Assembly (NCBI GenBank): GCA_946965045.2
Contig: OX337234.1
Coordinates: 744,001-808,000 of the forward strand
DNA length: 64,000 bases
Direction: 5' to 3'
From: Epithemia pelagica
Lineage: Eukaryota; Protista; Bacillariophyta
Shown here: positions 1-64,000 of the stretch, piece after piece
Layout of the letters: each line of letters starts with the position of its first letter
How positions within the stretch are numbered: the first letter of the stretch is position 1
Notes under the pieces: generated by a model
What the model was told of the DNA's origin: nothing
Seen by the model: the letters and a program-made list of their open reading frames with translations, nothing else
The model's database searches: none
Program-made: the position numbers and the translations under genes

Positions 1-92
1 AGATTGTTGAGTCTCCACCAGGTCCATCTAACAACGACACCCAACATCAGGGTTTGATTGTTGCATCTCAACGACAAAGAAGGAAGACCACC

Positions 93-3000
93 ATGAGTGA
101 CGAGACTCCTACTCCTCCACCCGGTATCGATTACCGCCCCGATCCGCCGAAGATTGGCGGACTGGTCCGAAGCAAGAAGGACGAATGGGTGGCCTGGACT
201 GGAGGAAAACCCACGTACAAGTGGGATGGGTTAGAGGTAAAGGCGACAGAACCACTGCGAACGATGCAGATACGTACCCTGACAGACAAGAAATACTACG
301 ATCGTATCTCCGGGCCTGACGAAAAGTACAGCAAGAAGACCGGTGATTTTAGCCGTCTCCAGGATGAAATCAAGCAGCACTTGATTAAACACGGCATGGA
401 TTCAATCGCATACCTCCCCAATCCTCATGATCCCAAAGACATGTTGTTCATTGTAATCGAGCACCCAAAATATACGATGAGCAAGGTGAAGGAATTGATG
501 AAGACGCAGATTGTGAGTTATGACAAATACGACAGAAACAACGACGTCAGTGCCCAGGACTACTTACTGGACTGTTTGGAAAAGTCCTTTAGGCACGAAG
601 TTGAGGACCAGAGTCGGGAAGTGACGTGCTTCCCCGAGCTCTTCATGGTCCTTGTCACCATCGTGACACATGATTCCCCGCAGCACTGGGAACAAGTGAA
701 GCACGAGATGCGAGCTCTTGTGCCTCACAAGTACCCTGGCCACGATATTATGGCGTTGACTAAAGATTTTTCGGAAAAAGCGCGACCGTTGATCGCAGCT
801 GGACAGTACGACCACACTCTGACTGGGAACCTCCTAGCTAACATCCTCAAGACTGAATGGCCTGACACGCCTAAGTTCGACCTACTTACTCTGAACAAGC
901 GTGTCAATGACGGTATTATCCATATTCGGTTTCTAGATCGCTCTATCGGAGACAGTCATATGAAGAAAGAGCGTCTTTTGTACACAGATGTTATCGAAGA
1001 GGCGAACAAGAAGTACCTAATCTGTGTCAAGGAAGGTGAATGGTCACCTAAACGAAGTTCTCCTGATTCTAAATCCGTCCCCTCGTCGTTCACCGCTAAC
1101 AAGGCTACAGTTTCGAAGACTAAGAAGAAACGGCATTCTATTATGACTCAAGCTAGTCTTAATGCACTCATTCAGACACTTCGAAACCCGCCGGGTTCCA
1201 ATCCGACTCCAAGCAATGGACCAAACACCCAGCCTGGCTCCAATCACCGCGACAGGAAGGGAAAGCCGATTCACAAGCGTAACAACACTCGCGTTGATCG
1301 ATCGCAGGCTCACCCTTGGAAGAAGATCCCTCCTGCTCCTGGTGCACCTGAGCAGCAGACGATCCAGGGTCAGCGGTGGTTCTGGTGTGGTGTTTGTACC
1401 CGTTGGAACACCTCTCACACCACGGCAAACCATATTGTTGGGTATAAAAAGTCTCCTGGCGACAAGGACAAAGCAAAACCTCGGAATGCCACCCATGCGA
1501 AGAAACTTGAACTCGAAGTATCCGCTTGGCAGACCGAATTCGATCTCGACCAACTTGATCCTCCTGCCTTGCCCGTCGCTGCTTTACCCGACTGTATGTC
1601 CCTTGCCTCTGTGGATTGTTGCGAAGCTCTGATGAATGATGATGATGATTGTTGCGATTCGGTTGATTGTTGCAAGGACACCGTCGACCACTACGTCTTC
1701 TTCACCATTTGGGACATGTCACCATCCGATGACAGCTCGTCCATGGACTGCAGTTCCGATGATGACACTGACCGGACACCGCCTATTCCGTTTGACGAAT
1801 TGCGCCGCATCCTGTCACCCAACAACAATGAACCAACCGCCACCAATCACAACGATAGCGACCACAAGGATGACGACAATGAACCATGCACTTGCAACAC
1901 AGAAACAAAAGAAAAGAAAACAAGCACAAATAATGAAACAGTCTCGATCTGTCGACCTCACAAGGACGATGACAACTCCACTGAAAGTGAAGACAACGAA
2001 GATGAGTATGCTGATATGCCACCACTTGTGGCACAAAAACTCACACCAGTTGTGGCAAACAAAGACTTACCGAGTTCGGCAAGTAACAAGGAAGAAGAAC
2101 AAGAAAAGAAAAAGGGAAAGTTGAGTGGATCGCATGCCAAGACACTGTACTTCGACAGGTGGGACGACATCGATATGTGGTACGGCAGTGACCACAGTCC
2201 CACAGACCAACGTACCTTCTCTAGCGTTGAAGCCAACGCAGCTGTGCACGACAAAAGCTTCGACAGCACCAAGATCAAGCAGGAGGACGAACAGGATAGT
2301 GATGAGAATGCTGGTGGTTTGGACACAACCATGGATACACAAGAAGGATCGCTTATCAGCCATGACAACAGCAGCGACCTTACCCACCTCAAGAACCTGC
2401 AAGAAGGACTCCTGGACGACTCGAAGCCGCCAGCTCTTCGGCGACCCGAGATCTCACCGGTGACGAACCCGACGCCATTGCGCCATGACCAATTCCCGAC
2501 TCCTGCCACTGAAGCTCTCGAGCAGTGGACTCGAGGTTTTGTACCTCAGCCACGTCCACGTGATCCACGCATCTCCATCGAGCAAGAAGCCAACACAGCA
2601 AAAAGAGACGGAATGAGGTACGAAAGGGCGCAGTACACGGTGTACGCTCTTCGACATCAAGAACCAGAACTTACCGTGGCTGTCGCCTACCAGCGAGTCA
2701 AGGACGAAGAATGGTTCGTGGGATGGTTCATTGATGGAACCAGAATCCCGAACCATCCGAATCCAGCTCCCGTCTGGCCCGAGATGAGTGTGCACTCAAC
2801 TCCTCTTCCTTGCCTTCTTCGCTCTCGAATCATGGAGCACCGACCCATTGACCAGAAATATGATCAATTTGTCTCGTTCTTGAATCAGAGTAACGCCACG
2901 CCTTCTCCCGTGAATATTTCCGATCCACCGCCCGTCGATCTACATTCAAGAAGCACAGCGTGTGAGACCTTGGAAAACATGGCTGATGAATCTGTCTCAT

Positions 3001-5318
3001 CCACCTCTTTCGTCGACAACAGTCAACTTGGTGCACTGTACGTACCAACAGATACCAGCGAAACCGACGACGACTCTAGGACCAAAAAGCGCAGCGAAGA
3101 TCCATTTGCAAAATACTATGCCTGTGCTGCAATGGTGGATCTCGACGACACCACAAACTTGCAAGGAGACGATGCTGCAGAAAATGAAGCCGAACTGGCT
3201 CGCCATCCTGACACCATGGATGAGCTGATCACAAGTGCGGCCGACCACTTATGGTTTTTGTATGCTGAGTATTCCCATGCAGCTGACCCGGGACTCAAAG
3301 ATCTTTTGACTCTTCGGATTCAAAATACCCGTCGCATGATTCGCGACATGTGGTATTTTATTCTTGAGTGCGAACAAACACCAGGATCGCCCTACGAACA
3401 TGCGGGATTGAGTCTCGTACATGATGTAGCCTATGAACTGACGAAATGTGGACCAATTTCACCACCGTGGTACAACTTGGATCGCCCCTGTCTTACGGTC
3501 ACTCCCGATCGAGTCTCTTCTAATGACTCCATCTCTACTGTAACTGTTGACCAAGACAGGTCCTATCCTACAGATGACCACGCGAAGGTTTATATGGCTG
3601 CCTTTGACATGTCATACACCGAGTCAACCCGCCGTGGTCGCCCTTACGTGACTCCGCCACGCGCTCCCGCGCCTGTCGACACTACTGTTGACTCAAGATC
3701 CCTGAGCCGTCACATGTTACGTGCTAGCTTCATCACGTTGGTTGTGGTGGTACCCAGTGTCCTCTATCTTCTGCCATCACCCCAACCCTCCACCTATGCA
3801 ACTACAGTCTTCACAGACGGAATGGCCTCTCTCATGTCTAGCTTTGGCTACTACTGGATGGGAACCAAGACTTTATTTTATGGACTATGGGCTTTGCTCT
3901 GGAGCGTTTTGGCCCATCCATCATGCCAACCTGCCTTCTTTTCTTGGCTTTCCTGCTGGATTGTTGTTTTGATCTTGCTTCCCAAGACCATTTCACCCGT
4001 GACAGGCCATCCTTCTCCTTTGTTCAACTCCACATCGACACCTTCCGTCCACCATTTCCGTGCCACTCTCCATCCGGTACCTCCGCCCTCTTCTACCTTA
4101 TCATCTGGTGGATTGTGGAGTGCGGTGAGCAATGGACTGGCCTATGCAATGAGCCGCCGTTTCCCGCTCATTTACATCCGTTTGATTGTTGGGTCGTTTT
4201 GTAAGTTGTTGCATCTGGACTCTTTTGGGTCCACTCACGCTGCTCCTCCGTGTGCACCAGTCAGTACCCGTCCGAAAAGAGGGAAGAACACTGCATTCCC
4301 TTTGAATCACCCTCGTGTCAAGCGAAAGCCGTCGTTTCGATCCGTGACTTCTTCACCGGCACACAAACGAGCAATCCCTCTCCGTCGTCGCGCAACTCCG
4401 TACAACAACAACAACAACAACAACAACTCAGCACGTACCAGGTTTAATCCACCCATGGGAACCCGCAGCTCTGTGATTCCCACGAATAGCTACCAGCGCT
4501 TCCATTACAACAACCGAACCTCGTTCACGACGCCCAATCGTCGTAACAGAAACACCGATAACCACTCACCCACTCGAAGTGAAGCCTTGAGGAGCAACCG
4601 ACAGTCATCAACCCCAAGACAAGTCTTTGGTTTGACTGCATACCTTGAGGAACTCCGCTCCCTCAACGCCTTTCAAGTCTTGGGGAACACACGCAACTAC
4701 GACTCATGGAGGTACATCACTCCTGCTGGCTTGGAAGCGTGCCTTCAGGATCCAATGGCCTTGAGGAGCGCAATGCCGAATGACGCGTCTTATCCCATCA
4801 TCTGGGATAGTGGCGCCAGCATCTCCATCACCAACAACGAAAAAGACTTCGTGGGCAAGATCGAACCACTACCAAACTTCAAGGTGAAAGGCATTGCCAA
4901 TCGCATGAAAGCGATTGGCCGCGGAGAGGTCTTGTGGAGCATCCTTGATTCTTCTGGGAACATCCGACAACTTCGAATTCCTGCTTTCCTGGTACCCAAG
5001 ACAAGTGTCAGACTGTTATCGACACAGAGTTTGCTTCAGACGTATGACGGCGAAAAGATTGTGCAAGACGGTAAAACATTGGTACTCACCGGTTTACCAG
5101 AAGACACAACACGAACACAAGTCACTGTCGTTGTGAATCCGCAAAACAATCTCCCAATGTCGTACGGTTACAACCATGACGAAGTAACCAAGAGTTCGCA
5201 TGCTCTCAACACAATCGTCAACGAAACATCAGAACAAAACAAGAATCTTAGTGAGACACAGAAGGAACTGCGTGTCAATATGGAAAACAAAAGAGACGTC
5301 CATCACCTGGAACCTTGA
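93..5318 (+). CDS. copia 1 ORF1: gag + ~1,000-aa acidic/hydrophobic insert + aspartic protease
   Basis: First ATG at 93 (the track starts at an upstream TTG at 54). Zn-knuckle-like WFWCGVCTRWNTSHTTANH at ~1377-1433. Protease IIWDSGASISIT at ~4797-4830. Runs out of frame after ...TQKEL at ~5270. Confidence 0.85.
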   Translation: MSDETPTPPPGIDYRPDPPKIGGLVRSKKDEWVAWTGGKPTYKWDGLEVKATEPLRTMQIRTLTDKKYYDRISGPDEKYSKKTGDFSRLQDEIKQHLIKHGMDSIAYLPNPHDPKDMLFIVIEHPKYTMSKVKELMKTQIVSYDKYDRNNDVSAQDYLLDCLEKSFRHEVEDQSREVTCFPELFMVLVTIVTHDSPQHWEQVKHEMRALVPHKYPGHDIMALTKDFSEKARPLIAAGQYDHTLTGNLLANILKTEWPDTPKFDLLTLNKRVNDGIIHIRFLDRSIGDSHMKKERLLYTDVIEEANKKYLICVKEGEWSPKRSSPDSKSVPSSFTANKATVSKTKKKRHSIMTQASLNALIQTLRNPPGSNPTPSNGPNTQPGSNHRDRKGKPIHKRNNTRVDRSQAHPWKKIPPAPGAPEQQTIQGQRWFWCGVCTRWNTSHTTANHIVGYKKSPGDKDKAKPRNATHAKKLELEVSAWQTEFDLDQLDPPALPVAALPDCMSLASVDCCEALMNDDDDCCDSVDCCKDTVDHYVFFTIWDMSPSDDSSSMDCSSDDDTDRTPPIPFDELRRILSPNNNEPTATNHNDSDHKDDDNEPCTCNTETKEKKTSTNNETVSICRPHKDDDNSTESEDNEDEYADMPPLVAQKLTPVVANKDLPSSASNKEEEQEKKKGKLSGSHAKTLYFDRWDDIDMWYGSDHSPTDQRTFSSVEANAAVHDKSFDSTKIKQEDEQDSDENAGGLDTTMDTQEGSLISHDNSSDLTHLKNLQEGLLDDSKPPALRRPEISPVTNPTPLRHDQFPTPATEALEQWTRGFVPQPRPRDPRISIEQEANTAKRDGMRYERAQYTVYALRHQEPELTVAVAYQRVKDEEWFVGWFIDGTRIPNHPNPAPVWPEMSVHSTPLPCLLRSRIMEHRPIDQKYDQFVSFLNQSNATPSPVNISDPPPVDLHSRSTACETLENMADESVSSTSFVDNSQLGALYVPTDTSETDDDSRTKKRSEDPFAKYYACAAMVDLDDTTNLQGDDAAENEAELARHPDTMDELITSAADHLWFLYAEYSHAADPGLKDLLTLRIQNTRRMIRDMWYFILECEQTPGSPYEHAGLSLVHDVAYELTKCGPISPPWYNLDRPCLTVTPDRVSSNDSISTVTVDQDRSYPTDDHAKVYMAAFDMSYTESTRRGRPYVTPPRAPAPVDTTVDSRSLSRHMLRASFITLVVVVPSVLYLLPSPQPSTYATTVFTDGMASLMSSFGYYWMGTKTLFYGLWALLWSVLAHPSCQPAFFSWLSCWIVVLILLPKTISPVTGHPSPLFNSTSTPSVHHFRATLHPVPPPSSTLSSGGLWSAVSNGLAYAMSRRFPLIYIRLIVGSFCKLLHLDSFGSTHAAPPCAPVSTRPKRGKNTAFPLNHPRVKRKPSFRSVTSSPAHKRAIPLRRRATPYNNNNNNNNSARTRFNPPMGTRSSVIPTNSYQRFHYNNRTSFTTPNRRNRNTDNHSPTRSEALRSNRQSSTPRQVFGLTAYLEELRSLNAFQVLGNTRNYDSWRYITPAGLEACLQDPMALRSAMPNDASYPIIWDSGASISITNNEKDFVGKIEPLPNFKVKGIANRMKAIGRGEVLWSILDSSGNIRQLRIPAFLVPKTSVRLLSTQSLLQTYDGEKIVQDGKTLVLTGLPEDTTRTQVTVVVNPQNNLPMSYGYNHDEVTKSSHALNTIVNETSEQNKNLSETQKELRVNMENKRDVHHLEP

Positions 5319-8300
5319 GTTCCATTGTAAAAGACAGACGGGGAATAACAAAAGCCGGAAATCTTTACCCTGGTCAGTGTGTAAGCGTAGATCACTTTGT
5401 ATGCTCCACTAAAGGACGCTTATTTACATCCCGAGACAAGTCAAAATCTTCCGACCTGTACATGGGCGGCGCAATCTTTGTAGACCACGCTTCGGGGTAC
5501 ACCTGGATTGGGTTCCAGAGTCATCTAAACACCCATGAGACCCTACGAGTAAAAGACTCATTCGAACTTTTCTGTAGAGATGTGGGAGTTGTGCCCCTAC
5601 AGTATCTAACTGACAATGGCTCTGCCTTTACATCGGCTAAATATACGGAGTCCCTACAAAATTTTGCACAAACTTATCGATTTGCGGGAGTTGGGGCACA
5701 TCACCATGCCGGTATAGCCGAACGTGCAATACAAACCATTATGTCTATAGCAAGAACGATGATGCTACACGCGGCCATACAATGGCCCGAAATGGCTGAT
5801 CCTTCTCTATGGCCAATGGCAGTCGCACATGCAACTTTCTTAAGTAACCATGTCCCAAGCCTCGACACGGGCATAAGTCCCCATGACTTGTTTACACGAA
5901 CAAGATGGGAGCAACGGAAATTCCATGACTTACATGTGTGGGGTTGTCCCGTCTATGTATTGGACAAAGCCATGGCTGACGGTAAGAAGCTTCCACGATG
6001 GAAGCCCCGCTCCACGCGAGGAATTCTCATGGGCCTAAGTACCCGTCATGCTACAACTGTACCACTGGTACTCAACCCCAATACGGGGTATATTACCCCT
6101 CAATTCCACGTTGTCTTCGACGACTGGTTTAGTACAATTGCCACATCCGTTGAAGACCTTCCTGACCTTACCAGTCACGAATGGGACCGACTTTTTGGTG
6201 ACTCACACTACCAATACATTGAGGACGATGATGATCTAGACTATGAGTCTCCAGCTCCACATGATGTTCTACATCATTCCGACTTTGGCAACAAACAGAC
6301 CACCGTAACTCGATCTATTGAGACTCACGACCCCCCTTCCGTCCTCCCTAGTCATTCTAACTCTCCTGGTATCTACCCTCTTAATACTCCTGGCTCTGCT
6401 CCAGGCGAGAAACCGGTGCCGTTGTCAGAGGGAGTAACCCCTCTTTCTCCATCGACGCCCCTTTCTCAGAGGGAAACAGTCCGTACCACTCCTACCAAAC
6501 TACCTACTATCGCAGAGCAACCTTCTCCTATGACCCCTTCTTTGCCTGCACCCCCTTCTTTCGAGCCATCCACTCCTCAGAGGGAGCAACCACAATCACC
6601 TCGCATCCCTACTCCAGCTCCCACACCTGGTCCCACTATGGTGTCTAGGCGTTCCGGACGAACTATTCGACCGCCCAAACGCTATGTGCAAGACCTATGT
6701 AGTTTCCCAGCCTCTGTCCAGTCTAGTGACCTTCTCTCCATGATGAAAGCTTCCATATCAGATCCTGACACCCTCAGTTATGATGAAGCTATGCGAGATA
6801 AGGATCTCACCAAGTGGCAGGCTGCAGCCAGCAAAGAAATCCGAGAACTAGAAGAAAAGGGAACATGGGTAGAGGTGCAGCAGAGTGAAGCAACCACGCG
6901 AATTTTACCCGGTACCTGGGTGTTTAAACGCAAAAGAACCCCTGACGGAGAAATTTCCAAGTTCAAAGCACGATATTGCGTCCGCGGTGACCTCCAGGAG
7001 TCAGAGCAAGAGAACTATTCCCCTGTAGTCAACTGGAGTACTATTCGCATTGTACTCACTCTCAGTCTGATTCTAGGATGGGAACTTGCATGCATTGACT
7101 TCAATAATGCCTTTGTGCAAGCCACTTTGAATGAACCCGTATGGATCCATCTGCCTAGAGGATTTCGATCATCGTTAAAAGGAACTACATGCCTTAGGTT
7201 GGTCAAAAGCCTCTATGGATTGTCATCGGCACCTAGACTGTGGTATGACCACCTAATACAGGCCCTCAAGGAAGACGGATTCCAAATGAGTAAACACGAC
7301 CAATGTTTACTGTACAAGGAAAACATAATCATCTTTCTATGGGTAGACGACTGTGGAGTGTGCGCACCTACAATTACCTTAATTGACGAACTAGTTGAAC
7401 GATTGAAGAAAAAGGGCTTATCACTGGAAAAAGAAGGAAATTTCACCAATTATTTGGGGATCAACTTTGTCCGAGATGAAAAGACCAATTCGATCACCAT
7501 GACTCAAAAGGGACTTATCAACAAGGTAATTGACGCTACCAATATGCAGGACTGCAACCCGAATTGGACCCCTGCTACACAATTAGCATTGGGAAGCGAT
7601 CCTGATGGGGAACCCATGAAAGAGAAATGGCAATACAGCTCTATCGTGGGAATGTTACTGTACCTTGCAACTAACACCCGACCAGATATAGCCTTCGCTG
7701 TGAGCCAAGTAGCACGATTCAACTCTAATCCGAAGAAATCACATGCGGCAGCAGTGAAAACTATAGTGCGCTATCTAGCACGCACCAAGGATAAAGGAAC
7801 CATCTTTACGCCAACTAAAGATTTCAAGCTAGATTGCTATGTAGATGCCGATTTCGCAGGACTACATGGAAGGGAGCCTCAAGACAACCCAGTAAGTGCT
7901 AAGTCCAGGACTGGTTACATTCTTAGCTTTTGTGGGTGTCCTCTTATTTGGCGGTCGCAGCTACAATCATCAGTTGCACTAAGTACCCTCCAAGCCGAGT
8001 ACCACGCTCTCTCCCAAGCCATGCGAAGTGTGATAGCTACAAGACGCGTGATAGAGGAACTTCTAGCAAACCTAGACCTGCCATTTGAGAAGCCGACCAT
8101 CTTCTCTGAAGTATTTGAAGACAATACAGGTGCCTTCTATCTTGCAACTAAGCAAAGATTGACACCTAGGACAAAACACTTCAACACGTACTTACACTTC
8201 TTCTGGGAACATGTAGGTGATCACCCAGGCGGAGTGAAGGTAAGCATGGTAGGAACCGAGGAACAAAGGGCAGATTATTTCACCAAGTGCCAAACTCGGG

Positions 8301-8341
8301 AACTCTTCGAAAAGTGCCGTAAGCTCAATCAAGGATGGTAA
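5270..8341 (+). pseudogene. copia 1 pol (integrase core, RT, RNase H), separated from ORF1 by a frameshifting deletion
   Basis: The frame of ORF 5315..8341 extends upstream as ACQYGKQKRRPSPG (from 5270), the end of the integrase HHCC finger. DDE motifs: FVDHAS, LTDNG, AERAI. RT and RNase H motifs are intact. Confidence 0.88.
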
Positions 8342-8381
8342 ACTGAGTCTACGGCATGTCGTAATTCCCCAATCACTCCAT

Positions 8382-8390
8382 GAGAGGGAG
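8382..8390 (+). promoter_or_regulatory. polypurine tract of copia 1
   Basis: GAGAGGGAG ~40 bp after the pol stop, identical to the PPT of copia 2 (47247-47255). Confidence 0.8.
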
Positions 8391-9158
8391 AGTTAAAGTA
8401 CGGCTAGCTATAGACCTAGAACTACCTTTCGAAGAACAACACCTAGACTCTATGAGAGTACACGTCTACCATGACATAGCTGTGCCATCTGTCCTGCAAG
8501 CTTGTGCGAACACGTGCGTGGACGGCTGACGAAGCTGTGCCCATGTATGTGACATGTCCGAGCCTGCGGCACAATGTTCCCTCTCTGAATAACCCTGGTG
8601 TTTTGTGATACACATTTACATATGCCCACTACTATCTACGACAGGCAAAAGCCGGACGAGCTCCACTCGGAAGCAAAGTCCAGGCTATGTCTCACCTAAA
8701 ACATACACGTCTCCAACTTACAACAAGATTCACCAAAGGATCATGGATACTTGGTTCAAGCCAATAGTTCCGCCTCTATCCCTCACAGTTTGAGTATATG
8801 GAACAGGTTCTATGCACTAAGAGAACAGGTTCCATTAGTCCCTAAACGTAGAGCGTCTGTAGCGCCTTACCTAGAAGTCAAAGATGTTTCTTCACCGGGC
8901 CCAACGATTCGGGAAAAGTAAACTCTTTATGACTGAAAGGAAGTAATGAAAGAGCAATCATGAGAAACAAACACTTTCGATAGAATAAGCTCACTTCTTA
9001 TAAAAACCTGAAAGTTGTAAGCAACCTTTAGGAAGGAGTCAACCATACTAACCTAGTGCAAGGTGAGGGCCCCATCGTGTACCGAGTGAACTGGTTGACT
9101 ACAGAAGTTCAGAGCACTAACCATCACGTCTTACGTTAGTTTTCTACATACATTAAGT
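8391..9158 (+). repeat. putative 3' LTR of copia 1 (~770 bp)
   Basis: Starts right after the PPT. Imperfect terminal inverted repeat AGTTAAAGTA...TACATTAAGT (8/10). Host sequence resumes after it. The 5' LTR is not available to confirm the boundaries. Confidence 0.55.
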
Positions 9159-9163
9159 TGCTA

Positions 9164-10573
9164 CTAGGTACGAAGCGATGTACCTGGTCCTGCATAAATG
9201 GTAAAGTAGCCCTTTGGGAACTCTTGTACATGAGACTCCTCTTGCTGCTCCGATTGCCCCGTATGGGTATCCACTTGTTCAGAAGGACCGAAACTGGGAC
9301 TCCAGCGGGTCAAAGACCCCAAGATAGCCTCTTCTTCAAATCTGATCAGCTCGCGTGGACTAAAACAAACAGTTTCCCTGATTCCATAGAGATCTTCAAT
9401 TCCCATAGATTCCAAAGTGGCGAGGCTCACGACAAAGAATGGCTTGTGTTCCCAGGAGTTTTGGATGAGAAACTCTAAATCTCCATTCACGAGGCGAACG
9501 CCCACGACAAGAACGGAATGGTTGGGGGTGAGAAACTGTGTGGACGGGCCAGCTTGCCACGGCGCGCGAAACAGCAGCTCGTCGCTGTGGACAAGCTCTT
9601 GTGTCACCTTCAATGCCTCAATCATAAGTGCACCGTTTGTCTGGAGCGCATATGAGAAAAAGCTAAAGACCACACGTCCGGTGGCAGGGAAAATTGCAAA
9701 ATCGCGGGTGACCTTTTTCCCGGGATTCTGGTCCTGCAGCAGTCTTTTGACATGAGGCTCTAAATGGCCACAGTCGCCACGAAAGATATTGGAAAAGATC
9801 TCTTCGGGGGAGAATCTGTTTCGCATGTAGCGACAAACATTGACATGTTTGTAATTTGGCTCTTCCCCTTCAACATCATACAAGACGCTAGTACTTTTCT
9901 TTCTTCGTTGAAGTTCTTGAAGTTCGCCCAAGTAGTAAATGGCGTTCGCCACCACGACAGCGTAGCAGATCGTTGAGTCTTCTTGTTGGTATCGTAGAAA
10001 GGGTTTGACACCTACATCAAAAATGGTTACCTTCGTTTCGGTTTTTTCGCTACCCCATTCTGGATGGCGTTCAAGAAAGTCTGCAAATTTCGAATGACCA
10101 GAATCACCGCAGTCTTCTTCGTCGCCCCCCTTCCGGACAAAGGCATCAAGTCTCTTTCCAAATGCTGACTCGGGATCCATTACAGCTTCGATGAGATTTT
10201 GGATGTTACAGTTTGGGTCTTTTCGAATTAGTTCGTGCTGCTTTTTGATCAAGAGAAAGGCCGCCTTGATCTTTTCGATTTCGTTGAGTGTGTTCCATTC
10301 ATGGTGGTTAGCAAGAGAATTCCATTCGGCTGCTATTTCGTCAATAGGACGCTCCGATAACGTTGCTTGGGGTGGCGCATATTGGTTCTGCTCAAAGAGG
10401 TCTCGCACCGTCTTAAGTGGAGTCGTTCGAAAGCGATTATTTTCCAACAGTTCTTCGTCCTTGTCAGCTTCGGTGGACGCCGTTGCAACTTGTCGCGTGG
10501 GAAAGAGATTCTCACCATTGCTGGAGTCCATATACTCAGCAGTCTCGTGATTGTTGGTGGCTTCTTGACTCAT
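9164..10573 (-). CDS. papain-like (clan CA/C1-like) cysteine peptidase, diverged copy 1
   Basis: 469 aa. QQEDSTICYA (Cys), NHSVLVVG (His) and FLIQNSWE (Asn) occur in papain order. No hydrophobic signal peptide. Confidence 0.8.
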   Translation of the reverse strand: MSQEATNNHETAEYMDSSNGENLFPTRQVATASTEADKDEELLENNRFRTTPLKTVRDLFEQNQYAPPQATLSERPIDEIAAEWNSLANHHEWNTLNEIEKIKAAFLLIKKQHELIRKDPNCNIQNLIEAVMDPESAFGKRLDAFVRKGGDEEDCGDSGHSKFADFLERHPEWGSEKTETKVTIFDVGVKPFLRYQQEDSTICYAVVVANAIYYLGELQELQRRKKSTSVLYDVEGEEPNYKHVNVCRYMRNRFSPEEIFSNIFRGDCGHLEPHVKRLLQDQNPGKKVTRDFAIFPATGRVVFSFFSYALQTNGALMIEALKVTQELVHSDELLFRAPWQAGPSTQFLTPNHSVLVVGVRLVNGDLEFLIQNSWEHKPFFVVSLATLESMGIEDLYGIRETVCFSPRELIRFEEEAILGSLTRWSPSFGPSEQVDTHTGQSEQQEESHVQEFPKGYFTIYAGPGTSLRT

Positions 10574-11098
10574 TGTGTAATACTTTCGGTCCTGATCGGA
10601 AAATGAAAAGCAAGAACTCAGATCGTGGACAAAGTTCTACTTGTCATGTTGCGATTTTGGGAATGTGAGGCGTTTCGCAGTTTCGTTTTCGATCGTGGAG
10701 GAAGACATTGCGCCGGGATTAGAAATCTCGAAATCGAGCGACGTGCAGACGCGTTTGCGCTCCTATAACTCCTAATACTTGTGTTGTCTGTTGTGCGCCC
10801 CACACAAAACGATCGATTCTTTTCGCTCGACTTCCTAGGTAGGTCGTAGGAGGTCACCAGCAACAACAAAGTTTGATTGTCGTGTTGTTATCGTGGTGGA
10901 GGAAATGAAATATGCCGGCCGACTAGATCACAACCAGAGACCAGCAACTTCCGGTAATGGACTCAAAACGTGGGTAATCTTTCTACTACTCAGAGTATCG
11001 TCACGATATAACTTCTTCATTATCATACAGTAGTACCTCTGATATGATCATACTAGGTAGATACTTCTTTCGATATGAGGCAAACATCCTGAGTCACG

Positions 11099-11160
11099 GA
11101 TGTCGGAGGATTTGGGAGATGTCGGATGATGTCGGATGATGTCGGAGGATGTCGGGGATG
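11099..11160 (+). repeat. tandem array of GATGTCGG (~10-bp period, 5 copies)
   Basis: Copies start at 11099, 11118, 11128, 11138 and 11148. Confidence 0.9.
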
Positions 11161-11310
11161 TTTGTTTATCGCCAAAAGAATCTTTACTCTCCAGCAGTTG
11201 GAATCCGTCAAGAGAAATCACACGGTCACATGTCAATTAATGACAGCAGGCCCATCTACTGAAAGATCACCGCTGGATTTTGAAACAAACCATGTTTCCG
11301 CGCGAGCCCG

Positions 11311-11374
11311 AAACGACATCAAACGACATCAAACAACATCAAACGACATACCAAACGACATACCAAACGACATT
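11311..11374 (+). repeat. tandem array of AAACGACAT(C/ACC) (10-12-bp period, 6 copies)
   Basis: Copies start at 11311, 11321, 11331, 11341, 11353 and 11365. The core CGACATC is the reverse complement of GATGTCG in the upstream array. Confidence 0.9.
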
Positions 11375-11727
11375 CCCGTTTGTTCCATACTGGAGAATGG
11401 AAAACCATATTCTATGGAATCATAATACGTGCTGTGTAATAATATCGATCCTAGTTTTTGGTTTCGTCCGTTGGGTATTGGTACAGATTAGGCCGTTCCT
11501 CGAGCACGACAAAACCAATTTGAAATCCTGACGTCACGGGGAATTTTCAAATTTGGCCCGTTTTGCCATCCTCGAGCACAACCAAAACAATAACGGCACT
11601 TCGCTCCATTTTGAATCCAATCCCTCCAAGACTCCGGTCATTCAACCGTAACACTTCTAAGACGAGAATACTATTTTTTTCAAAATACGACCAAGCACGC
11701 CGTTCCCAAGTTCTCCACTTTTTTGAC

Positions 11728-12573
11728 ATGAACCAATTTTCGTCTAACCAAAGGTTCCTTCTCATAATACGGACAACAATGGTTCCTTCGGCATTATCAA
11801 CTCCCAAGGCCTACCTCGTAAAGGAGGTCCAAGGTGTGATTGCATGGGTTATTCTCAATCACCTAAACACTCAAAATTCCATGACAAAGAATGACCTGCA
11901 AGAGCAGATGTTCATTCTGTATCATGGTATCACCAAAGACCCGAAGAAGATTGCTTTTTGTCGCCAGTGTGTTCATGGAGTGAGTGTGTTTGAGCACTTA
12001 TTCGTCCAACAGCCAGCAGACAACATTCAACGCTTGACAGGTAGTCCTACCTCACCTGTGCGTCTTCGGATCAACCCACGGCTCATTCCTGGTTTGGCTT
12101 CCCCGTTGTATATCGGAACTGGTCCAACGGCCGATATTCGATACGAGCACCTTGAAGTTGCTAGCCTTTCTCAGGCAAACAGTGACCGAAGGTCTCTTAT
12201 TTCAGGCAGGACATTGTTGCGTATGGCGATGAATGTTTCCAGGAACCTCAAGAACGTCCAGCCTATTGTCATGGGAATTCTTGGCCCAAACGGAGAGATG
12301 CCATCAGGAAAGAATGATGACGACTTTTTTACCGAATTGGCTAAGGCTGTTGTGGACATGAAAGCCAATGGTTTACTTGTGGATGTTGAAAAAGAGGAAG
12401 AAACAACCACAACCACGGCTGTGTCAACTGCCGAAACTCTAACTCAAGGTGTCCAGGCGGTTGCGAAAAAAAAAGATGCGGACTTGAAGACAAAATGGAG
12501 CTACAAGGCCATTCCTGCAGCAGGGTGGTTCACAGTTTGTCTATTCGTCAAAAATGGTATTCGAAGCTTGTGA
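11728..12573 (+). CDS. Harbinger second ORF (presumed DNA-binding partner protein)
   Basis: Open frame inside the TIRs, convergent with the transposase. First ATG at 11728. No Myb/SANT motif recognised by eye; start and end uncertain. Confidence 0.6.
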   Translation: MNQFSSNQRFLLIIRTTMVPSALSTPKAYLVKEVQGVIAWVILNHLNTQNSMTKNDLQEQMFILYHGITKDPKKIAFCRQCVHGVSVFEHLFVQQPADNIQRLTGSPTSPVRLRINPRLIPGLASPLYIGTGPTADIRYEHLEVASLSQANSDRRSLISGRTLLRMAMNVSRNLKNVQPIVMGILGPNGEMPSGKNDDDFFTELAKAVVDMKANGLLVDVEKEEETTTTTAVSTAETLTQGVQAVAKKKDADLKTKWSYKAIPAAGWFTVCLFVKNGIRSL

Positions 12574-12810
12574 CTACCAACGGCACTCCTAGTATCCCAC
12601 CTTCCATTATCAAATCAAGTACAGAGTCGGTCACCTCCGATATCACTCCTCGCCGTATCAATGGTACTAAATCTGATGAATCCAACGAGAGCCAGGCACT
12701 CCAGCAAGAGACTTAAGGCCAATGCACTACATCATCTTCAAGAAGTACAACATATCAAACCAACAACAGCAACTAGAATTGTAAGAAATTATTTTAGTTT
12801 GTAATTAACA

Positions 12811-14475
12811 TCAATCTTTGATCGTTGACCATTGAACCATATTCGCTTCATAGAGAATTTCAAAGTGTTGTACCAGTTTTGACCTGAATAAACGGAGTGG
12901 TAGAAGACGTATTCGAATGTCTCCATTATTGTCTTTCGCATTCTCTATATATTCTTCATCCGACAATGCAGGCAGTGGAATTGTGTTTGTCTCTTCGTCG
13001 TTTTCCTCATTGTCCTCACCGTCTTGTTTGTCTTCAGGTGATGTTATGCGGTCATTTCCCACTCCCATTCCAGATGAATCATAGGATCCTACGTCATTTG
13101 GATTTTTTAGACGCCTTTGTATTCTATCATTTGCATTTTGCAGACGTCGTTGTATTGGTAAAGGAATGGCATTTTCAATGTCTTCAGAATCGAAGTGGCC
13201 AGAATCAGACAACCAGTCATCACCGTCATCAAAGCCATCATAATCCAAAAGAAGATTATGGAGTGCACAGCATGTTTTCCAAACATTGTCCACAGCTTCG
13301 ATGCCATGAAGACGTACACCTGCCTTCAACAAGCGAAATCTGCCTTTCATTATCCCAAAGGTGCATTCTACATCCTTTCGTAGTGATTCCAACCATTGAC
13401 TAAAGCGAATCTCCGAAAGGGAATCTGATGTCTTAATTGGAGGGACAGTGCACGACCAGTCCAAGTATCCATTATCAACCAGAAGCCAGGCTCCACGATA
13501 CTGGACCTCGTGCACTGTTCCATCGGTCTTCTTTTCTTTGAGATGAAACTTGTGGTTGTCTAATTCTTCGCTCCTGCCATACTTCAACATGGTTGCCATC
13601 TCGTCGTACTTTACGATAGTTTTATCGTTCCAACGGGCCGGGTGGCCATGTGTGGTTGATAAAATACGTCTTCTATGATTACTTACAATATTGTAAGTTC
13701 TTGCCGTTCCATGCAACTTGTGGCCATTGTGTTCCTGCTTCAAGTCGTGGAAAATTTTTTCCGCTAACACGTGGGTGGCATCCATGGAGCCGACGCACCC
13801 ACACATTCCAGCAACTTCATAGTCGTTGCATCTGGCTTCATCTGAAGTACCAGGGATGGAGACATACATCTTGAACAAAATTGAACCACCCCATTTAATG
13901 AAGGAATGGAAAAATTTCGGGTGTACCTCTTCGTCAACTCCAGTAGATTCTTCGAGATCGTCGAACGTCCAACCCCTACCAAGGTAACGTAGTGCTCCGA
14001 GTAAAAATAGTTCTATGGGCGCCGAATTGAAATGGGCCGCTTCTTGATGTGGCGTCCCACCAGTCCAACGTCCAAAATATTCTGCATATTGGGGTTCCTT
14101 CAACATGGAGACAAGTTGAAAAAAAGAAGCATAGGGAACACGGAAGCGCAATCTAAATTTCCGAAGCCACTTGTTGTTGTCTGGTTGTGGATTCTGGATG
14201 TAGGCTTGGTACCACGGAGATAGGGTAGGTGTCATCTGCACGACATTGCCATTTTCATCACGTACAAACATGGTAGCTTTCTTGGAACGCGATGGCCTTG
14301 ATCTAGCATTGCTGCAGGTCTGTGAGTTGGTTGAAGGAGGGTCAGGATCGTCATCAGCACATGCTAGAACTGCAGTAGCAGCTGCCAAATAGGATAAGAA
14401 GTCTTCTAATCTTCTCCTTTTTTCTTGCCTTTCTTTGGCGGAAGCGTCCGAGTCGTCACTGTCACTGTCGTCCAT
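12811..14475 (-). CDS. PIF/Harbinger DDE transposase (HARBI1/DDE_Tnp_4-like)
   Basis: 554 aa with GCVGSMDATH, LLVDNGY and RKDVECTFGIMKGRFRLL, so the D-D-E triad is intact. Confidence 0.93.
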   Translation of the reverse strand: MDDSDSDDSDASAKERQEKRRRLEDFLSYLAAATAVLACADDDPDPPSTNSQTCSNARSRPSRSKKATMFVRDENGNVVQMTPTLSPWYQAYIQNPQPDNNKWLRKFRLRFRVPYASFFQLVSMLKEPQYAEYFGRWTGGTPHQEAAHFNSAPIELFLLGALRYLGRGWTFDDLEESTGVDEEVHPKFFHSFIKWGGSILFKMYVSIPGTSDEARCNDYEVAGMCGCVGSMDATHVLAEKIFHDLKQEHNGHKLHGTARTYNIVSNHRRRILSTTHGHPARWNDKTIVKYDEMATMLKYGRSEELDNHKFHLKEKKTDGTVHEVQYRGAWLLVDNGYLDWSCTVPPIKTSDSLSEIRFSQWLESLRKDVECTFGIMKGRFRLLKAGVRLHGIEAVDNVWKTCCALHNLLLDYDGFDDGDDWLSDSGHFDSEDIENAIPLPIQRRLQNANDRIQRRLKNPNDVGSYDSSGMGVGNDRITSPEDKQDGEDNEENDEETNTIPLPALSDEEYIENAKDNNGDIRIRLLPLRLFRSKLVQHFEILYEANMVQWSTIKD

Positions 14476-14967
14476 GGTATTGAGTAACTGACGAAGCTAT
14501 CGGAACGAAAAGGACGAACTAAATGAGACAATAACACAATCCCTAATGTTATTTCAGGATTTGTCGGCCGACAAAAACTGAGCTCTGGATTTGTCGAACT
14601 GGAGGGTCGACAAAAACTGTGAGGTGAAATATGACGTCAAGATGATGTAAATTGATGACGTGTCACGTTTTCAGATTGGTTTTGTCGTGCTCGAGGAACA
14701 GCCTTATGCGACTCACGTGTATTTACCGGAAGTTTCAGAGATATGCACAATTACACCCTCGTAGCCTCCCCCGCTAGGGCGTGGAAGAGGATGGTTCGTG
14801 GTGATGCCGAGGAGTATTCCCCAGGGTGAGGGGTGAGTCCAGGTCGCTGTTGGGTAAGGATGTCTGGAAACGCGGCCGCCCATTCACTCTGTCAACCAAC
14901 TCCTCATTTTTTTTCCAACCACCCGGCCATCGTCTCTTCATACATTGAAACATTCTCTTGATCTGTG

Positions 14968-16797
14968 ATGATCCAATCTACGGCAGAACGACCCCCGAAG
15001 AGAATCAGACTTGGTATTTTCACCCCTTTTGTTGCGACTGGCGCCGTTTCCGCAAGCAGATCGTCTGCAGTTGCGGAAACGGAATACTTGGCCAAATTGA
15101 CGCTGCAAGAAGTCGAAACAGACGAGATATTTTTCCCAGGGGAAGGCAGAGGTCATCCAGATCAAATTGCTATCGGTAAAAATGTCGAGAATGCCTTACA
15201 AAGGTCATGGTACAAAGAGGAGGCGCTGCGCAATGCTGTTTATACAGACCTCATCCTAAACCACGGAATTTCGTTTCCCGAATCCTCATATCACTGGGCG
15301 GGAGAGAGGAAGCTACGCTCTTTAACGAAAGCGGATCAGCGGTACAAAGAATGTGATCTAGCGCATATCTTGCTCGAGTTTCACCAACAACTCACAGGGG
15401 CCGACGCGTCACTGCCGATCACTAGACTACTGCACGGACTCAACGTTACGACTTCATCTCTCCCGGATATGACTATTCTGAAAGAGAATTGTCTCTGCTT
15501 TGGAGAATTCAAAAATAGTAACAAGTACACGAATGAGAGCGCCGCGAAGCAGTGCACACTCTATCTCTTTGCTTTGATCTATTTTTTCCGAGTTCGGCTG
15601 GGATTAGATGTCAAGGCAGTCTTTGGGTTTTGGGTTTGTGGGCCTGGTTGTTTCACAAGAACCAAGGAGTATTCCGTTGGCTTCATCCGATTGTCCGCGC
15701 CGGAGCACTTGGGAGATTCTCTTGTTCCGCAGGTTTACTCAAGCTCTCACTGCGTCAAAAGCGTGGCTGGCATTCAACAGCTTGTCAGTTTCCTAAAATT
15801 TGGCAACGCTATTGAGGCAACTCGACTAAAAGCTGTTCACGCAGACTGCCGTATCCCTGCTCTCCTTTCACTTCCCAGAAAGCTATGGGAATCCCCATTG
15901 CTCGTATCAAATGGAACAGCATCCATGGTGTTCAGAGGTTTTGGAGCAGACATGCTCAGCCTACTATTACAGATCAAACGGTCGATTCCATTGTTCAAGT
16001 TCTACGTTTCATCGGTAAAGGAATTCGTGAACAGCAAAGCTGATGGGTCCATTTTCTTCCTCAAGATACGTTTGAAGGATACGACTTTGCGCGAAAATCC
16101 GGCGTCAACAGTAATGGTGCTTTTGAACGAGAAGGCGGACTTTTTTCGAGAAATGTTTCCAATTGATCCGACTGGTGATGGGAATTGTGGAATAATTTTG
16201 ATGAACAATTGCGGTGATCGCCTCGGTGATTCGGCAGCTCTTCGAAACTTGGGTTTTCGTGCTTTCTGCACCCGCTTCGCAGTTCTTTGGCAGAAGACCA
16301 TTGCGATATCGGATGCCGTGCTGCACGGAGATTCTCTGCCTCATAACATTGTCTACAATGCAGGCAGTGGAATATTGGTTCTCATTGATTACGATGAAGG
16401 AATTGTTGGTAGTAGCGCTCACAAAAGAATCGTGGAGGAAGACGAAGAGACGCTATTTCCATACTTGCGCTACCCCAATTTTCTACGGGCATGGAGAAAC
16501 AGACAACTTTATACTAAAGTCCAATTGGTCGCATCATTTTTGCTGCTGCAAACCCAGATGTTTCCAGTAGCCGATGCCGTTGGCAGCATCGAGGGCACAT
16601 CCGCCGGAATACCTGGAGTTGCCGAACCGTACATAACTCAAATTGTAAACCTGCACGAGGCGGCCAAAACAGCAAACTCGTTCCTCAAGTGTACTAATGA
16701 CGATGACCCAATGAACGCACGTGGTGTCAAGGTTGCCGAGAGCGTGTACCTACTAGTGGAGCTTTTTCAGGCAACAATGGCCTTGTTTGACGACTGA
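14968..16797 (+). CDS. PD-(D/E)xK restriction-endonuclease-fold domain fused to a C-terminal protein-kinase-like domain (CR/Crinkler-effector-like architecture)
   Basis: LPDMTILKENCLCFGEFKN gives PD...ExK. Kinase motifs: NGTASMVFRG (Gly loop), FFLKIR, LHGDSLPHNIV, LIDYDEG. First ATG at 14968. Confidence 0.7.
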   Translation: MIQSTAERPPKRIRLGIFTPFVATGAVSASRSSAVAETEYLAKLTLQEVETDEIFFPGEGRGHPDQIAIGKNVENALQRSWYKEEALRNAVYTDLILNHGISFPESSYHWAGERKLRSLTKADQRYKECDLAHILLEFHQQLTGADASLPITRLLHGLNVTTSSLPDMTILKENCLCFGEFKNSNKYTNESAAKQCTLYLFALIYFFRVRLGLDVKAVFGFWVCGPGCFTRTKEYSVGFIRLSAPEHLGDSLVPQVYSSSHCVKSVAGIQQLVSFLKFGNAIEATRLKAVHADCRIPALLSLPRKLWESPLLVSNGTASMVFRGFGADMLSLLLQIKRSIPLFKFYVSSVKEFVNSKADGSIFFLKIRLKDTTLRENPASTVMVLLNEKADFFREMFPIDPTGDGNCGIILMNNCGDRLGDSAALRNLGFRAFCTRFAVLWQKTIAISDAVLHGDSLPHNIVYNAGSGILVLIDYDEGIVGSSAHKRIVEEDEETLFPYLRYPNFLRAWRNRQLYTKVQLVASFLLLQTQMFPVADAVGSIEGTSAGIPGVAEPYITQIVNLHEAAKTANSFLKCTNDDDPMNARGVKVAESVYLLVELFQATMALFDD

Positions 16798-17101
16798 CCT
16801 GTGGACCTCCACGACGTAGATCAATCCTCAATAGTTCATGAGCTAGACGTGCAACTTTTGCCTTTTGATGAACGAAAACAGTTCAGGCAACTGTAACATC
16901 GGCTATGCAAATCCAATCTCGCCAATCGAATCGATGACAGGTGCACCAATACTCAACCCAATTCCTGTCTGCATCCGAGTGTCTTGAACACCATCATTCC
17001 AGGAACCCACCGAGTCACAGGTTGTCGTTTTGAATGCTAGCGCATTGTGGTCCACAATGTGACACTAAAACCCCAATACCCAGAGCCCGCTTCCATATCG
17101 A

Positions 17102-17436
17102 TTAGGTAACAGGATTGTTGTTGGTTGAGTGGTCAGGACTGGATGCGGTCGGATGGACGACACTGGCTGCCAGTTCCCCCTCTTTAATGGAATGCCTTGT
17201 CGTCGTCGTTGTTGTTGTTGCTATGGATGATGATGTGGTGGTTCGAAACAGCCAGGTACCACCCTCACCACCCGCCATGGTGGCCATCCAACATCCAACC
17301 CATTGCACAGGGAAATGCCCCACAAGACGTGGAGTGGCAAGGATTTACCAGCCAGACCCACCGACAAAGCCGCGACGAAATTATCTGTCGAGGAGGCCGA
17401 TGCCAACAGCAAGGCATGGAAGTGATGATGATACAT
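17102..17436 (-). pseudogene. possible MntP/YtaF-like membrane-protein fragment, frameshifted
   Basis: LLLASASSTDNFVAALSVGLAGKSLP...ISLCNGL resembles the first helix of the MntP/YtaF family. It continues plausibly only in another frame (CWMATMAGGEGGTWLF) and then decays into microsatellites. Confidence 0.3.
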
Positions 17437-17654
17437 GATACGGATCCAACAGCATCCCTCGTCCGATGTCAGGAGCGGAAGGAGTAAGGTACTCTCTAGA
17501 TAGACTCTAGGTAGTAAACAGAGACCCTTAGACTACTCCCAAGCAGGAGGGAGTCGCACATGAGTCGAACTCTCGATGCTCTCATTTTTGGGTCATTTCG
17601 CACATCGTGGCTTCCTTCGTTCCGTCCTCGTCGTCCTCCTCTTATTATTGGACC

Positions 17655-18564
17655 ATGACATGGGGACGGTTTCCTCCTCGTCGAGGCCGAAAGTCCTTGA
17701 ACAGCAATGCTACATCTTCTTCTTCTTCTTCTTCTTCTTCTTGTTGGAGTACTATTACTACGAGACGACTGTCATCGACTCAAGTGTTGTTGGTCCTGGT
17801 GTTGATTCCAGCCCTTCTCTTGACGGTTGTTTCGGTGCACCTCCTGGAGGATCCCCCGAATGTCAATCCTCCAATCCAACCAACCACCCCATCACCACAC
17901 TCCTCGTCGTCGTCGTCGTCGTGTGTCTCCGAGCCTGTGGTGATTTCCAATCATACCCAACGCTTGACGCAACGTCCCTGTCAACCCATTACGGTGGCCT
18001 ATGCCATTTCTCTCATCAAGGTACGTATAAGGTTGGAACGGGACCTATGGTTTGGTCCATGCGGCCGTGTGTGGCACTCTCTCATGGGACAAACTCTCCT
18101 CTCCCCCTCTCCTGTTGCTCCACATGCATTTGTGGTTGGTTGGTTTGTGATGGGCCTCGTTTGGTTCATACACTTGCGCGCGTTTGGTTGGAACAATGGC
18201 TTTGGTTGTGTTCCTTTTGTTGGTTGAATGGTTGGTTGAAATGGTTGTGGATTCTATGATTATTCTATAGTGCGGCGACTTTCAATCGACTCCGGAAGGC
18301 TTGGTGGATGCGGCCTTGGTGATGCGACATTCGATTCATCAGACCAGTTCCCGGGTGGGAGCTTCCCTGTACGATTATAACATGTATGCCTTGATTCATC
18401 CCGATGCCGTGCCGTGCAGTTCTGTCTTGAAAGATGCCGGCTTTGAGCTCATTGTCAAGCCCCGACCCGTGGAAGTATCCGAAATTCGGGGAAGTGACTT
18501 AAGGCGGACCATTCACAAGGAATGGTGTTGTGGACACGATGAATTCATCAAACTCTATGCTCTC
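17655..18564 (+). pseudogene. 5' part of a type II membrane glycosyltransferase (GT8/glycogenin-like), truncated
   Basis: N-terminal TM helix (VLLVLVLIPALLLTVVSV). Phase-0 intron GTACGT...CTATAG at 18021-18270 joins PITVAYAISLIK to CGDFQSTPEGLVDAALV. Similarity ends at WCCGHDEFIKLYA, before any DxD motif. Confidence 0.6.
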
Positions 18565-21500
18565 GTAATTCCTAAAGATCACAATTTTTATACCGTGCTA
18601 TTTTACATGGGTATGGCACTCTGATCAGAAGCTCCAAAACTTCCCCCAACACTCTTTCACCATAACCACCTGCCGTTCTTTGGCCGATCCTCGTTGATCT
18701 TATCATCCTTTGATTCCTTTCCTTTTCTTTCTTTTGCGGTCTCATCATGAGCACAGGATCTTCCCTCGTCTCCCTTGCGGATGTTCAACGCTTCCAAAAG
18801 CGCTTCGATCAAGCCTCGGCTTCAGATTCTTCCTCTGCTCTTTCCACCCTCAAGTTGAAAGACGACGACGATGACAAGTACTACGTCCGTCTCTTGCCAT
18901 TCCGAGATGGCGTGGATGAAGAGCCCTCGAATCTCTTCCTGTGGGTCCTCCATTTTGTTGACAAGGTCAAGATCTCCGGTCATCCAGAGCCCTTTGCTGC
19001 CTGCTGCACCTACTTTCCCCGTGTTACCACAAGTCTCGTAGCGGACAAGTTTCATGATGCATTCCAGGCCTTGCCTGATGGCGCCGACCTCGATGAGGCG
19101 TGTTTCAAACGGTTGATTGCTACGATCTTCGAACCCAAGTTGACGGTTTCCGAAGTCAATGCCTTTCGGGCACACCTTCTTAGCGGTCCTCGCAAGCCAC
19201 CTGATATGAACGTGGATATCCATTATCACACCCTCCAGAAGATTTCCAACGGTCTCCGTTACTTGTCTAACGACAACGCTGTCCAAGCCCTCACTGACAA
19301 TGAGTTGAAGCAAGCCTTCTATCTCGGCTCCCCTGTTGCTTGGCGCAACGAGTTCAAGACGGCCAATCCCTTGGTTGCAGATTTGGTGAATCATTTCAAC
19401 ATCACCGACCTTCTTCATGCGATGCGTGGCTATCAAAAGGTCTCCCAAGAAAAGATGGCTGCCAATGCACAGTCCCAGGCCAAGTCCCGCAATCCTCGCG
19501 ATGATTCCACTTCTCGTGGTTCCACGAAGCGTTTTCGCTCCTCTAATGGTGGCCGTGGCGGTCTCCGTGGCGGCAATCGCCAGCCCAATGGTGGACGCCA
19601 AGCATCCGGTGATCGTCCCGTCAATGACGGTGATGCCTGTCCGTACAAGGACGCGATTCCTTCGCATGCCAATCATACATGGGCCAACTGCATCTACAAC
19701 CCGCAGTCCTCCAATTTTAACCAAGAGCGTTTCAACGCCTTTCTTGCCCGTACCGGGTCTGGTCTTCGGACCCCTACTGGGTCTCACCCCAACAATGGTT
19801 CTCAGAACCAAGGCCGTAACGGCCAAGGCTCTCGTAGCCAGGGAACTCCCTCGTCTGGAGGATTGCGCCCTATTGGTTCCAGTTGGGGCGCTGTTCCCCG
19901 TCGTCCTGGATCTGGCTCAGACCAGCATGCCTCTGAAGGCACCAACACAGGCGACAATCCACCGGTTGATCCGTCGTTGGCCGAGCCGTTGCCTTCTGTG
20001 CAAGACGCGGCTCATCGTGCTCGTCAACGTCCTCTCGCCGATACTCGTGATTGGTCGAGTCTCCGCAATGCCGATCGAACGGTCCCCGGTATGTGCTCTT
20101 CTTCCTTTTTTACCTCATCCTCTCCGGATGTTTCTCATCATCTTGATGTTCTTTTTGCTCAGCAATGTCACATCCAGACTGGCCCTCCACAGGCTATGCC
20201 GGCCGAGAATGCCATCCTCAGGCCCCAATTCTCGAGGTCCGCGAACAATTGTTCAAGATCTACGGGCGTAACATGGATATCGCCCACATCTACGACCTGT
20301 CCTCCCCTGGAGGCAACGACGAATACCTTCGCTTCCCCTTGTCTTGAAAACTGTCCCAATCCTACGGATGCTGTCATCGCTGACATCGTTGATCCCAACA
20401 ATGGTTTTTTATCTAACCTAGATCACTATGAAGATGTCTACTCATCTCGTTCTGTCTCTGACATTCCTAGTCTATCTAGTCCCCTTTCGGTCGCTCCCTC
20501 TGAGCCTCCGTCTGTTCCCCTCACCATTTTGATGGCTCGTTCCATTGGTGGAGTCGAGAACACCGTCCCGTTGCGTGCCCTGCTCGATTCAGGCGCCGAC
20601 AAAACGATCCTGCACGCGCGCTGTCTTCAGCCCGGCATGCATCCACGTGTAACCAATCGGTCTGTCAATACCACCATGGGTACGCGCGACCACGTCTCCG
20701 AGATTCTTCTCGAAGATTTGGTTCTCCCCGAGTTTTCTCGGACCAAACACATTTCATACCCCCTCTGGGCCGATATCTTTGATGCCCCCACTTGTCGTTA
20801 TGACATCATTATTGGTCGCGATCTTTTGCGTCGCTTGGGCATTGTGCTCAACTTTCACACTGGTCTCACAACTTGGGACTCCGTTGATGTCGCTATGCGC
20901 CATCGCGATTCATTCGCCACTGACCAGACATTCATGTCGCATTTCATCGACATCTTTGCCGACGATTCCATTATTGGTGATCAATTCCTCTTGGATTCGA
21001 ACTACGTTCCTACGGATCTACAAGATCTGATTGACAAACAACATCATCTTACCGATGCCCAAAAACAAGATTTTCTTGCTATTTGGCAAGACTGTGGCAA
21101 AATCTTCGATGGCGAGCTCCGTGAATATCCGGACCGAACGCTCCATCTTCATCTCAAGCCTGATGCCCAGCCTGTCCATCATCGTCACTTTTCAGTGCCT
21201 CGCAATATACATGATACTTTCACGAAGGAGCTGTGGCGCTTCGTCGACATCGGTATCCTTGAGCGCGTCGGTTCTACCGAATGGGCTGCTCCTCACTTTG
21301 CCATTCCCAAAAAGGATGGTCGTATCCGAATGATTTCGGACTTTCGTTCTTTGAACGCCCAACTCTACCGTCGGGTCTACCCCTTTCCTCGTATCGAGGA
21401 CATGCTCCGTAAACGGAAAGGCTACATTTTTTTTACAAAGTTAGACATCTCCATGTGTTTTTACACCTTCCGCCTCGATGAGGAATCCAGCAATCTCTGC

Positions 21501-22367
21501 GTCATTAATACGCCTTTTGGCAAATTCCGTTACCGTCGCTTACCGATGGGTGTTAAACAGTCTCCTGACTTCTGTCAAGAGATTATGGAAGACGTCCTCA
21601 AGGACTTCAGCGACCATGTTGAAGTCTATATTGACGACATTGGCATCTTCTCCAATTCTTGGGAAGAACATGTGGACATCTTGTCCAAAGTTCTCCAACG
21701 TCTTCAAGACAAAAACTTCTCCATCAACCCTTCCAAATGTGAATGGGCCGTTAAAGAAACGGAATGGCTCGGCCATTGGCTCACGCCCACTGGGATCAAG
21801 CCCTGGAAAAAGAAGATTTCTGCCATCTTGGCATTGGCTCCGCCAAAAACCATGAAAGAACTTCGTTCCTTCATTGGCATGATCAATTTCTATCGCCACA
21901 TGTATCCGCAACGATCTCATATTCTTGCTCCCCTCACATCCATTACGGGTAACAAGACCCTCGTTTGGTCCCCGCAATGTCAACGTGCTTTTGAACAAGC
22001 CAAATCCATGCTCGCACATGATGCCTTCCTTCGGTATCCCGACCATAACCTTCCCTTCCATGTCTATGTGGATGCCTCTGATTACCAGCTTGGTGCGGTA
22101 ATCATGCAACACAACATTCCCGTCGCTTATTACTCTCGCAAGTTAAACCCTGCTCAACGCCACTACACTACTATGGAAAAGGAGTTACTCTCCATTGTCG
22201 AAACCCTTAAGGAGCTCCGCTCCATGCTTCTCGGCTGCGCCGAACTGCACGTCCATACGGACCATAAAAATCTTACCTACGCTACTCTCAACTCGCAACG
22301 GGTCCTCCGTTGGCGGTTGTTCCTCGAGGAGTATAACCCTATCTTTCACTACGTCCCTGGCCAGGAC
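18565..22367 (+). mobile_element. Ty3/gypsy retrotransposon fragment (gag-PR-RT-RNase H; integrase and 3' LTR missing)
   Basis: Protease ALLDSGADKT, RT AAPHFAIPKK and YIDDIGIF, RNase H YVDASDYQLGAV...EKELLSIVE...TDHKNL. Stops at HYVPG, exactly where the integrase region should begin. Confidence 0.9.
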
Positions 22368-22637
22368 TGGGTTTATACCTATTTAAACAATGGCGTCTAC
22401 CGTTGTGGATTCAGTACCTCACAAGTGGCTTACAACGATGCTTCGCGTCTTGTTCGTCAAGGTCTAGAACGAGCAGACGCGATTCTGGCCAAACAACCAT
22501 TTTTGTGTGGATCCACCTTTACCGAAGCCGATCTAAGACTCTTACCAACGATGCTACGCTTCGATGGCAGCAAGGGACGACGAAAGTTGAGGTTTAGATT
22601 TGCCGTCATGGCCATTTCTACGGGAATCGCTTCATAG
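18747..22637 (+). CDS. chimeric ORF: gypsy gag-pol fused in frame to a glutathione-transferase fragment and antisense thioesterase sequence
   Basis: One continuous 1296-aa frame. Its last ~90 aa are not retroviral. Confidence 0.7.
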   Translation: MSTGSSLVSLADVQRFQKRFDQASASDSSSALSTLKLKDDDDDKYYVRLLPFRDGVDEEPSNLFLWVLHFVDKVKISGHPEPFAACCTYFPRVTTSLVADKFHDAFQALPDGADLDEACFKRLIATIFEPKLTVSEVNAFRAHLLSGPRKPPDMNVDIHYHTLQKISNGLRYLSNDNAVQALTDNELKQAFYLGSPVAWRNEFKTANPLVADLVNHFNITDLLHAMRGYQKVSQEKMAANAQSQAKSRNPRDDSTSRGSTKRFRSSNGGRGGLRGGNRQPNGGRQASGDRPVNDGDACPYKDAIPSHANHTWANCIYNPQSSNFNQERFNAFLARTGSGLRTPTGSHPNNGSQNQGRNGQGSRSQGTPSSGGLRPIGSSWGAVPRRPGSGSDQHASEGTNTGDNPPVDPSLAEPLPSVQDAAHRARQRPLADTRDWSSLRNADRTVPGMCSSSFFTSSSPDVSHHLDVLFAQQCHIQTGPPQAMPAENAILRPQFSRSANNCSRSTGVTWISPTSTTCPPLEATTNTFASPCLENCPNPTDAVIADIVDPNNGFLSNLDHYEDVYSSRSVSDIPSLSSPLSVAPSEPPSVPLTILMARSIGGVENTVPLRALLDSGADKTILHARCLQPGMHPRVTNRSVNTTMGTRDHVSEILLEDLVLPEFSRTKHISYPLWADIFDAPTCRYDIIIGRDLLRRLGIVLNFHTGLTTWDSVDVAMRHRDSFATDQTFMSHFIDIFADDSIIGDQFLLDSNYVPTDLQDLIDKQHHLTDAQKQDFLAIWQDCGKIFDGELREYPDRTLHLHLKPDAQPVHHRHFSVPRNIHDTFTKELWRFVDIGILERVGSTEWAAPHFAIPKKDGRIRMISDFRSLNAQLYRRVYPFPRIEDMLRKRKGYIFFTKLDISMCFYTFRLDEESSNLCVINTPFGKFRYRRLPMGVKQSPDFCQEIMEDVLKDFSDHVEVYIDDIGIFSNSWEEHVDILSKVLQRLQDKNFSINPSKCEWAVKETEWLGHWLTPTGIKPWKKKISAILALAPPKTMKELRSFIGMINFYRHMYPQRSHILAPLTSITGNKTLVWSPQCQRAFEQAKSMLAHDAFLRYPDHNLPFHVYVDASDYQLGAVIMQHNIPVAYYSRKLNPAQRHYTTMEKELLSIVETLKELRSMLLGCAELHVHTDHKNLTYATLNSQRVLRWRLFLEEYNPIFHYVPGQDWVYTYLNNGVYRCGFSTSQVAYNDASRLVRQGLERADAILAKQPFLCGSTFTEADLRLLPTMLRFDGSKGRRKLRFRFAVMAISTGIAS
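22365..22568 (+). pseudogene. internal fragment of glutathionyl-hydroquinone reductase (GST Xi/omega-like, YqjG/ECM4 family)
   Basis: DWVYTYLNNGVYRCGFSTSQVAY...FLCGSTFTEADLRLLPTMLRFD matches the family signature (INNGVYxxGF...TEADxRLxxTLxRFD). Confidence 0.85.
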
Positions 22638-23404
22638 GCAAAACCCAACACATCATCCACAAGCAAGGCCGTCACTCCTCCATGGACAATGCCCTCATGA
22701 CCATCCAATTTAGGTCCAAGGCGTACCACGGCTACAACCAATGGAATTTCGGCGGACGTCTTGTTCACTGTTGGCTCCGTACCATGGATTGATCGACGCT
22801 CATCCACGCTTTCCACATGATTGGACGACGGAATGGGCAATGGAGTTGTTTGGTTGCTAGGGTCATGGTACAGACGACAATAGATGCGAAGTTCTTCTAA
22901 ATGACCTGGTTCTCTCATTAATGTCCCATAGACGGCGTGATTTTCCGATTCCGCTCGATTCGGAATTCGCATTTCTTCGAACAACAAGCCATTTTCTCCA
23001 AGAAAGTCAAACTTACGCCGTATGGGTGACTCCAATTCTCCATTGACTGCCAGTGTCTGGGCCAAATGTGCCTTGGTTTGTGCGGTGTCGTTTGCCGGTT
23101 GACATTGTGAGATGTTCAAATTCGGAGATATGCTCGTTCTTTGGGAGCATGGCAGGATTGTCTCGGGGTTGTCTTTGGATGCTTCCATTGACTCGAGAGA
23201 GTCCAAGAGATATCGGCTTCTTCGATTTGTCCGTGCAATTCTAACTGTTGGCGTTCGTGATGGTTGACGTGATGTTTGCGGTTGCCAGCAAGAAACGACC
23301 AAGGTGGTCGTGGAAGTGAACGCAGCCAAGGCGCCCAGTGATATCAATACTTTATGTGTTCGACGGTGATGACAGATCGTACGCAACTGCCCAAGGAACG
23401 ACAT
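22566..23404 (-). pseudogene. hotdog-fold acyl-CoA thioesterase (PaaI/THEM4-like), 3'-truncated
   Basis: GPKLDGHEGIVHGGVTALLVDDVLG...MTANLNLNFRRPL. The frame then runs into the antisense strand of the GST fragment. Confidence 0.8.
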
Positions 23405-24229
23405 GGTCAGAGGTCTGGATTCTGGATTCTGGATCTCATTTTTTCATATCTTCTTGGTGCACGTGCGTCGTACGTCATTGAATCTCGGATCGCCGGTCGA
23501 TGTAATGTCCGGCGTGATGTCATGCCCATGTCCCCATTTATGTAAGGTTAATTATTGGCGTCCGCGATCCGCGAGTCCGACGAAGTTTCCCGCGGTGGCA
23601 TTTTTGAGCTGGGGCCACAAAACGATGAGTTAACCGGACGGACGCTAGAGATTTATTCTACCTACTCCTAGCTTAATGGCGACGGTGCCTTTATCTTCCA
23701 TATATCATGACGATAACTTCAGGACACCTGAAATAGGACGAATGTCTTGATGCCAACATATATCTTGTATCACGACAGCATGACGAAACCACAAGTAATG
23801 GTCATGTTTCATCATCTTGGTGTTCCGTAGTTACATTCTCCAATGGAATGTGATGAGATGAAAAGTTTGAAACTCCTAGAGATATTTTTGTTGCTTACTC
23901 GCTTTTCAGTTTCTATGGTACATAACCAAATAGAACTGGCCCTATTTCAGCGACAGTAGTTCAGTGCATGGAAGTATCAGTCAGAGAACCACGATATGCC
24001 ATTTTTGGTAGTCGTCTAAACAAACCGGAATTTCAAATAAAAGATTTAACGACTGAAACGTATCGAGCATTACGAAAAGTCAGGCTGTAAGAGACCATGA
24101 CATGGAAGCGCACTGACCGCAGATGGTTCAAGCTTTCTTTCTACTATCAAGCTTGCCATTCCTTCGGAAAACGGTGCGTGGGGACCAGCAATATATGATG
24201 ACAATAATAATAACGATTAATGAGTAGAT

Positions 24230-24800
24230 GTGGTGAATATTTGTGCGCGCAAACGAATGTCATCTCTGGAGCTTGTTTGGTTATTGCTCGAGAGAGAGCC
24301 AGAGTCGGTGATGGTGTTAATGGACGGTCAAATTGGGCACTCTTCGACCATTTTTGCTGCGACTAGAGGTCGATCGTTCCAATCCCCGTTGTGCGATACA
24401 AGAGGATCCTGCCGCCGATGATCGGGAGGGACCATTGTAGCTAGCAGTTTTTCTGGAAGCTAGCAAATTCCGACGAGACGAAGAAGAACCATTGTTCAAG
24501 ACATGGTTGGTGGAGCGACTTCGCTGCAACATTACGGCTCGACTTTCTCGACTTTCAGGGGAGGCAGAGGAAGGAATGGTAGATGCCGACAGCGATGGTC
24601 TGGGTGGTCGTTCTCGGCGGGGAGAGGGCGGTGTGGGAGCCTCCTGGGATCGGTAGTTTGGAAGAAAGGGTGGCCTGTACCGACAGAAAGAAGTCGGCGG
24701 CCACACCATCATTCGAGATCCTGGAACTGGTGGATTGGGAAGTGTGTGGTGGCATTGTCCATTTCGTCAATCAGGTCATGCTCCCTCCCAATACTGTAAA
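24230..24800 (+). pseudogene. degenerate fasciclin (FAS1)-domain gene
   Basis: TIFAAT resembles the H1 motif (TxFAPT) and GGIVHFVNQVMLPP resembles the H2 motif. They sit in different frames with stops in between. Confidence 0.45.
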
Positions 24801-25271
24801 GGTAGATCCCTGCAAAACGTTCTGACCTCACAGGGCTTTCAAAACAATAAAAGGTATAATGAAGCGGTCCATTCTTTTGCTTCTTTATTTTGTTTCCCGT
24901 TGCTCTTCTTCTTGTGGTTGTTTGCAATGGGCAAGATGCTTTTGCAAGGCCACGAGGCAATTGGCGGCATGGAGATAGGACGCACAGCCTCATATTGCGC
25001 CCGATGCAATTCCTTTGGTGGCAAAGCTCCCGCCACCAACGACGACACGGGTGGTTGACTCGGACTTTGGTGGTTCCTTCTCTTTTCAGTCAGAACCAGC
25101 ATTGTCCTAGTAGAAGCAGTAGTCTTGTGGTCCGTAGTACCCTTGTTTCGTCGTCGTTGTCGCTATCTGGTTTGTTCGGTAGGAAGCATAGATTCGTCGT
25201 CGTCTTGGTTGGCTTTTACTTCGTCTTCTTTTGGATGCAAGTCTTGAATTTCACCATACTCCATGGTTGGT

Positions 25272-26330
25272 TTATTGTGTAGAAGTAGTTTTCTTCCTGG
25301 TGCGTCTTATTAATGTGTAGAAGTAGTTTTCTTCCTGTTGTTTATTGTTGTTGTCAGCTACGTCGTGTACTGCTACTACTCGCATATCACGTTCGAGTGG
25401 ACCTTCCCATCGTACATTGGATGCGGTACAATAGGATTCCATGGCCACGGGCAATTCCATACTCCATACTGACATGTCGATGACGAGCCTAGGTGTTATC
25501 CCAAAGACAGGAGCCATCTGCTGTTGAGAATCCTGCACCAATTGCAAAACCTGGATCGTTGGAGGTAGATGAGGCACTGTCATTAAGGGTGCAGCAGCTC
25601 CAGTTGTAGAAGCGTTTTTGTCGTCCACCATGGTGTTTCTCTGGATCAACCAATACCAACACGACACTCCGTACCTCGGATCTCGAGGAACATGCTGGAT
25701 AATTGGAGCAACAAGCCGAAAAATTTGCAACATCAAGATTGGAAGGACAAAGAACTGCGATAAGCCAAAATGCTCGATTTGCCCGTCCTTATTGGAGAGG
25801 CCAGGAAACCGAGAAAGACGGCATAGGTGTCTGTGAAGTTCGCTTTTTTCATTCGTCATTTGTCGTATCAGATTCAGCATCACCTGTCGCAATCCAGCAA
25901 CGGACGGACTGCAGGCATTGTGGCATGTCACCGCACGACACGGCAAATATTTCAAATGGGATTCCGTCATGAGTTAGAGCAAGGCTCGTTTCATCTTGAC
26001 CATAATCCAAGTGCAAAGCTTTTAATCTAAATCGAAAGCGGCCAAAAGTTGCCAGTTATTGTTTCCATGCTTCCTTGGCGTCATCTCGTTCTTGCAGCGC
26101 GTCTGGGTTTCCATATGCCAGTTTTTGACCGTGTCGACGACAAAATTAACAACCGACTCGGCTACCGAATCATCCTCTTCGACCAGCTCAAGAATTATTT
26201 GAAAATGACCAGTGCGGCCAACCTAGTCGACTGGACCATGACGGAAGCTCTCCAATCGTGGGGGCCGTTCAGGGGTGAGGAACCATAGGGTCTGCCTTTC
26301 AAAAAGTTTGCAATCGTAGGCATCTTCGTT
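25272..26330 (-). pseudogene. decayed ORF of unknown function
   Basis: The 232-aa ORF continues upstream in frame through two stops (RTGHFQIILELVEEDDSVAESVVNFVVDTVKNWH...*...*LMTESHLKYLP). Most of it is absent from the younger units. Confidence 0.35.
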
Positions 26331-27837
26331 GATCTTCAAAGTTCCATTCTCAATGAACGTCTGTAGCCGACGCAAGTTTGAGTGCGGGAATGGCTTGTCG
26401 ACTTGAATTTCCGGTAATGTTGAGCAAAGCTACTATCAAGACTGCCACAATACCCACCGTCAACAAACAATTTGACAGCCGTCAAAATACATGAGACAAC
26501 AGCATCTCCAATGGGGTAGGACATCCGGGCAAAATGCGTCTGGTCGTGATCGTCTGTGTCTTGACCCCCAAAACCAACCCGGAATGCCCAAGTGAAGTCC
26601 TTGCTATCACACGCAAGAGGTATCTCAATATCATGGTTGAAACCCTTTTCCTCTTAAAGTTCATTGCCTTGTCGCTCGGGTAGGTGCCCGTTAGGACGGC
26701 AACAGCACGCGGAGAGTTGCAAATGTCCAATACCTCAGACCATTACGAGCAAACTCCTGGAAAGGAATTTATCTGCGCCCACAAGATAAATTGATGGCCT
26801 CCCTGATGAAAATTGTGAAAGTCGTCATAGTACTTGGGAGGCAACCAGTCTATTGCCCTGTGAGAGGCGATAGGATGAAATTTGCTGACAATCGTCGAAT
26901 CATCAATGTTGAGATATTGCTGATGAAGGAACAATGAAACTCTTGTCACTGGAATGCCAAAGGCGTGGGGAGCAAACAAGAGGAGCAAAACTGCCAAGCG
27001 TTTTCTGGACCCTGATCGTTGCCCTCATCGCCATCGCTGTATAGATGAGTTCAACAGATAGCGCATCTTTATCCTTGGACTCTGCTGCTTCTGTCATTGT
27101 CGCTTGCATGCTACCTGACTGAATGGGCTTGATGCATACCGTTGCCTTGATTTTTATGCTGTTCAAAACATCAGTCCGTCGTCATCGTCATCGTCAGGGC
27201 TCTACAATAGAGAGTAATCCCCGGCGCGAGACGAGGAGCAGGGCGCATCCCCGACATGACAAATGCCGATCGAGTCCACGCCGGGGGACCCTCCTAAAAG
27301 AGGCCTTCTGACTTCTGTCACACAAGAGTTTCTTTTTACATAATAGGAGTACGACACAGTAGGCTCTACCGGCCTCATGAATAGCAACAAGTCGGTCAAC
27401 ATTTTGTCCAATAAGTGACCCGGGTATGCGTACATAGCAAGTGCTCGTGGCAGCCAGTCAATTGGCCTCCCGATCTGTGGCAACACGTCGTCTACCATGG
27501 GATTTGCCGTCACATTCACCAAGGAAGCAGGGTCAGGAGAAGCATGGATTAAAGCAGGACCCCGAGTCGAGGGGCCAGTTCTTCGTGACCGACCTGTCCT
27601 TGTCCAAACAAGCTAGTATCCATTCCCGGATAGGTGGGACTGAGGCGATTTGAGTAAATGGGCTATTTGATTATGGAAAATGGTGGGAACCTTATCTAAA
27701 GACCCGCATACGTCGAGCCAATTTTTATTTCCATTCCAATGGCCACTCCTTGAAGAGGAGTGCAAGCTGCCTTGTTGCCCCCAGTAGTAGTAGCAGCTAG
27801 TGACCGTACTGACCACTATGAGAAGCTGCTGCTCCTA

Positions 27838-29250
27838 CTAGGAACGAATCCATTCACCTGGTTCTACAGAAATGGCAAAGTAGTCCTTTGAAAGCTGAGG
27901 CTTCTCTTGGCGCTCCGATTGCTCCGTAAGGTTATGCACTCGCATTGGAGCTTCTCCGCCGTTCAAGGGAACCCGAATGGGACTCCCGCTGGTCAAAGAC
28001 CCAAAGATAGGCTCTTCTTCAAATCTGATAAGCTCGCATGGACTAAAACAAACAGTTTCCTCGATTCCATAAAGACGTGGAATTCCCATTGATTTCAAAG
28101 TAGTGAGACTCACAACAAAGAATGGCTTGTGTTCCCAGGAGTTTTGGATGAGAAACTCTATATCTTCATTCACGAGACGAACGCCCACAACAAGAACGGC
28201 ATGGTTGGGGTTGAGAGACTGTGCGGACTGGTCAGCTTGCCACGGCGCGCGAAACAGTAGCTCGTCGCTGTTGACAAGCTCTTGTGTAACCTTCAATCCC
28301 TCAATCATGAGTGCACCGTTTGTCTGTAGCGCATCTGAGAAAATGTCAAACAGCGTATGAACTTTGCCACAGACAATTTGAAACTCATGGACGACCTTTT
28401 TGTCGGGATTCTGTTCCTTGAGGAGTCTTTTGACATGAGGCTTTAAATGGCCACCGTCGCCACGAAAGATATTGGAAAAGATCTCTTCGGGGGCGAATCT
28501 GTTCCGCATGTACCGCGACACATTGATATGTTTGTACTTTGGCTCTTTTCCCGGAACATCATCCATGGAGCCAGTACTTTTCTTTTTTCGTTGAAGTTCC
28601 CCCAGGTAATAAATGGCATTCGCCACCACGACAGCATAGCAGATCGTTGAGTCTTCTTGCTGGTATCGGAGAAAGGGTTTGACACCTTCATCAAAAATGG
28701 TTACCTTCGTTTCAGATTTTTCGGTACCCCATTCTGGATGGCGTTGAAGAAAGTCTGCATATGCCGACGCACCAACAGAATCACTGGAGACTGTTTCGTC
28801 GCCTCCCTTCCGGACAAAGGCTTCAAGTCGCTTTCCAAATGCAGACTCGGGATCCATTACAGCTTCGATGAGATTTTGGATGTTACAGTTTGGGTCTTTT
28901 TGAATTAGTTCGTGCTGCTTTTTGATCAAGAGAAAGGCCGCCTTGACCTTTTCGATTTCGTTGAGTGTGTTCCATTCACGGTCGTTAGCATGACAATTCC
29001 ATTCGGCTGCTATTTCGTCAATAGGACGCTCCGATAACGTTGCTTGGGGCGGCGCATATTGGTTCTGCTCAAAGAGGTCTCTCACCGTCTTAAGTGGAGT
29101 CGTTGGAAAGCGATTATTTTCCAACAGTTCTTCGTCCTTGTCAGCTTCGGTGGACGCCGTTGCAATTTGTCGCGTGGGAAAGAGATTCTCACCATTGCTG
29201 GAGTCCATATACATAGCAGTCTCGTGATTGTTGGTGGCTTCTTGACTCAT
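27838..29250 (-). CDS. papain-like cysteine peptidase, diverged copy 2
   Basis: ATG at 29250 (MSQEATNNHET), 470 aa. QQEDSTICYA, NHAVLVVG and IQNSWE are intact. Confidence 0.8.
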   Translation of the reverse strand: MSQEATNNHETAMYMDSSNGENLFPTRQIATASTEADKDEELLENNRFPTTPLKTVRDLFEQNQYAPPQATLSERPIDEIAAEWNCHANDREWNTLNEIEKVKAAFLLIKKQHELIQKDPNCNIQNLIEAVMDPESAFGKRLEAFVRKGGDETVSSDSVGASAYADFLQRHPEWGTEKSETKVTIFDEGVKPFLRYQQEDSTICYAVVVANAIYYLGELQRKKKSTGSMDDVPGKEPKYKHINVSRYMRNRFAPEEIFSNIFRGDGGHLKPHVKRLLKEQNPDKKVVHEFQIVCGKVHTLFDIFSDALQTNGALMIEGLKVTQELVNSDELLFRAPWQADQSAQSLNPNHAVLVVGVRLVNEDIEFLIQNSWEHKPFFVVSLTTLKSMGIPRLYGIEETVCFSPCELIRFEEEPIFGSLTSGSPIRVPLNGGEAPMRVHNLTEQSERQEKPQLSKDYFAISVEPGEWIRS

Positions 29251-31318
29251 TGTGAAATACTTTCGGTCCTGATCGAAAAATAAAAGCAAGAACTCGTGGA
29301 CAAAGTTCTACTTGTCTTGTTGCGATTTTGGGAATGTGAGGCGTTTCGCAGTTTTGTTTTCGATCGTGGAGGAGGACGGTTTTGTCCAAAATCCTATTTC
29401 GCCGGGATTAGAAATCTCGAAATCGAACGACGTTCAGACGCGTTTGCGCTCCTGCTTTTGTTGTGCGCCCCACACAAAACGACGATCGATTCGTTTCGGT
29501 GGAACTTATTCCTAGTAGAGGTAGATGCTAGGCGGACCTGACAGGAATTTTCAAAGCAATAAAAGGTATACTGTAGCGGTCCATTCCTTTGCTGTTTTTA
29601 TGTTGTTTCCTGTTCTTCTTCATTTGTGTTTGTTTGCATTGGCCCAGATGCTCTTGCAACTTCACGAGGCAATTGGCGGCCTGGAGATAGGATTGCAAAC
29701 AAACACGAGCCTCTTGTTGCGCCCGATGCAATTCCTTGGGCGGCAAAGCTCCCGCCAACAATTCCAAAGGATCCATCAAGCCATTGGGAGAAAAAGAGGA
29801 AGCCAATGACGACGACGACGACACGGGTGGTTGAGACTCGGACTTGGCGGGTTCTTCCTCTGTTTCAGTCACAACCAACATTATTCCAGGAGTGGTTGTA
29901 GTCTTGTGGTCCGTTGTGCCCTTGTTTCGTCGTCGTTGTCGCAATCCTGTTTGTTCGGTGGGAGCATGGATTCGTCGGCTTGGTTCGCTTCTTCTACTGC
30001 TTCTTCACGATGCAAGTCGGGAATGTCACCATCCGTTTTCGTTTGTTTCGTGGTTCGTTCCGCCTTGGTTACTGTGATTGTGGTTGTTTGAGTGGTGGTC
30101 GTTGGTCCAGATCAAGGAGACATGAGTCGTGGTGGTGCCTGGTGCGTCTTGTTGTGTATTATTCTTGTTGTGATCTGTAGTCGCACATGGAGGCGAGTGG
30201 ACTTTCCCATCGTACATTGGAAGCGGTGCAGTAGGATTCCATGGCCAATAGTGCAGTAGCTGTAACCGAGAAAGACGGCACAGGTGTCGTTGATCTCCAA
30301 AGTTTTTTTCCCAATGAGCGTCTGTAGCCGACGGAAGTTTGAGTGTGGTGATGGCTTATCGACTTGTGCACCCCAAAATACCGTCTTGAAATTCCGGTAA
30401 TGTTGAGCAGAAAGATGTCAAGCCTGCGACAACACCCACAGTCAACAAGCGATTTGACAGGCGTCAAAACACATGAGACAACCGCATCTCCAATGTCGTA
30501 TAAGACATCCGGGCAAAATAATGCGTCTGGTCATGATCGCCTGTGTTTTGACCCTCAAAGCCAACCCGAAATGCCCAGGTATCAAAAGCACTCGGTATCT
30601 TTAAATCATGGTTGAAAGCCTTTTTTCTCTTGAACTTCCTGTGGCCTTGTCGCTCGGGTAGGTGACAGCTACAGTTAGGACGACAACAGCATGCGGAGAG
30701 CTGCAAATGTCCAATACGGTTAGCGTGGAGGCCTCAGAACCATTCTGTGCACACAAAATAGATGGCCTCCCGTTTCAAAATAGTGAAAACCGTCACCTAG
30801 AACGATTCTAATATCACAATTCGAAAATCAGCAACACAACCGATTGGAATACCGCCTTCGTAGACTTGGCCAAACGCGTAGGGGAGCAAACAAGAGGAGC
30901 AAAGCTGCCAAACATTTTGTGGACCCTGATCGTTGCCCTCATCGCTGGATAGATGCTTTGAGCAGATCGTGCATCTTTATTTCGGCACTCTGCTGCTTCT
31001 GTCGTTGTCGCTTGCATATTCCATGACTGAATGGGCTTGATGCATGCTCTCACTCTTTCAGGTGCAACGACCAAAAGGTCTTTGCTGTTCAACGTCAGTC
31101 CGTCGTCTCGGCTTTAGTAATCCAACTGTAACTGTGGGCAATGAGATATTCTTGATTGGAGCAAGGACAATGATCAACAGCAAACGTCGGTCACGCAGTG
31201 ATCATAACGATAGCCCAGGTGCGTTGAAGAAAGATAGTCGGTTTGGAAAGTATTACAAAATGAAGTCTGTTGGTCTATACCTGAAGGAGCCCTTCGCAAT
31301 GTCATGACTCGAGACAGT

Positions 31319-32181
31319 GTAGACCTTGATTGGGAGAAGAACTATGAAGACCACATATCGAAGCCCGCATGTGATTCCATGGATGGTCCTGCCTAAAAGA
31401 TAACGAACGATTCTCAAAGTTAATCTGTAGGTTTACCGGACGGTGCCGCAATTAACGCAATGACAAGGGAAGATGTTGACCCGAGGGCTCTGGAATTAGA
31501 CTGGGACAAGAAATATGAAGCAAAACACTGGAAGAGGAAATCTGTTGGCTTACCCGACGGATGTTGTGATATGAGAGAGCTTGGATTTAGAACGTCAATT
31601 CTAGGCGACAGCGTTGGAGAAAAAGACCAGTGTGCTACAATATTTGGTCAAGTTGGGATGAAAAACGATGAAGAGCTCCTCAAGTTCAGGAAAGATCTAG
31701 AGCATGCGAAAAAAACCAAGTCTGTACTCATGGCAGCGATTTCATCGAAGGCTGAGACACAATAAGATGCTTCAAACAACGGAAAGCCGGATTGATGGCT
31801 GCAAAAGCATCTAAAGGGCAACCCAAAGATGTCAAGCCCTCCGATGGGGAAAATCCGGATTGATGGCAGCGATTGCTGCAAAAAGGTCCCAAAACGACAA
31901 TGACTCTAACGACTAAGGAGGGAGATCTGGATTGATGGTGGCCATTGCTGTCTTGGTGCCGAAGAATGACACCGCAGATGCTAACAATGATGGAGCAGGA
32001 TTGGTTGGCTGCAAATGCCGCCAGAGCGCCATATCATGAGAGCACCAAGAATGACAAAGCGGGATTGATGGCCGCGATTTCCAACAAGGCACCGAAAAAT
32101 ACCAGTAACTCGAATGACAGAGGAGGAAGAGCTGCCTTAGTGGCCACCAAGGGGCCGAAGAATGAAATGTTCCAGTCTTAG
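31319..32181 (+). pseudogene. decayed repeat-containing gene fragment present in every array unit
   Basis: Two LDW(E/D)KxYE motifs and ~7 GLMAAIxxKxPK-like motifs spread across frames with stops and frameshifts. Confidence 0.45.
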
Positions 32182-32793
32182 TTAACCAACTACTTGGAGA
32201 AACTCGTGTTGTAACTCCATCGTTTTGTTCAAAGATAGAGCCACTTGCTATTCACACTATTGTTAGAACTTGACGCAGTAGGCAGTTCCAGTCAAACTGT
32301 GATAGTGGACAGCTACTACCGGCAACAAGAATAGCAACAAGTCGGTCACCATTCGGTCCAACTATAGTGACCTGGGTATGCGTGATTTGCCGATGCTCAT
32401 GGCGGACACTCAATCGGCACGTCGTCCACTACGGGGTTGGGCGTCACATTCACCAAGGAAGCAGGGTCAGGAGAAGCCTGGATTGAAGCCGGACCCCCGA
32501 ATCGAGGTGCCAGTTCTTCGAGATCGACCCTTCCTTGGCCAAGCTAGGATTCAATCAAGCTACCTAGGTAGTATCCATGCCCAGATAGGGGGGATTGAGG
32601 TCTTTTGATTCCTTCATTACAATCGATTTCAGTGTTTTGAGTACATAGGCCAATTTTATTACCGAAATAGTGGGAACTTGATCTAACGACCCGGATACGT
32701 CGAACCAATTTATCATTTTGCGTTCCAACGGCCACTACATGTAGAGAACTGCAATCTGCATTCTTGCCCTCAGTAGAGAAGCTGCTGCTACTA

Positions 32794-34197
32794 CTAGGAA
32801 CGAATCGATCCACCTCGTCTTGCATAAATGGTAAAGTAACCCTCTGGAATACCATTCTGTTGCTGCTTTGATGATCTCTTGTGGTTATCCACTCGCTTTG
32901 GAGCTTCTTCGTCGTAGAAGACAACCCGCCTGGGACTCCCGCTGGTCAACGACCCCAAGAAAGGCTCTTCTTCAAATCGGACGAGCTCGCATGGACTAAA
33001 ACAAACAGTTTCCTCAATGCCATAGAGATGTCGAATTCCCATTGATTTCAAAGTAGTGAGACTTACAACAAAGAATGGCTTGTGTTCCCAAGAGTTTTGG
33101 ATGAGAAACTCTAAATCTCCATTCACGAGACGAGCGCCCACGACAAGAACGGCATGGTTGGGGTTGAGAAACTGTGCGGACTGTTCCTCATGCCACGGCG
33201 CGCGAAATAGCAAATCGTCACTGTCGATAAGCTCTTGTGTGACCTTCAATCCCTCAATCATGTATGCACCGTTTGTCTGCAGTGTCTCTGAGAAAATGTC
33301 AAAGAGCGTACGAGCTCTGAGACAGGAAATTGGAATTTTGTGGTTGACTTCTATCTCGGGATTCTGTTCCTGCAGGAGTCTTTTGGCATGAGGCTCTAAA
33401 TGGCCACCGTCGCCGCGAAAGATATTGGAAAAGATCTCTTTGGGGGAGAATCTGTTCCGCATGTACCGACACACATTGATGTGTTTGTACTTTGGCTCTT
33501 TCTCCACAACATCATCCGAGGAGCTAGTTCTTTTCTTTACTCGTTGAAGTTCGCCCAAGTAGTAAATGGCGTTCGCCACCACGACAGCGTAGCAGATCGT
33601 TGAGTCTTGTCGCTGGTATCGGAGAAAGGGTTTGACACCTTCATCAAAAAGGGTTACCTTGGTTTCGGATTTTTCGGTACCCCATTCTGGATGGCGTTGA
33701 AGAAAGTCTGCAAATTTCGAATGACCAGAATCACCAGAGTCTTCTTCGTCGCCTTTCTTCCGGACAAAGGCATCAAGTCTCTTTCCAAATGCAGACTCGG
33801 GATCCATTACAGCGTCGATGAGATTTTGGAATATACAGTTTGGGTCTTTTTGAACTAGTTCAGGCTGCTTCTTGAGCAGGAGGAACGCTGCCTTGACCTT
33901 TTGGATTCCGGTGAGTGTGCTCCATTCATGGCGACTAGCAAGAGAATTCCATTCGACAGCTATAGCGTGAATAGGACGGTCCGATAACTTTGCTTGGGGA
34001 GGTGTACATTTGTTCTGCTGAAAGAGGTCGTGGACCGTCTTTAGTCGAGTCTTTGGAGACTGAATACTTCCCGTCGTCTCTTCTTCCTCGTCAGCCTCGG
34101 TGGACGCCGTTACACTTTGAAGATCGGGAATATCCTCAAACTTGCTCCAGTCCATACTCTCAACAGTCTCGTGATTGTTGATGGCTTCTTGACTCAT
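32794..34197 (-). CDS. papain-like cysteine peptidase, array copy (EIEVNHK cassette)
   Basis: 467 aa. QRQDSTICYA, NHAVLVVG and IQNSWE are intact. Confidence 0.82.
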   Translation of the reverse strand: MSQEAINNHETVESMDWSKFEDIPDLQSVTASTEADEEEETTGSIQSPKTRLKTVHDLFQQNKCTPPQAKLSDRPIHAIAVEWNSLASRHEWSTLTGIQKVKAAFLLLKKQPELVQKDPNCIFQNLIDAVMDPESAFGKRLDAFVRKKGDEEDSGDSGHSKFADFLQRHPEWGTEKSETKVTLFDEGVKPFLRYQRQDSTICYAVVVANAIYYLGELQRVKKRTSSSDDVVEKEPKYKHINVCRYMRNRFSPKEIFSNIFRGDGGHLEPHAKRLLQEQNPEIEVNHKIPISCLRARTLFDIFSETLQTNGAYMIEGLKVTQELIDSDDLLFRAPWHEEQSAQFLNPNHAVLVVGARLVNGDLEFLIQNSWEHKPFFVVSLTTLKSMGIRHLYGIEETVCFSPCELVRFEEEPFLGSLTSGSPRRVVFYDEEAPKRVDNHKRSSKQQQNGIPEGYFTIYARRGGSIRS

Positions 34198-34532
34198 TGT
34201 GTAATACTTTCGGTCCTGATCAATATATGAAAAGCAAGAACTCAGACCGTGGACAAAGTTCTACCTTAGTTGTCTTCTTGTGATTTTGGGACTGTGAGAG
34301 GCGTTTCGCAGTTTCGTTTTCGATCGTGGAGGAACACATTGCGCTGCGGGATTAGACTCTCGGAATCGAACGACGTGCAGGCGCGTTTACGCTCCCCCTT
34401 GTGTTGTTGTGAGCCACACAAAACGGCGATCGATTTCCTAGTAAAGGTAGATCCATGGAACGCTAGGCGGACCTGACTGGAATTTTCAAAGCAATAAAAG
34501 GTATACTGTAGCGGTCCATTCCTTTGCTGTTT

Positions 34533-34883
34533 TTATGTTGTTTCCTGTTCTTCTTCTTCTTCTTGTGATTGTTTGCATTGGGCCAGATGCTCTTGCAACT
34601 TCACGAGGCAATTGGCGGCCTGGAGATAGGATTGCAAACACGCACGAGCCTCTTGTTGCGCCCGATGCAATTCCTTGGGTGGCAAAGCTCCCGCCAACAA
34701 TTCCAAAGGATCCATCAAGCCATTGGGAGAAAAAGAGGAAGCCAATGACGACGACGACGACACGGGTGGTTGAGACTCGGACTTGGCGGGTTCTTCCTCT
34801 GTTTCAGTCACAACCAACATTATTCCAGGAGTGGTTGTAGTCTTGTGGTCCGTTGTGCCCTTGTTTCGTCGTCGTTGTCGCAA
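34533..34883 (-). CDS. short ORF resembling the C-terminus of CCDC115/Vma22; repeated in each unit (also 39473, 50722, 55662, 60602; relatives at 29528 and 24839)
   Basis: DPLELLAGALPPKELHRAQQEARACLQSYLQAAN resembles the DPLxxFGxLxPxxLRxAQ motif. The N-terminal half of the family is not recognisable, so it may be a fragment. Confidence 0.3.
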   Translation of the reverse strand: MRQRRRNKGTTDHKTTTTPGIMLVVTETEEEPAKSESQPPVSSSSSLASSFSPNGLMDPLELLAGALPPKELHRAQQEARACLQSYLQAANCLVKLQEHLAQCKQSQEEEEEQETT

Positions 34884-37733
34884 TCCTGTTTGTTCGGTGG
34901 GAGCATGGATTCGTCGGCTTGGTTCGCTTCTTCTACTGCTTCTTCACGATGCAAGTCGGGAATGTCACCATCCGTTTTCGTTTGTTTCGTGGTTCGTTCC
35001 GCCTTGGTTACTGTGATTGTGGTTGTTTGAGTGGTGGTCGTTGGTCCAGATCAAGGAGACATGAGTCGTGGTGGTGCCTGGTGCGTCTTGTTGTGTATTA
35101 TTCTTGTTGTGATCTGTAGTCGCACATGGAGGCGAGTGGACTTTCCCATCGTACATTGGAAGCGGTGCAGTAGGATTCCATGGCCAATAGTGCAGTAGCT
35201 GTAACCGAGAAAGACAGCACAGGTGTCGTTGATCTCCAAAGTTTTTTTCCCAATGAGCGTCTGTAGCCGACGGAAGTTTGAGTGTGGTGATGGCTTATCG
35301 ACTTGTGCACCCCAAAATACCGTCTTGAAATTCCGGTAATGTTGAGCAGAAAGATGTCAAGCCTGCGACAACACCCACAGTCAACAAGCGATTTGACAGG
35401 CGTCAAAACACATGAGACAACCGCATCTCCAATGTCGTATAAGACATCCGGGCAAAATAATGCGTCTGGTCATGATCGCCTGTGTTTTGACCCTCAAAGC
35501 CAACCCGAAATGCCCAGGTATCAAAAGCACTCGGTATCTTTAAATCATGGTTGAAAGCCTTTTTTCTCTTGAACTTCCTGTGGCCTTGTCGCTCGGGTAG
35601 GTGCCAGCTACAGTTAGGACGACAACAGCATGCGGAGAGCTGCAAATGTCCAATACGGTTAGCGTGGAGGCCTCAGAACCATTCTGTGCACACAAAATAG
35701 ATGGCCTCCCGTTTCAAAATAGTGAAAACCGTCACCTAGAACGATTCTAATATCACAATTCGAAAATCAGCAACACAACCGATTGGAATACCGCCTTCGT
35801 AGACTTGGCCAAACGCGTAGGGGAGCAAACAAGAGGAGCAAAGCTGCCAAACATTTTGTGGACCCTGATCGTTGCCCTCATCGCTGGATAGATGCTTTGA
35901 GCAGATCGTGCATCTTTATTTCGGCACTCTGCTGCTTCTGTCGTTGTCGCTTGCATATTCCATGACTGAATGGGCTTGATGCATGCTCTCACTCTTTCAG
36001 GTGCAACGACCAAAAGGTCTTTGCTGTTCAACGTCAGTCCGTCGTCTCGGCTTTAGTAATCCAACTGTAACTGTGGGCAATGAGATATTCTTGATTGGAG
36101 CAAGGACAATGATCAACAGCAAACGTCGGTCACGCAGTGATCATAACGATAGCCCAGGTGCGTTGAAGAAAGATAGTCGGTTTGGAAAGTATTACAAAAT
36201 GAAGTCTGTTGGTCTATACCTGAAGGAGCCCTTCGCAATGTCATGACTCGAGACAGTGTAGACCTTGATTGGGAGAAGAACTATGAAGACCACATATCGA
36301 AGCCCGCATGTGATTCCATGGATGGTCCTGCCTAAAAGATAACGAACGATTCTCAAAGTTAATCTGTAGGTTTACCGGACGGTGCCGCAATTAACGCAAT
36401 GACAAGGGAAGATGTTGACCCGAGGGCTCTGGAATTAGACTGGGACAAGAAATATGAAGCAAAACACTGGAAGAGGAAATCTGTTGGCTTACCCGACGGA
36501 TGTTGTGATATGAGAGAGCTTGGATTTAGAACGTCAATTCTAGGCGACAGCGTTGGAGAAAAAGACCAGTGTGCTACAATATTTGGTCAAGTTGGGATGA
36601 AAAACGATGAAGAGCTCCTCAAGTTCAGGAAAGATCTAGAGCATGCGAAAAAAACCCAAGTCTGTACTCATGGCAGCGATTTCATCGAAGGCTGAGACAC
36701 AATAAGATGCTTCAAACAACGGAAAGCCGGATTGATGGCTGCAAAAGCATCTAAAGGGCAACCCAAAGATGTCAAGCCCTCCGATGGGGAAAATCCGGAT
36801 TGATGGCAGCGATTGCTGCAAAAAGGTCCCAAAACGACAATGACTCTAACGACTAAGGAGGGAGATCTGGATTGATGGTGGCCATTGCCGTCTTGGTGCC
36901 GAAGAATGACACCGCAGATGCTAACAATGATGGAGCAGGATTGGTTGGCTGCAAATGCCGCCAGAGCGCCATATCATGAGAGCACCAAGAATGACAAAGC
37001 GGGATTGATGGCCGCGATTTCCAACAAGGCACCGAAAAATACCAGTAACTCGAATAACAGAGGAGGAAGAGCTGCCTTAGTGGCCACCAAGGGGCCGAAG
37101 AATGAAATGTTCCAGTCTTAGTTAACCAACTACTTGGAGAAACTCGTGTTGTAACTCCATCGTTTTGTTCAAAGATAGAGCCACTTGCTATTCACACTAT
37201 TGTTAGAACTTGACGCAGTAGGCAGTTCCAGTCAAACTGTGATAGTGGACAGCTACTACCGGCAACAAGAATAGCAACAAGTCGGTCACCATTCGGTCCA
37301 ACTAAAGTGACCTGGGTATGCGTGATTTGCCGATGCTCATGGCGGACACTCAATCGGCACGTCGTCCACTACGGGGTTGGGCGTCACATTCACCAAGGAA
37401 GCAGGGTCAGGAGAAGCCTGGATTGAAGCCGGACCCCCGAATCGAGGTGCCAGTTCTTCGAGATCGACCCTTCCTTGGCCAAGCTAGGATTCAATCAAGC
37501 TACCTAGGTAGTATCCATGCCCAGATAGGGGGGATTGAGGTCTTTTGATTCCTTCATTACAATCGATTTCAGTGTTTTGAGTACATAGGCCAATTTTATT
37601 ACCGAAATAGTGGGAACTTGATCTAACGACCCGGATACGTCGAACCAATTTATCATTTTGCGTTCCAACGGCCACTACATGTAGAGAACTGCAATCTGCA
37701 TTCTTGCCCTCAGTAGAGAAGCTGCTGCTACTA

Positions 37734-39137
37734 CTAGGAACGAATCGATCCACCTCGTCTTGCATAAATGGTAAAGTAACCCTCTGGAATACCATTCTGT
37801 TGCTGCTTTGATGATCTCTTGTGGTTATCCACTCGCTTTGGAGCTTCTTCGTCGTAGAAGACAACCCGCCTGGGACTCCCGCTGGTCAACGACCCCAAGA
37901 AAGGCTCTTCTTCAAATCGGACGAGCTCGCATGGACTAAAACAAACAGTTTCCTCAATGCCATAGAGATGTCGAATTCCCATTGATTTCAAAGTAGTGAG
38001 ACTTACAACAAAGAATGGCTTGTGTTCCCAAGAGTTTTGGATGAGAAACTCTAAATCTCCATTCACGAGACGAGCGCCCACGACAAGAACGGCATGGTTG
38101 GGGTTGAGAAACTGTGCGGACTGTTCCTCATGCCACGGCGCGCGAAATAGCAAATCGTCACTGTCGATAAGCTCTTGTGTGACCTTCAATCCCTCAATCA
38201 TGTATGCACCGTTTGTCTGCAGTGTCTCTGAGAAAATGTCAAAGAGCGTACGAGCTCTGAGACAGGAAATTGGAATTTTGTGGTTGACTTCTATCTCGGG
38301 ATTCTGTTCCTGCAGGAGTCTTTTGGCATGAGGCTCTAAATGGCCACCGTCGCCGCGAAAGATATTGGAAAAGATCTCTTTGGGGGAGAATCTGTTCCGC
38401 ATGTACCGACACACATTGATGTGTTTGTACTTTGGCTCTTTCTCCACAACATCATCCGAGGAGCTAGTTCTTTTCTTTACTCGTTGAAGTTCGCCCAAGT
38501 AGTAAATGGCGTTCGCCACCACGACAGCGTAGCAGATCGTTGAGTCTTGTCGCTGGTATCGGAGAAAGGGTTTGACACCTTCATCAAAAAGGGTTACCTT
38601 GGTTTCGGATTTTTCGGTACCCCATTCTGGATGGCGTTGAAGAAAGTCTGCAAATTTCGAATGACCAGAATCACCAGAGTCTTCTTCGTCGCCTTTCTTC
38701 CGGACAAAGGCATCAAGTCTCTTTCCAAATGCAGACTCGGGATCCATTACAGCGTCGATGAGATTTTGGAATATACAGTTTGGGTCTTTTTGAACTAGTT
38801 CAGGCTGCTTCTTGAGCAGGAGGAACGCTGCCTTGACCTTTTGGATTCCGGTGAGTGTGCTCCATTCATGGCGACTAGCAAGAGAATTCCATTCGACAGC
38901 TATAGCGTGAATAGGACGGTCCGATAACTTTGCTTGGGGAGGTGTACATTTGTTCTGCTGAAAGAGGTCGTGGACCGTCTTTAGTCGAGTCTTTGGAGAC
39001 TGAATACTTCCCGTCGTCTCTTCTTCCTCGTCAGCCTCGGTGGACGCCGTTACACTTTGAAGATCGGGAATATCCTCAAACTTGCTCCAGTCCATACTCT
39101 CAACAGTCTCGTGATTGTTGATGGCTTCTTGACTCAT
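37734..39137 (-). CDS. papain-like cysteine peptidase, array copy (EIEVNHK cassette)
   Basis: 467 aa, same protein sequence as 32794..34197. Confidence 0.82.
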   Translation of the reverse strand: MSQEAINNHETVESMDWSKFEDIPDLQSVTASTEADEEEETTGSIQSPKTRLKTVHDLFQQNKCTPPQAKLSDRPIHAIAVEWNSLASRHEWSTLTGIQKVKAAFLLLKKQPELVQKDPNCIFQNLIDAVMDPESAFGKRLDAFVRKKGDEEDSGDSGHSKFADFLQRHPEWGTEKSETKVTLFDEGVKPFLRYQRQDSTICYAVVVANAIYYLGELQRVKKRTSSSDDVVEKEPKYKHINVCRYMRNRFSPKEIFSNIFRGDGGHLEPHAKRLLQEQNPEIEVNHKIPISCLRARTLFDIFSETLQTNGAYMIEGLKVTQELIDSDDLLFRAPWHEEQSAQFLNPNHAVLVVGARLVNGDLEFLIQNSWEHKPFFVVSLTTLKSMGIRHLYGIEETVCFSPCELVRFEEEPFLGSLTSGSPRRVVFYDEEAPKRVDNHKRSSKQQQNGIPEGYFTIYARRGGSIRS

Positions 39138-41420
39138 TGTGTAATACTTTCGGTCCTGATCAATATATGAAAAGCAAGAACTCAGACCGTGGACAAAGTT
39201 CTACCTTAGTTGTCTTCTTGTGATTTTGGGACTGTGAGAGGCGTTTCGCAGTTTCGTTTTCGATCGTGGAGGAACACATTGCGCTGCGGGATTAGACTCT
39301 CGGAATCGAACGACGTGCAGGCGCGTTTACGCTCCCCCTTTTGTTGTTGTGAGCCACACAAAACGGCGATCGATTTCCTAGTAAAGGTAGATCCATGGAA
39401 CGCTAGGCGGACCTGACTGGAATTTTCAAAGCAATAAAAGGTATACTGTAGCGGTCCATTCCTTTGCTGTTTTTATGTTGTTTCCTGTTCTTCTTCTTCT
39501 TCTTGTGATTGTTTGCATTGGGCCAGATGCTCTTGCAACTTCACGAGGCAATTGGCGGCCTGGAGATAGGATTGCAAACACGCACGAGCCTCTTGTTGCG
39601 CCCGATGCAATTCCTTGGGTGGCAAAGCTCCCGCCAACAATTCCAAAGGATCCATCAAGCCATTGGGAGAAAAAGAGGAAGCCAATGACGACGACGACGA
39701 CACGGGTGGTTGAGACTCGGACTTGGCGGGTTCTTCCTCTGTTTCAGTCACAACCAACATTATTCCAGGAGTGGTTGTAGTCTTGTGGTCCGTTGTGCCC
39801 TTGTTTCGTCGTCGTTGTCGCAATCCTGTTTGTTCGGTGGGAGCATGGATTCGTCGGCTTGGTTCGCTTCTTCTACTGCTTCTTCACGATGCAAGTCGGG
39901 AATGTCACCATCCGTTTTCGTTTGTTTCGTGGTTCGTTCCGCCTTGGTTACTGTGATTGTGGTTGTTTGAGTGGTGGTCGTTGGTCCAGATCAAGGAGAC
40001 ATGAGTCGTGGTGGTGCCTGGTGCGTCTTGTTGTGTATTATTCTTGTTGTGATCTGTAGTCGCACATGGAGGCGAGTGGACTTTCCCATCGTACATTGGA
40101 AGCGGTGCAGTAGGATTCCATGGCCAATAGTGCAGTAGCTGTAACCGAGAAAGACAGCACAGGTGTCGTTGATCTCCAAAGTTTTTTTCCCAATGAGCGT
40201 CTGTAGCCGACGGAAGTTTGAGTGTGGTGATGGCTTATCGACTTGTGCACCCCAAAATACCGTCTTGAAATTCCGGTAATGTTGAGCAGAAAGATGTCAA
40301 GCCTGCGACAACACCCACAGTCAACAAGCGATTTGACAGGCGTCAAAACACATGAGACAACCGCATCTCCAATGTCGTATAAGACATCCGGGCAAAATAA
40401 TGCGTCTGGTCATGATCGCCTGTGTTTTGACCCTCAAAGCCAACCCGAAATGCCCAGGTATCAAAAGCACTCGGTATCTTTAAATCATGGTTGAAAGCCT
40501 TTTTTCTCTTGAACTTCCTGTGGCCTTGTCGCTCGGGTAGGTGCCAGCTACAGTTAGGACGACAACAGCATGCGGAGAGCTGCAAATGTCCAATACGGTT
40601 AGCGTGGAGGCCTCAGAACCATTCTGTGCACACAAAATAGATGGCCTCCCGTTTCAAAATAGTGAAAGCCGTCACCTAGAACGATTCTAATATCACAATT
40701 CGAAAATCAGCAACACAACCGATTGGAATACCGCCTTCGTAGACTTGGCCAAACGCGTAGGGGAGCAAACAAGAGGAGCAAAGCTGCCAAACATTTTGTG
40801 GACCCTGATCGTTGCCCTCATCGCTGGATAGATGCTTTGAGCAGATCGTGCATCTTTATTTCGGCACTCTGCTGCTTCTGTCGTTGTCGCTTGCATATTC
40901 CATGACTGAATGGGCTTGATGCATGCTCTCACTCTTTCAGGTGCAACGACCAAAAGGTCTTTGCTGTTCAACGTCAGTCCGTCGTCTCGGCTTTAGTAAT
41001 CCAACTGTAACTGTGGGCAATGAGATATTCTTGATTGGAGCAAGGACAATGATCAACAGCAAACGTCGGTCACGCAGTGATCATAACGATAGCCCAGGTG
41101 CGTTGAAGAAAGATAGTCGGTTTGGAAAGTATTACAAAATGAAGTCTGTTGGTCTATACCTGAAGGAGCCCTTCGCAATGTCATGACTCGAGACAGTGTA
41201 GACCTTGATTGGGAGAAGAACTATGAAGACCACATATCGAAGCCCGCATGTGATTCCATGGATGGTCCTGCCTAAAAGATAACGAACGATTCTCAAAGTT
41301 AATCTGTAGGTTTACCGGACGGTGCCGCAATTAACGCAATGACAAGGGAAGATGTTGACCCGAGGGCTCTGGAATTAGACTGGGACAAGAAATATGAAGC
41401 AAAACACTGGAAGAGGAAAT

Positions 41421-41889
41421 TGTTCAAAATAATGAGATATGGTCAGTGAATGAAGAAGTGCGACCAATATTCGGAACCGGCATTCGGAAGTAGAAGATTC
41501 GACCGACAAGAGACGAGTACCATCTTACCATCGTTATTCCAAAACAGAACAAATGAACCAATGGGCCGACCAAGTCTCATTTGGAGCAACGCGTCATCAA
41601 CAATAACGGCCCAAACAAGTCCAATACATAGAGAAACGAGATCCTATGGCATCCCATAACTGTCGTCGTCTAAACATTCTGACAGGCAAGAACGGGCTGG
41701 ACGACGATACATAGGAAACCAAGATGCAACAAAATCGCAAAAGATCTCCAATCTACTTTATCCAACGGCCGATGATCCAACGGATCACGGCCATCGCTAC
41801 GAGTAGAAGTAAAGACTAAGCACACAACTTAACTTTGTTTTACACGGGTTGAGCTCGTTCTTGTTGCCCACGGTAGCAGGAAAACAACA
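41421..41889 (+). repeat. 5' LTR of copia 2
   Basis: Matches 47256-47724. The one difference I found is G41783 vs C47618. Confidence 0.97.
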
Positions 41890-41903
41890 CGCTTCCTCTG
41901 CGC
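41890..41903 (+). promoter_or_regulatory. putative primer-binding site complementary to the D-arm of initiator tRNA-Met
   Basis: CGCTTCCTCTGCGC directly abuts the 5' LTR. Its reverse complement GCGCAGAGGAAGCG matches the conserved initiator sequence GCGCAG(C/U)GGAAGCG at 13/14. Confidence 0.55.
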
Positions 41904-41939
41904 TGTTACAGCTAAAACGTTGTCAATTCATCATCCACC

Positions 41940-43196
41940 ATGGCCGCAAATTTTGCCCTTTCACCCGCTCATGCCAACGCCAATCAAGTGATCAACTTCA
42001 CGACGGCAGGAGGAGCGAAGTTTTACAAGCAAGCGATTCGCGGATTGTACGATAGCGGAGATCTCTACGACCTTGAAGCCGACGGACTCAAGACGTTCCT
42101 TGATACTCTCCAAGACAGGATCGTTGAACAAAACTGGACTTCGATCTTTGCAATTCCAGAAGCGATCGCTGCCCCCGCCGCCAATCTTCGTTTGCTCACC
42201 AGCGAGTACGGTCGTGTCTCCTTGCAACAAGTCCGTGCCTATGTTGAACACTTCAATGGAGCCAATCGTCAGACACAGAATGCATACATGGCATACACTT
42301 GCATTATGTCATCACTTACCGACGACGCCAAGGCACAGGTCAATATTCGACGCGAAGACTTCACTATCGATGGGCGTGGTTCCGGACCCCTTCTCCTCAA
42401 GGTTTTGATCTCGTTGGCACATGTGGACACCGAAGCCACCGTTATGGTTCTACGCCAACGCCTGGCTGACCTTCACATCTATATTATGGATGTGAACGCG
42501 GACATCGCCAAGTTTAATTTCTACGTAGACGAGACGCTTCGGGCTCTCAACGCGCGCGGCGAGCAGACGCTCGACCTTCTACCGAATCTATTTAAGGCGT
42601 ACGAAACCGTGAACGACGATAACTTTCTCGAGTTCATTCGTCGCAAAAAGAACGCATATGAAGAAGGAGACAATCCAGGACTGACCCCGCGTCAACTAAT
42701 GAGCGTTGCTCGCACCAAGTACCAGACGCTCGTGGAACAGAAGAAATGGCAAGCTCTCTCGGCACGCGACCAGAAATTGATCGCACTTGAAGCATCCGTG
42801 AATAAACTCAAGGAACAGAAACGCAAGACTAACCCCAGTGACCAGAAGAAACAGACAAGCAAAGGGAAGACGGACAAGGCAACTGACAACGATAAGGCCT
42901 GGCTTACGGTGGGACCAAAGAGTGGTCAGTCCGAGACGAAGGAAGTCAACGGAAAAATGTGGTACTGGTGCAAGTGGCACGGAAAGTGGTCGACCAACAA
43001 AAACCACACGTCCGCAACGTGTAACGGACGTGGTCTGACAGGAGATAAGAAACGGGCCTACGACGCAGCCCACGAGAACAGCGATGATACCACGTCTGAG
43101 AACACGGGAACGAACCCAGGACTCCGCCTTGCTAGCGCCTTAGCCGGTGCTACCCACGATGAAGACGATGACAGCGACAACAGCACCGACGAGTGA
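41940..43196 (+). CDS. gag: copia 2 gag
   Basis: 418 aa with C-terminal WYWCKWHGKWSTNKNHTSATC Cys/His motif. Ends in TGA in the same frame as pol. Confidence 0.88.
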   Translation: MAANFALSPAHANANQVINFTTAGGAKFYKQAIRGLYDSGDLYDLEADGLKTFLDTLQDRIVEQNWTSIFAIPEAIAAPAANLRLLTSEYGRVSLQQVRAYVEHFNGANRQTQNAYMAYTCIMSSLTDDAKAQVNIRREDFTIDGRGSGPLLLKVLISLAHVDTEATVMVLRQRLADLHIYIMDVNADIAKFNFYVDETLRALNARGEQTLDLLPNLFKAYETVNDDNFLEFIRRKKNAYEEGDNPGLTPRQLMSVARTKYQTLVEQKKWQALSARDQKLIALEASVNKLKEQKRKTNPSDQKKQTSKGKTDKATDNDKAWLTVGPKSGQSETKEVNGKMWYWCKWHGKWSTNKNHTSATCNGRGLTGDKKRAYDAAHENSDDTTSENTGTNPGLRLASALAGATHDEDDDSDNSTDE

Positions 43197-46100
43197 CAAC
43201 CAAACCCGGGATGGTTCCCCGGGCTGCACGACGTGATCAAGCAGCTCGTTTACACAGTATTAGTGACGATCCTTTTATCAAGTTACACTATGCTGTGCTA
43301 CGGGCTATGGTGTCCTAGGTGCTACCACCTGGAGTCAGTCCTAGACTACGTCCAAAGGCTATGCGACTCCATAGCGACCTCTCTCGCGACCAAAATCAAA
43401 GTAAAGAAGAAACGAAGAATCGACCATGGCCGGAGACGACGGAGAACTAACTATACAGGACTCCTCCGGGCATTATGCATGGCAACGATACTGACTTCGA
43501 CAACCGGACAAGTTACTCACCGAGCGGCTCACGAAGTCGGCTTTGATACCGACAGCAGGAAAGTCTTGATTGACAATTGCGCAACCGCGTCAATTACGAA
43601 CGACATACAAGACTGCTGCACCAAACCAATCAAAATCAAACGAAAGGTCAAGGGAGTAGCAGGAACATATCAACCAGATATATACGAGACGACGATACGA
43701 TGGGATATCGAGGACGACGACGGCAAGATCCATACGATCACGCTCCCAAGGTCCTTCTACATCCCATCGACTCCAACCAAACTGCTTTCGCCCCAACATT
43801 GGGCACAAACAGCAAAAGATATCAAACCCTTGCCGAGAGGAACACGATGCGTGACATATAGCAACGCTATTGAATTGATTTGGGGGCAAGGACTCTTCAA
43901 ACGGACGATTCCATTGAAACAACGAGGTTCAAATGTGGGTGAGTTTACGACTGCCCCAGGATACACAAAATACGAAGCGTTTTGCAAAAAGGCAGGCACG
44001 ACAATCCAGCAAGAGGACAACAAGCCCTTGCTGGTCAACAACGCAAACCTCATTGAAGACGACGACGAATCCATCATGGAACGGTCTCCATCAACAATGG
44101 ACCAAGATGAGGGAGACGACTGGAGCATTGACGAAAATCACAAGAATCTTGACGACGAACAAAATGAACATTATTTTCCAACAAGAGATGTACCGATGAC
44201 TACCGAGTTCCTCATAGACCCCAGCGATACCGTACATGTGATTCCTAATGAAGAAGAGGTACTCCCCGAAAGTCCAACGCTCGAGTTACTCCGAACGCAT
44301 CATAGAATGGGTCACCTGTCGATGGCGAAAATCCAAAGCCTTGCACGACAGGGAGGACTCCCAAAGCGACTTGCAAACTGTAAGGTCCCGGTCTGTACGG
44401 CGTGTATGTACGGGAAAGCTACGCGACGTCCCTGGCGAATCAAAGGTCATCGTGGAACACTAGATACCATGACGTCACCGGGACAATGTGTGTCAGTCGA
44501 CCAAATGATATCAAAGACTCCGGGTTACATTGCGCACCTACGAGGGACTCCCACACGGGACAGATATAGGGTGGCTACGGTTTTCGTCGACCACTTCTCA
44601 GGGGTAGGCTATGTACACCTTCAACGGAGTACATCAGCTAAAGACACGATCGAAGCTAAAGAACGGTTTGAAGCTTGGGCAGACACTCACGGAGTCAAGA
44701 TCCGACATTATCATGCCGATAACGGCATCTTTGCCGACAATAAATTCCGGGAAGCAGTACAAATGAAGAATCAACGATTAACTTTTAGTGGGGTTAATGC
44801 TCATTTTCAAAGTGGCATGGCCGAACGACGTATAAGAGAACTACAAGAATCAGGAAGAACAATGCTGATACACGCCCAACGACGCTGGCCTAGTACAGTG
44901 ACGACGAACCTATGGCCCTACGCAGTCCGCTATGCCAACGACATGTTCAATGAGGCACCAATGAAGAAACACAAAGAAAAGACGCCAATGGAACTATTTA
45001 CAGGTTCAACGGTGAGATTCAATACACGACTCGCACATACGTTCGGATGCCCAGCATACGTACTCGACAACGAATTACAAAGCGGAACTCCAATTCCCAA
45101 ATGGTCCGAACGAGCTCGAGTTGGCATTTTCTTGGGCTATTCTCCCCAACATGCAAGGACAATCGGGCTTATCTTATCCCTTTCTTCCGGATTGACGTCA
45201 CCTCAATTTCATGTTCAATACGATGACCAATTTGAAACCATACGCAAGAGTTTTGGAGAGGCCCAACCAATATCTCAATGGCAGTATAAGGCAGGGTTCA
45301 CAAAAACCAAGCCACGCATGAGGGAGAATCAACCACGCGTGGAATTCGGAAGTACAACGACGTCATCCCGACGTGAGACCGACGTTACGATACCCGAAGA
45401 CAGGGACCAAACTAACGATGCTAACCCGCCAATCGAAGAACGAGAAACTATGCCAGAGCATGAGGGAGCTAGGCGGTCCCAACGTACTCCTCGTCGAACG
45501 CAACGATATCAAGACTACTTGACTTCGCTCCAAGAACCCGAAGACGCGATCGGAGAAGTAGCTATCACAGCTAAACCAACTGTGACAGTCAAAACGGCTC
45601 AAGCTAACAGCAATCCAGATGTTATGTACTGGCATGAAGCGATGAAACAAGAGGATCGAGCGGAATTCATAAAGGCAGCACAGAAAGAAGTACAAGATCA
45701 TAGCGATAATGGGCTATGGGAGGTGGTCAAGCGAAAGGACATTCCAAAAGGAGCGCTAATCTCTCGAGGAGTGTGGAGTTGCGTCCGAAAGAGAAGACTA
45801 AAAACTAGAGAAGTCTACAAATGGAAATCCAGATTGGCATACGATGGATCCATGCAAGAAAAGGGGGTTAACTATTGGGAAACCTACGCTCCCGTGATTC
45901 AATGGCCCGTCGTCAGATTCATCCTAACTATGGCACTCACACAAGGATGGCACATCAAACAGGTAGATTATGTGCTGGCATATACACAAGCAGTCGCCGA
46001 GACTGATATGTACATGGAAGCGCCGAAAAGTTTCACCTTCGATACAAAAGGAAACCAGCGAGCAGAGGACTATGTCCTCAAGATCAAGCAAAATTACTAT

Positions 46101-47228
46101 GGGCAGAAGCAGGGTGCTCGAGTATGGAATCAACACCTCGTGGAACGACTTAAGCAAGTCGGTTTCCAACAAAGTGCACACGACGAGTGCCTCTTTTACC
46201 ATGGTAAATGCGTATACATTTTGTATACGGACGATTCCTTATTGTTGGGTCCCGAAAAAGAAGAACTCGACCGGTTGATTGTTACAATGGAGAATAGTGG
46301 TCTGAAAATGACCTATGAAGACGGAGTCAACGATTTTCTTGGGGTCAACATCGACAGAAAAGAAGATGGCACCATCCACTTGACTCAACCACATTTAATT
46401 GACTCAATCCTCCAAGACCTTCACCTTGCCGCCGAATCAACAAAGAAGAAGGAAACACCGGCACCAACCACAGTACGCTTGAGACAAGACCAAGACGGGA
46501 AAGCGTTTGATCACCATTTCCATTACAGGTCGGCGATCGGGAAACTCAACTTCCTGGAAAAGAGCACGAGACCAGATATTAGTTTCGCCGTCCACCAATG
46601 TGCTAGATTTTGCGAAAACCCAAAAGCAATTCATGGGAAAGCAGTCAAACACATAGCACGTTACCTCGCCGGAACACGAAAGCAAGGAGTGATACTCAAA
46701 CCCGACACCACGAAATCTTTCCAAGTATTCGCCGACGCGGATTTTGCAGGAAATTTTAACAAGCTCGACCACCCAAACAAGGACATGGCTCGGTCTCGAA
46801 CGGGATTTGTGGTCTTCTATGCAGGTTGCCCCATCCTCTGGCAATCAAAACTGCAGTCAGAGATAGCCTTATCAACCACGGAAGCAGAGATCATCAGTTT
46901 GTCGCACGCACTACGTACCGTCATTCCGTTGATGGCCATTACTCGTGAGATGAAGGAGTTGGGATTCCCTATTCTCTCTACGACGCCCAATATACACTGC
47001 AAGGCCTTTGAAGATAACAGTGGTGCAGTCGAACTCGCAACTATATACAAGTACAGACCCAGAACACGGTATCTGTGCACCAAGTTGTTCCATTTCAAAT
47101 CTTTTGTGGAACGAAAAGAGATCGAGATTCACCCGTGCGCGACAGACGATCAGACTGCGGATATCTTCACTAAATCACTCAACGAATCATCGTTCGAGAA
47201 ACATCGCAAGAGTATACAAAGATGGTAA
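43197..47228 (+). CDS. pol: copia 2 pol (PR-IN-RT-RNase H), probably translated by stop-codon readthrough
   Basis: Open in the gag frame from 43197. Protease LIDNCATASIT. Integrase HHRMGH...CTAC, FVDHFS, HADNG, AERRI. RT YTDD. RNase H ADADFAG...EAE...FEDNSGA. Confidence 0.9.
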   Translation, partial: QPNPGWFPGLHDVIKQLVYTVLVTILLSSYTMLCYGLWCPRCYHLESVLDYVQRLCDSIATSLATKIKVKKKRRIDHGRRRRRTNYTGLLRALCMATILTSTTGQVTHRAAHEVGFDTDSRKVLIDNCATASITNDIQDCCTKPIKIKRKVKGVAGTYQPDIYETTIRWDIEDDDGKIHTITLPRSFYIPSTPTKLLSPQHWAQTAKDIKPLPRGTRCVTYSNAIELIWGQGLFKRTIPLKQRGSNVGEFTTAPGYTKYEAFCKKAGTTIQQEDNKPLLVNNANLIEDDDESIMERSPSTMDQDEGDDWSIDENHKNLDDEQNEHYFPTRDVPMTTEFLIDPSDTVHVIPNEEEVLPESPTLELLRTHHRMGHLSMAKIQSLARQGGLPKRLANCKVPVCTACMYGKATRRPWRIKGHRGTLDTMTSPGQCVSVDQMISKTPGYIAHLRGTPTRDRYRVATVFVDHFSGVGYVHLQRSTSAKDTIEAKERFEAWADTHGVKIRHYHADNGIFADNKFREAVQMKNQRLTFSGVNAHFQSGMAERRIRELQESGRTMLIHAQRRWPSTVTTNLWPYAVRYANDMFNEAPMKKHKEKTPMELFTGSTVRFNTRLAHTFGCPAYVLDNELQSGTPIPKWSERARVGIFLGYSPQHARTIGLILSLSSGLTSPQFHVQYDDQFETIRKSFGEAQPISQWQYKAGFTKTKPRMRENQPRVEFGSTTTSSRRETDVTIPEDRDQTNDANPPIEERETMPEHEGARRSQRTPRRTQRYQDYLTSLQEPEDAIGEVAITAKPTVTVKTAQANSNPDVMYWHEAMKQEDRAEFIKAAQKEVQDHSDNGLWEVVKRKDIPKGALISRGVWSCVRKRRLKTREVYKWKSRLAYDGSMQEKGVNYWETYAPVIQWPVVRFILTMALTQGWHIKQVDYVLAYTQAVAETDMYMEAPKSFTFDTKGNQRAEDYVLKIKQNYYGQKQGARVWNQHLVERLKQVGFQQSAHDECLFYHGKCVYILYTDDSLLLGPEKEELDRLIVTMENSGLKMTYEDGVNDFLGVNIDRKEDGTIHLTQPHLIDSILQDLHLAAESTKKKETPAPTTVRLRQDQDGKAFDHHFHYRSAIGKLNFLEKSTRPDISFAVHQCARFCENPKAIHGKAVKHIARYLAGTRKQGVILKPDTTKSFQVFADADFAGNFNKLDHPNKDMARSRTGFVVFYAGCPILWQSKLQSEIALSTTEAEIISLSHALRTVIPLMAITREMKELGFPILSTTPNIHCKAFEDNSGAVELATIYKYRPRTRYLCTKLFHFKSFVERKEIEIHPCATDDQTADIFTKSLNESSFEKHRKSIQRW

Positions 47229-47255
47229 CATCGACTCTACTCGGCCGAGAGGGAG

Positions 47256-47724
47256 TGTTCAAAATAATGAGATATGGTCAGTGAATGAAGAAGTGCGACC
47301 AATATTCGGAACCGGCATTCGGAAGTAGAAGATTCGACCGACAAGAGACGAGTACCATCTTACCATCGTTATTCCAAAACAGAACAAATGAACCAATGGG
47401 CCGACCAAGTCTCATTTGGAGCAACGCGTCATCAACAATAACGGCCCAAACAAGTCCAATACATAGAGAAACGAGATCCTATGGCATCCCATAACTGTCG
47501 TCGTCTAAACATTCTGACAGGCAAGAACGGGCTGGACGACGATACATAGGAAACCAAGATGCAACAAAATCGCAAAAGATCTCCAATCTACTTTATCCAA
47601 CGGCCGATGATCCAACGCATCACGGCCATCGCTACGAGTAGAAGTAAAGACTAAGCACACAACTTAACTTTGTTTTACACGGGTTGAGCTCGTTCTTGTT
47701 GCCCACGGTAGCAGGAAAACAACA
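47256..47724 (+). repeat. 3' LTR of copia 2
   Basis: Follows the PPT, is 469 bp long and is followed by GGAAAT. Confidence 0.97.
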
Positions 47725-48982
47725 GGAAATCTGTTGGCTTACCCGACGGATGTTGTGATATGAGAGAGCTTGGATTTAGAACGTCAATTCTAGGCGACAG
47801 CGTTGGAGAAAAAGACCAGTGTGCTACAATATTTGGTCAAGTTGGGATGAAAAACGATGAAGAGCTCCTCAAGTTCAGGAAAGATCTAGAGCATGCGAAA
47901 AAAACCAAGTCTGTACTCATGGCAGCGATTTCATCGAAGGCTGAGACACAATAAGATGCTTCAAACAACGGAAAGCCGGATTGATGGCTGCAAAAGCATC
48001 TAAAGGGCAACCCAAAGATGTCAAGCCCTCCGATGGGGAAAATCCGGATTGATGGCAGCGATTGCTGCAAAAAGGTCCCAAAACGACAATGACTCTAACG
48101 ACTAAGGAGGGAGATCTGGATTGATGGTGGCCATTGCCGTCTTGGTGCCGAAGAATGACACCGCAGATGCTAACAATGATGGAGCAGGATTGGTTGGCTG
48201 CAAATGCCGCCAGAGCGCCATATCATGAGAGCACCAAGAATGACAAAGCGGGATTGATGGCCGCGATTTCCAACAAGGCACCGAAAAATACCAGTAACTC
48301 GAATGACAGAGGAGGAAGAGCTGCCTTAGTGGCCACCAAGGGGCCGAAGAATGAAATGTTCCAGTCTTAGTTAACCAACTACTTGGAGAAACTCGTGTTG
48401 TAACTCCATCGTTTTGTTCAAAGATAGAGCCACTTGCTATTCACACTATTGTTAGAACTTGACGCAGTAGGCAGTTCCAGTCAAACTGTGATAGTGGACA
48501 GCTACTACCGGCAACAAGAATAGCAACAAGTCGGTCACCATTCGGTCCAACTATAGTGACCTGGGTATGCGTGATTTGCCGATGCTCATGGCGGACACTC
48601 AATCGGCACGTCGTCCACTACGGGGTTGGGCGTCACATTCACCAAGGAAGCAGGGTCAGGAGAAGCCTGGATTGAAGCCGGACCCCCGAATCGAGGTGCC
48701 AGTTCTTCGAGATCGACCCTTCCTTGGCCAAGCTAGGATTCAATCAAGCTACCTAGGTAGTATCCATGCCCAGATAGGGGGGATTGAGGTCTTTTGATTC
48801 CTTCATTACAATCGATTTCAGTGTTTTGAGTACATAGGCCAATTTTATTACCGAAATAGTGGGAACTTGATCTAACGACCCGGATACGTCGAACCAATTT
48901 ATCATTTTGCGTTCCAACGGCCACTACATGTAGAGAACTGCAATCTGCATTCTTGCCCTCAGTAGAGAAGCTGCTGCTACTA

Positions 48983-50386
48983 CTAGGAACGAATCGATCC
49001 ACCTCGTCTTGCATAAATGGTAAAGTAACCCTCTGGAATACCATTCTGTTGCTGCTTTGATGATCTCTTGTGGTTATCCACTCGCTTTGGAGCTTCTTCG
49101 TCGTAGAAGACAACCCGCCTGGGACTCCCGCTGGTCAACGACCCCAAGAAAGGCTCTTCTTCAAATCGGACGAGCTCGCATGGACTAAAACAAACAGTTT
49201 CCTCAATGCCATAGAGATGTCGAATTCCCATTGATTTCAAAGTAGTGAGACTTACAACAAAGAATGGCTTGTGTTCCCAAGAGTTTTGGATGAGAAACTC
49301 TAAATCTCCATTCACGAGACGAGCGCCCACGACAAGAACGGCATGGTTGGGGTTGAGAAACTGTGCGGACTGTTCCTCATGCCACGGCGCGCGAAATAGC
49401 AAATCGTCACTGTCGATAAGCTCTTGTGTGACCTTCAATCCCTCAATCATGTATGCACCGTTTGTCTGCAGTGTCTCTGAGAAAAGGTCAAAGAGCGTAC
49501 GAGCTCTGAGACAGGAAATTGGAATTTTGTGGTTGACTTCTATCTCGGGATTCTGTTCCTGCAGGAGTCTTTTGGCATGAGGCTCTAAATGGCCACCGTC
49601 GCCGCGAAAGATATTGGAAAAGATCTCTTTGGGGGAGAATCTGTTCCGCATGTACCGACACACATTGATGTGTTTGTACTTTGGCTCTTTCTCCACAACA
49701 TCATCCGAGGAGCTAGTTCTTTTCTTTACTCGTTGAAGTTCGCCCAAGTAGTAAATGGCGTTCGCCACCACGACAGCGTAGCAGATCGTTGAGTCTTGTC
49801 GCTGGTATCGGAGAAAGGGTTTGACACCTTCATCAAAAAGGGTTACCTTGGTTTCGGATTTTTCGGTACCCCATTCTGGATGGCGTTGAAGAAAGTCTGC
49901 AAATTTCGAATGACCAGAATCACCAGAGTCTTCTTCGTCGCCTTTCTTCCGGACAAAGGCATCAAGTCTCTTTCCAAATGCAGACTCGGGATCCATTACA
50001 GCGTCGATGAGATTTTGGAATATACAGTTTGGGTCTTTTTGAACTAGTTCAGGCTGCTTCTTGAGCAGGAGGAACGCTGCCTTGACCTTTTGGATTCCGG
50101 TGAGTGTGCTCCATTCATGGCGACTAGCAAGAGAATTCCATTCGACAGCTATAGCGTGAATAGGACGGTCCGATAACTTTGCTTGGGGAGGTGTACATTT
50201 GTTCTGCTGAAAGAGGTCGTGGACCGTCTTTAGTCGAGTCTTTGGAGACTGAATACTTCCCGTCGTCTCTTCTTCCTCGTCAGCCTCGGTGGACGCCGTT
50301 ACACTTTGAAGATCGGGAATATCCTCAAACTTGCTCCAGTCCATACTCTCAACAGTCTCGTGATTGTTGATGGCTTCTTGACTCAT
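48983..50386 (-). CDS. papain-like cysteine peptidase, array copy (EIEVNHK cassette, FDLF variant)
   Basis: 467 aa with the triad intact. One I>L change relative to the 32794 copy. Confidence 0.82.
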   Translation of the reverse strand: MSQEAINNHETVESMDWSKFEDIPDLQSVTASTEADEEEETTGSIQSPKTRLKTVHDLFQQNKCTPPQAKLSDRPIHAIAVEWNSLASRHEWSTLTGIQKVKAAFLLLKKQPELVQKDPNCIFQNLIDAVMDPESAFGKRLDAFVRKKGDEEDSGDSGHSKFADFLQRHPEWGTEKSETKVTLFDEGVKPFLRYQRQDSTICYAVVVANAIYYLGELQRVKKRTSSSDDVVEKEPKYKHINVCRYMRNRFSPKEIFSNIFRGDGGHLEPHAKRLLQEQNPEIEVNHKIPISCLRARTLFDLFSETLQTNGAYMIEGLKVTQELIDSDDLLFRAPWHEEQSAQFLNPNHAVLVVGARLVNGDLEFLIQNSWEHKPFFVVSLTTLKSMGIRHLYGIEETVCFSPCELVRFEEEPFLGSLTSGSPRRVVFYDEEAPKRVDNHKRSSKQQQNGIPEGYFTIYARRGGSIRS

Positions 50387-53300
50387 TGTGTAATACTTTC
50401 GGTCCTGATCAATATATGAAAAGCAAGAACTCAGACCGTGGACAAAGTTCTACCTTAGTTGTCTTCTTGTGATTTTGGGACTGTGAGAGGCGTTTCGCAG
50501 TTTCGTTTTCGATCGTGGAGGAACACATTGCGCTGCGGGATTAGACTCTCGGAATCGAACGACGTGCAGGCGCGTTTACGCTCCCCCTTTTGTTGTTGTG
50601 AGCCACACAAAACGGCGATCGATTTCCTAGTAAAGGTAGATCCATGGAACGCTAGGCGGACCTGACTGGAATTTTCAAAGCAATAAAAGGTATACTGTAG
50701 CGGTCCATTCCTTTGCTGTTTTTATGTTGTTTCCTGTTCTTCTTCTTCTTCTTGTGATTGTTTGCATTGGGCCAGATGCTCTTGCAACTTCACGAGGCAA
50801 TTGGCGGCCTGGAGATAGGATTGCAAACACGCACGAGCCTCTTGTTGCGCCCGATGCAATTCCTTGGGTGGCAAAGCTCCCGCCAACAATTCCAAAGGAT
50901 CCATCAAGCCATTGGGAGAAAAAGAGGAAGCCAATGACGACGACGACGACACGGGTGGTTGAGACTCGGACTTGGCGGGTTCTTCCTCTGTTTCAGTCAC
51001 AACCAACATTATTCCAGGAGTGGTTGTAGTCTTGTGGTCCGTTGTGCCCTTGTTTCGTCGTCGTTGTCGCAATCCTGTTTGTTCGGTGGGAGCATGGATT
51101 CGTCGGCTTGGTTCGCTTCTTCTACTGCTTCTTCACGATGCAAGTCGGGAATGTCACCATCCGTTTTCGTTTGTTTCGTGGTTCGTTCCGCCTTGGTTAC
51201 TGTGATTGTGGTTGTTTGAGTGGTGGTCGTTGGTCCAGATCAAGGAGACATGAGTCGTGGTGGTGCCTGGTGCGTCTTGTTGTGTATTATTCTTGTTGTG
51301 ATCTGTAGTCGCACATGGAGGCGAGTGGACTTTCCCATCGTACATTGGAAGCGGTGCAGTAGGATTCCATGGCCAATAGTGCAGTAGCTGTAACCGAGAA
51401 AGACGGCACAGGTGTCGTTGATCTCCAAAGTTTTTTTCCCAATGAGCGTCTGTAGCCGACGGAAGTTTGAGTGTGGTGATGGCTTATCGACTTGTGCACC
51501 CCAAAATACCGTCTTGAAATTCCGGTAATGTTGAGCAGAAAGATGTCAAGCCTGCGACAACACCCACAGTCAACAAGCGATTTGACAGGCGTCAAAACAC
51601 ATGAGACAACCGCATCTCCAATGTCGTATAAGACATCCGGGCAAAATAATGCGTCTGGTCATGATCGCCTGTGTTTTGACCCTCAAAGCCAACCCGAAAT
51701 GCCCAGGTATCAAAAGCACTCGGTATCTTTAAATCATGGTTGAAAGCCTTTTTTCTCTTGAACTTCCTGTGGCCTTGTCGCTCGGGTAGGTGCCAGCTAC
51801 AGTTAGGACGACAACAGCATGCGGAGAGCTGCAAATGTCCAATACGGTTAGCGTGGAGGCCTCAGAACCATTCTGTGCACACAAAATAGATGGCCTCCCG
51901 TTTCAAAATAGTGAAAGCCGTCACCTAGAACGATTCTAATATCACAATTCGAAAATCAGCAACACAACCGATTGGAATACCGCCTTCGTAGACTTGGCCA
52001 AACGCGTAGGGGAGCAAACAAGAGGAGCAAAGCTGCCAAACATTTTGTGGACCCTGATCGTTGCCCTCATCGCTGGATAGATGCTTTGAGCAGATCGTGC
52101 ATCTTTATTTCGGCACTCTGCTGCTTCTGTCGTTGTCGCTTGCATATTCCATGACTGAATGGGCTTGATGCATGCTCTCACTCTTTCAGGTGCAACGACC
52201 AAAAGGTCTTTGCTGTTCAACGTCAGTCCGTCGTCTCGGCTTTAGTAATCCAACTGTAACTGTGGGCAATGAGATATTCTTGATTGGAGCAAGGACAATG
52301 ATCAACAGCAAACGTCGGTCACGCAGTGATCATAACGATAGCCCAGGTGCGTTGAAGAAAGATAGTCGGTTTGGAAAGTATTACAAAATGAAGTCTGTTG
52401 GTCTATACCTGAAGGAGCCCTTCGCAATGTCATGACTCGAGACAGTGTAGACCTTGATTGGGAGAAGAACTATGAAGACCACATATCGAAGCCCGCATGT
52501 GATTCCATGGATGGTCCTGCCTAAAAGATAACGAACGATTCTCAAAGTTAATCTGTAGGTTTACCGGACGGTGCCGCAATTAACGCAATGACAAGGGAAG
52601 ATGTTGACCCGAGGGCTCTGGAATTAGACTGGGACAAGAAATATGAAGCAAAACACTGGAAGAGGAAATCTGTTGGCTTACCCGACGGATGTTGTGATAT
52701 GAGAGAGCTTGGATTTAGAACGTCAATTCTAGGCGACAGCGTTGGAGAAAAAGACCAGTGTGCTACAATATTTGGTCAAGTTGGGATGAAAAACGATGAA
52801 GAGCTCCTCAAGTTCAGGAAAGATCTAGAGCATGCGAAAAAAACCCAAGTCTGTACTCATGGCAGCGATTTCATCGAAGGCTGAGACACAATAAGATGCT
52901 TCAAACAACGGAAAGCCGGATTGATGGCTGCAAAAGCATCTAAAGGGCAACCCAAAGATGTCAAGCCCTCCGATGGGGAAAATCCGGATTGATGGCAGCG
53001 ATTGCTGCAAAAAGGTCCCAAAACGACAATGACTCTAACGACTAAGGAGGGAGATCTGGATTGATGGTGGCCATTGCCGTCTTGGTGCCGAAGAATGACA
53101 CCGCAGATGCTAACAATGATGGAGCAGGATTGGTTGGCTGCAAATGCCGCCAGAGCGCCATATCATGAGAGCACCAAGAATGACAAAGCGGGATTGATGG
53201 CCGCGATTTCCAACAAGGCACCGAAAAATACCAGTAACTCGAATGACAGAGGAGGAAGAGCTGCCTTAGTGGCCACCAAGGGGCCGAAGAATGAAATGTT

Positions 53301-53922
53301 CCAGTCTTAGTTAACCAACTACTTGGAGAAACTCGTGTTGTAACTCCATCGTTTTGTTCAAAGATAGAGCCACTTGCTATTCACACTATTGTTAGAACTT
53401 GACGCAGTAGGCAGTTCCAGTCAAACTGTGATAGTGGACAGCTACTACCGGCAACAAGAATAGCAACAAGTCGGTCACCATTCGGTCCAACTATAGTGAC
53501 CTGGGTATGCGTGATTTGCCGATGCTCATGGCGGACACTCAATCGGCACGTCGTCCACTACGGGGTTGGGCGTCACATTCACCAAGGAAGCAGGGTCAGG
53601 AGAAGCCTGGATTGAAGCCGGACCCCCGAATCGAGGTGCCAGTTCTTCGAGATCGACCCTTCCTTGGCCAAGCTAGGATTCAATCAAGCTACCTAGGTAG
53701 TATCCATGCCCAGATAGGGGGGATTGAGGTCTTTTGATTCCTTCATTACAATCGATTTCAGTGTTTTGAGTACATAGGCCAATTTTATTACCGAAATAGT
53801 GGGAACTTGATCTAACGACCCGGATACGTCGAACCAATTTATCATTTTGCGTTCCAACGGCCACTACATGTAGAGAACTGCAATCTGCATTCTTGCCCTC
53901 AGTAGAGAAGCTGCTGCTACTA

Positions 53923-55326
53923 CTAGGAACGAATCGATCCACCTCGTCTTGCATAAATGGTAAAGTAACCCTCTGGAATACCATTCTGTTGCTGCTTTGA
54001 TGATCTCTTGTGGTTATCCACTCGCTTTGGAGCTTCTTCGTCGTAGAAGACAACCCGCCTGGGACTCCCGCTGGTCAACGACCCCAAGAAAGGCTCTTCT
54101 TCAAATCGGACGAGCTCGCATGGACTAAAACAAACAGTTTCCTCAATGCCATAGAGATGTCGAATTCCCATTGATTTCAAAGTAGTGAGACTTACAACAA
54201 AGAATGGCTTGTGTTCCCAGGAGTTTTGGATGAGAAACTCTAAATCTCCATTCACGAGACGAACGCCCACGACAAGAACGGCATGGTTGGGGTTGAGAAA
54301 CTGTGCGGACTGTTCCTCATGCCACGGCGCGCGAAATAGCAAATCGTCACTGTCGATAAGCTCTTGTGTGACCTTCAATCCCTCAATCATGTATGCACCG
54401 TTTGTCTGCAGTGTCTCTGAGAAAAGGTCAAAGAGCGTATGAGCTTTGCCAAGGAAAATTGGAAACTCATGGACGACCTTTTTGTCGGGATTCTGTTCCT
54501 GCAGGAGTCTTTTGGCATGAGGCTCTAAATGGCCACCGTCGCCGCGAAAGATATTGGAAAAGATCTCTTTGGGGGAGAATCTGTTCCGCATGTACCGACA
54601 CACATTGATGTGTTTGTACTTTGGCTCTTTCTCCACAACATCATCCGAGGAGCTAGTTCTTTTCTTTACTCGTTGAAGTTCGCCCAAGTAGTAAATGGCG
54701 TTCGCCACCACGACAGCGTAGCAGATCGTTGAGTCTTGTCGCTGGTATCGGAGAAAGGGTTTGACACCTTCATCAAAAAGGGTTACCTTGGTTTCGGATT
54801 TTTCGGTACCCCATTCTGGATGGCGTTGAAGAAAGTCTGCAAATTTCGAATGACCAGAATCACCAGAGTCTTCTTCGTCGCCTTTCTTCCGGACAAAGGC
54901 ATCAAGTCTCTTTCCAAATGCAGACTCGGGATCCATTACAGCGTCGATGAGATTTTGGAATATACAGTTTGGGTCTTTTTGAACTAGTTCAGGCTGCTTC
55001 TTGAGCAGGAGGAACGCTGCCTTGACCTTTTGGATTCCGGTGAGTGTGCTCCATTCATGGCGACTAGCAAGAGAATTCCATTCGACAGCTATAGCGTGAA
55101 TAGGACGGTCCGATAACTTTGCTTGGGGAGGTGTACATTTGTTCTGCTGAAAGAGGTCGTGGACCGTCTTTAGTCGAGTCTTTGGAGACTGAATACTTCC
55201 CGTCGTCTCTTCTTCCTCGTCAGCCTCGGTGGACGCCGTTACACTTTGAAGATCGGGAATATCCTCAAACTTGCTCCAGTCCATACTCTCAACAGTCTCG
55301 TGATTGTTGATGGCTTCTTGACTCAT
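53923..55326 (-). CDS. papain-like cysteine peptidase, array copy (DKKVVHE cassette)
   Basis: 467 aa with the triad intact. Alternative 17-aa cassette, and GVRL instead of GARL. Confidence 0.82.
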   Translation of the reverse strand: MSQEAINNHETVESMDWSKFEDIPDLQSVTASTEADEEEETTGSIQSPKTRLKTVHDLFQQNKCTPPQAKLSDRPIHAIAVEWNSLASRHEWSTLTGIQKVKAAFLLLKKQPELVQKDPNCIFQNLIDAVMDPESAFGKRLDAFVRKKGDEEDSGDSGHSKFADFLQRHPEWGTEKSETKVTLFDEGVKPFLRYQRQDSTICYAVVVANAIYYLGELQRVKKRTSSSDDVVEKEPKYKHINVCRYMRNRFSPKEIFSNIFRGDGGHLEPHAKRLLQEQNPDKKVVHEFPIFLGKAHTLFDLFSETLQTNGAYMIEGLKVTQELIDSDDLLFRAPWHEEQSAQFLNPNHAVLVVGVRLVNGDLEFLIQNSWEHKPFFVVSLTTLKSMGIRHLYGIEETVCFSPCELVRFEEEPFLGSLTSGSPRRVVFYDEEAPKRVDNHKRSSKQQQNGIPEGYFTIYARRGGSIRS

Positions 55327-58300
55327 TGTGTAATACTTTCGGTCCTGATCAATATATGAAAAGCAAGAACTCAGACCGTGGACAAAGTTCTACCTTAGTT
55401 GTCTTCTTGTGATTTTGGGACTGTGAGAGGCGTTTCGCAGTTTCGTTTTCGATCGTGGAGGAACACATTGCGCTGCGGGATTAGACTCTCGGAATCGAAC
55501 GACGTGCAGGCGCGTTTACGCTCCCCCTTTTGTTGTTGTGAGCCACACAAAACGGCGATCGATTTCCTAGTAAAGGTAGATCCATGGAACGCTAGGCGGA
55601 CCTGACTGGAATTTTCAAAGCAATAAAAGGTATACTGTAGCGGTCCATTCCTTTGCTGTTTTTATGTTGTTTCCTGTTCTTCTTCTTCTTCTTGTGATTG
55701 TTTGCATTGGGCCAGATGCTCTTGCAACTTCACGAGGCAATTGGCGGCCTGGAGATAGGATTGCAAACACGCACGAGCCTCTTGTTGCGCCCGATGCAAT
55801 TCCTTGGGTGGCAAAGCTCCCGCCAACAATTCCAAAGGATCCATCAAGCCATTGGGAGAAAAAGAGGAAGCCAATGACGACGACGACGACACGGGTGGTT
55901 GAGACTCGGACTTGGCGGGTTCTTCCTCTGTTTCAGTCACAACCAACATTATTCCAGGAGTGGTTGTAGTCTTGTGGTCCGTTGTGCCCTTGTTTCGTCG
56001 TCGTTGTCGCAATCCTGTTTGTTCGGTGGGAGCATGGATTCGTCGGCTTGGTTCGCTTCTTCTACTGCTTCTTCACGATGCAAGTCGGGAATGTCACCAT
56101 CCGTTTTCGTTTGTTTCGTGGTTCGTTCCGCCTTGGTTACTGTGATTGTGGTTGTTTGAGTGGTGGTCGTTGGTCCAGATCAAGGAGACATGAGTCGTGG
56201 TGGTGCCTGGTGCGTCTTGTTGTGTATTATTCTTGTTGTGATCTGTAGTCGCACATGGAGGCGAGTGGACTTTCCCATCGTACATTGGAAGCGGTGCAGT
56301 AGGATTCCATGGCCAATAGTGCAGTAGCTGTAACCGAGAAAGACAGCACAGGTGTCGTTGATCTCCAAAGTTTTTTTCCCAATGAGCGTCTGTAGCCGAC
56401 GGAAGTTTGAGTGTGGTGATGGCTTATCGACTTGTGCACCCCAAAATACCGTCTTGAAATTCCGGTAATGTTGAGCAGAAAGATGTCAAGCCTGCGACAA
56501 CACCCACAGTCAACAAGCGATTTGACAGGCGTCAAAACACATGAGACAACCGCATCTCCAATGTCGTATAAGACATCCGGGCAAAATAATGCGTCTGGTC
56601 ATGATCGCCTGTGTTTTGACCCTCAAAGCCAACCCGAAATGCCCAGGTATCAAAAGCACTCGGTATCTTTAAATCATGGTTGAAAGCCTTTTTTCTCTTG
56701 AACTTCCTGTGGCCTTGTCGCTCGGGTAGGTGCCAGCTACAGTTAGGACGACAACAGCATGCGGAGAGCTGCAAATGTCCAATACGGTTAGCGTGGAGGC
56801 CTCAGAACCATTCTGTGCACACAAAATAGATGGCCTCCCGTTTCAAAATAGTGAAAGCCGTCACCTAGAACGATTCTAATATCACAATTCGAAAATCAGC
56901 AACACAACCGATTGGAATACCGCCTTCGTAGACTTGGCCAAACGCGTAGGGGAGCAAACAAGAGGAGCAAAGCTGCCAAACATTTTGTGGACCCTGATCG
57001 TTGCCCTCATCGCTGGATAGATGCTTTGAGCAGATCGTGCATCTTTATTTCGGCACTCTGCTGCTTCTGTCGTTGTCGCTTGCATATTCCATGACTGAAT
57101 GGGCTTGATGCATGCTCTCACTCTTTCAGGTGCAACGACCAAAAGGTCTTTGCTGTTCAACGTCAGTCCGTCGTCTCGGCTTTAGTAATCCAACTGTAAC
57201 TGTGGGCAATGAGATATTCTTGATTGGAGCAAGGACAATGATCAACAGCAAACGTCGGTCACGCAGTGATCATAACGATAGCCCAGGTGCGTTGAAGAAA
57301 GATAGTCGGTTTGGAAAGTATTACAAAATGAAGTCTGTTGGTCTATACCTGAAGGAGCCCTTCGCAATGTCATGACTCGAGACAGTGTAGACCTTGATTG
57401 GGAGAAGAACTATGAAGACCACATATCGAAGCCCGCATGTGATTCCATGGATGGTCCTGCCTAAAAGATAACGAATGATTCTCAAAGTTAATCTGTAGGT
57501 TTACCGGACGGTGCCGCAATTAACGCAATGACAAGGGAAGATGTTGACCCGAGGGCTCTGGAATTAGACTGGGACAAGAAATATGAAGCAAAACACTGGA
57601 AGAGGAAATCTGTTGGCTTACCCGACGGATGTTGTGATATGAGAGAGCTTGGATTTAGAACGTCAATTCTAGGCGACAGCGTTGGAGAAAAAGACCAGTG
57701 TGCTACAATATTTGGTCAAGTTGGGATGAAAAACGATGAAGAGCTCCTCAAGTTCAGGAAAGATCTAGAGCATGCGAAAAAAACCCAAGTCTGTACTCAT
57801 GGCAGCGATTTCATCGAAGGCTGAGACACAATAAGATGCTTCAAACAACGGAAAGCCGGATTGATGGCTGCAAAAGCATCTAAAGGGCAACCCAAAGATG
57901 TCAAGCCCTCCGATGGGGAAAATCCGGATTGATGGCAGCGATTGCTGCAAAAAGGTCCCAAAACGACAATGACTCTAACGACTAAGGAGGGAGATCTGGA
58001 TTGATGGTGGCCATTGCCGTCTTGGTGCCGAAGAATGACACCGCAGATGCTAACAATGATGGAGCAGGATTGGTTGGCTGCAAATGCCGCCAGAGCGCCA
58101 TATCATGAGAGCACCAAGAATGACAAAGCGGGATTGATGGCCGCGATTTCCAACAAGGCACCGAAAAATACCAGTAACTCGAATAACAGAGGAGGAAGAG
58201 CTGCCTTAGTGGCCACCAAGGGGCCGAAGAATGAAATGTTCCAGTCTTAGTTAACCAACTACTTGGAGAAACTCGTGTTGTAACTCCATCGTTTTGTTCA

Positions 58301-58862
58301 AAGATAGAGCCACTTGCTATTCACACTATTGTTAGAACTTGACGCAGTAGGCAGTTCCAGTCAAACTGTGATAGTGGACAGCTACTACCGGCAACAAGAA
58401 TAGCAACAAGTCGGTCACCATTCGGTCCAACTATAGTGACCTGGGTATGCGTGATTTGCCGATGCTCATGGCGGACACTCAATCGGCACGTCGTCCACTA
58501 CGGGGTTGGGCGTCACATTCACCAAGGAAGCAGGGTCAGGAGAAGCCTGGATTGAAGCCGGACCCCCGAATCGAGGTGCCAGTTCTTCGAGATCGACCCT
58601 TCCTTGGCCAAGCTAGGATTCAATCAAGCTACCTAGGTAGTATCCATGCCCAGATAGGGGGGATTGAGGTCTTTTGATTCCTTCATTACAATCGATTTCA
58701 GTGTTTTGAGTACATAGGCCAATTTTATTACCGAAATAGTGGGAACTTGATCTAACGACCCGGATACGTCGAACCAATTTATCATTTTGCGTTCCAACGG
58801 CCACTACATGTAGAGAACTGCAATCTGCATTCTTGCCCTCAGTAGAGAAGCTGCTGCTACTA

Positions 58863-60266
58863 CTAGGAACGAATCGATCCACCTCGTCTTGCATAAATGG
58901 TAAAGTAACCCTCTGGAATACCATTCTGTTGCTGCTTTGATGATCTCTTGTGGTTATCCACTCGCTTTGGAGCTTCTTCGTCGTAGAAGACAACCCGCCT
59001 GGGACTCCCGCTGGTCAACGACCCCAAGAAAGGCTCTTCTTCAAATCGGACGAGCTCGCATGGACTAAAACAAACAGTTTCCTCAATGCCATAGAGATGT
59101 CGAATTCCCATTGATTTCAAAGTAGTGAGACTTACAACAAAGAATGGCTTGTGTTCCCAGGAGTTTTGGATGAGAAACTCTAAATCTCCATTCACGAGAC
59201 GAACGCCCACGACAAGAACGGCATGGTTGGGGTTGAGAAACTGTGCGGACTGTTCCTCATGCCACGGCGCGCGAAATAGCAAATCGTCACTGTCGATAAG
59301 CTCTTGTGTGACCTTCAATCCCTCAATCATGTATGCACCGTTTGTCTGCAGTGTCTCTGAGAAAAGGTCAAAGAGCGTATGAGCTTTGCCAAGGAAAATT
59401 GGAAACTCATGGACGACCTTTTTGTCGGGATTCTGTTCCTGCAGGAGTCTTTTGGCATGAGGCTCTAAATGGCCACCGTCGCCGCGAAAGATATTGGAAA
59501 AGATCTCTTTGGGGGAGAATCTGTTCCGCATGTACCGACACACATTGATGTGTTTGTACTTTGGCTCTTTCTCCACAACATCATCCGAGGAGCTAGTTCT
59601 TTTCTTTACTCGTTGAAGTTCGCCCAAGTAGTAAATGGCGTTCGCCACCACGACAGCGTAGCAGATCGTTGAGTCTTGTCGCTGGTATCGGAGAAAGGGT
59701 TTGACACCTTCATCAAAAAGGGTTACCTTGGTTTCGGATTTTTCGGTACCCCATTCTGGATGGCGTTGAAGAAAGTCTGCAAATTTCGAATGACCAGAAT
59801 CACCAGAGTCTTCTTCGTCGCCTTTCTTCCGGACAAAGGCATCAAGTCTCTTTCCAAATGCAGACTCGGGATCCATTACAGCGTCGATGAGATTTTGGAA
59901 TATACAGTTTGGGTCTTTTTGAACTAGTTCAGGCTGCTTCTTGAGCAGGAGGAACGCTGCCTTGACCTTTTGGATTCCGGTGAGTGTGCTCCATTCATGG
60001 CGACTAGCAAGAGAATTCCATTCGACAGCTATTGCGTGAATAGGACGGTCCGATAACTTTGCTTGGGGAGGTGTACATTTGTTCTGCTGAAAGAGGTCGT
60101 GGACCGTCTTTAGTCGAGTCTTTGGAGACTGAATACTTCCCGTCGTCTCTTCTTCCTCGTCAGCCTCGGTGGACGCCGTTACACTTTGAAGATCGGGAAT
60201 ATCCTCAAACTTGCTCCAGTCCATACTCTCAACAGTCTCGTGATTGTTGATGGCTTCTTGACTCAT
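58863..60266 (-). CDS. papain-like cysteine peptidase, array copy (DKKVVHE cassette)
   Basis: 467 aa, same protein sequence as 53923..55326. Confidence 0.82.
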   Translation of the reverse strand: MSQEAINNHETVESMDWSKFEDIPDLQSVTASTEADEEEETTGSIQSPKTRLKTVHDLFQQNKCTPPQAKLSDRPIHAIAVEWNSLASRHEWSTLTGIQKVKAAFLLLKKQPELVQKDPNCIFQNLIDAVMDPESAFGKRLDAFVRKKGDEEDSGDSGHSKFADFLQRHPEWGTEKSETKVTLFDEGVKPFLRYQRQDSTICYAVVVANAIYYLGELQRVKKRTSSSDDVVEKEPKYKHINVCRYMRNRFSPKEIFSNIFRGDGGHLEPHAKRLLQEQNPDKKVVHEFPIFLGKAHTLFDLFSETLQTNGAYMIEGLKVTQELIDSDDLLFRAPWHEEQSAQFLNPNHAVLVVGVRLVNGDLEFLIQNSWEHKPFFVVSLTTLKSMGIRHLYGIEETVCFSPCELVRFEEEPFLGSLTSGSPRRVVFYDEEAPKRVDNHKRSSKQQQNGIPEGYFTIYARRGGSIRS

Positions 60267-63200
60267 TGTGTAATACTTTCGGTCCTGATCAATATATGAA
60301 AAGCAAGAACTCAGACCGTGGACAAAGTTCTACCTTAGTTGTCTTCTTGTGATTTTGGGACTGTGAGAGGCGTTTCGCAGTTTCGTTTTCGATCGTGGAG
60401 GAACACATTGCGCTGCGGGATTAGACTCTCGGAATCGAACGACGTGCAGGCGCGTTTACGCTCCCCCTTTTGTTGTTGTGAGCCACACAAAACGGCGATC
60501 GATTTCCTAGTAAAGGTAGATCCATGGAACGCTAGGCGGACCTGACTGGAATTTTCAAAGCAATAAAAGGTATACTGTAGCGGTCCATTCCTTTGCTGTT
60601 TTTATGTTGTTTCCTGTTCTTCTTCTTCTTCTTGTGATTGTTTGCATTGGGCCAGATGCTCTTGCAACTTCACGAGGCAATTGGCGGCCTGGAGATAGGA
60701 TTGCAAACACGCACGAGCCTCTTGTTGCGCCCGATGCAATTCCTTGGGTGGCAAAGCTCCCGCCAACAATTCCAAAGGATCCATCAAGCCATTGGGAGAA
60801 AAAGAGGAAGCCAATGACGACGACGACGACACGGGTGGTTGAGACTCGGACTTGGCGGGTTCTTCCTCTGTTTCAGTCACAACCAACATTATTCCAGGAG
60901 TGGTTGTAGTCTTGTGGTCCGTTGTGCCCTTGTTTCGTCGTCGTTGTCGCAATCCTGTTTGTTCGGTGGGAGCATGGATTCGTCGGCTTGGTTCGCTTCT
61001 TCTACTGCTTCTTCACGATGCAAGTCGGGAGTGTCACCATCCGTTTTCGTTTGTTTCGTGGTTCGTTCCGCCTTGGTTACTGTGATTGTGGTTGTTTGAG
61101 TGGTGGTCGTTGGTCCAGATCAAGGAGACATGAGTCGTGGTGGTGCCTGGTGCGTCTTGTTGTGTATTATTCTTGTTGTGATCTGTAGTCGCACATGGAG
61201 GCGAGTGGACTTTCCCATCGTACATTGGAAGCGGTGCAGTAGGATTCCATGGCCAATAGTGCAGTAGCTGTAACCGAGAAAGACGGCACAGGTGTCGTTG
61301 ATCTCCAAAGTTTTTTTCCCAATGAGCGTCTGTAGCCGACGGAAGTTTGAGTGTGGTGATGGCTTATCGACTTGTGCACCCCAAAATACCGTCTTGAAAT
61401 TCCGGTAATGTTGAGCAGAAAGATGTCAAGCCTGCGACAACACCCACAGTCAACAAGCGATTTGACAGGCGTCAAAACACATGAGACAACCGCATCTCCA
61501 ATGTCGTATAAGACATCCGGGCAAAATAATGCGTCTGGTCATGATCGCCTGTGTTTTGACCCTCAAAGCCAACCCGAAATGCCCAGGTATCAAAAGCACT
61601 CGGTATCTTTAAATCATGGTTGAAAGCCTTTTTTCTCTTGAACTTCCTGTGGCCTTGTCGCTCGGGTAGGTGCCAGCTACAGTTAGGACGACAACAGCAT
61701 GCGGAGAGCTGCAAATGTCCAATACGGTTAGCGTGGAGGCCTCAGAACCATTCTGTGCACACAAAATAGATGGCCTCCCGTTTCAAAATAGTGAAAACCG
61801 TCACCTAGAACGATTCTAATATCACAATTCGAAAATCAGCAACACAACCGATTGGAATACCGCCTTCGTAGACTTGGCCAAACGCGTAGGGGAGCAAACA
61901 AGAGGAGCAAAGCTGCCAAACATTTTGTGGACCCTGATCGTTGCCCTCATCGCTGGATAGATGCTTTGAGCAGATCGTGCATCTTTATTTCGGCACTCTG
62001 CTGCTTCTGTCGTTGTCGCTTGCATATTCCATGACTGAATGGGCTTGATGCATGCTCTCACTCTTTCAGGTGCAACGACCAAAAGGTCTTTGCTGTTCAA
62101 CGTCAGTCCGTCGTCTCGGCTTTAGTAATCCAACTGTAACTGTGGGCAATGAGATATTCTTGATTGGAGCAAGGACAATGATCAACAGCAAACGTCGGTC
62201 ACGCAGTGATCATAACGATAGCCCAGGTGCGTTGAAGAAAGATAGTCGGTTTGGAAAGTATTACAAAATGAAGTCTGTTGGTCTATACCTGAAGGAGCCC
62301 TTCGCAATGTCATGACTCGAGACAGTGTAGACCTTGATTGGGAGAAGAACTATGAAGACCACATATCGAAGCCCGCATGTGATTCCATGGATGGTCCTGC
62401 CTAAAAGATAACGAATGATTCTCAAAGTTAATCTGTAGGTTTACCGGACGGTGCCGCAATTAACGCAATGACAAGGGAAGATGTTGACCCGAGGGCTCTG
62501 GAATTAGACTGGGACAAGAAATATGAAGCAAAACACTGGAAGAGGAAATCTGTTGGCTTACCCGACGGATGTTGTGATATGAGAGAGCTTGGATTTAGAA
62601 CGTCAATTCTAGGCGACAGCGTTGGAGAAAAAGACCAGTGTGCTACAATATTTGGTCAAGTTGGGATGAAAAACGATGAAGAGCTCCTCAAGTTCAGGAA
62701 AGATCTAGAGCATGCGAAAAAAACCCAAGTCTGTACTCATGGCAGCGATTTCATCGAAGGCTGAGACACAATAAGATGCTTCAAACAACGGAAAGCCGGA
62801 TTGATGGCTGCAAAAGCATCTAAAGGGCAACCCAAAGATGTCAAGCCCTCCGATGGGGAAAATCCGGATTGATGGCAGCGATTGCTGCAAAAAGGTCCCA
62901 AAACGACAATGACTCTAACGACTAAGGAGGGAGATCTGGATTGATGGTGGCCATTGCCGTCTTGGTGCCGAAGAATGACACCGCAGATGCTAACAATGAT
63001 GGAGCAGGATTGGTTGGCTGCAAATGCCGCCAGAGCGCCATATCATGAGAGCACCAAGAATGACAAAGCGGGATTGATGGCCGCGATTTCCAACAAGGCA
63101 CCGAAAAATACCAGTAACTCGAATGACAGAGGAGGAAGAGCTGCCTTAGTGGCCACCAAGGGGCCGAAGAATGAAATGTTCCAGTCTTAGTTAACCAACT

Positions 63201-63802
63201 ACTTGGAGAAACTCGTGTTGTAACTCCATCGTTTTGTTCAAAGATAGAGCCACTTGCTATTCACACTATTGTTAGAACTTGACGCAGTAGGCAGTTCCAG
63301 TCAAACTGTGATAGTGGACAGCTACTACCGGCAACAAGAATAGCAACAAGTCGGTCACCATTCGGTCCAACTATAGTGACCTGGGTATGCGTGATTTGCC
63401 GATGCTCATGGCGGACACTCAATCGGCACGTCGTCCACTACGGGGTTGGGCGTCACATTCACCAAGGAAGCAGGGTCAGGAGAAGCCTGGATTGAAGCCG
63501 GACCCCCGAATCGAGGTGCCAGTTCTTCGAGATCGACCCTTCCTTGGCCAAGCTAGGATTCAATCAAGCTACCTAGGTAGTATCCATGCCCAGATAGGGG
63601 GGATTGAGGTCTTTTGATTCCTTCATTACAATCGATTTCAGTGTTTTGAGTACATAGGCCAATTTTATTACCGAAATAGTGGGAACTTGATCTAACGACC
63701 CGGATACGTCGAACCAATTTATCATTTTGCGTTCCAACGGCCACTACATGTAGAGAACTGCAATCTGCATTCTTGCCCTCAGTAGAGAAGCTGCTGCTAC
63801 TA

Positions 63803-64000
63803 CTAGGAACGAATCGATCCACCTCGTCTTGCATAAATGGTAAAGTAACCCTCTGGAATACCATTCTGTTGCTGCTTTGATGATCTCTTGTGGTTATCCA
63901 CTCGCTTTGGAGCTTCTTCGTCGTAGAAGACAACCCGCCTGGGACTCCCGCTGGTCAACGACCCCAAGAAAGGCTCTTCTTCAAATCGGACGAGCTCGCA
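63803..64000 (-). CDS. papain-like cysteine peptidase, 3' end of the next array copy (partial)
   Basis: Sequence matches the 3' end of the other copies. The stop is 4940 bp after 58863. Confidence 0.8.
   Translation of the reverse strand, partial: CELVRFEEEPFLGSLTSGSPRRVVFYDEEAPKRVDNHKRSSKQQQNGIPEGYFTIYARRGGSIRS

Follow-up and report, generated by a model that had tools for sequence, protein, structure and literature searches.

The gene array in this DNA raises the question of why copies that are otherwise nearly identical should differ sharply in one 45-bp patch. A sequence-only reading had proposed that the patch is a swappable specificity cassette and the array a candidate recognition or defense system. 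We analyzed the array within the window (the whole stretch of DNA, 64,000 nt) and examined its layout, the predicted fold of the encoded protein, and the history of the two patch forms.

Array layout and the 45-bp patch

Alignment of the units within the 64,000-nt window gave a tandem array with a period of 4,940 bp. The young part of the array comprises five units and part of a sixth and continues past the right end of the window. The near identity claimed earlier for these 4.94-kb units was borne out by the alignment; they are 99.5 to 100% identical, with 30 variable columns in about 4,940, and with the patch left out they differ by about 0.1%. The features referred to below are as follows.

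9164 to 10573, minus strand: dispersed paralogue, 469 aa, with a third patch form; conversion mosaic
27820 to 31715, minus strand: terminal unit U0, carrying an older paralogue; its upstream 2 kb matches the young units at about 100% identity
27838 to 29250, minus strand: U0 gene (P0002), 470 aa, 9 to 22% diverged from the young copies, with a B-like patch
31716 to 64000, minus strand: young tandem array, units U1 to U5 plus partial U6
31716 to 36655: unit U1, one 4,940-bp period
32794 to 34197, minus strand: peptidase-like gene of U1, 467 aa, form A, Ala355
33311 to 33355, minus strand: patch form A, 45 bp, codons 281 to 295, repeated at 38251 to 38295 and 49500 to 49544
36656 to 41420 and 47730 to 47904: unit U2, split by a Copia insertion
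37734 to 39137, minus strand: peptidase-like gene of U2, 467 aa, form A, Ala355
41421 to 47729, plus strand: young LTR retrotransposon of the Copia type, which has inserted into intergenic sequence of U2
47905 to 52844: unit U3, one 4,940-bp period
48983 to 50386, minus strand: peptidase-like gene of U3, 467 aa, form A with an otherwise B-linked allele (Ile/Leu301) 14 bp from the patch
52845 to 57784: unit U4, one 4,940-bp period
53923 to 55326, minus strand: peptidase-like gene of U4, 467 aa, form B, Val355
54263 in U4 (equivalent to 33134 in U1), minus strand: Ala/Val355 site, 7 residues after His348
54440 to 54484, minus strand: patch form B, 45 bp, repeated at 59380 to 59424
57785 to 62724: unit U5, one 4,940-bp period
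58863 to 60266, minus strand: peptidase-like gene of U5, 467 aa, form B, Val355
From the end of U5 to 64000: partial unit U6

The LTRs of the Copia element start at 41421 and 47256, their first 362 bases are identical, and the insertion has a short target-site duplication. Rfam and tRNA scans of the window gave no matches, and Pfam searches with the small intergenic open reading frames gave nothing relevant.

Between U1 and U4, 17 of the 24 differences fall inside a single 45-bp stretch (33311 to 33355 in U1 and 54440 to 54484 in U4). The binomial probability of such a concentration in a 45-bp window is about 7e-30, or about 1e-26 to 3e-26 after correction for all windows, and the clustered difference is a genuine observation. 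The mismatches, previously counted as about 17, number exactly 17 by unit alignment, and the translations agree with the reported change of 11 of 17 residues (aa 281 to 297) and with the assignment of both peptides to their copies. Form A (EIEVNHKIPISCLRART) occurs in the copies starting at 32794, 37734, and 48983, and form B (DKKVVHEFPIFLGKAHT) occurs in those starting at 53923 and 58863. The U0 patch reads DKKVVHEFQIVCGKVHT, and its described resemblance to form B amounts to identity at 15 of 17 sites. The third form reported for the copy at 9164 (GKKVTRDFAIFPATGRV) was also recovered.

Both patch forms are present in contigs of ENA assembly ERZ21939226, which provides independent support; one of these contigs is 100% identical to positions 22794 to 40640 of the window. 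Over two contigs, at least nine young units with the patch were seen, with only two patch alleles among them. One array-edge copy carries a frameshift, and the other copies are equivalent full-length genes. The Ala/Val change that had been described as linked to the patch and adjacent to the catalytic His is real and lies 7 residues past His348. However, the linkage is not strict, since form B occurs with Ala in three of four units on a sister contig from the same sample (e.g., P0001). Val355 is the state of U0 and of the family consensus.

Predicted fold of the protein and position of the patch

An AlphaFold model built from a 70-sequence alignment (pLDDT, 81; pTM, 0.81) had its best Foldseek matches to cathepsins S, K, and L, procerain, and ficin (probability, 1.0; E, about 2e-7). 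The top 50 PDB matches were all C1A enzymes (E, 2e-7 to 4e-6), and C1-like proteins were also among the matches in a viral library. Residues Q195, C202, and H348 are conserved in at least 90% of the 70 relatives, the consensus of which has QNSW, and in the model C202 opens helix 202-225 and H348 opens strand 348-358. The cathepsin-like model, together with the conserved Gln195, Cys202, His348, and NSW motif, indicates that the earlier papain-fold call holds. The model leaves aa 1 to 38 disordered; this acidic N terminus is followed by a helical N-domain at about aa 55 to 190 and the catalytic domain at about aa 195 to 420.

The array protein shares with the papain family C1A (cathepsins S, K, and L, procerain, and ficin) a common fold, with a TM score of about 0.55 to 0.6 normalized to the target. 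Also alike are the order Gln-Cys-His-Asn, with Cys leading a long helix at its N terminus and His opening a beta-strand, and the motifs NHAVLVVG and NSW. However, the array protein is about 15% identical to the cathepsins, and neither the window gene nor any of the 70 relatives had a Pfam match at an E of ≤0.01, including to PF00112 (Peptidase_C1); in PDB sequence searches, cathepsins matched at E values no better than 0.06 to 0.5. It also differs in having the acidic disordered N terminus and a helical domain about 135 aa long rather than an I29 propeptide and signal peptide. Pfam gave no match to I29, and no signal peptide was apparent by eye in the acidic, nonhydrophobic N terminus (by inspection rather than with a predictor). 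The helical domain aligned loosely with procathepsin K (Foldseek rank 50).

A profile search retrieved 194 relatives (about 190 representatives), mostly from metagenomes, with one uncharacterized NCBI assembly and diatom transcriptomes as further sources. The only named family members are diatom transcripts, from Entomoneis and Pseudo-nitzschia. A word-indexed profile search with the 70-sequence alignment returned six proteins. Two homologues on long contigs elsewhere are single copy and lie among ordinary cellular genes. The gene is an uncharacterized, lineage-restricted, papain-like (clan CA, C1-like) predicted cysteine peptidase, and it documents a papain-like peptidase family outside all Pfam models.

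The model and the conserved residues place the patch between the catalytic Cys202 and His348, in agreement with the sequence-only reading. In the AlphaFold model, the patch covers strand E285-289 and a loop and extends into the N-terminal end of helix 295-308; an HMM alignment, itself weak, matches it to the C1A 'YkIt..' strand ahead of the R-domain helix. Judged from secondary-structure order and this weak alignment rather than from superposed coordinates, the patch probably corresponds to residues 105 to 120 or so of cathepsin K (exosite 2), that is, to the equivalent strand-loop leading into the R-domain helix, with the 'GPVSV' strand following that helix. One report describes exosite 2 of cathepsin K (Gly109 to Glu118) as remote from the active site and states that cathepsins K and V need this exosite to degrade elastin, with small substrates unaffected (PMC5187916). 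An effect of the patch on substrate subsites, as suggested earlier, does not fit such a position. In cathepsins K and V the exosite role is known, whereas the likeness of the array family to them is positional only. Across about 190 relatives, column entropy in the catalytic domain peaks at the patch, which has adjoining indels and may be a structurally tolerant strand-loop on the surface, clear of the catalytic cleft.

Polarity, mosaicism, and the origin of form A

Form B differs from the U0 patch at 5 of 45 bases, which fits the gene-wide divergence of 9 to 22%. In form A, 18 of 45 bases are different from U0 and about 20 from the 9164 copy. The motif xKKVx(H/R)(E/D)F is common to form B, the 9164 copy, and a homologue of 33% identity; with the agreement of form B and U0 at 15 of 17 sites, this indicates that form B is ancestral-like and form A the novelty. 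The direction of exchange, which had been left unresolved, is thereby partly resolved. However, form A seemingly occupies both edges of the array and form B the interior, which under simple unequal-crossover models suggests that A is older within the array, in conflict with the outgroup polarity. The sharing at codons 291 to 292 is mixed, with TGT in form A as in U0 and TTC-C.T in form B as in the 9164 copy, indicating a reticulate history rather than one clean event.

The units and paralogues are conversion mosaics throughout. U0 is close to the 9164 copy over nt 1 to 420, and the young copies are close to it over nt 421 to 540. Among eight complete units, the four-gamete test gave an Rm of at least 4, and breakpoints lie no more than 14 bp and 177 bp from the patch. 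The combination of form A with the B-linked Ile/Leu301 allele 14 bp away indicates that U3 is a recombinant. The near-identical units and the Rm value agree with the proposal of a homogenized backbone around the patch with exchange between units.

We consider it reasonably likely (probability, roughly 0.6) that the patch reflects ordinary gene-conversion mosaicism on a tolerant loop and not a dedicated diversity-generating or defense system. The 4.94-kb unit would have been amplified recently into the tandem array, which unequal crossing-over and gene conversion would keep homogeneous. One discrete replacement would have made form A on a form-B-like ancestral background, most likely by short-tract ectopic conversion from a divergent, unsampled family member or, as a fallback, by a single complex mutation. 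The inter-unit exchange that homogenizes the array would then have copied and recombined both forms among the units.

A search for a form-A donor in the window and 11 related loci gave only chance matches of ≤11 nt. The form-A peptide, back-translated and searched against JGI metagenome contigs, had no matches, and no A-like patch was present among 166 retrieved family proteins. A 76-aa patch-bearing piece searched alone for short kin gave no candidates. Since no donor was found in the window, the 11 loci, the JGI metagenomes, or short open reading frames, we infer the conversion step. Tolerance of the loop is a supposition of the same kind. Because cathepsins K and V use the corresponding loop as an exosite, the patch need not be neutral. 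Between U0 and the 9164 copy, no other 60-nt window of the catalytic domain is as diverged as the patch region, and recurrent selection could equally explain this.

Alternative explanations and known systems

Selected diversification is possible but doubtful. The loop would be an exosite or partner surface, with alleles under balancing or diversifying selection while the flanks are homogenized, giving at least two isoforms with different macromolecular targets. Such a role would be consistent with the match of the loop to exosite 2 of cathepsins K and V, which controls elastin degradation (PMC5187916). Within the catalytic domain, variation among the paralogues and across the family is also greatest at the patch, recombination breakpoints lie close to it, and all five complete young copies in the window have intact open reading frames and keep the catalytic residues. 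However, the patch pN/pS is 1.16 (13 nonsynonymous and 3 synonymous differences over 15 codons), a value indistinguishable from 1 given only some 10 synonymous sites, and pS is also raised, at 0.32; with so few sites, a nonsynonymous excess is not supported. The gene-wide pN/pS of about 0.7 indicates generally weak constraint. In five other family members, among them the 9164 copy with its two alleles, close variants differ by about 20 substitutions in all, none of them in aa 281 to 297. Two alleles in at least nine young units do not make a repertoire, which argues against a swappable specificity cassette. A recognition or defense system is likewise disfavored by the two single-copy homologues among ordinary genes and by the invariance of the loop in close variants elsewhere.

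It is improbable that a phase switch in the repeat joined the arrays of two haplotypes, one with form A and the other with form B. The near identity of contig ctg1199l to positions 9159 to 23809 (99.2 to 99.5%), from which it differs in the absence of one transposon insertion, indicates that the genome is heterozygous. In the independent assembly, contigs break within the array on either side, and the change from A to B in the window is one transition, between U3 and U4. However, contig ctg1319l also carries B-type units joined to an A-type edge unit that is truncated, and unit-specific single-nucleotide polymorphisms would allow long reads to thread the array. Three flanking haplotypes occur on B-type units, indicating, as does the recombinant U3, that the two forms have recombined.

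A local mutational burst without a homologous donor would account for the sharp patch edges in otherwise identical sequence and for the failure of the donor search, yet it is very improbable. No inversion of a sub-segment reduces the 17 mismatches, and a gapped alignment, as compensated frameshifts would require, leaves 14 mismatches and 2 gaps. For a quasi-palindrome or local template switch, searches within 600 bp on each side gave no match of ≥9 nt, in direct or reverse-complement orientation, that covered A-specific bases, and 8-mer matches to form A nearby were at chance level. Mutagenesis in the style of a diversity-generating retroelement does not fit the substitution of all four bases with no adenine bias; no second patch copy lies nearby, and the reverse transcriptases in the window are Copia and Gypsy pol genes, from LTR retrotransposons only. 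Also very improbable is an evolving exosite repertoire, in which the loop would serve a cytosolic, diatom-lineage protease family in recognition, tiny conversion tracts would shuffle its alleles between otherwise identical units, and balancing selection would maintain them, for example with viruses or parasites as the source of targets. If true, this would be a protease-based recognition system in a protist.

The array can be compared with several known systems. Families under concerted evolution with short-tract conversion (the MHC, plant R-gene clusters, and rDNA-like arrays) likewise have near-identical units, mosaic sharing of variants, and short divergent islands, but in the array only two island alleles were seen, and both a donor and selection on the island are hypothetical. 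Programmed cassette systems (pilE/pilS, vlsE, VSG, and chicken Ig pseudo-V) and diversity-generating retroelements also place a variable segment within conserved, recombinable flanks. In contrast to the cassette systems, the array has no silent donor archive and two alleles rather than tens, and in contrast to the retroelements, it has neither a template repeat and reverse transcriptase pair nor adenine-specific substitutions. The locus is a clean example of a 45-bp island of high divergence inside a nearly identical tandem array, and if the loop proves to be a functional exosite, a test of exosite-driven specificity would already be at hand in its two natural variants. The current evidence points to ordinary concerted evolution plus a tolerant surface loop rather than to a new recognition or defense mechanism.

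Array, neighbouring elements and copies in a second assembly

The window is eukaryotic and transposon-rich, consisting of intron-poor and Copia-rich sequence of ~48% GC, and tRNA and Rfam scans of its whole length gave no matches. A tandem array with a period of 4,940 bp starts near 27.8 kb and reaches the right end of the window. Every unit has a single 467-aa minus-strand ORF, a papain-like peptidase gene, and no recognisable gene was found in its other ~3.5 kb.

Features of the window
5315-8341, Copia-type pol gene
9164-10573, further paralogue of the array gene (the 9164 copy)
12811-14475, PIF/Harbinger DDE transposase
18747-22637, Gypsy pol
27820-31715, unit U0, with an older paralogue
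31716-36655, unit U1
36656-41420 and 47730-47904, unit U2, split by a Copia element
43233-47228, Copia-type pol gene
47905-52844, unit U3
52845-57784, unit U4
57785-62724, unit U5
unit U6, partial, ending at the window edge

U0 is a hybrid, with an upstream ~2 kb that is ~100% identical to the young units (U1 to U6) and a gene that differs from theirs by 9-22%. Only this gene and its close flanks are diverged, indicating that homogenisation halts near the gene start. To the left of U0 (24796-27607) are degenerate fragments of another, older array unit, with 80-92% identity to the intergenic parts of the unit; beside them is a 4HBT thioesterase-like ORF (22457-23404, minus strand, E 2e-4).

U2 alone among the array units contains, in its intergenic part, a young Copia LTR retrotransposon (41421-47729) with a gag-like ORF (41940-43196), the pol gene, LTRs identical across their first 362 bases and a short target-site duplication. 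At the left end of the window, a 1,754-aa ORF without a Pfam match (54-5318) lies immediately upstream of the other Copia pol ORF and overlaps it; this ORF could be a gag of unusual length or an accessory region. The C-terminal stretch of the Gypsy-type pol ORF (RVP, RVT_1, and RNase H) matches a GST_C_2 glutathione-S-transferase domain (E 9e-7) in both haplotypes (window 18747-22637 and L006 1166-5056), a fusion that is unusual for a retrotransposon pol.

A search of 5.8 billion proteins found just four clusters, three of them from a single ENA assembly of the same sample, ERZ21939226. Its contig ctg1302l ends in a perfect match (100% identity) to window 22794-40640, which breaks off within U2, ~780 bp short of the Copia insertion site. 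Contig ctg1199l (L006) is a haplotig of window 9159-23809 (99.2-99.5% identity). It lacks a ~3.2-kb segment (~11490-14704) with the PIF/Harbinger transposase ORF, which looks like a heterozygous transposon insertion. Just outside this segment are 10-bp tandem repeats at 11098-11161 (GGATGTCGGA) and 11311-11373 (AAACGACATC), which have an inverted GATGTCG core in common. Compared to the 9164 copy in the window (P0008), its allele on ctg1199l (P0003, L006 10001-11410) has Asp in place of the predicted catalytic Asn (Asn368Asp) and Asn in place of the Tyr that adjoins the catalytic Cys (Tyr203Asn), whereas P0008 retains Tyr203 and Asn368. Judging from these substitutions, one allele of the dispersed paralogue may be losing activity.

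Contig ctg1319l (L001) terminates in the same kind of array.

A divergent patch in a homogenised array

The aligned units have 30 variable columns, 17 of which fall within one 45-bp patch (codons 281-295), between the catalytic Cys202 and His348. U1 and U4 differ at 24 positions, 17 of them inside these 45 bp (corrected probability ~3e-26). Form A (33311-33355; peptide EIEVNHKIPISCLRART) is carried by U1 to U3 and form B (54440-54484; DKKVVHEFPIFLGKAHT) by U4 and U5, with 11 of 17 residues different. Unit alignment and translations confirmed the location, counts and peptides given in the sequence-only reading. On ctg1319l, an A-type edge unit is followed by four B units, three of them complete and one partial. 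The edge unit, with its gene copy at L001 5063-6464, is 5'-truncated where a Copia-like flank adjoins. It otherwise has the U1 sequence, apart from the loss of 2 bp near codon 341, which shifts the frame and gives a 393-aa product (P0006). Should ctg1319l represent the opposite end of this array, form A would lie at both edges and form B inside.

At 15 of the 17 sites form B has the base found in U0, and over all 45 bases the two differ at 5, in line with the gene-wide divergence of the young copies from U0. For form A the count over 45 bases is 18 against U0 and ~20 against the 9164 copy. The pattern xK(K/N)(V/T)x(H/R)(E/D)F is common to form B, U0, the 9164 copy and a 33%-identical homologue (P0004) but is missing from form A. 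Form B is therefore ancestral-like, and form A is the sequence that needs explanation. With ~15 derived changes in 45 bp and ~0.1% divergence in the other 4.9 kb, independent point mutations are impossible, and form A must have come from one replacement event. At a fine scale, codons 291-292 are incongruent, as TGT is common to form A and U0 and TTC-C.T to form B and the 9164 copy.

Exchange among units and the source of form A

Patch form and bases at 54426, 54263 and 54220
U1, U2 and ctg1319l edge unit: form A; A, C, T
U3: form A; C, C, T
two ctg1319l units: form B; C, C, T
one ctg1319l unit (partial): form B; C, C, C
U4, U5 and one ctg1319l unit: form B; C, T, C
U0: B-like; A, T, C

These haplotypes place breakpoints ≤14 bp and ≤177 bp from the patch, and the four-gamete test gave at least four exchange events among 8 complete units with only 9 informative sites. 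The Ala/Val change at codon 355 (site 54263), which had been described as linked to the patch, is not strictly so, since form B occurs with Ala in P0001. Mosaicism extends to the older paralogues: over nt 1-420 it is U0 that is near the 9164 copy, with 1-4 mismatches per 60 nt, and over nt 421-540 it is the young copies. Sequence exchange is thus general to this family's locus and not patch-specific.

The most likely mechanism is an ordinary one, concerted evolution plus one replaced patch. A young tandem array would be evolving in concert, with a single short patch replaced in a tolerant, possibly exosite-like surface loop and afterwards shuffled among units. Form A would most likely stem from conversion over a short tract, with a divergent family member outside the sampled part of the genome as donor. 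No form-A donor was found in the window or 11 loci, nor in JGI metagenomes, among short ORFs or among 166 family proteins, and no direct or inverted template was found near the patch. An inversion test ruled out inversion, compensated indels do not account for the differences, and the substitutions, which affect all four bases, do not fit DGR-like mutagenesis.

The peptidase family and the position of the patch

The gene has no Pfam match, and in the PDB cathepsins L, S and K match its sequence only marginally (E 0.06-0.5, across NHAVLVVG...NSW). Among 1.84 billion representative proteins, a profile search picked out 194 relatives (49 at E ≤ 1e-30), mostly of 430-550 aa with both domains covered; all those scanned lacked a Pfam peptidase domain. 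Among 20 relatives whose clusters were checked, the only organism-named ones were MMETSP diatom transcripts (Entomoneis paludosa and Pseudo-nitzschia delicatissima), and the remainder came from metagenomes and one NCBI assembly. Combined with the low intron content, the Copia richness and the GC content of the window, this would point to a diatom as its source. In each of two longer metagenome contigs, the homologue occurs once and has ordinary cellular neighbours (among them kinases, BRO1, an E2 enzyme, an epimerase, and a phosphodiesterase).

The papain fold proposed from the sequence was borne out by an AlphaFold model built with 70 relatives (pLDDT 81, pTM 0.81), by Foldseek, in which cathepsins S/K/L, procerain and ficin match the catalytic domain (probability 1.0, E ~2e-7), and by near-invariant Q195, C202 and H348, with QNSW in the consensus. 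Viral C1-like proteins are further away. In the model, aa 281-297 take in strand 285-289, a loop and the opening turn of helix 295-308, with a pLDDT of ~96. Profile alignment to xylellain (3ois) pairs the patch strand with the C1A 'NYKITEY' strand, which lies ahead of the R-domain helix and the 'GSPFVF' strand, and His348 is anchored to His162 in the cathepsin K alignment. By secondary-structure order, the patch is the equivalent of cathepsin K ~105-120, which includes exosite 2 (Gly109-Glu118). The proposal that it shapes substrate subsites is thus disfavored by the predicted alignment with the exosite-2 element, and the patch is presumably not among the canonical S3-S2' subsite segments (papain numbering). 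Exosite 2 is described as distant from the active site and needed only for elastin degradation (PMC5187916; PMC10707025).

Forms A and B differ by 13 nonsynonymous and 3 synonymous changes (pN/pS 1.16), with a patch pS of 0.32, ~100-fold over that elsewhere in the gene. Such values mark replaced or old sequence rather than selection-driven point changes. Between paralogues the gene-wide pN/pS is 0.70-0.76, with a conserved catalytic core. Column entropy in the patch (3.2-3.7 bits) is the catalytic-domain maximum across 66 distant relatives, and insertions adjoin it. None of ~20 substitution differences fell in aa 281-297 when variants of >90% identity were compared in five pairs or sets (four other family members and the two alleles of the 9164 copy). 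A specificity-diversifying cassette or defence system, as had been suggested, is unsupported by allele number, patch position, substitution pattern and family context. The patch is possibly a functional exosite polymorphism, a reading that is easy to test.

We read the gene as a new, divergent C1-like family in clan CA. As in papain, the model places Cys202 at the head of a long helix and His348 at the head of a strand. An acidic disordered N-terminus and a helical N-domain take the place of an I29 propeptide and, judging by eye, of a signal peptide.
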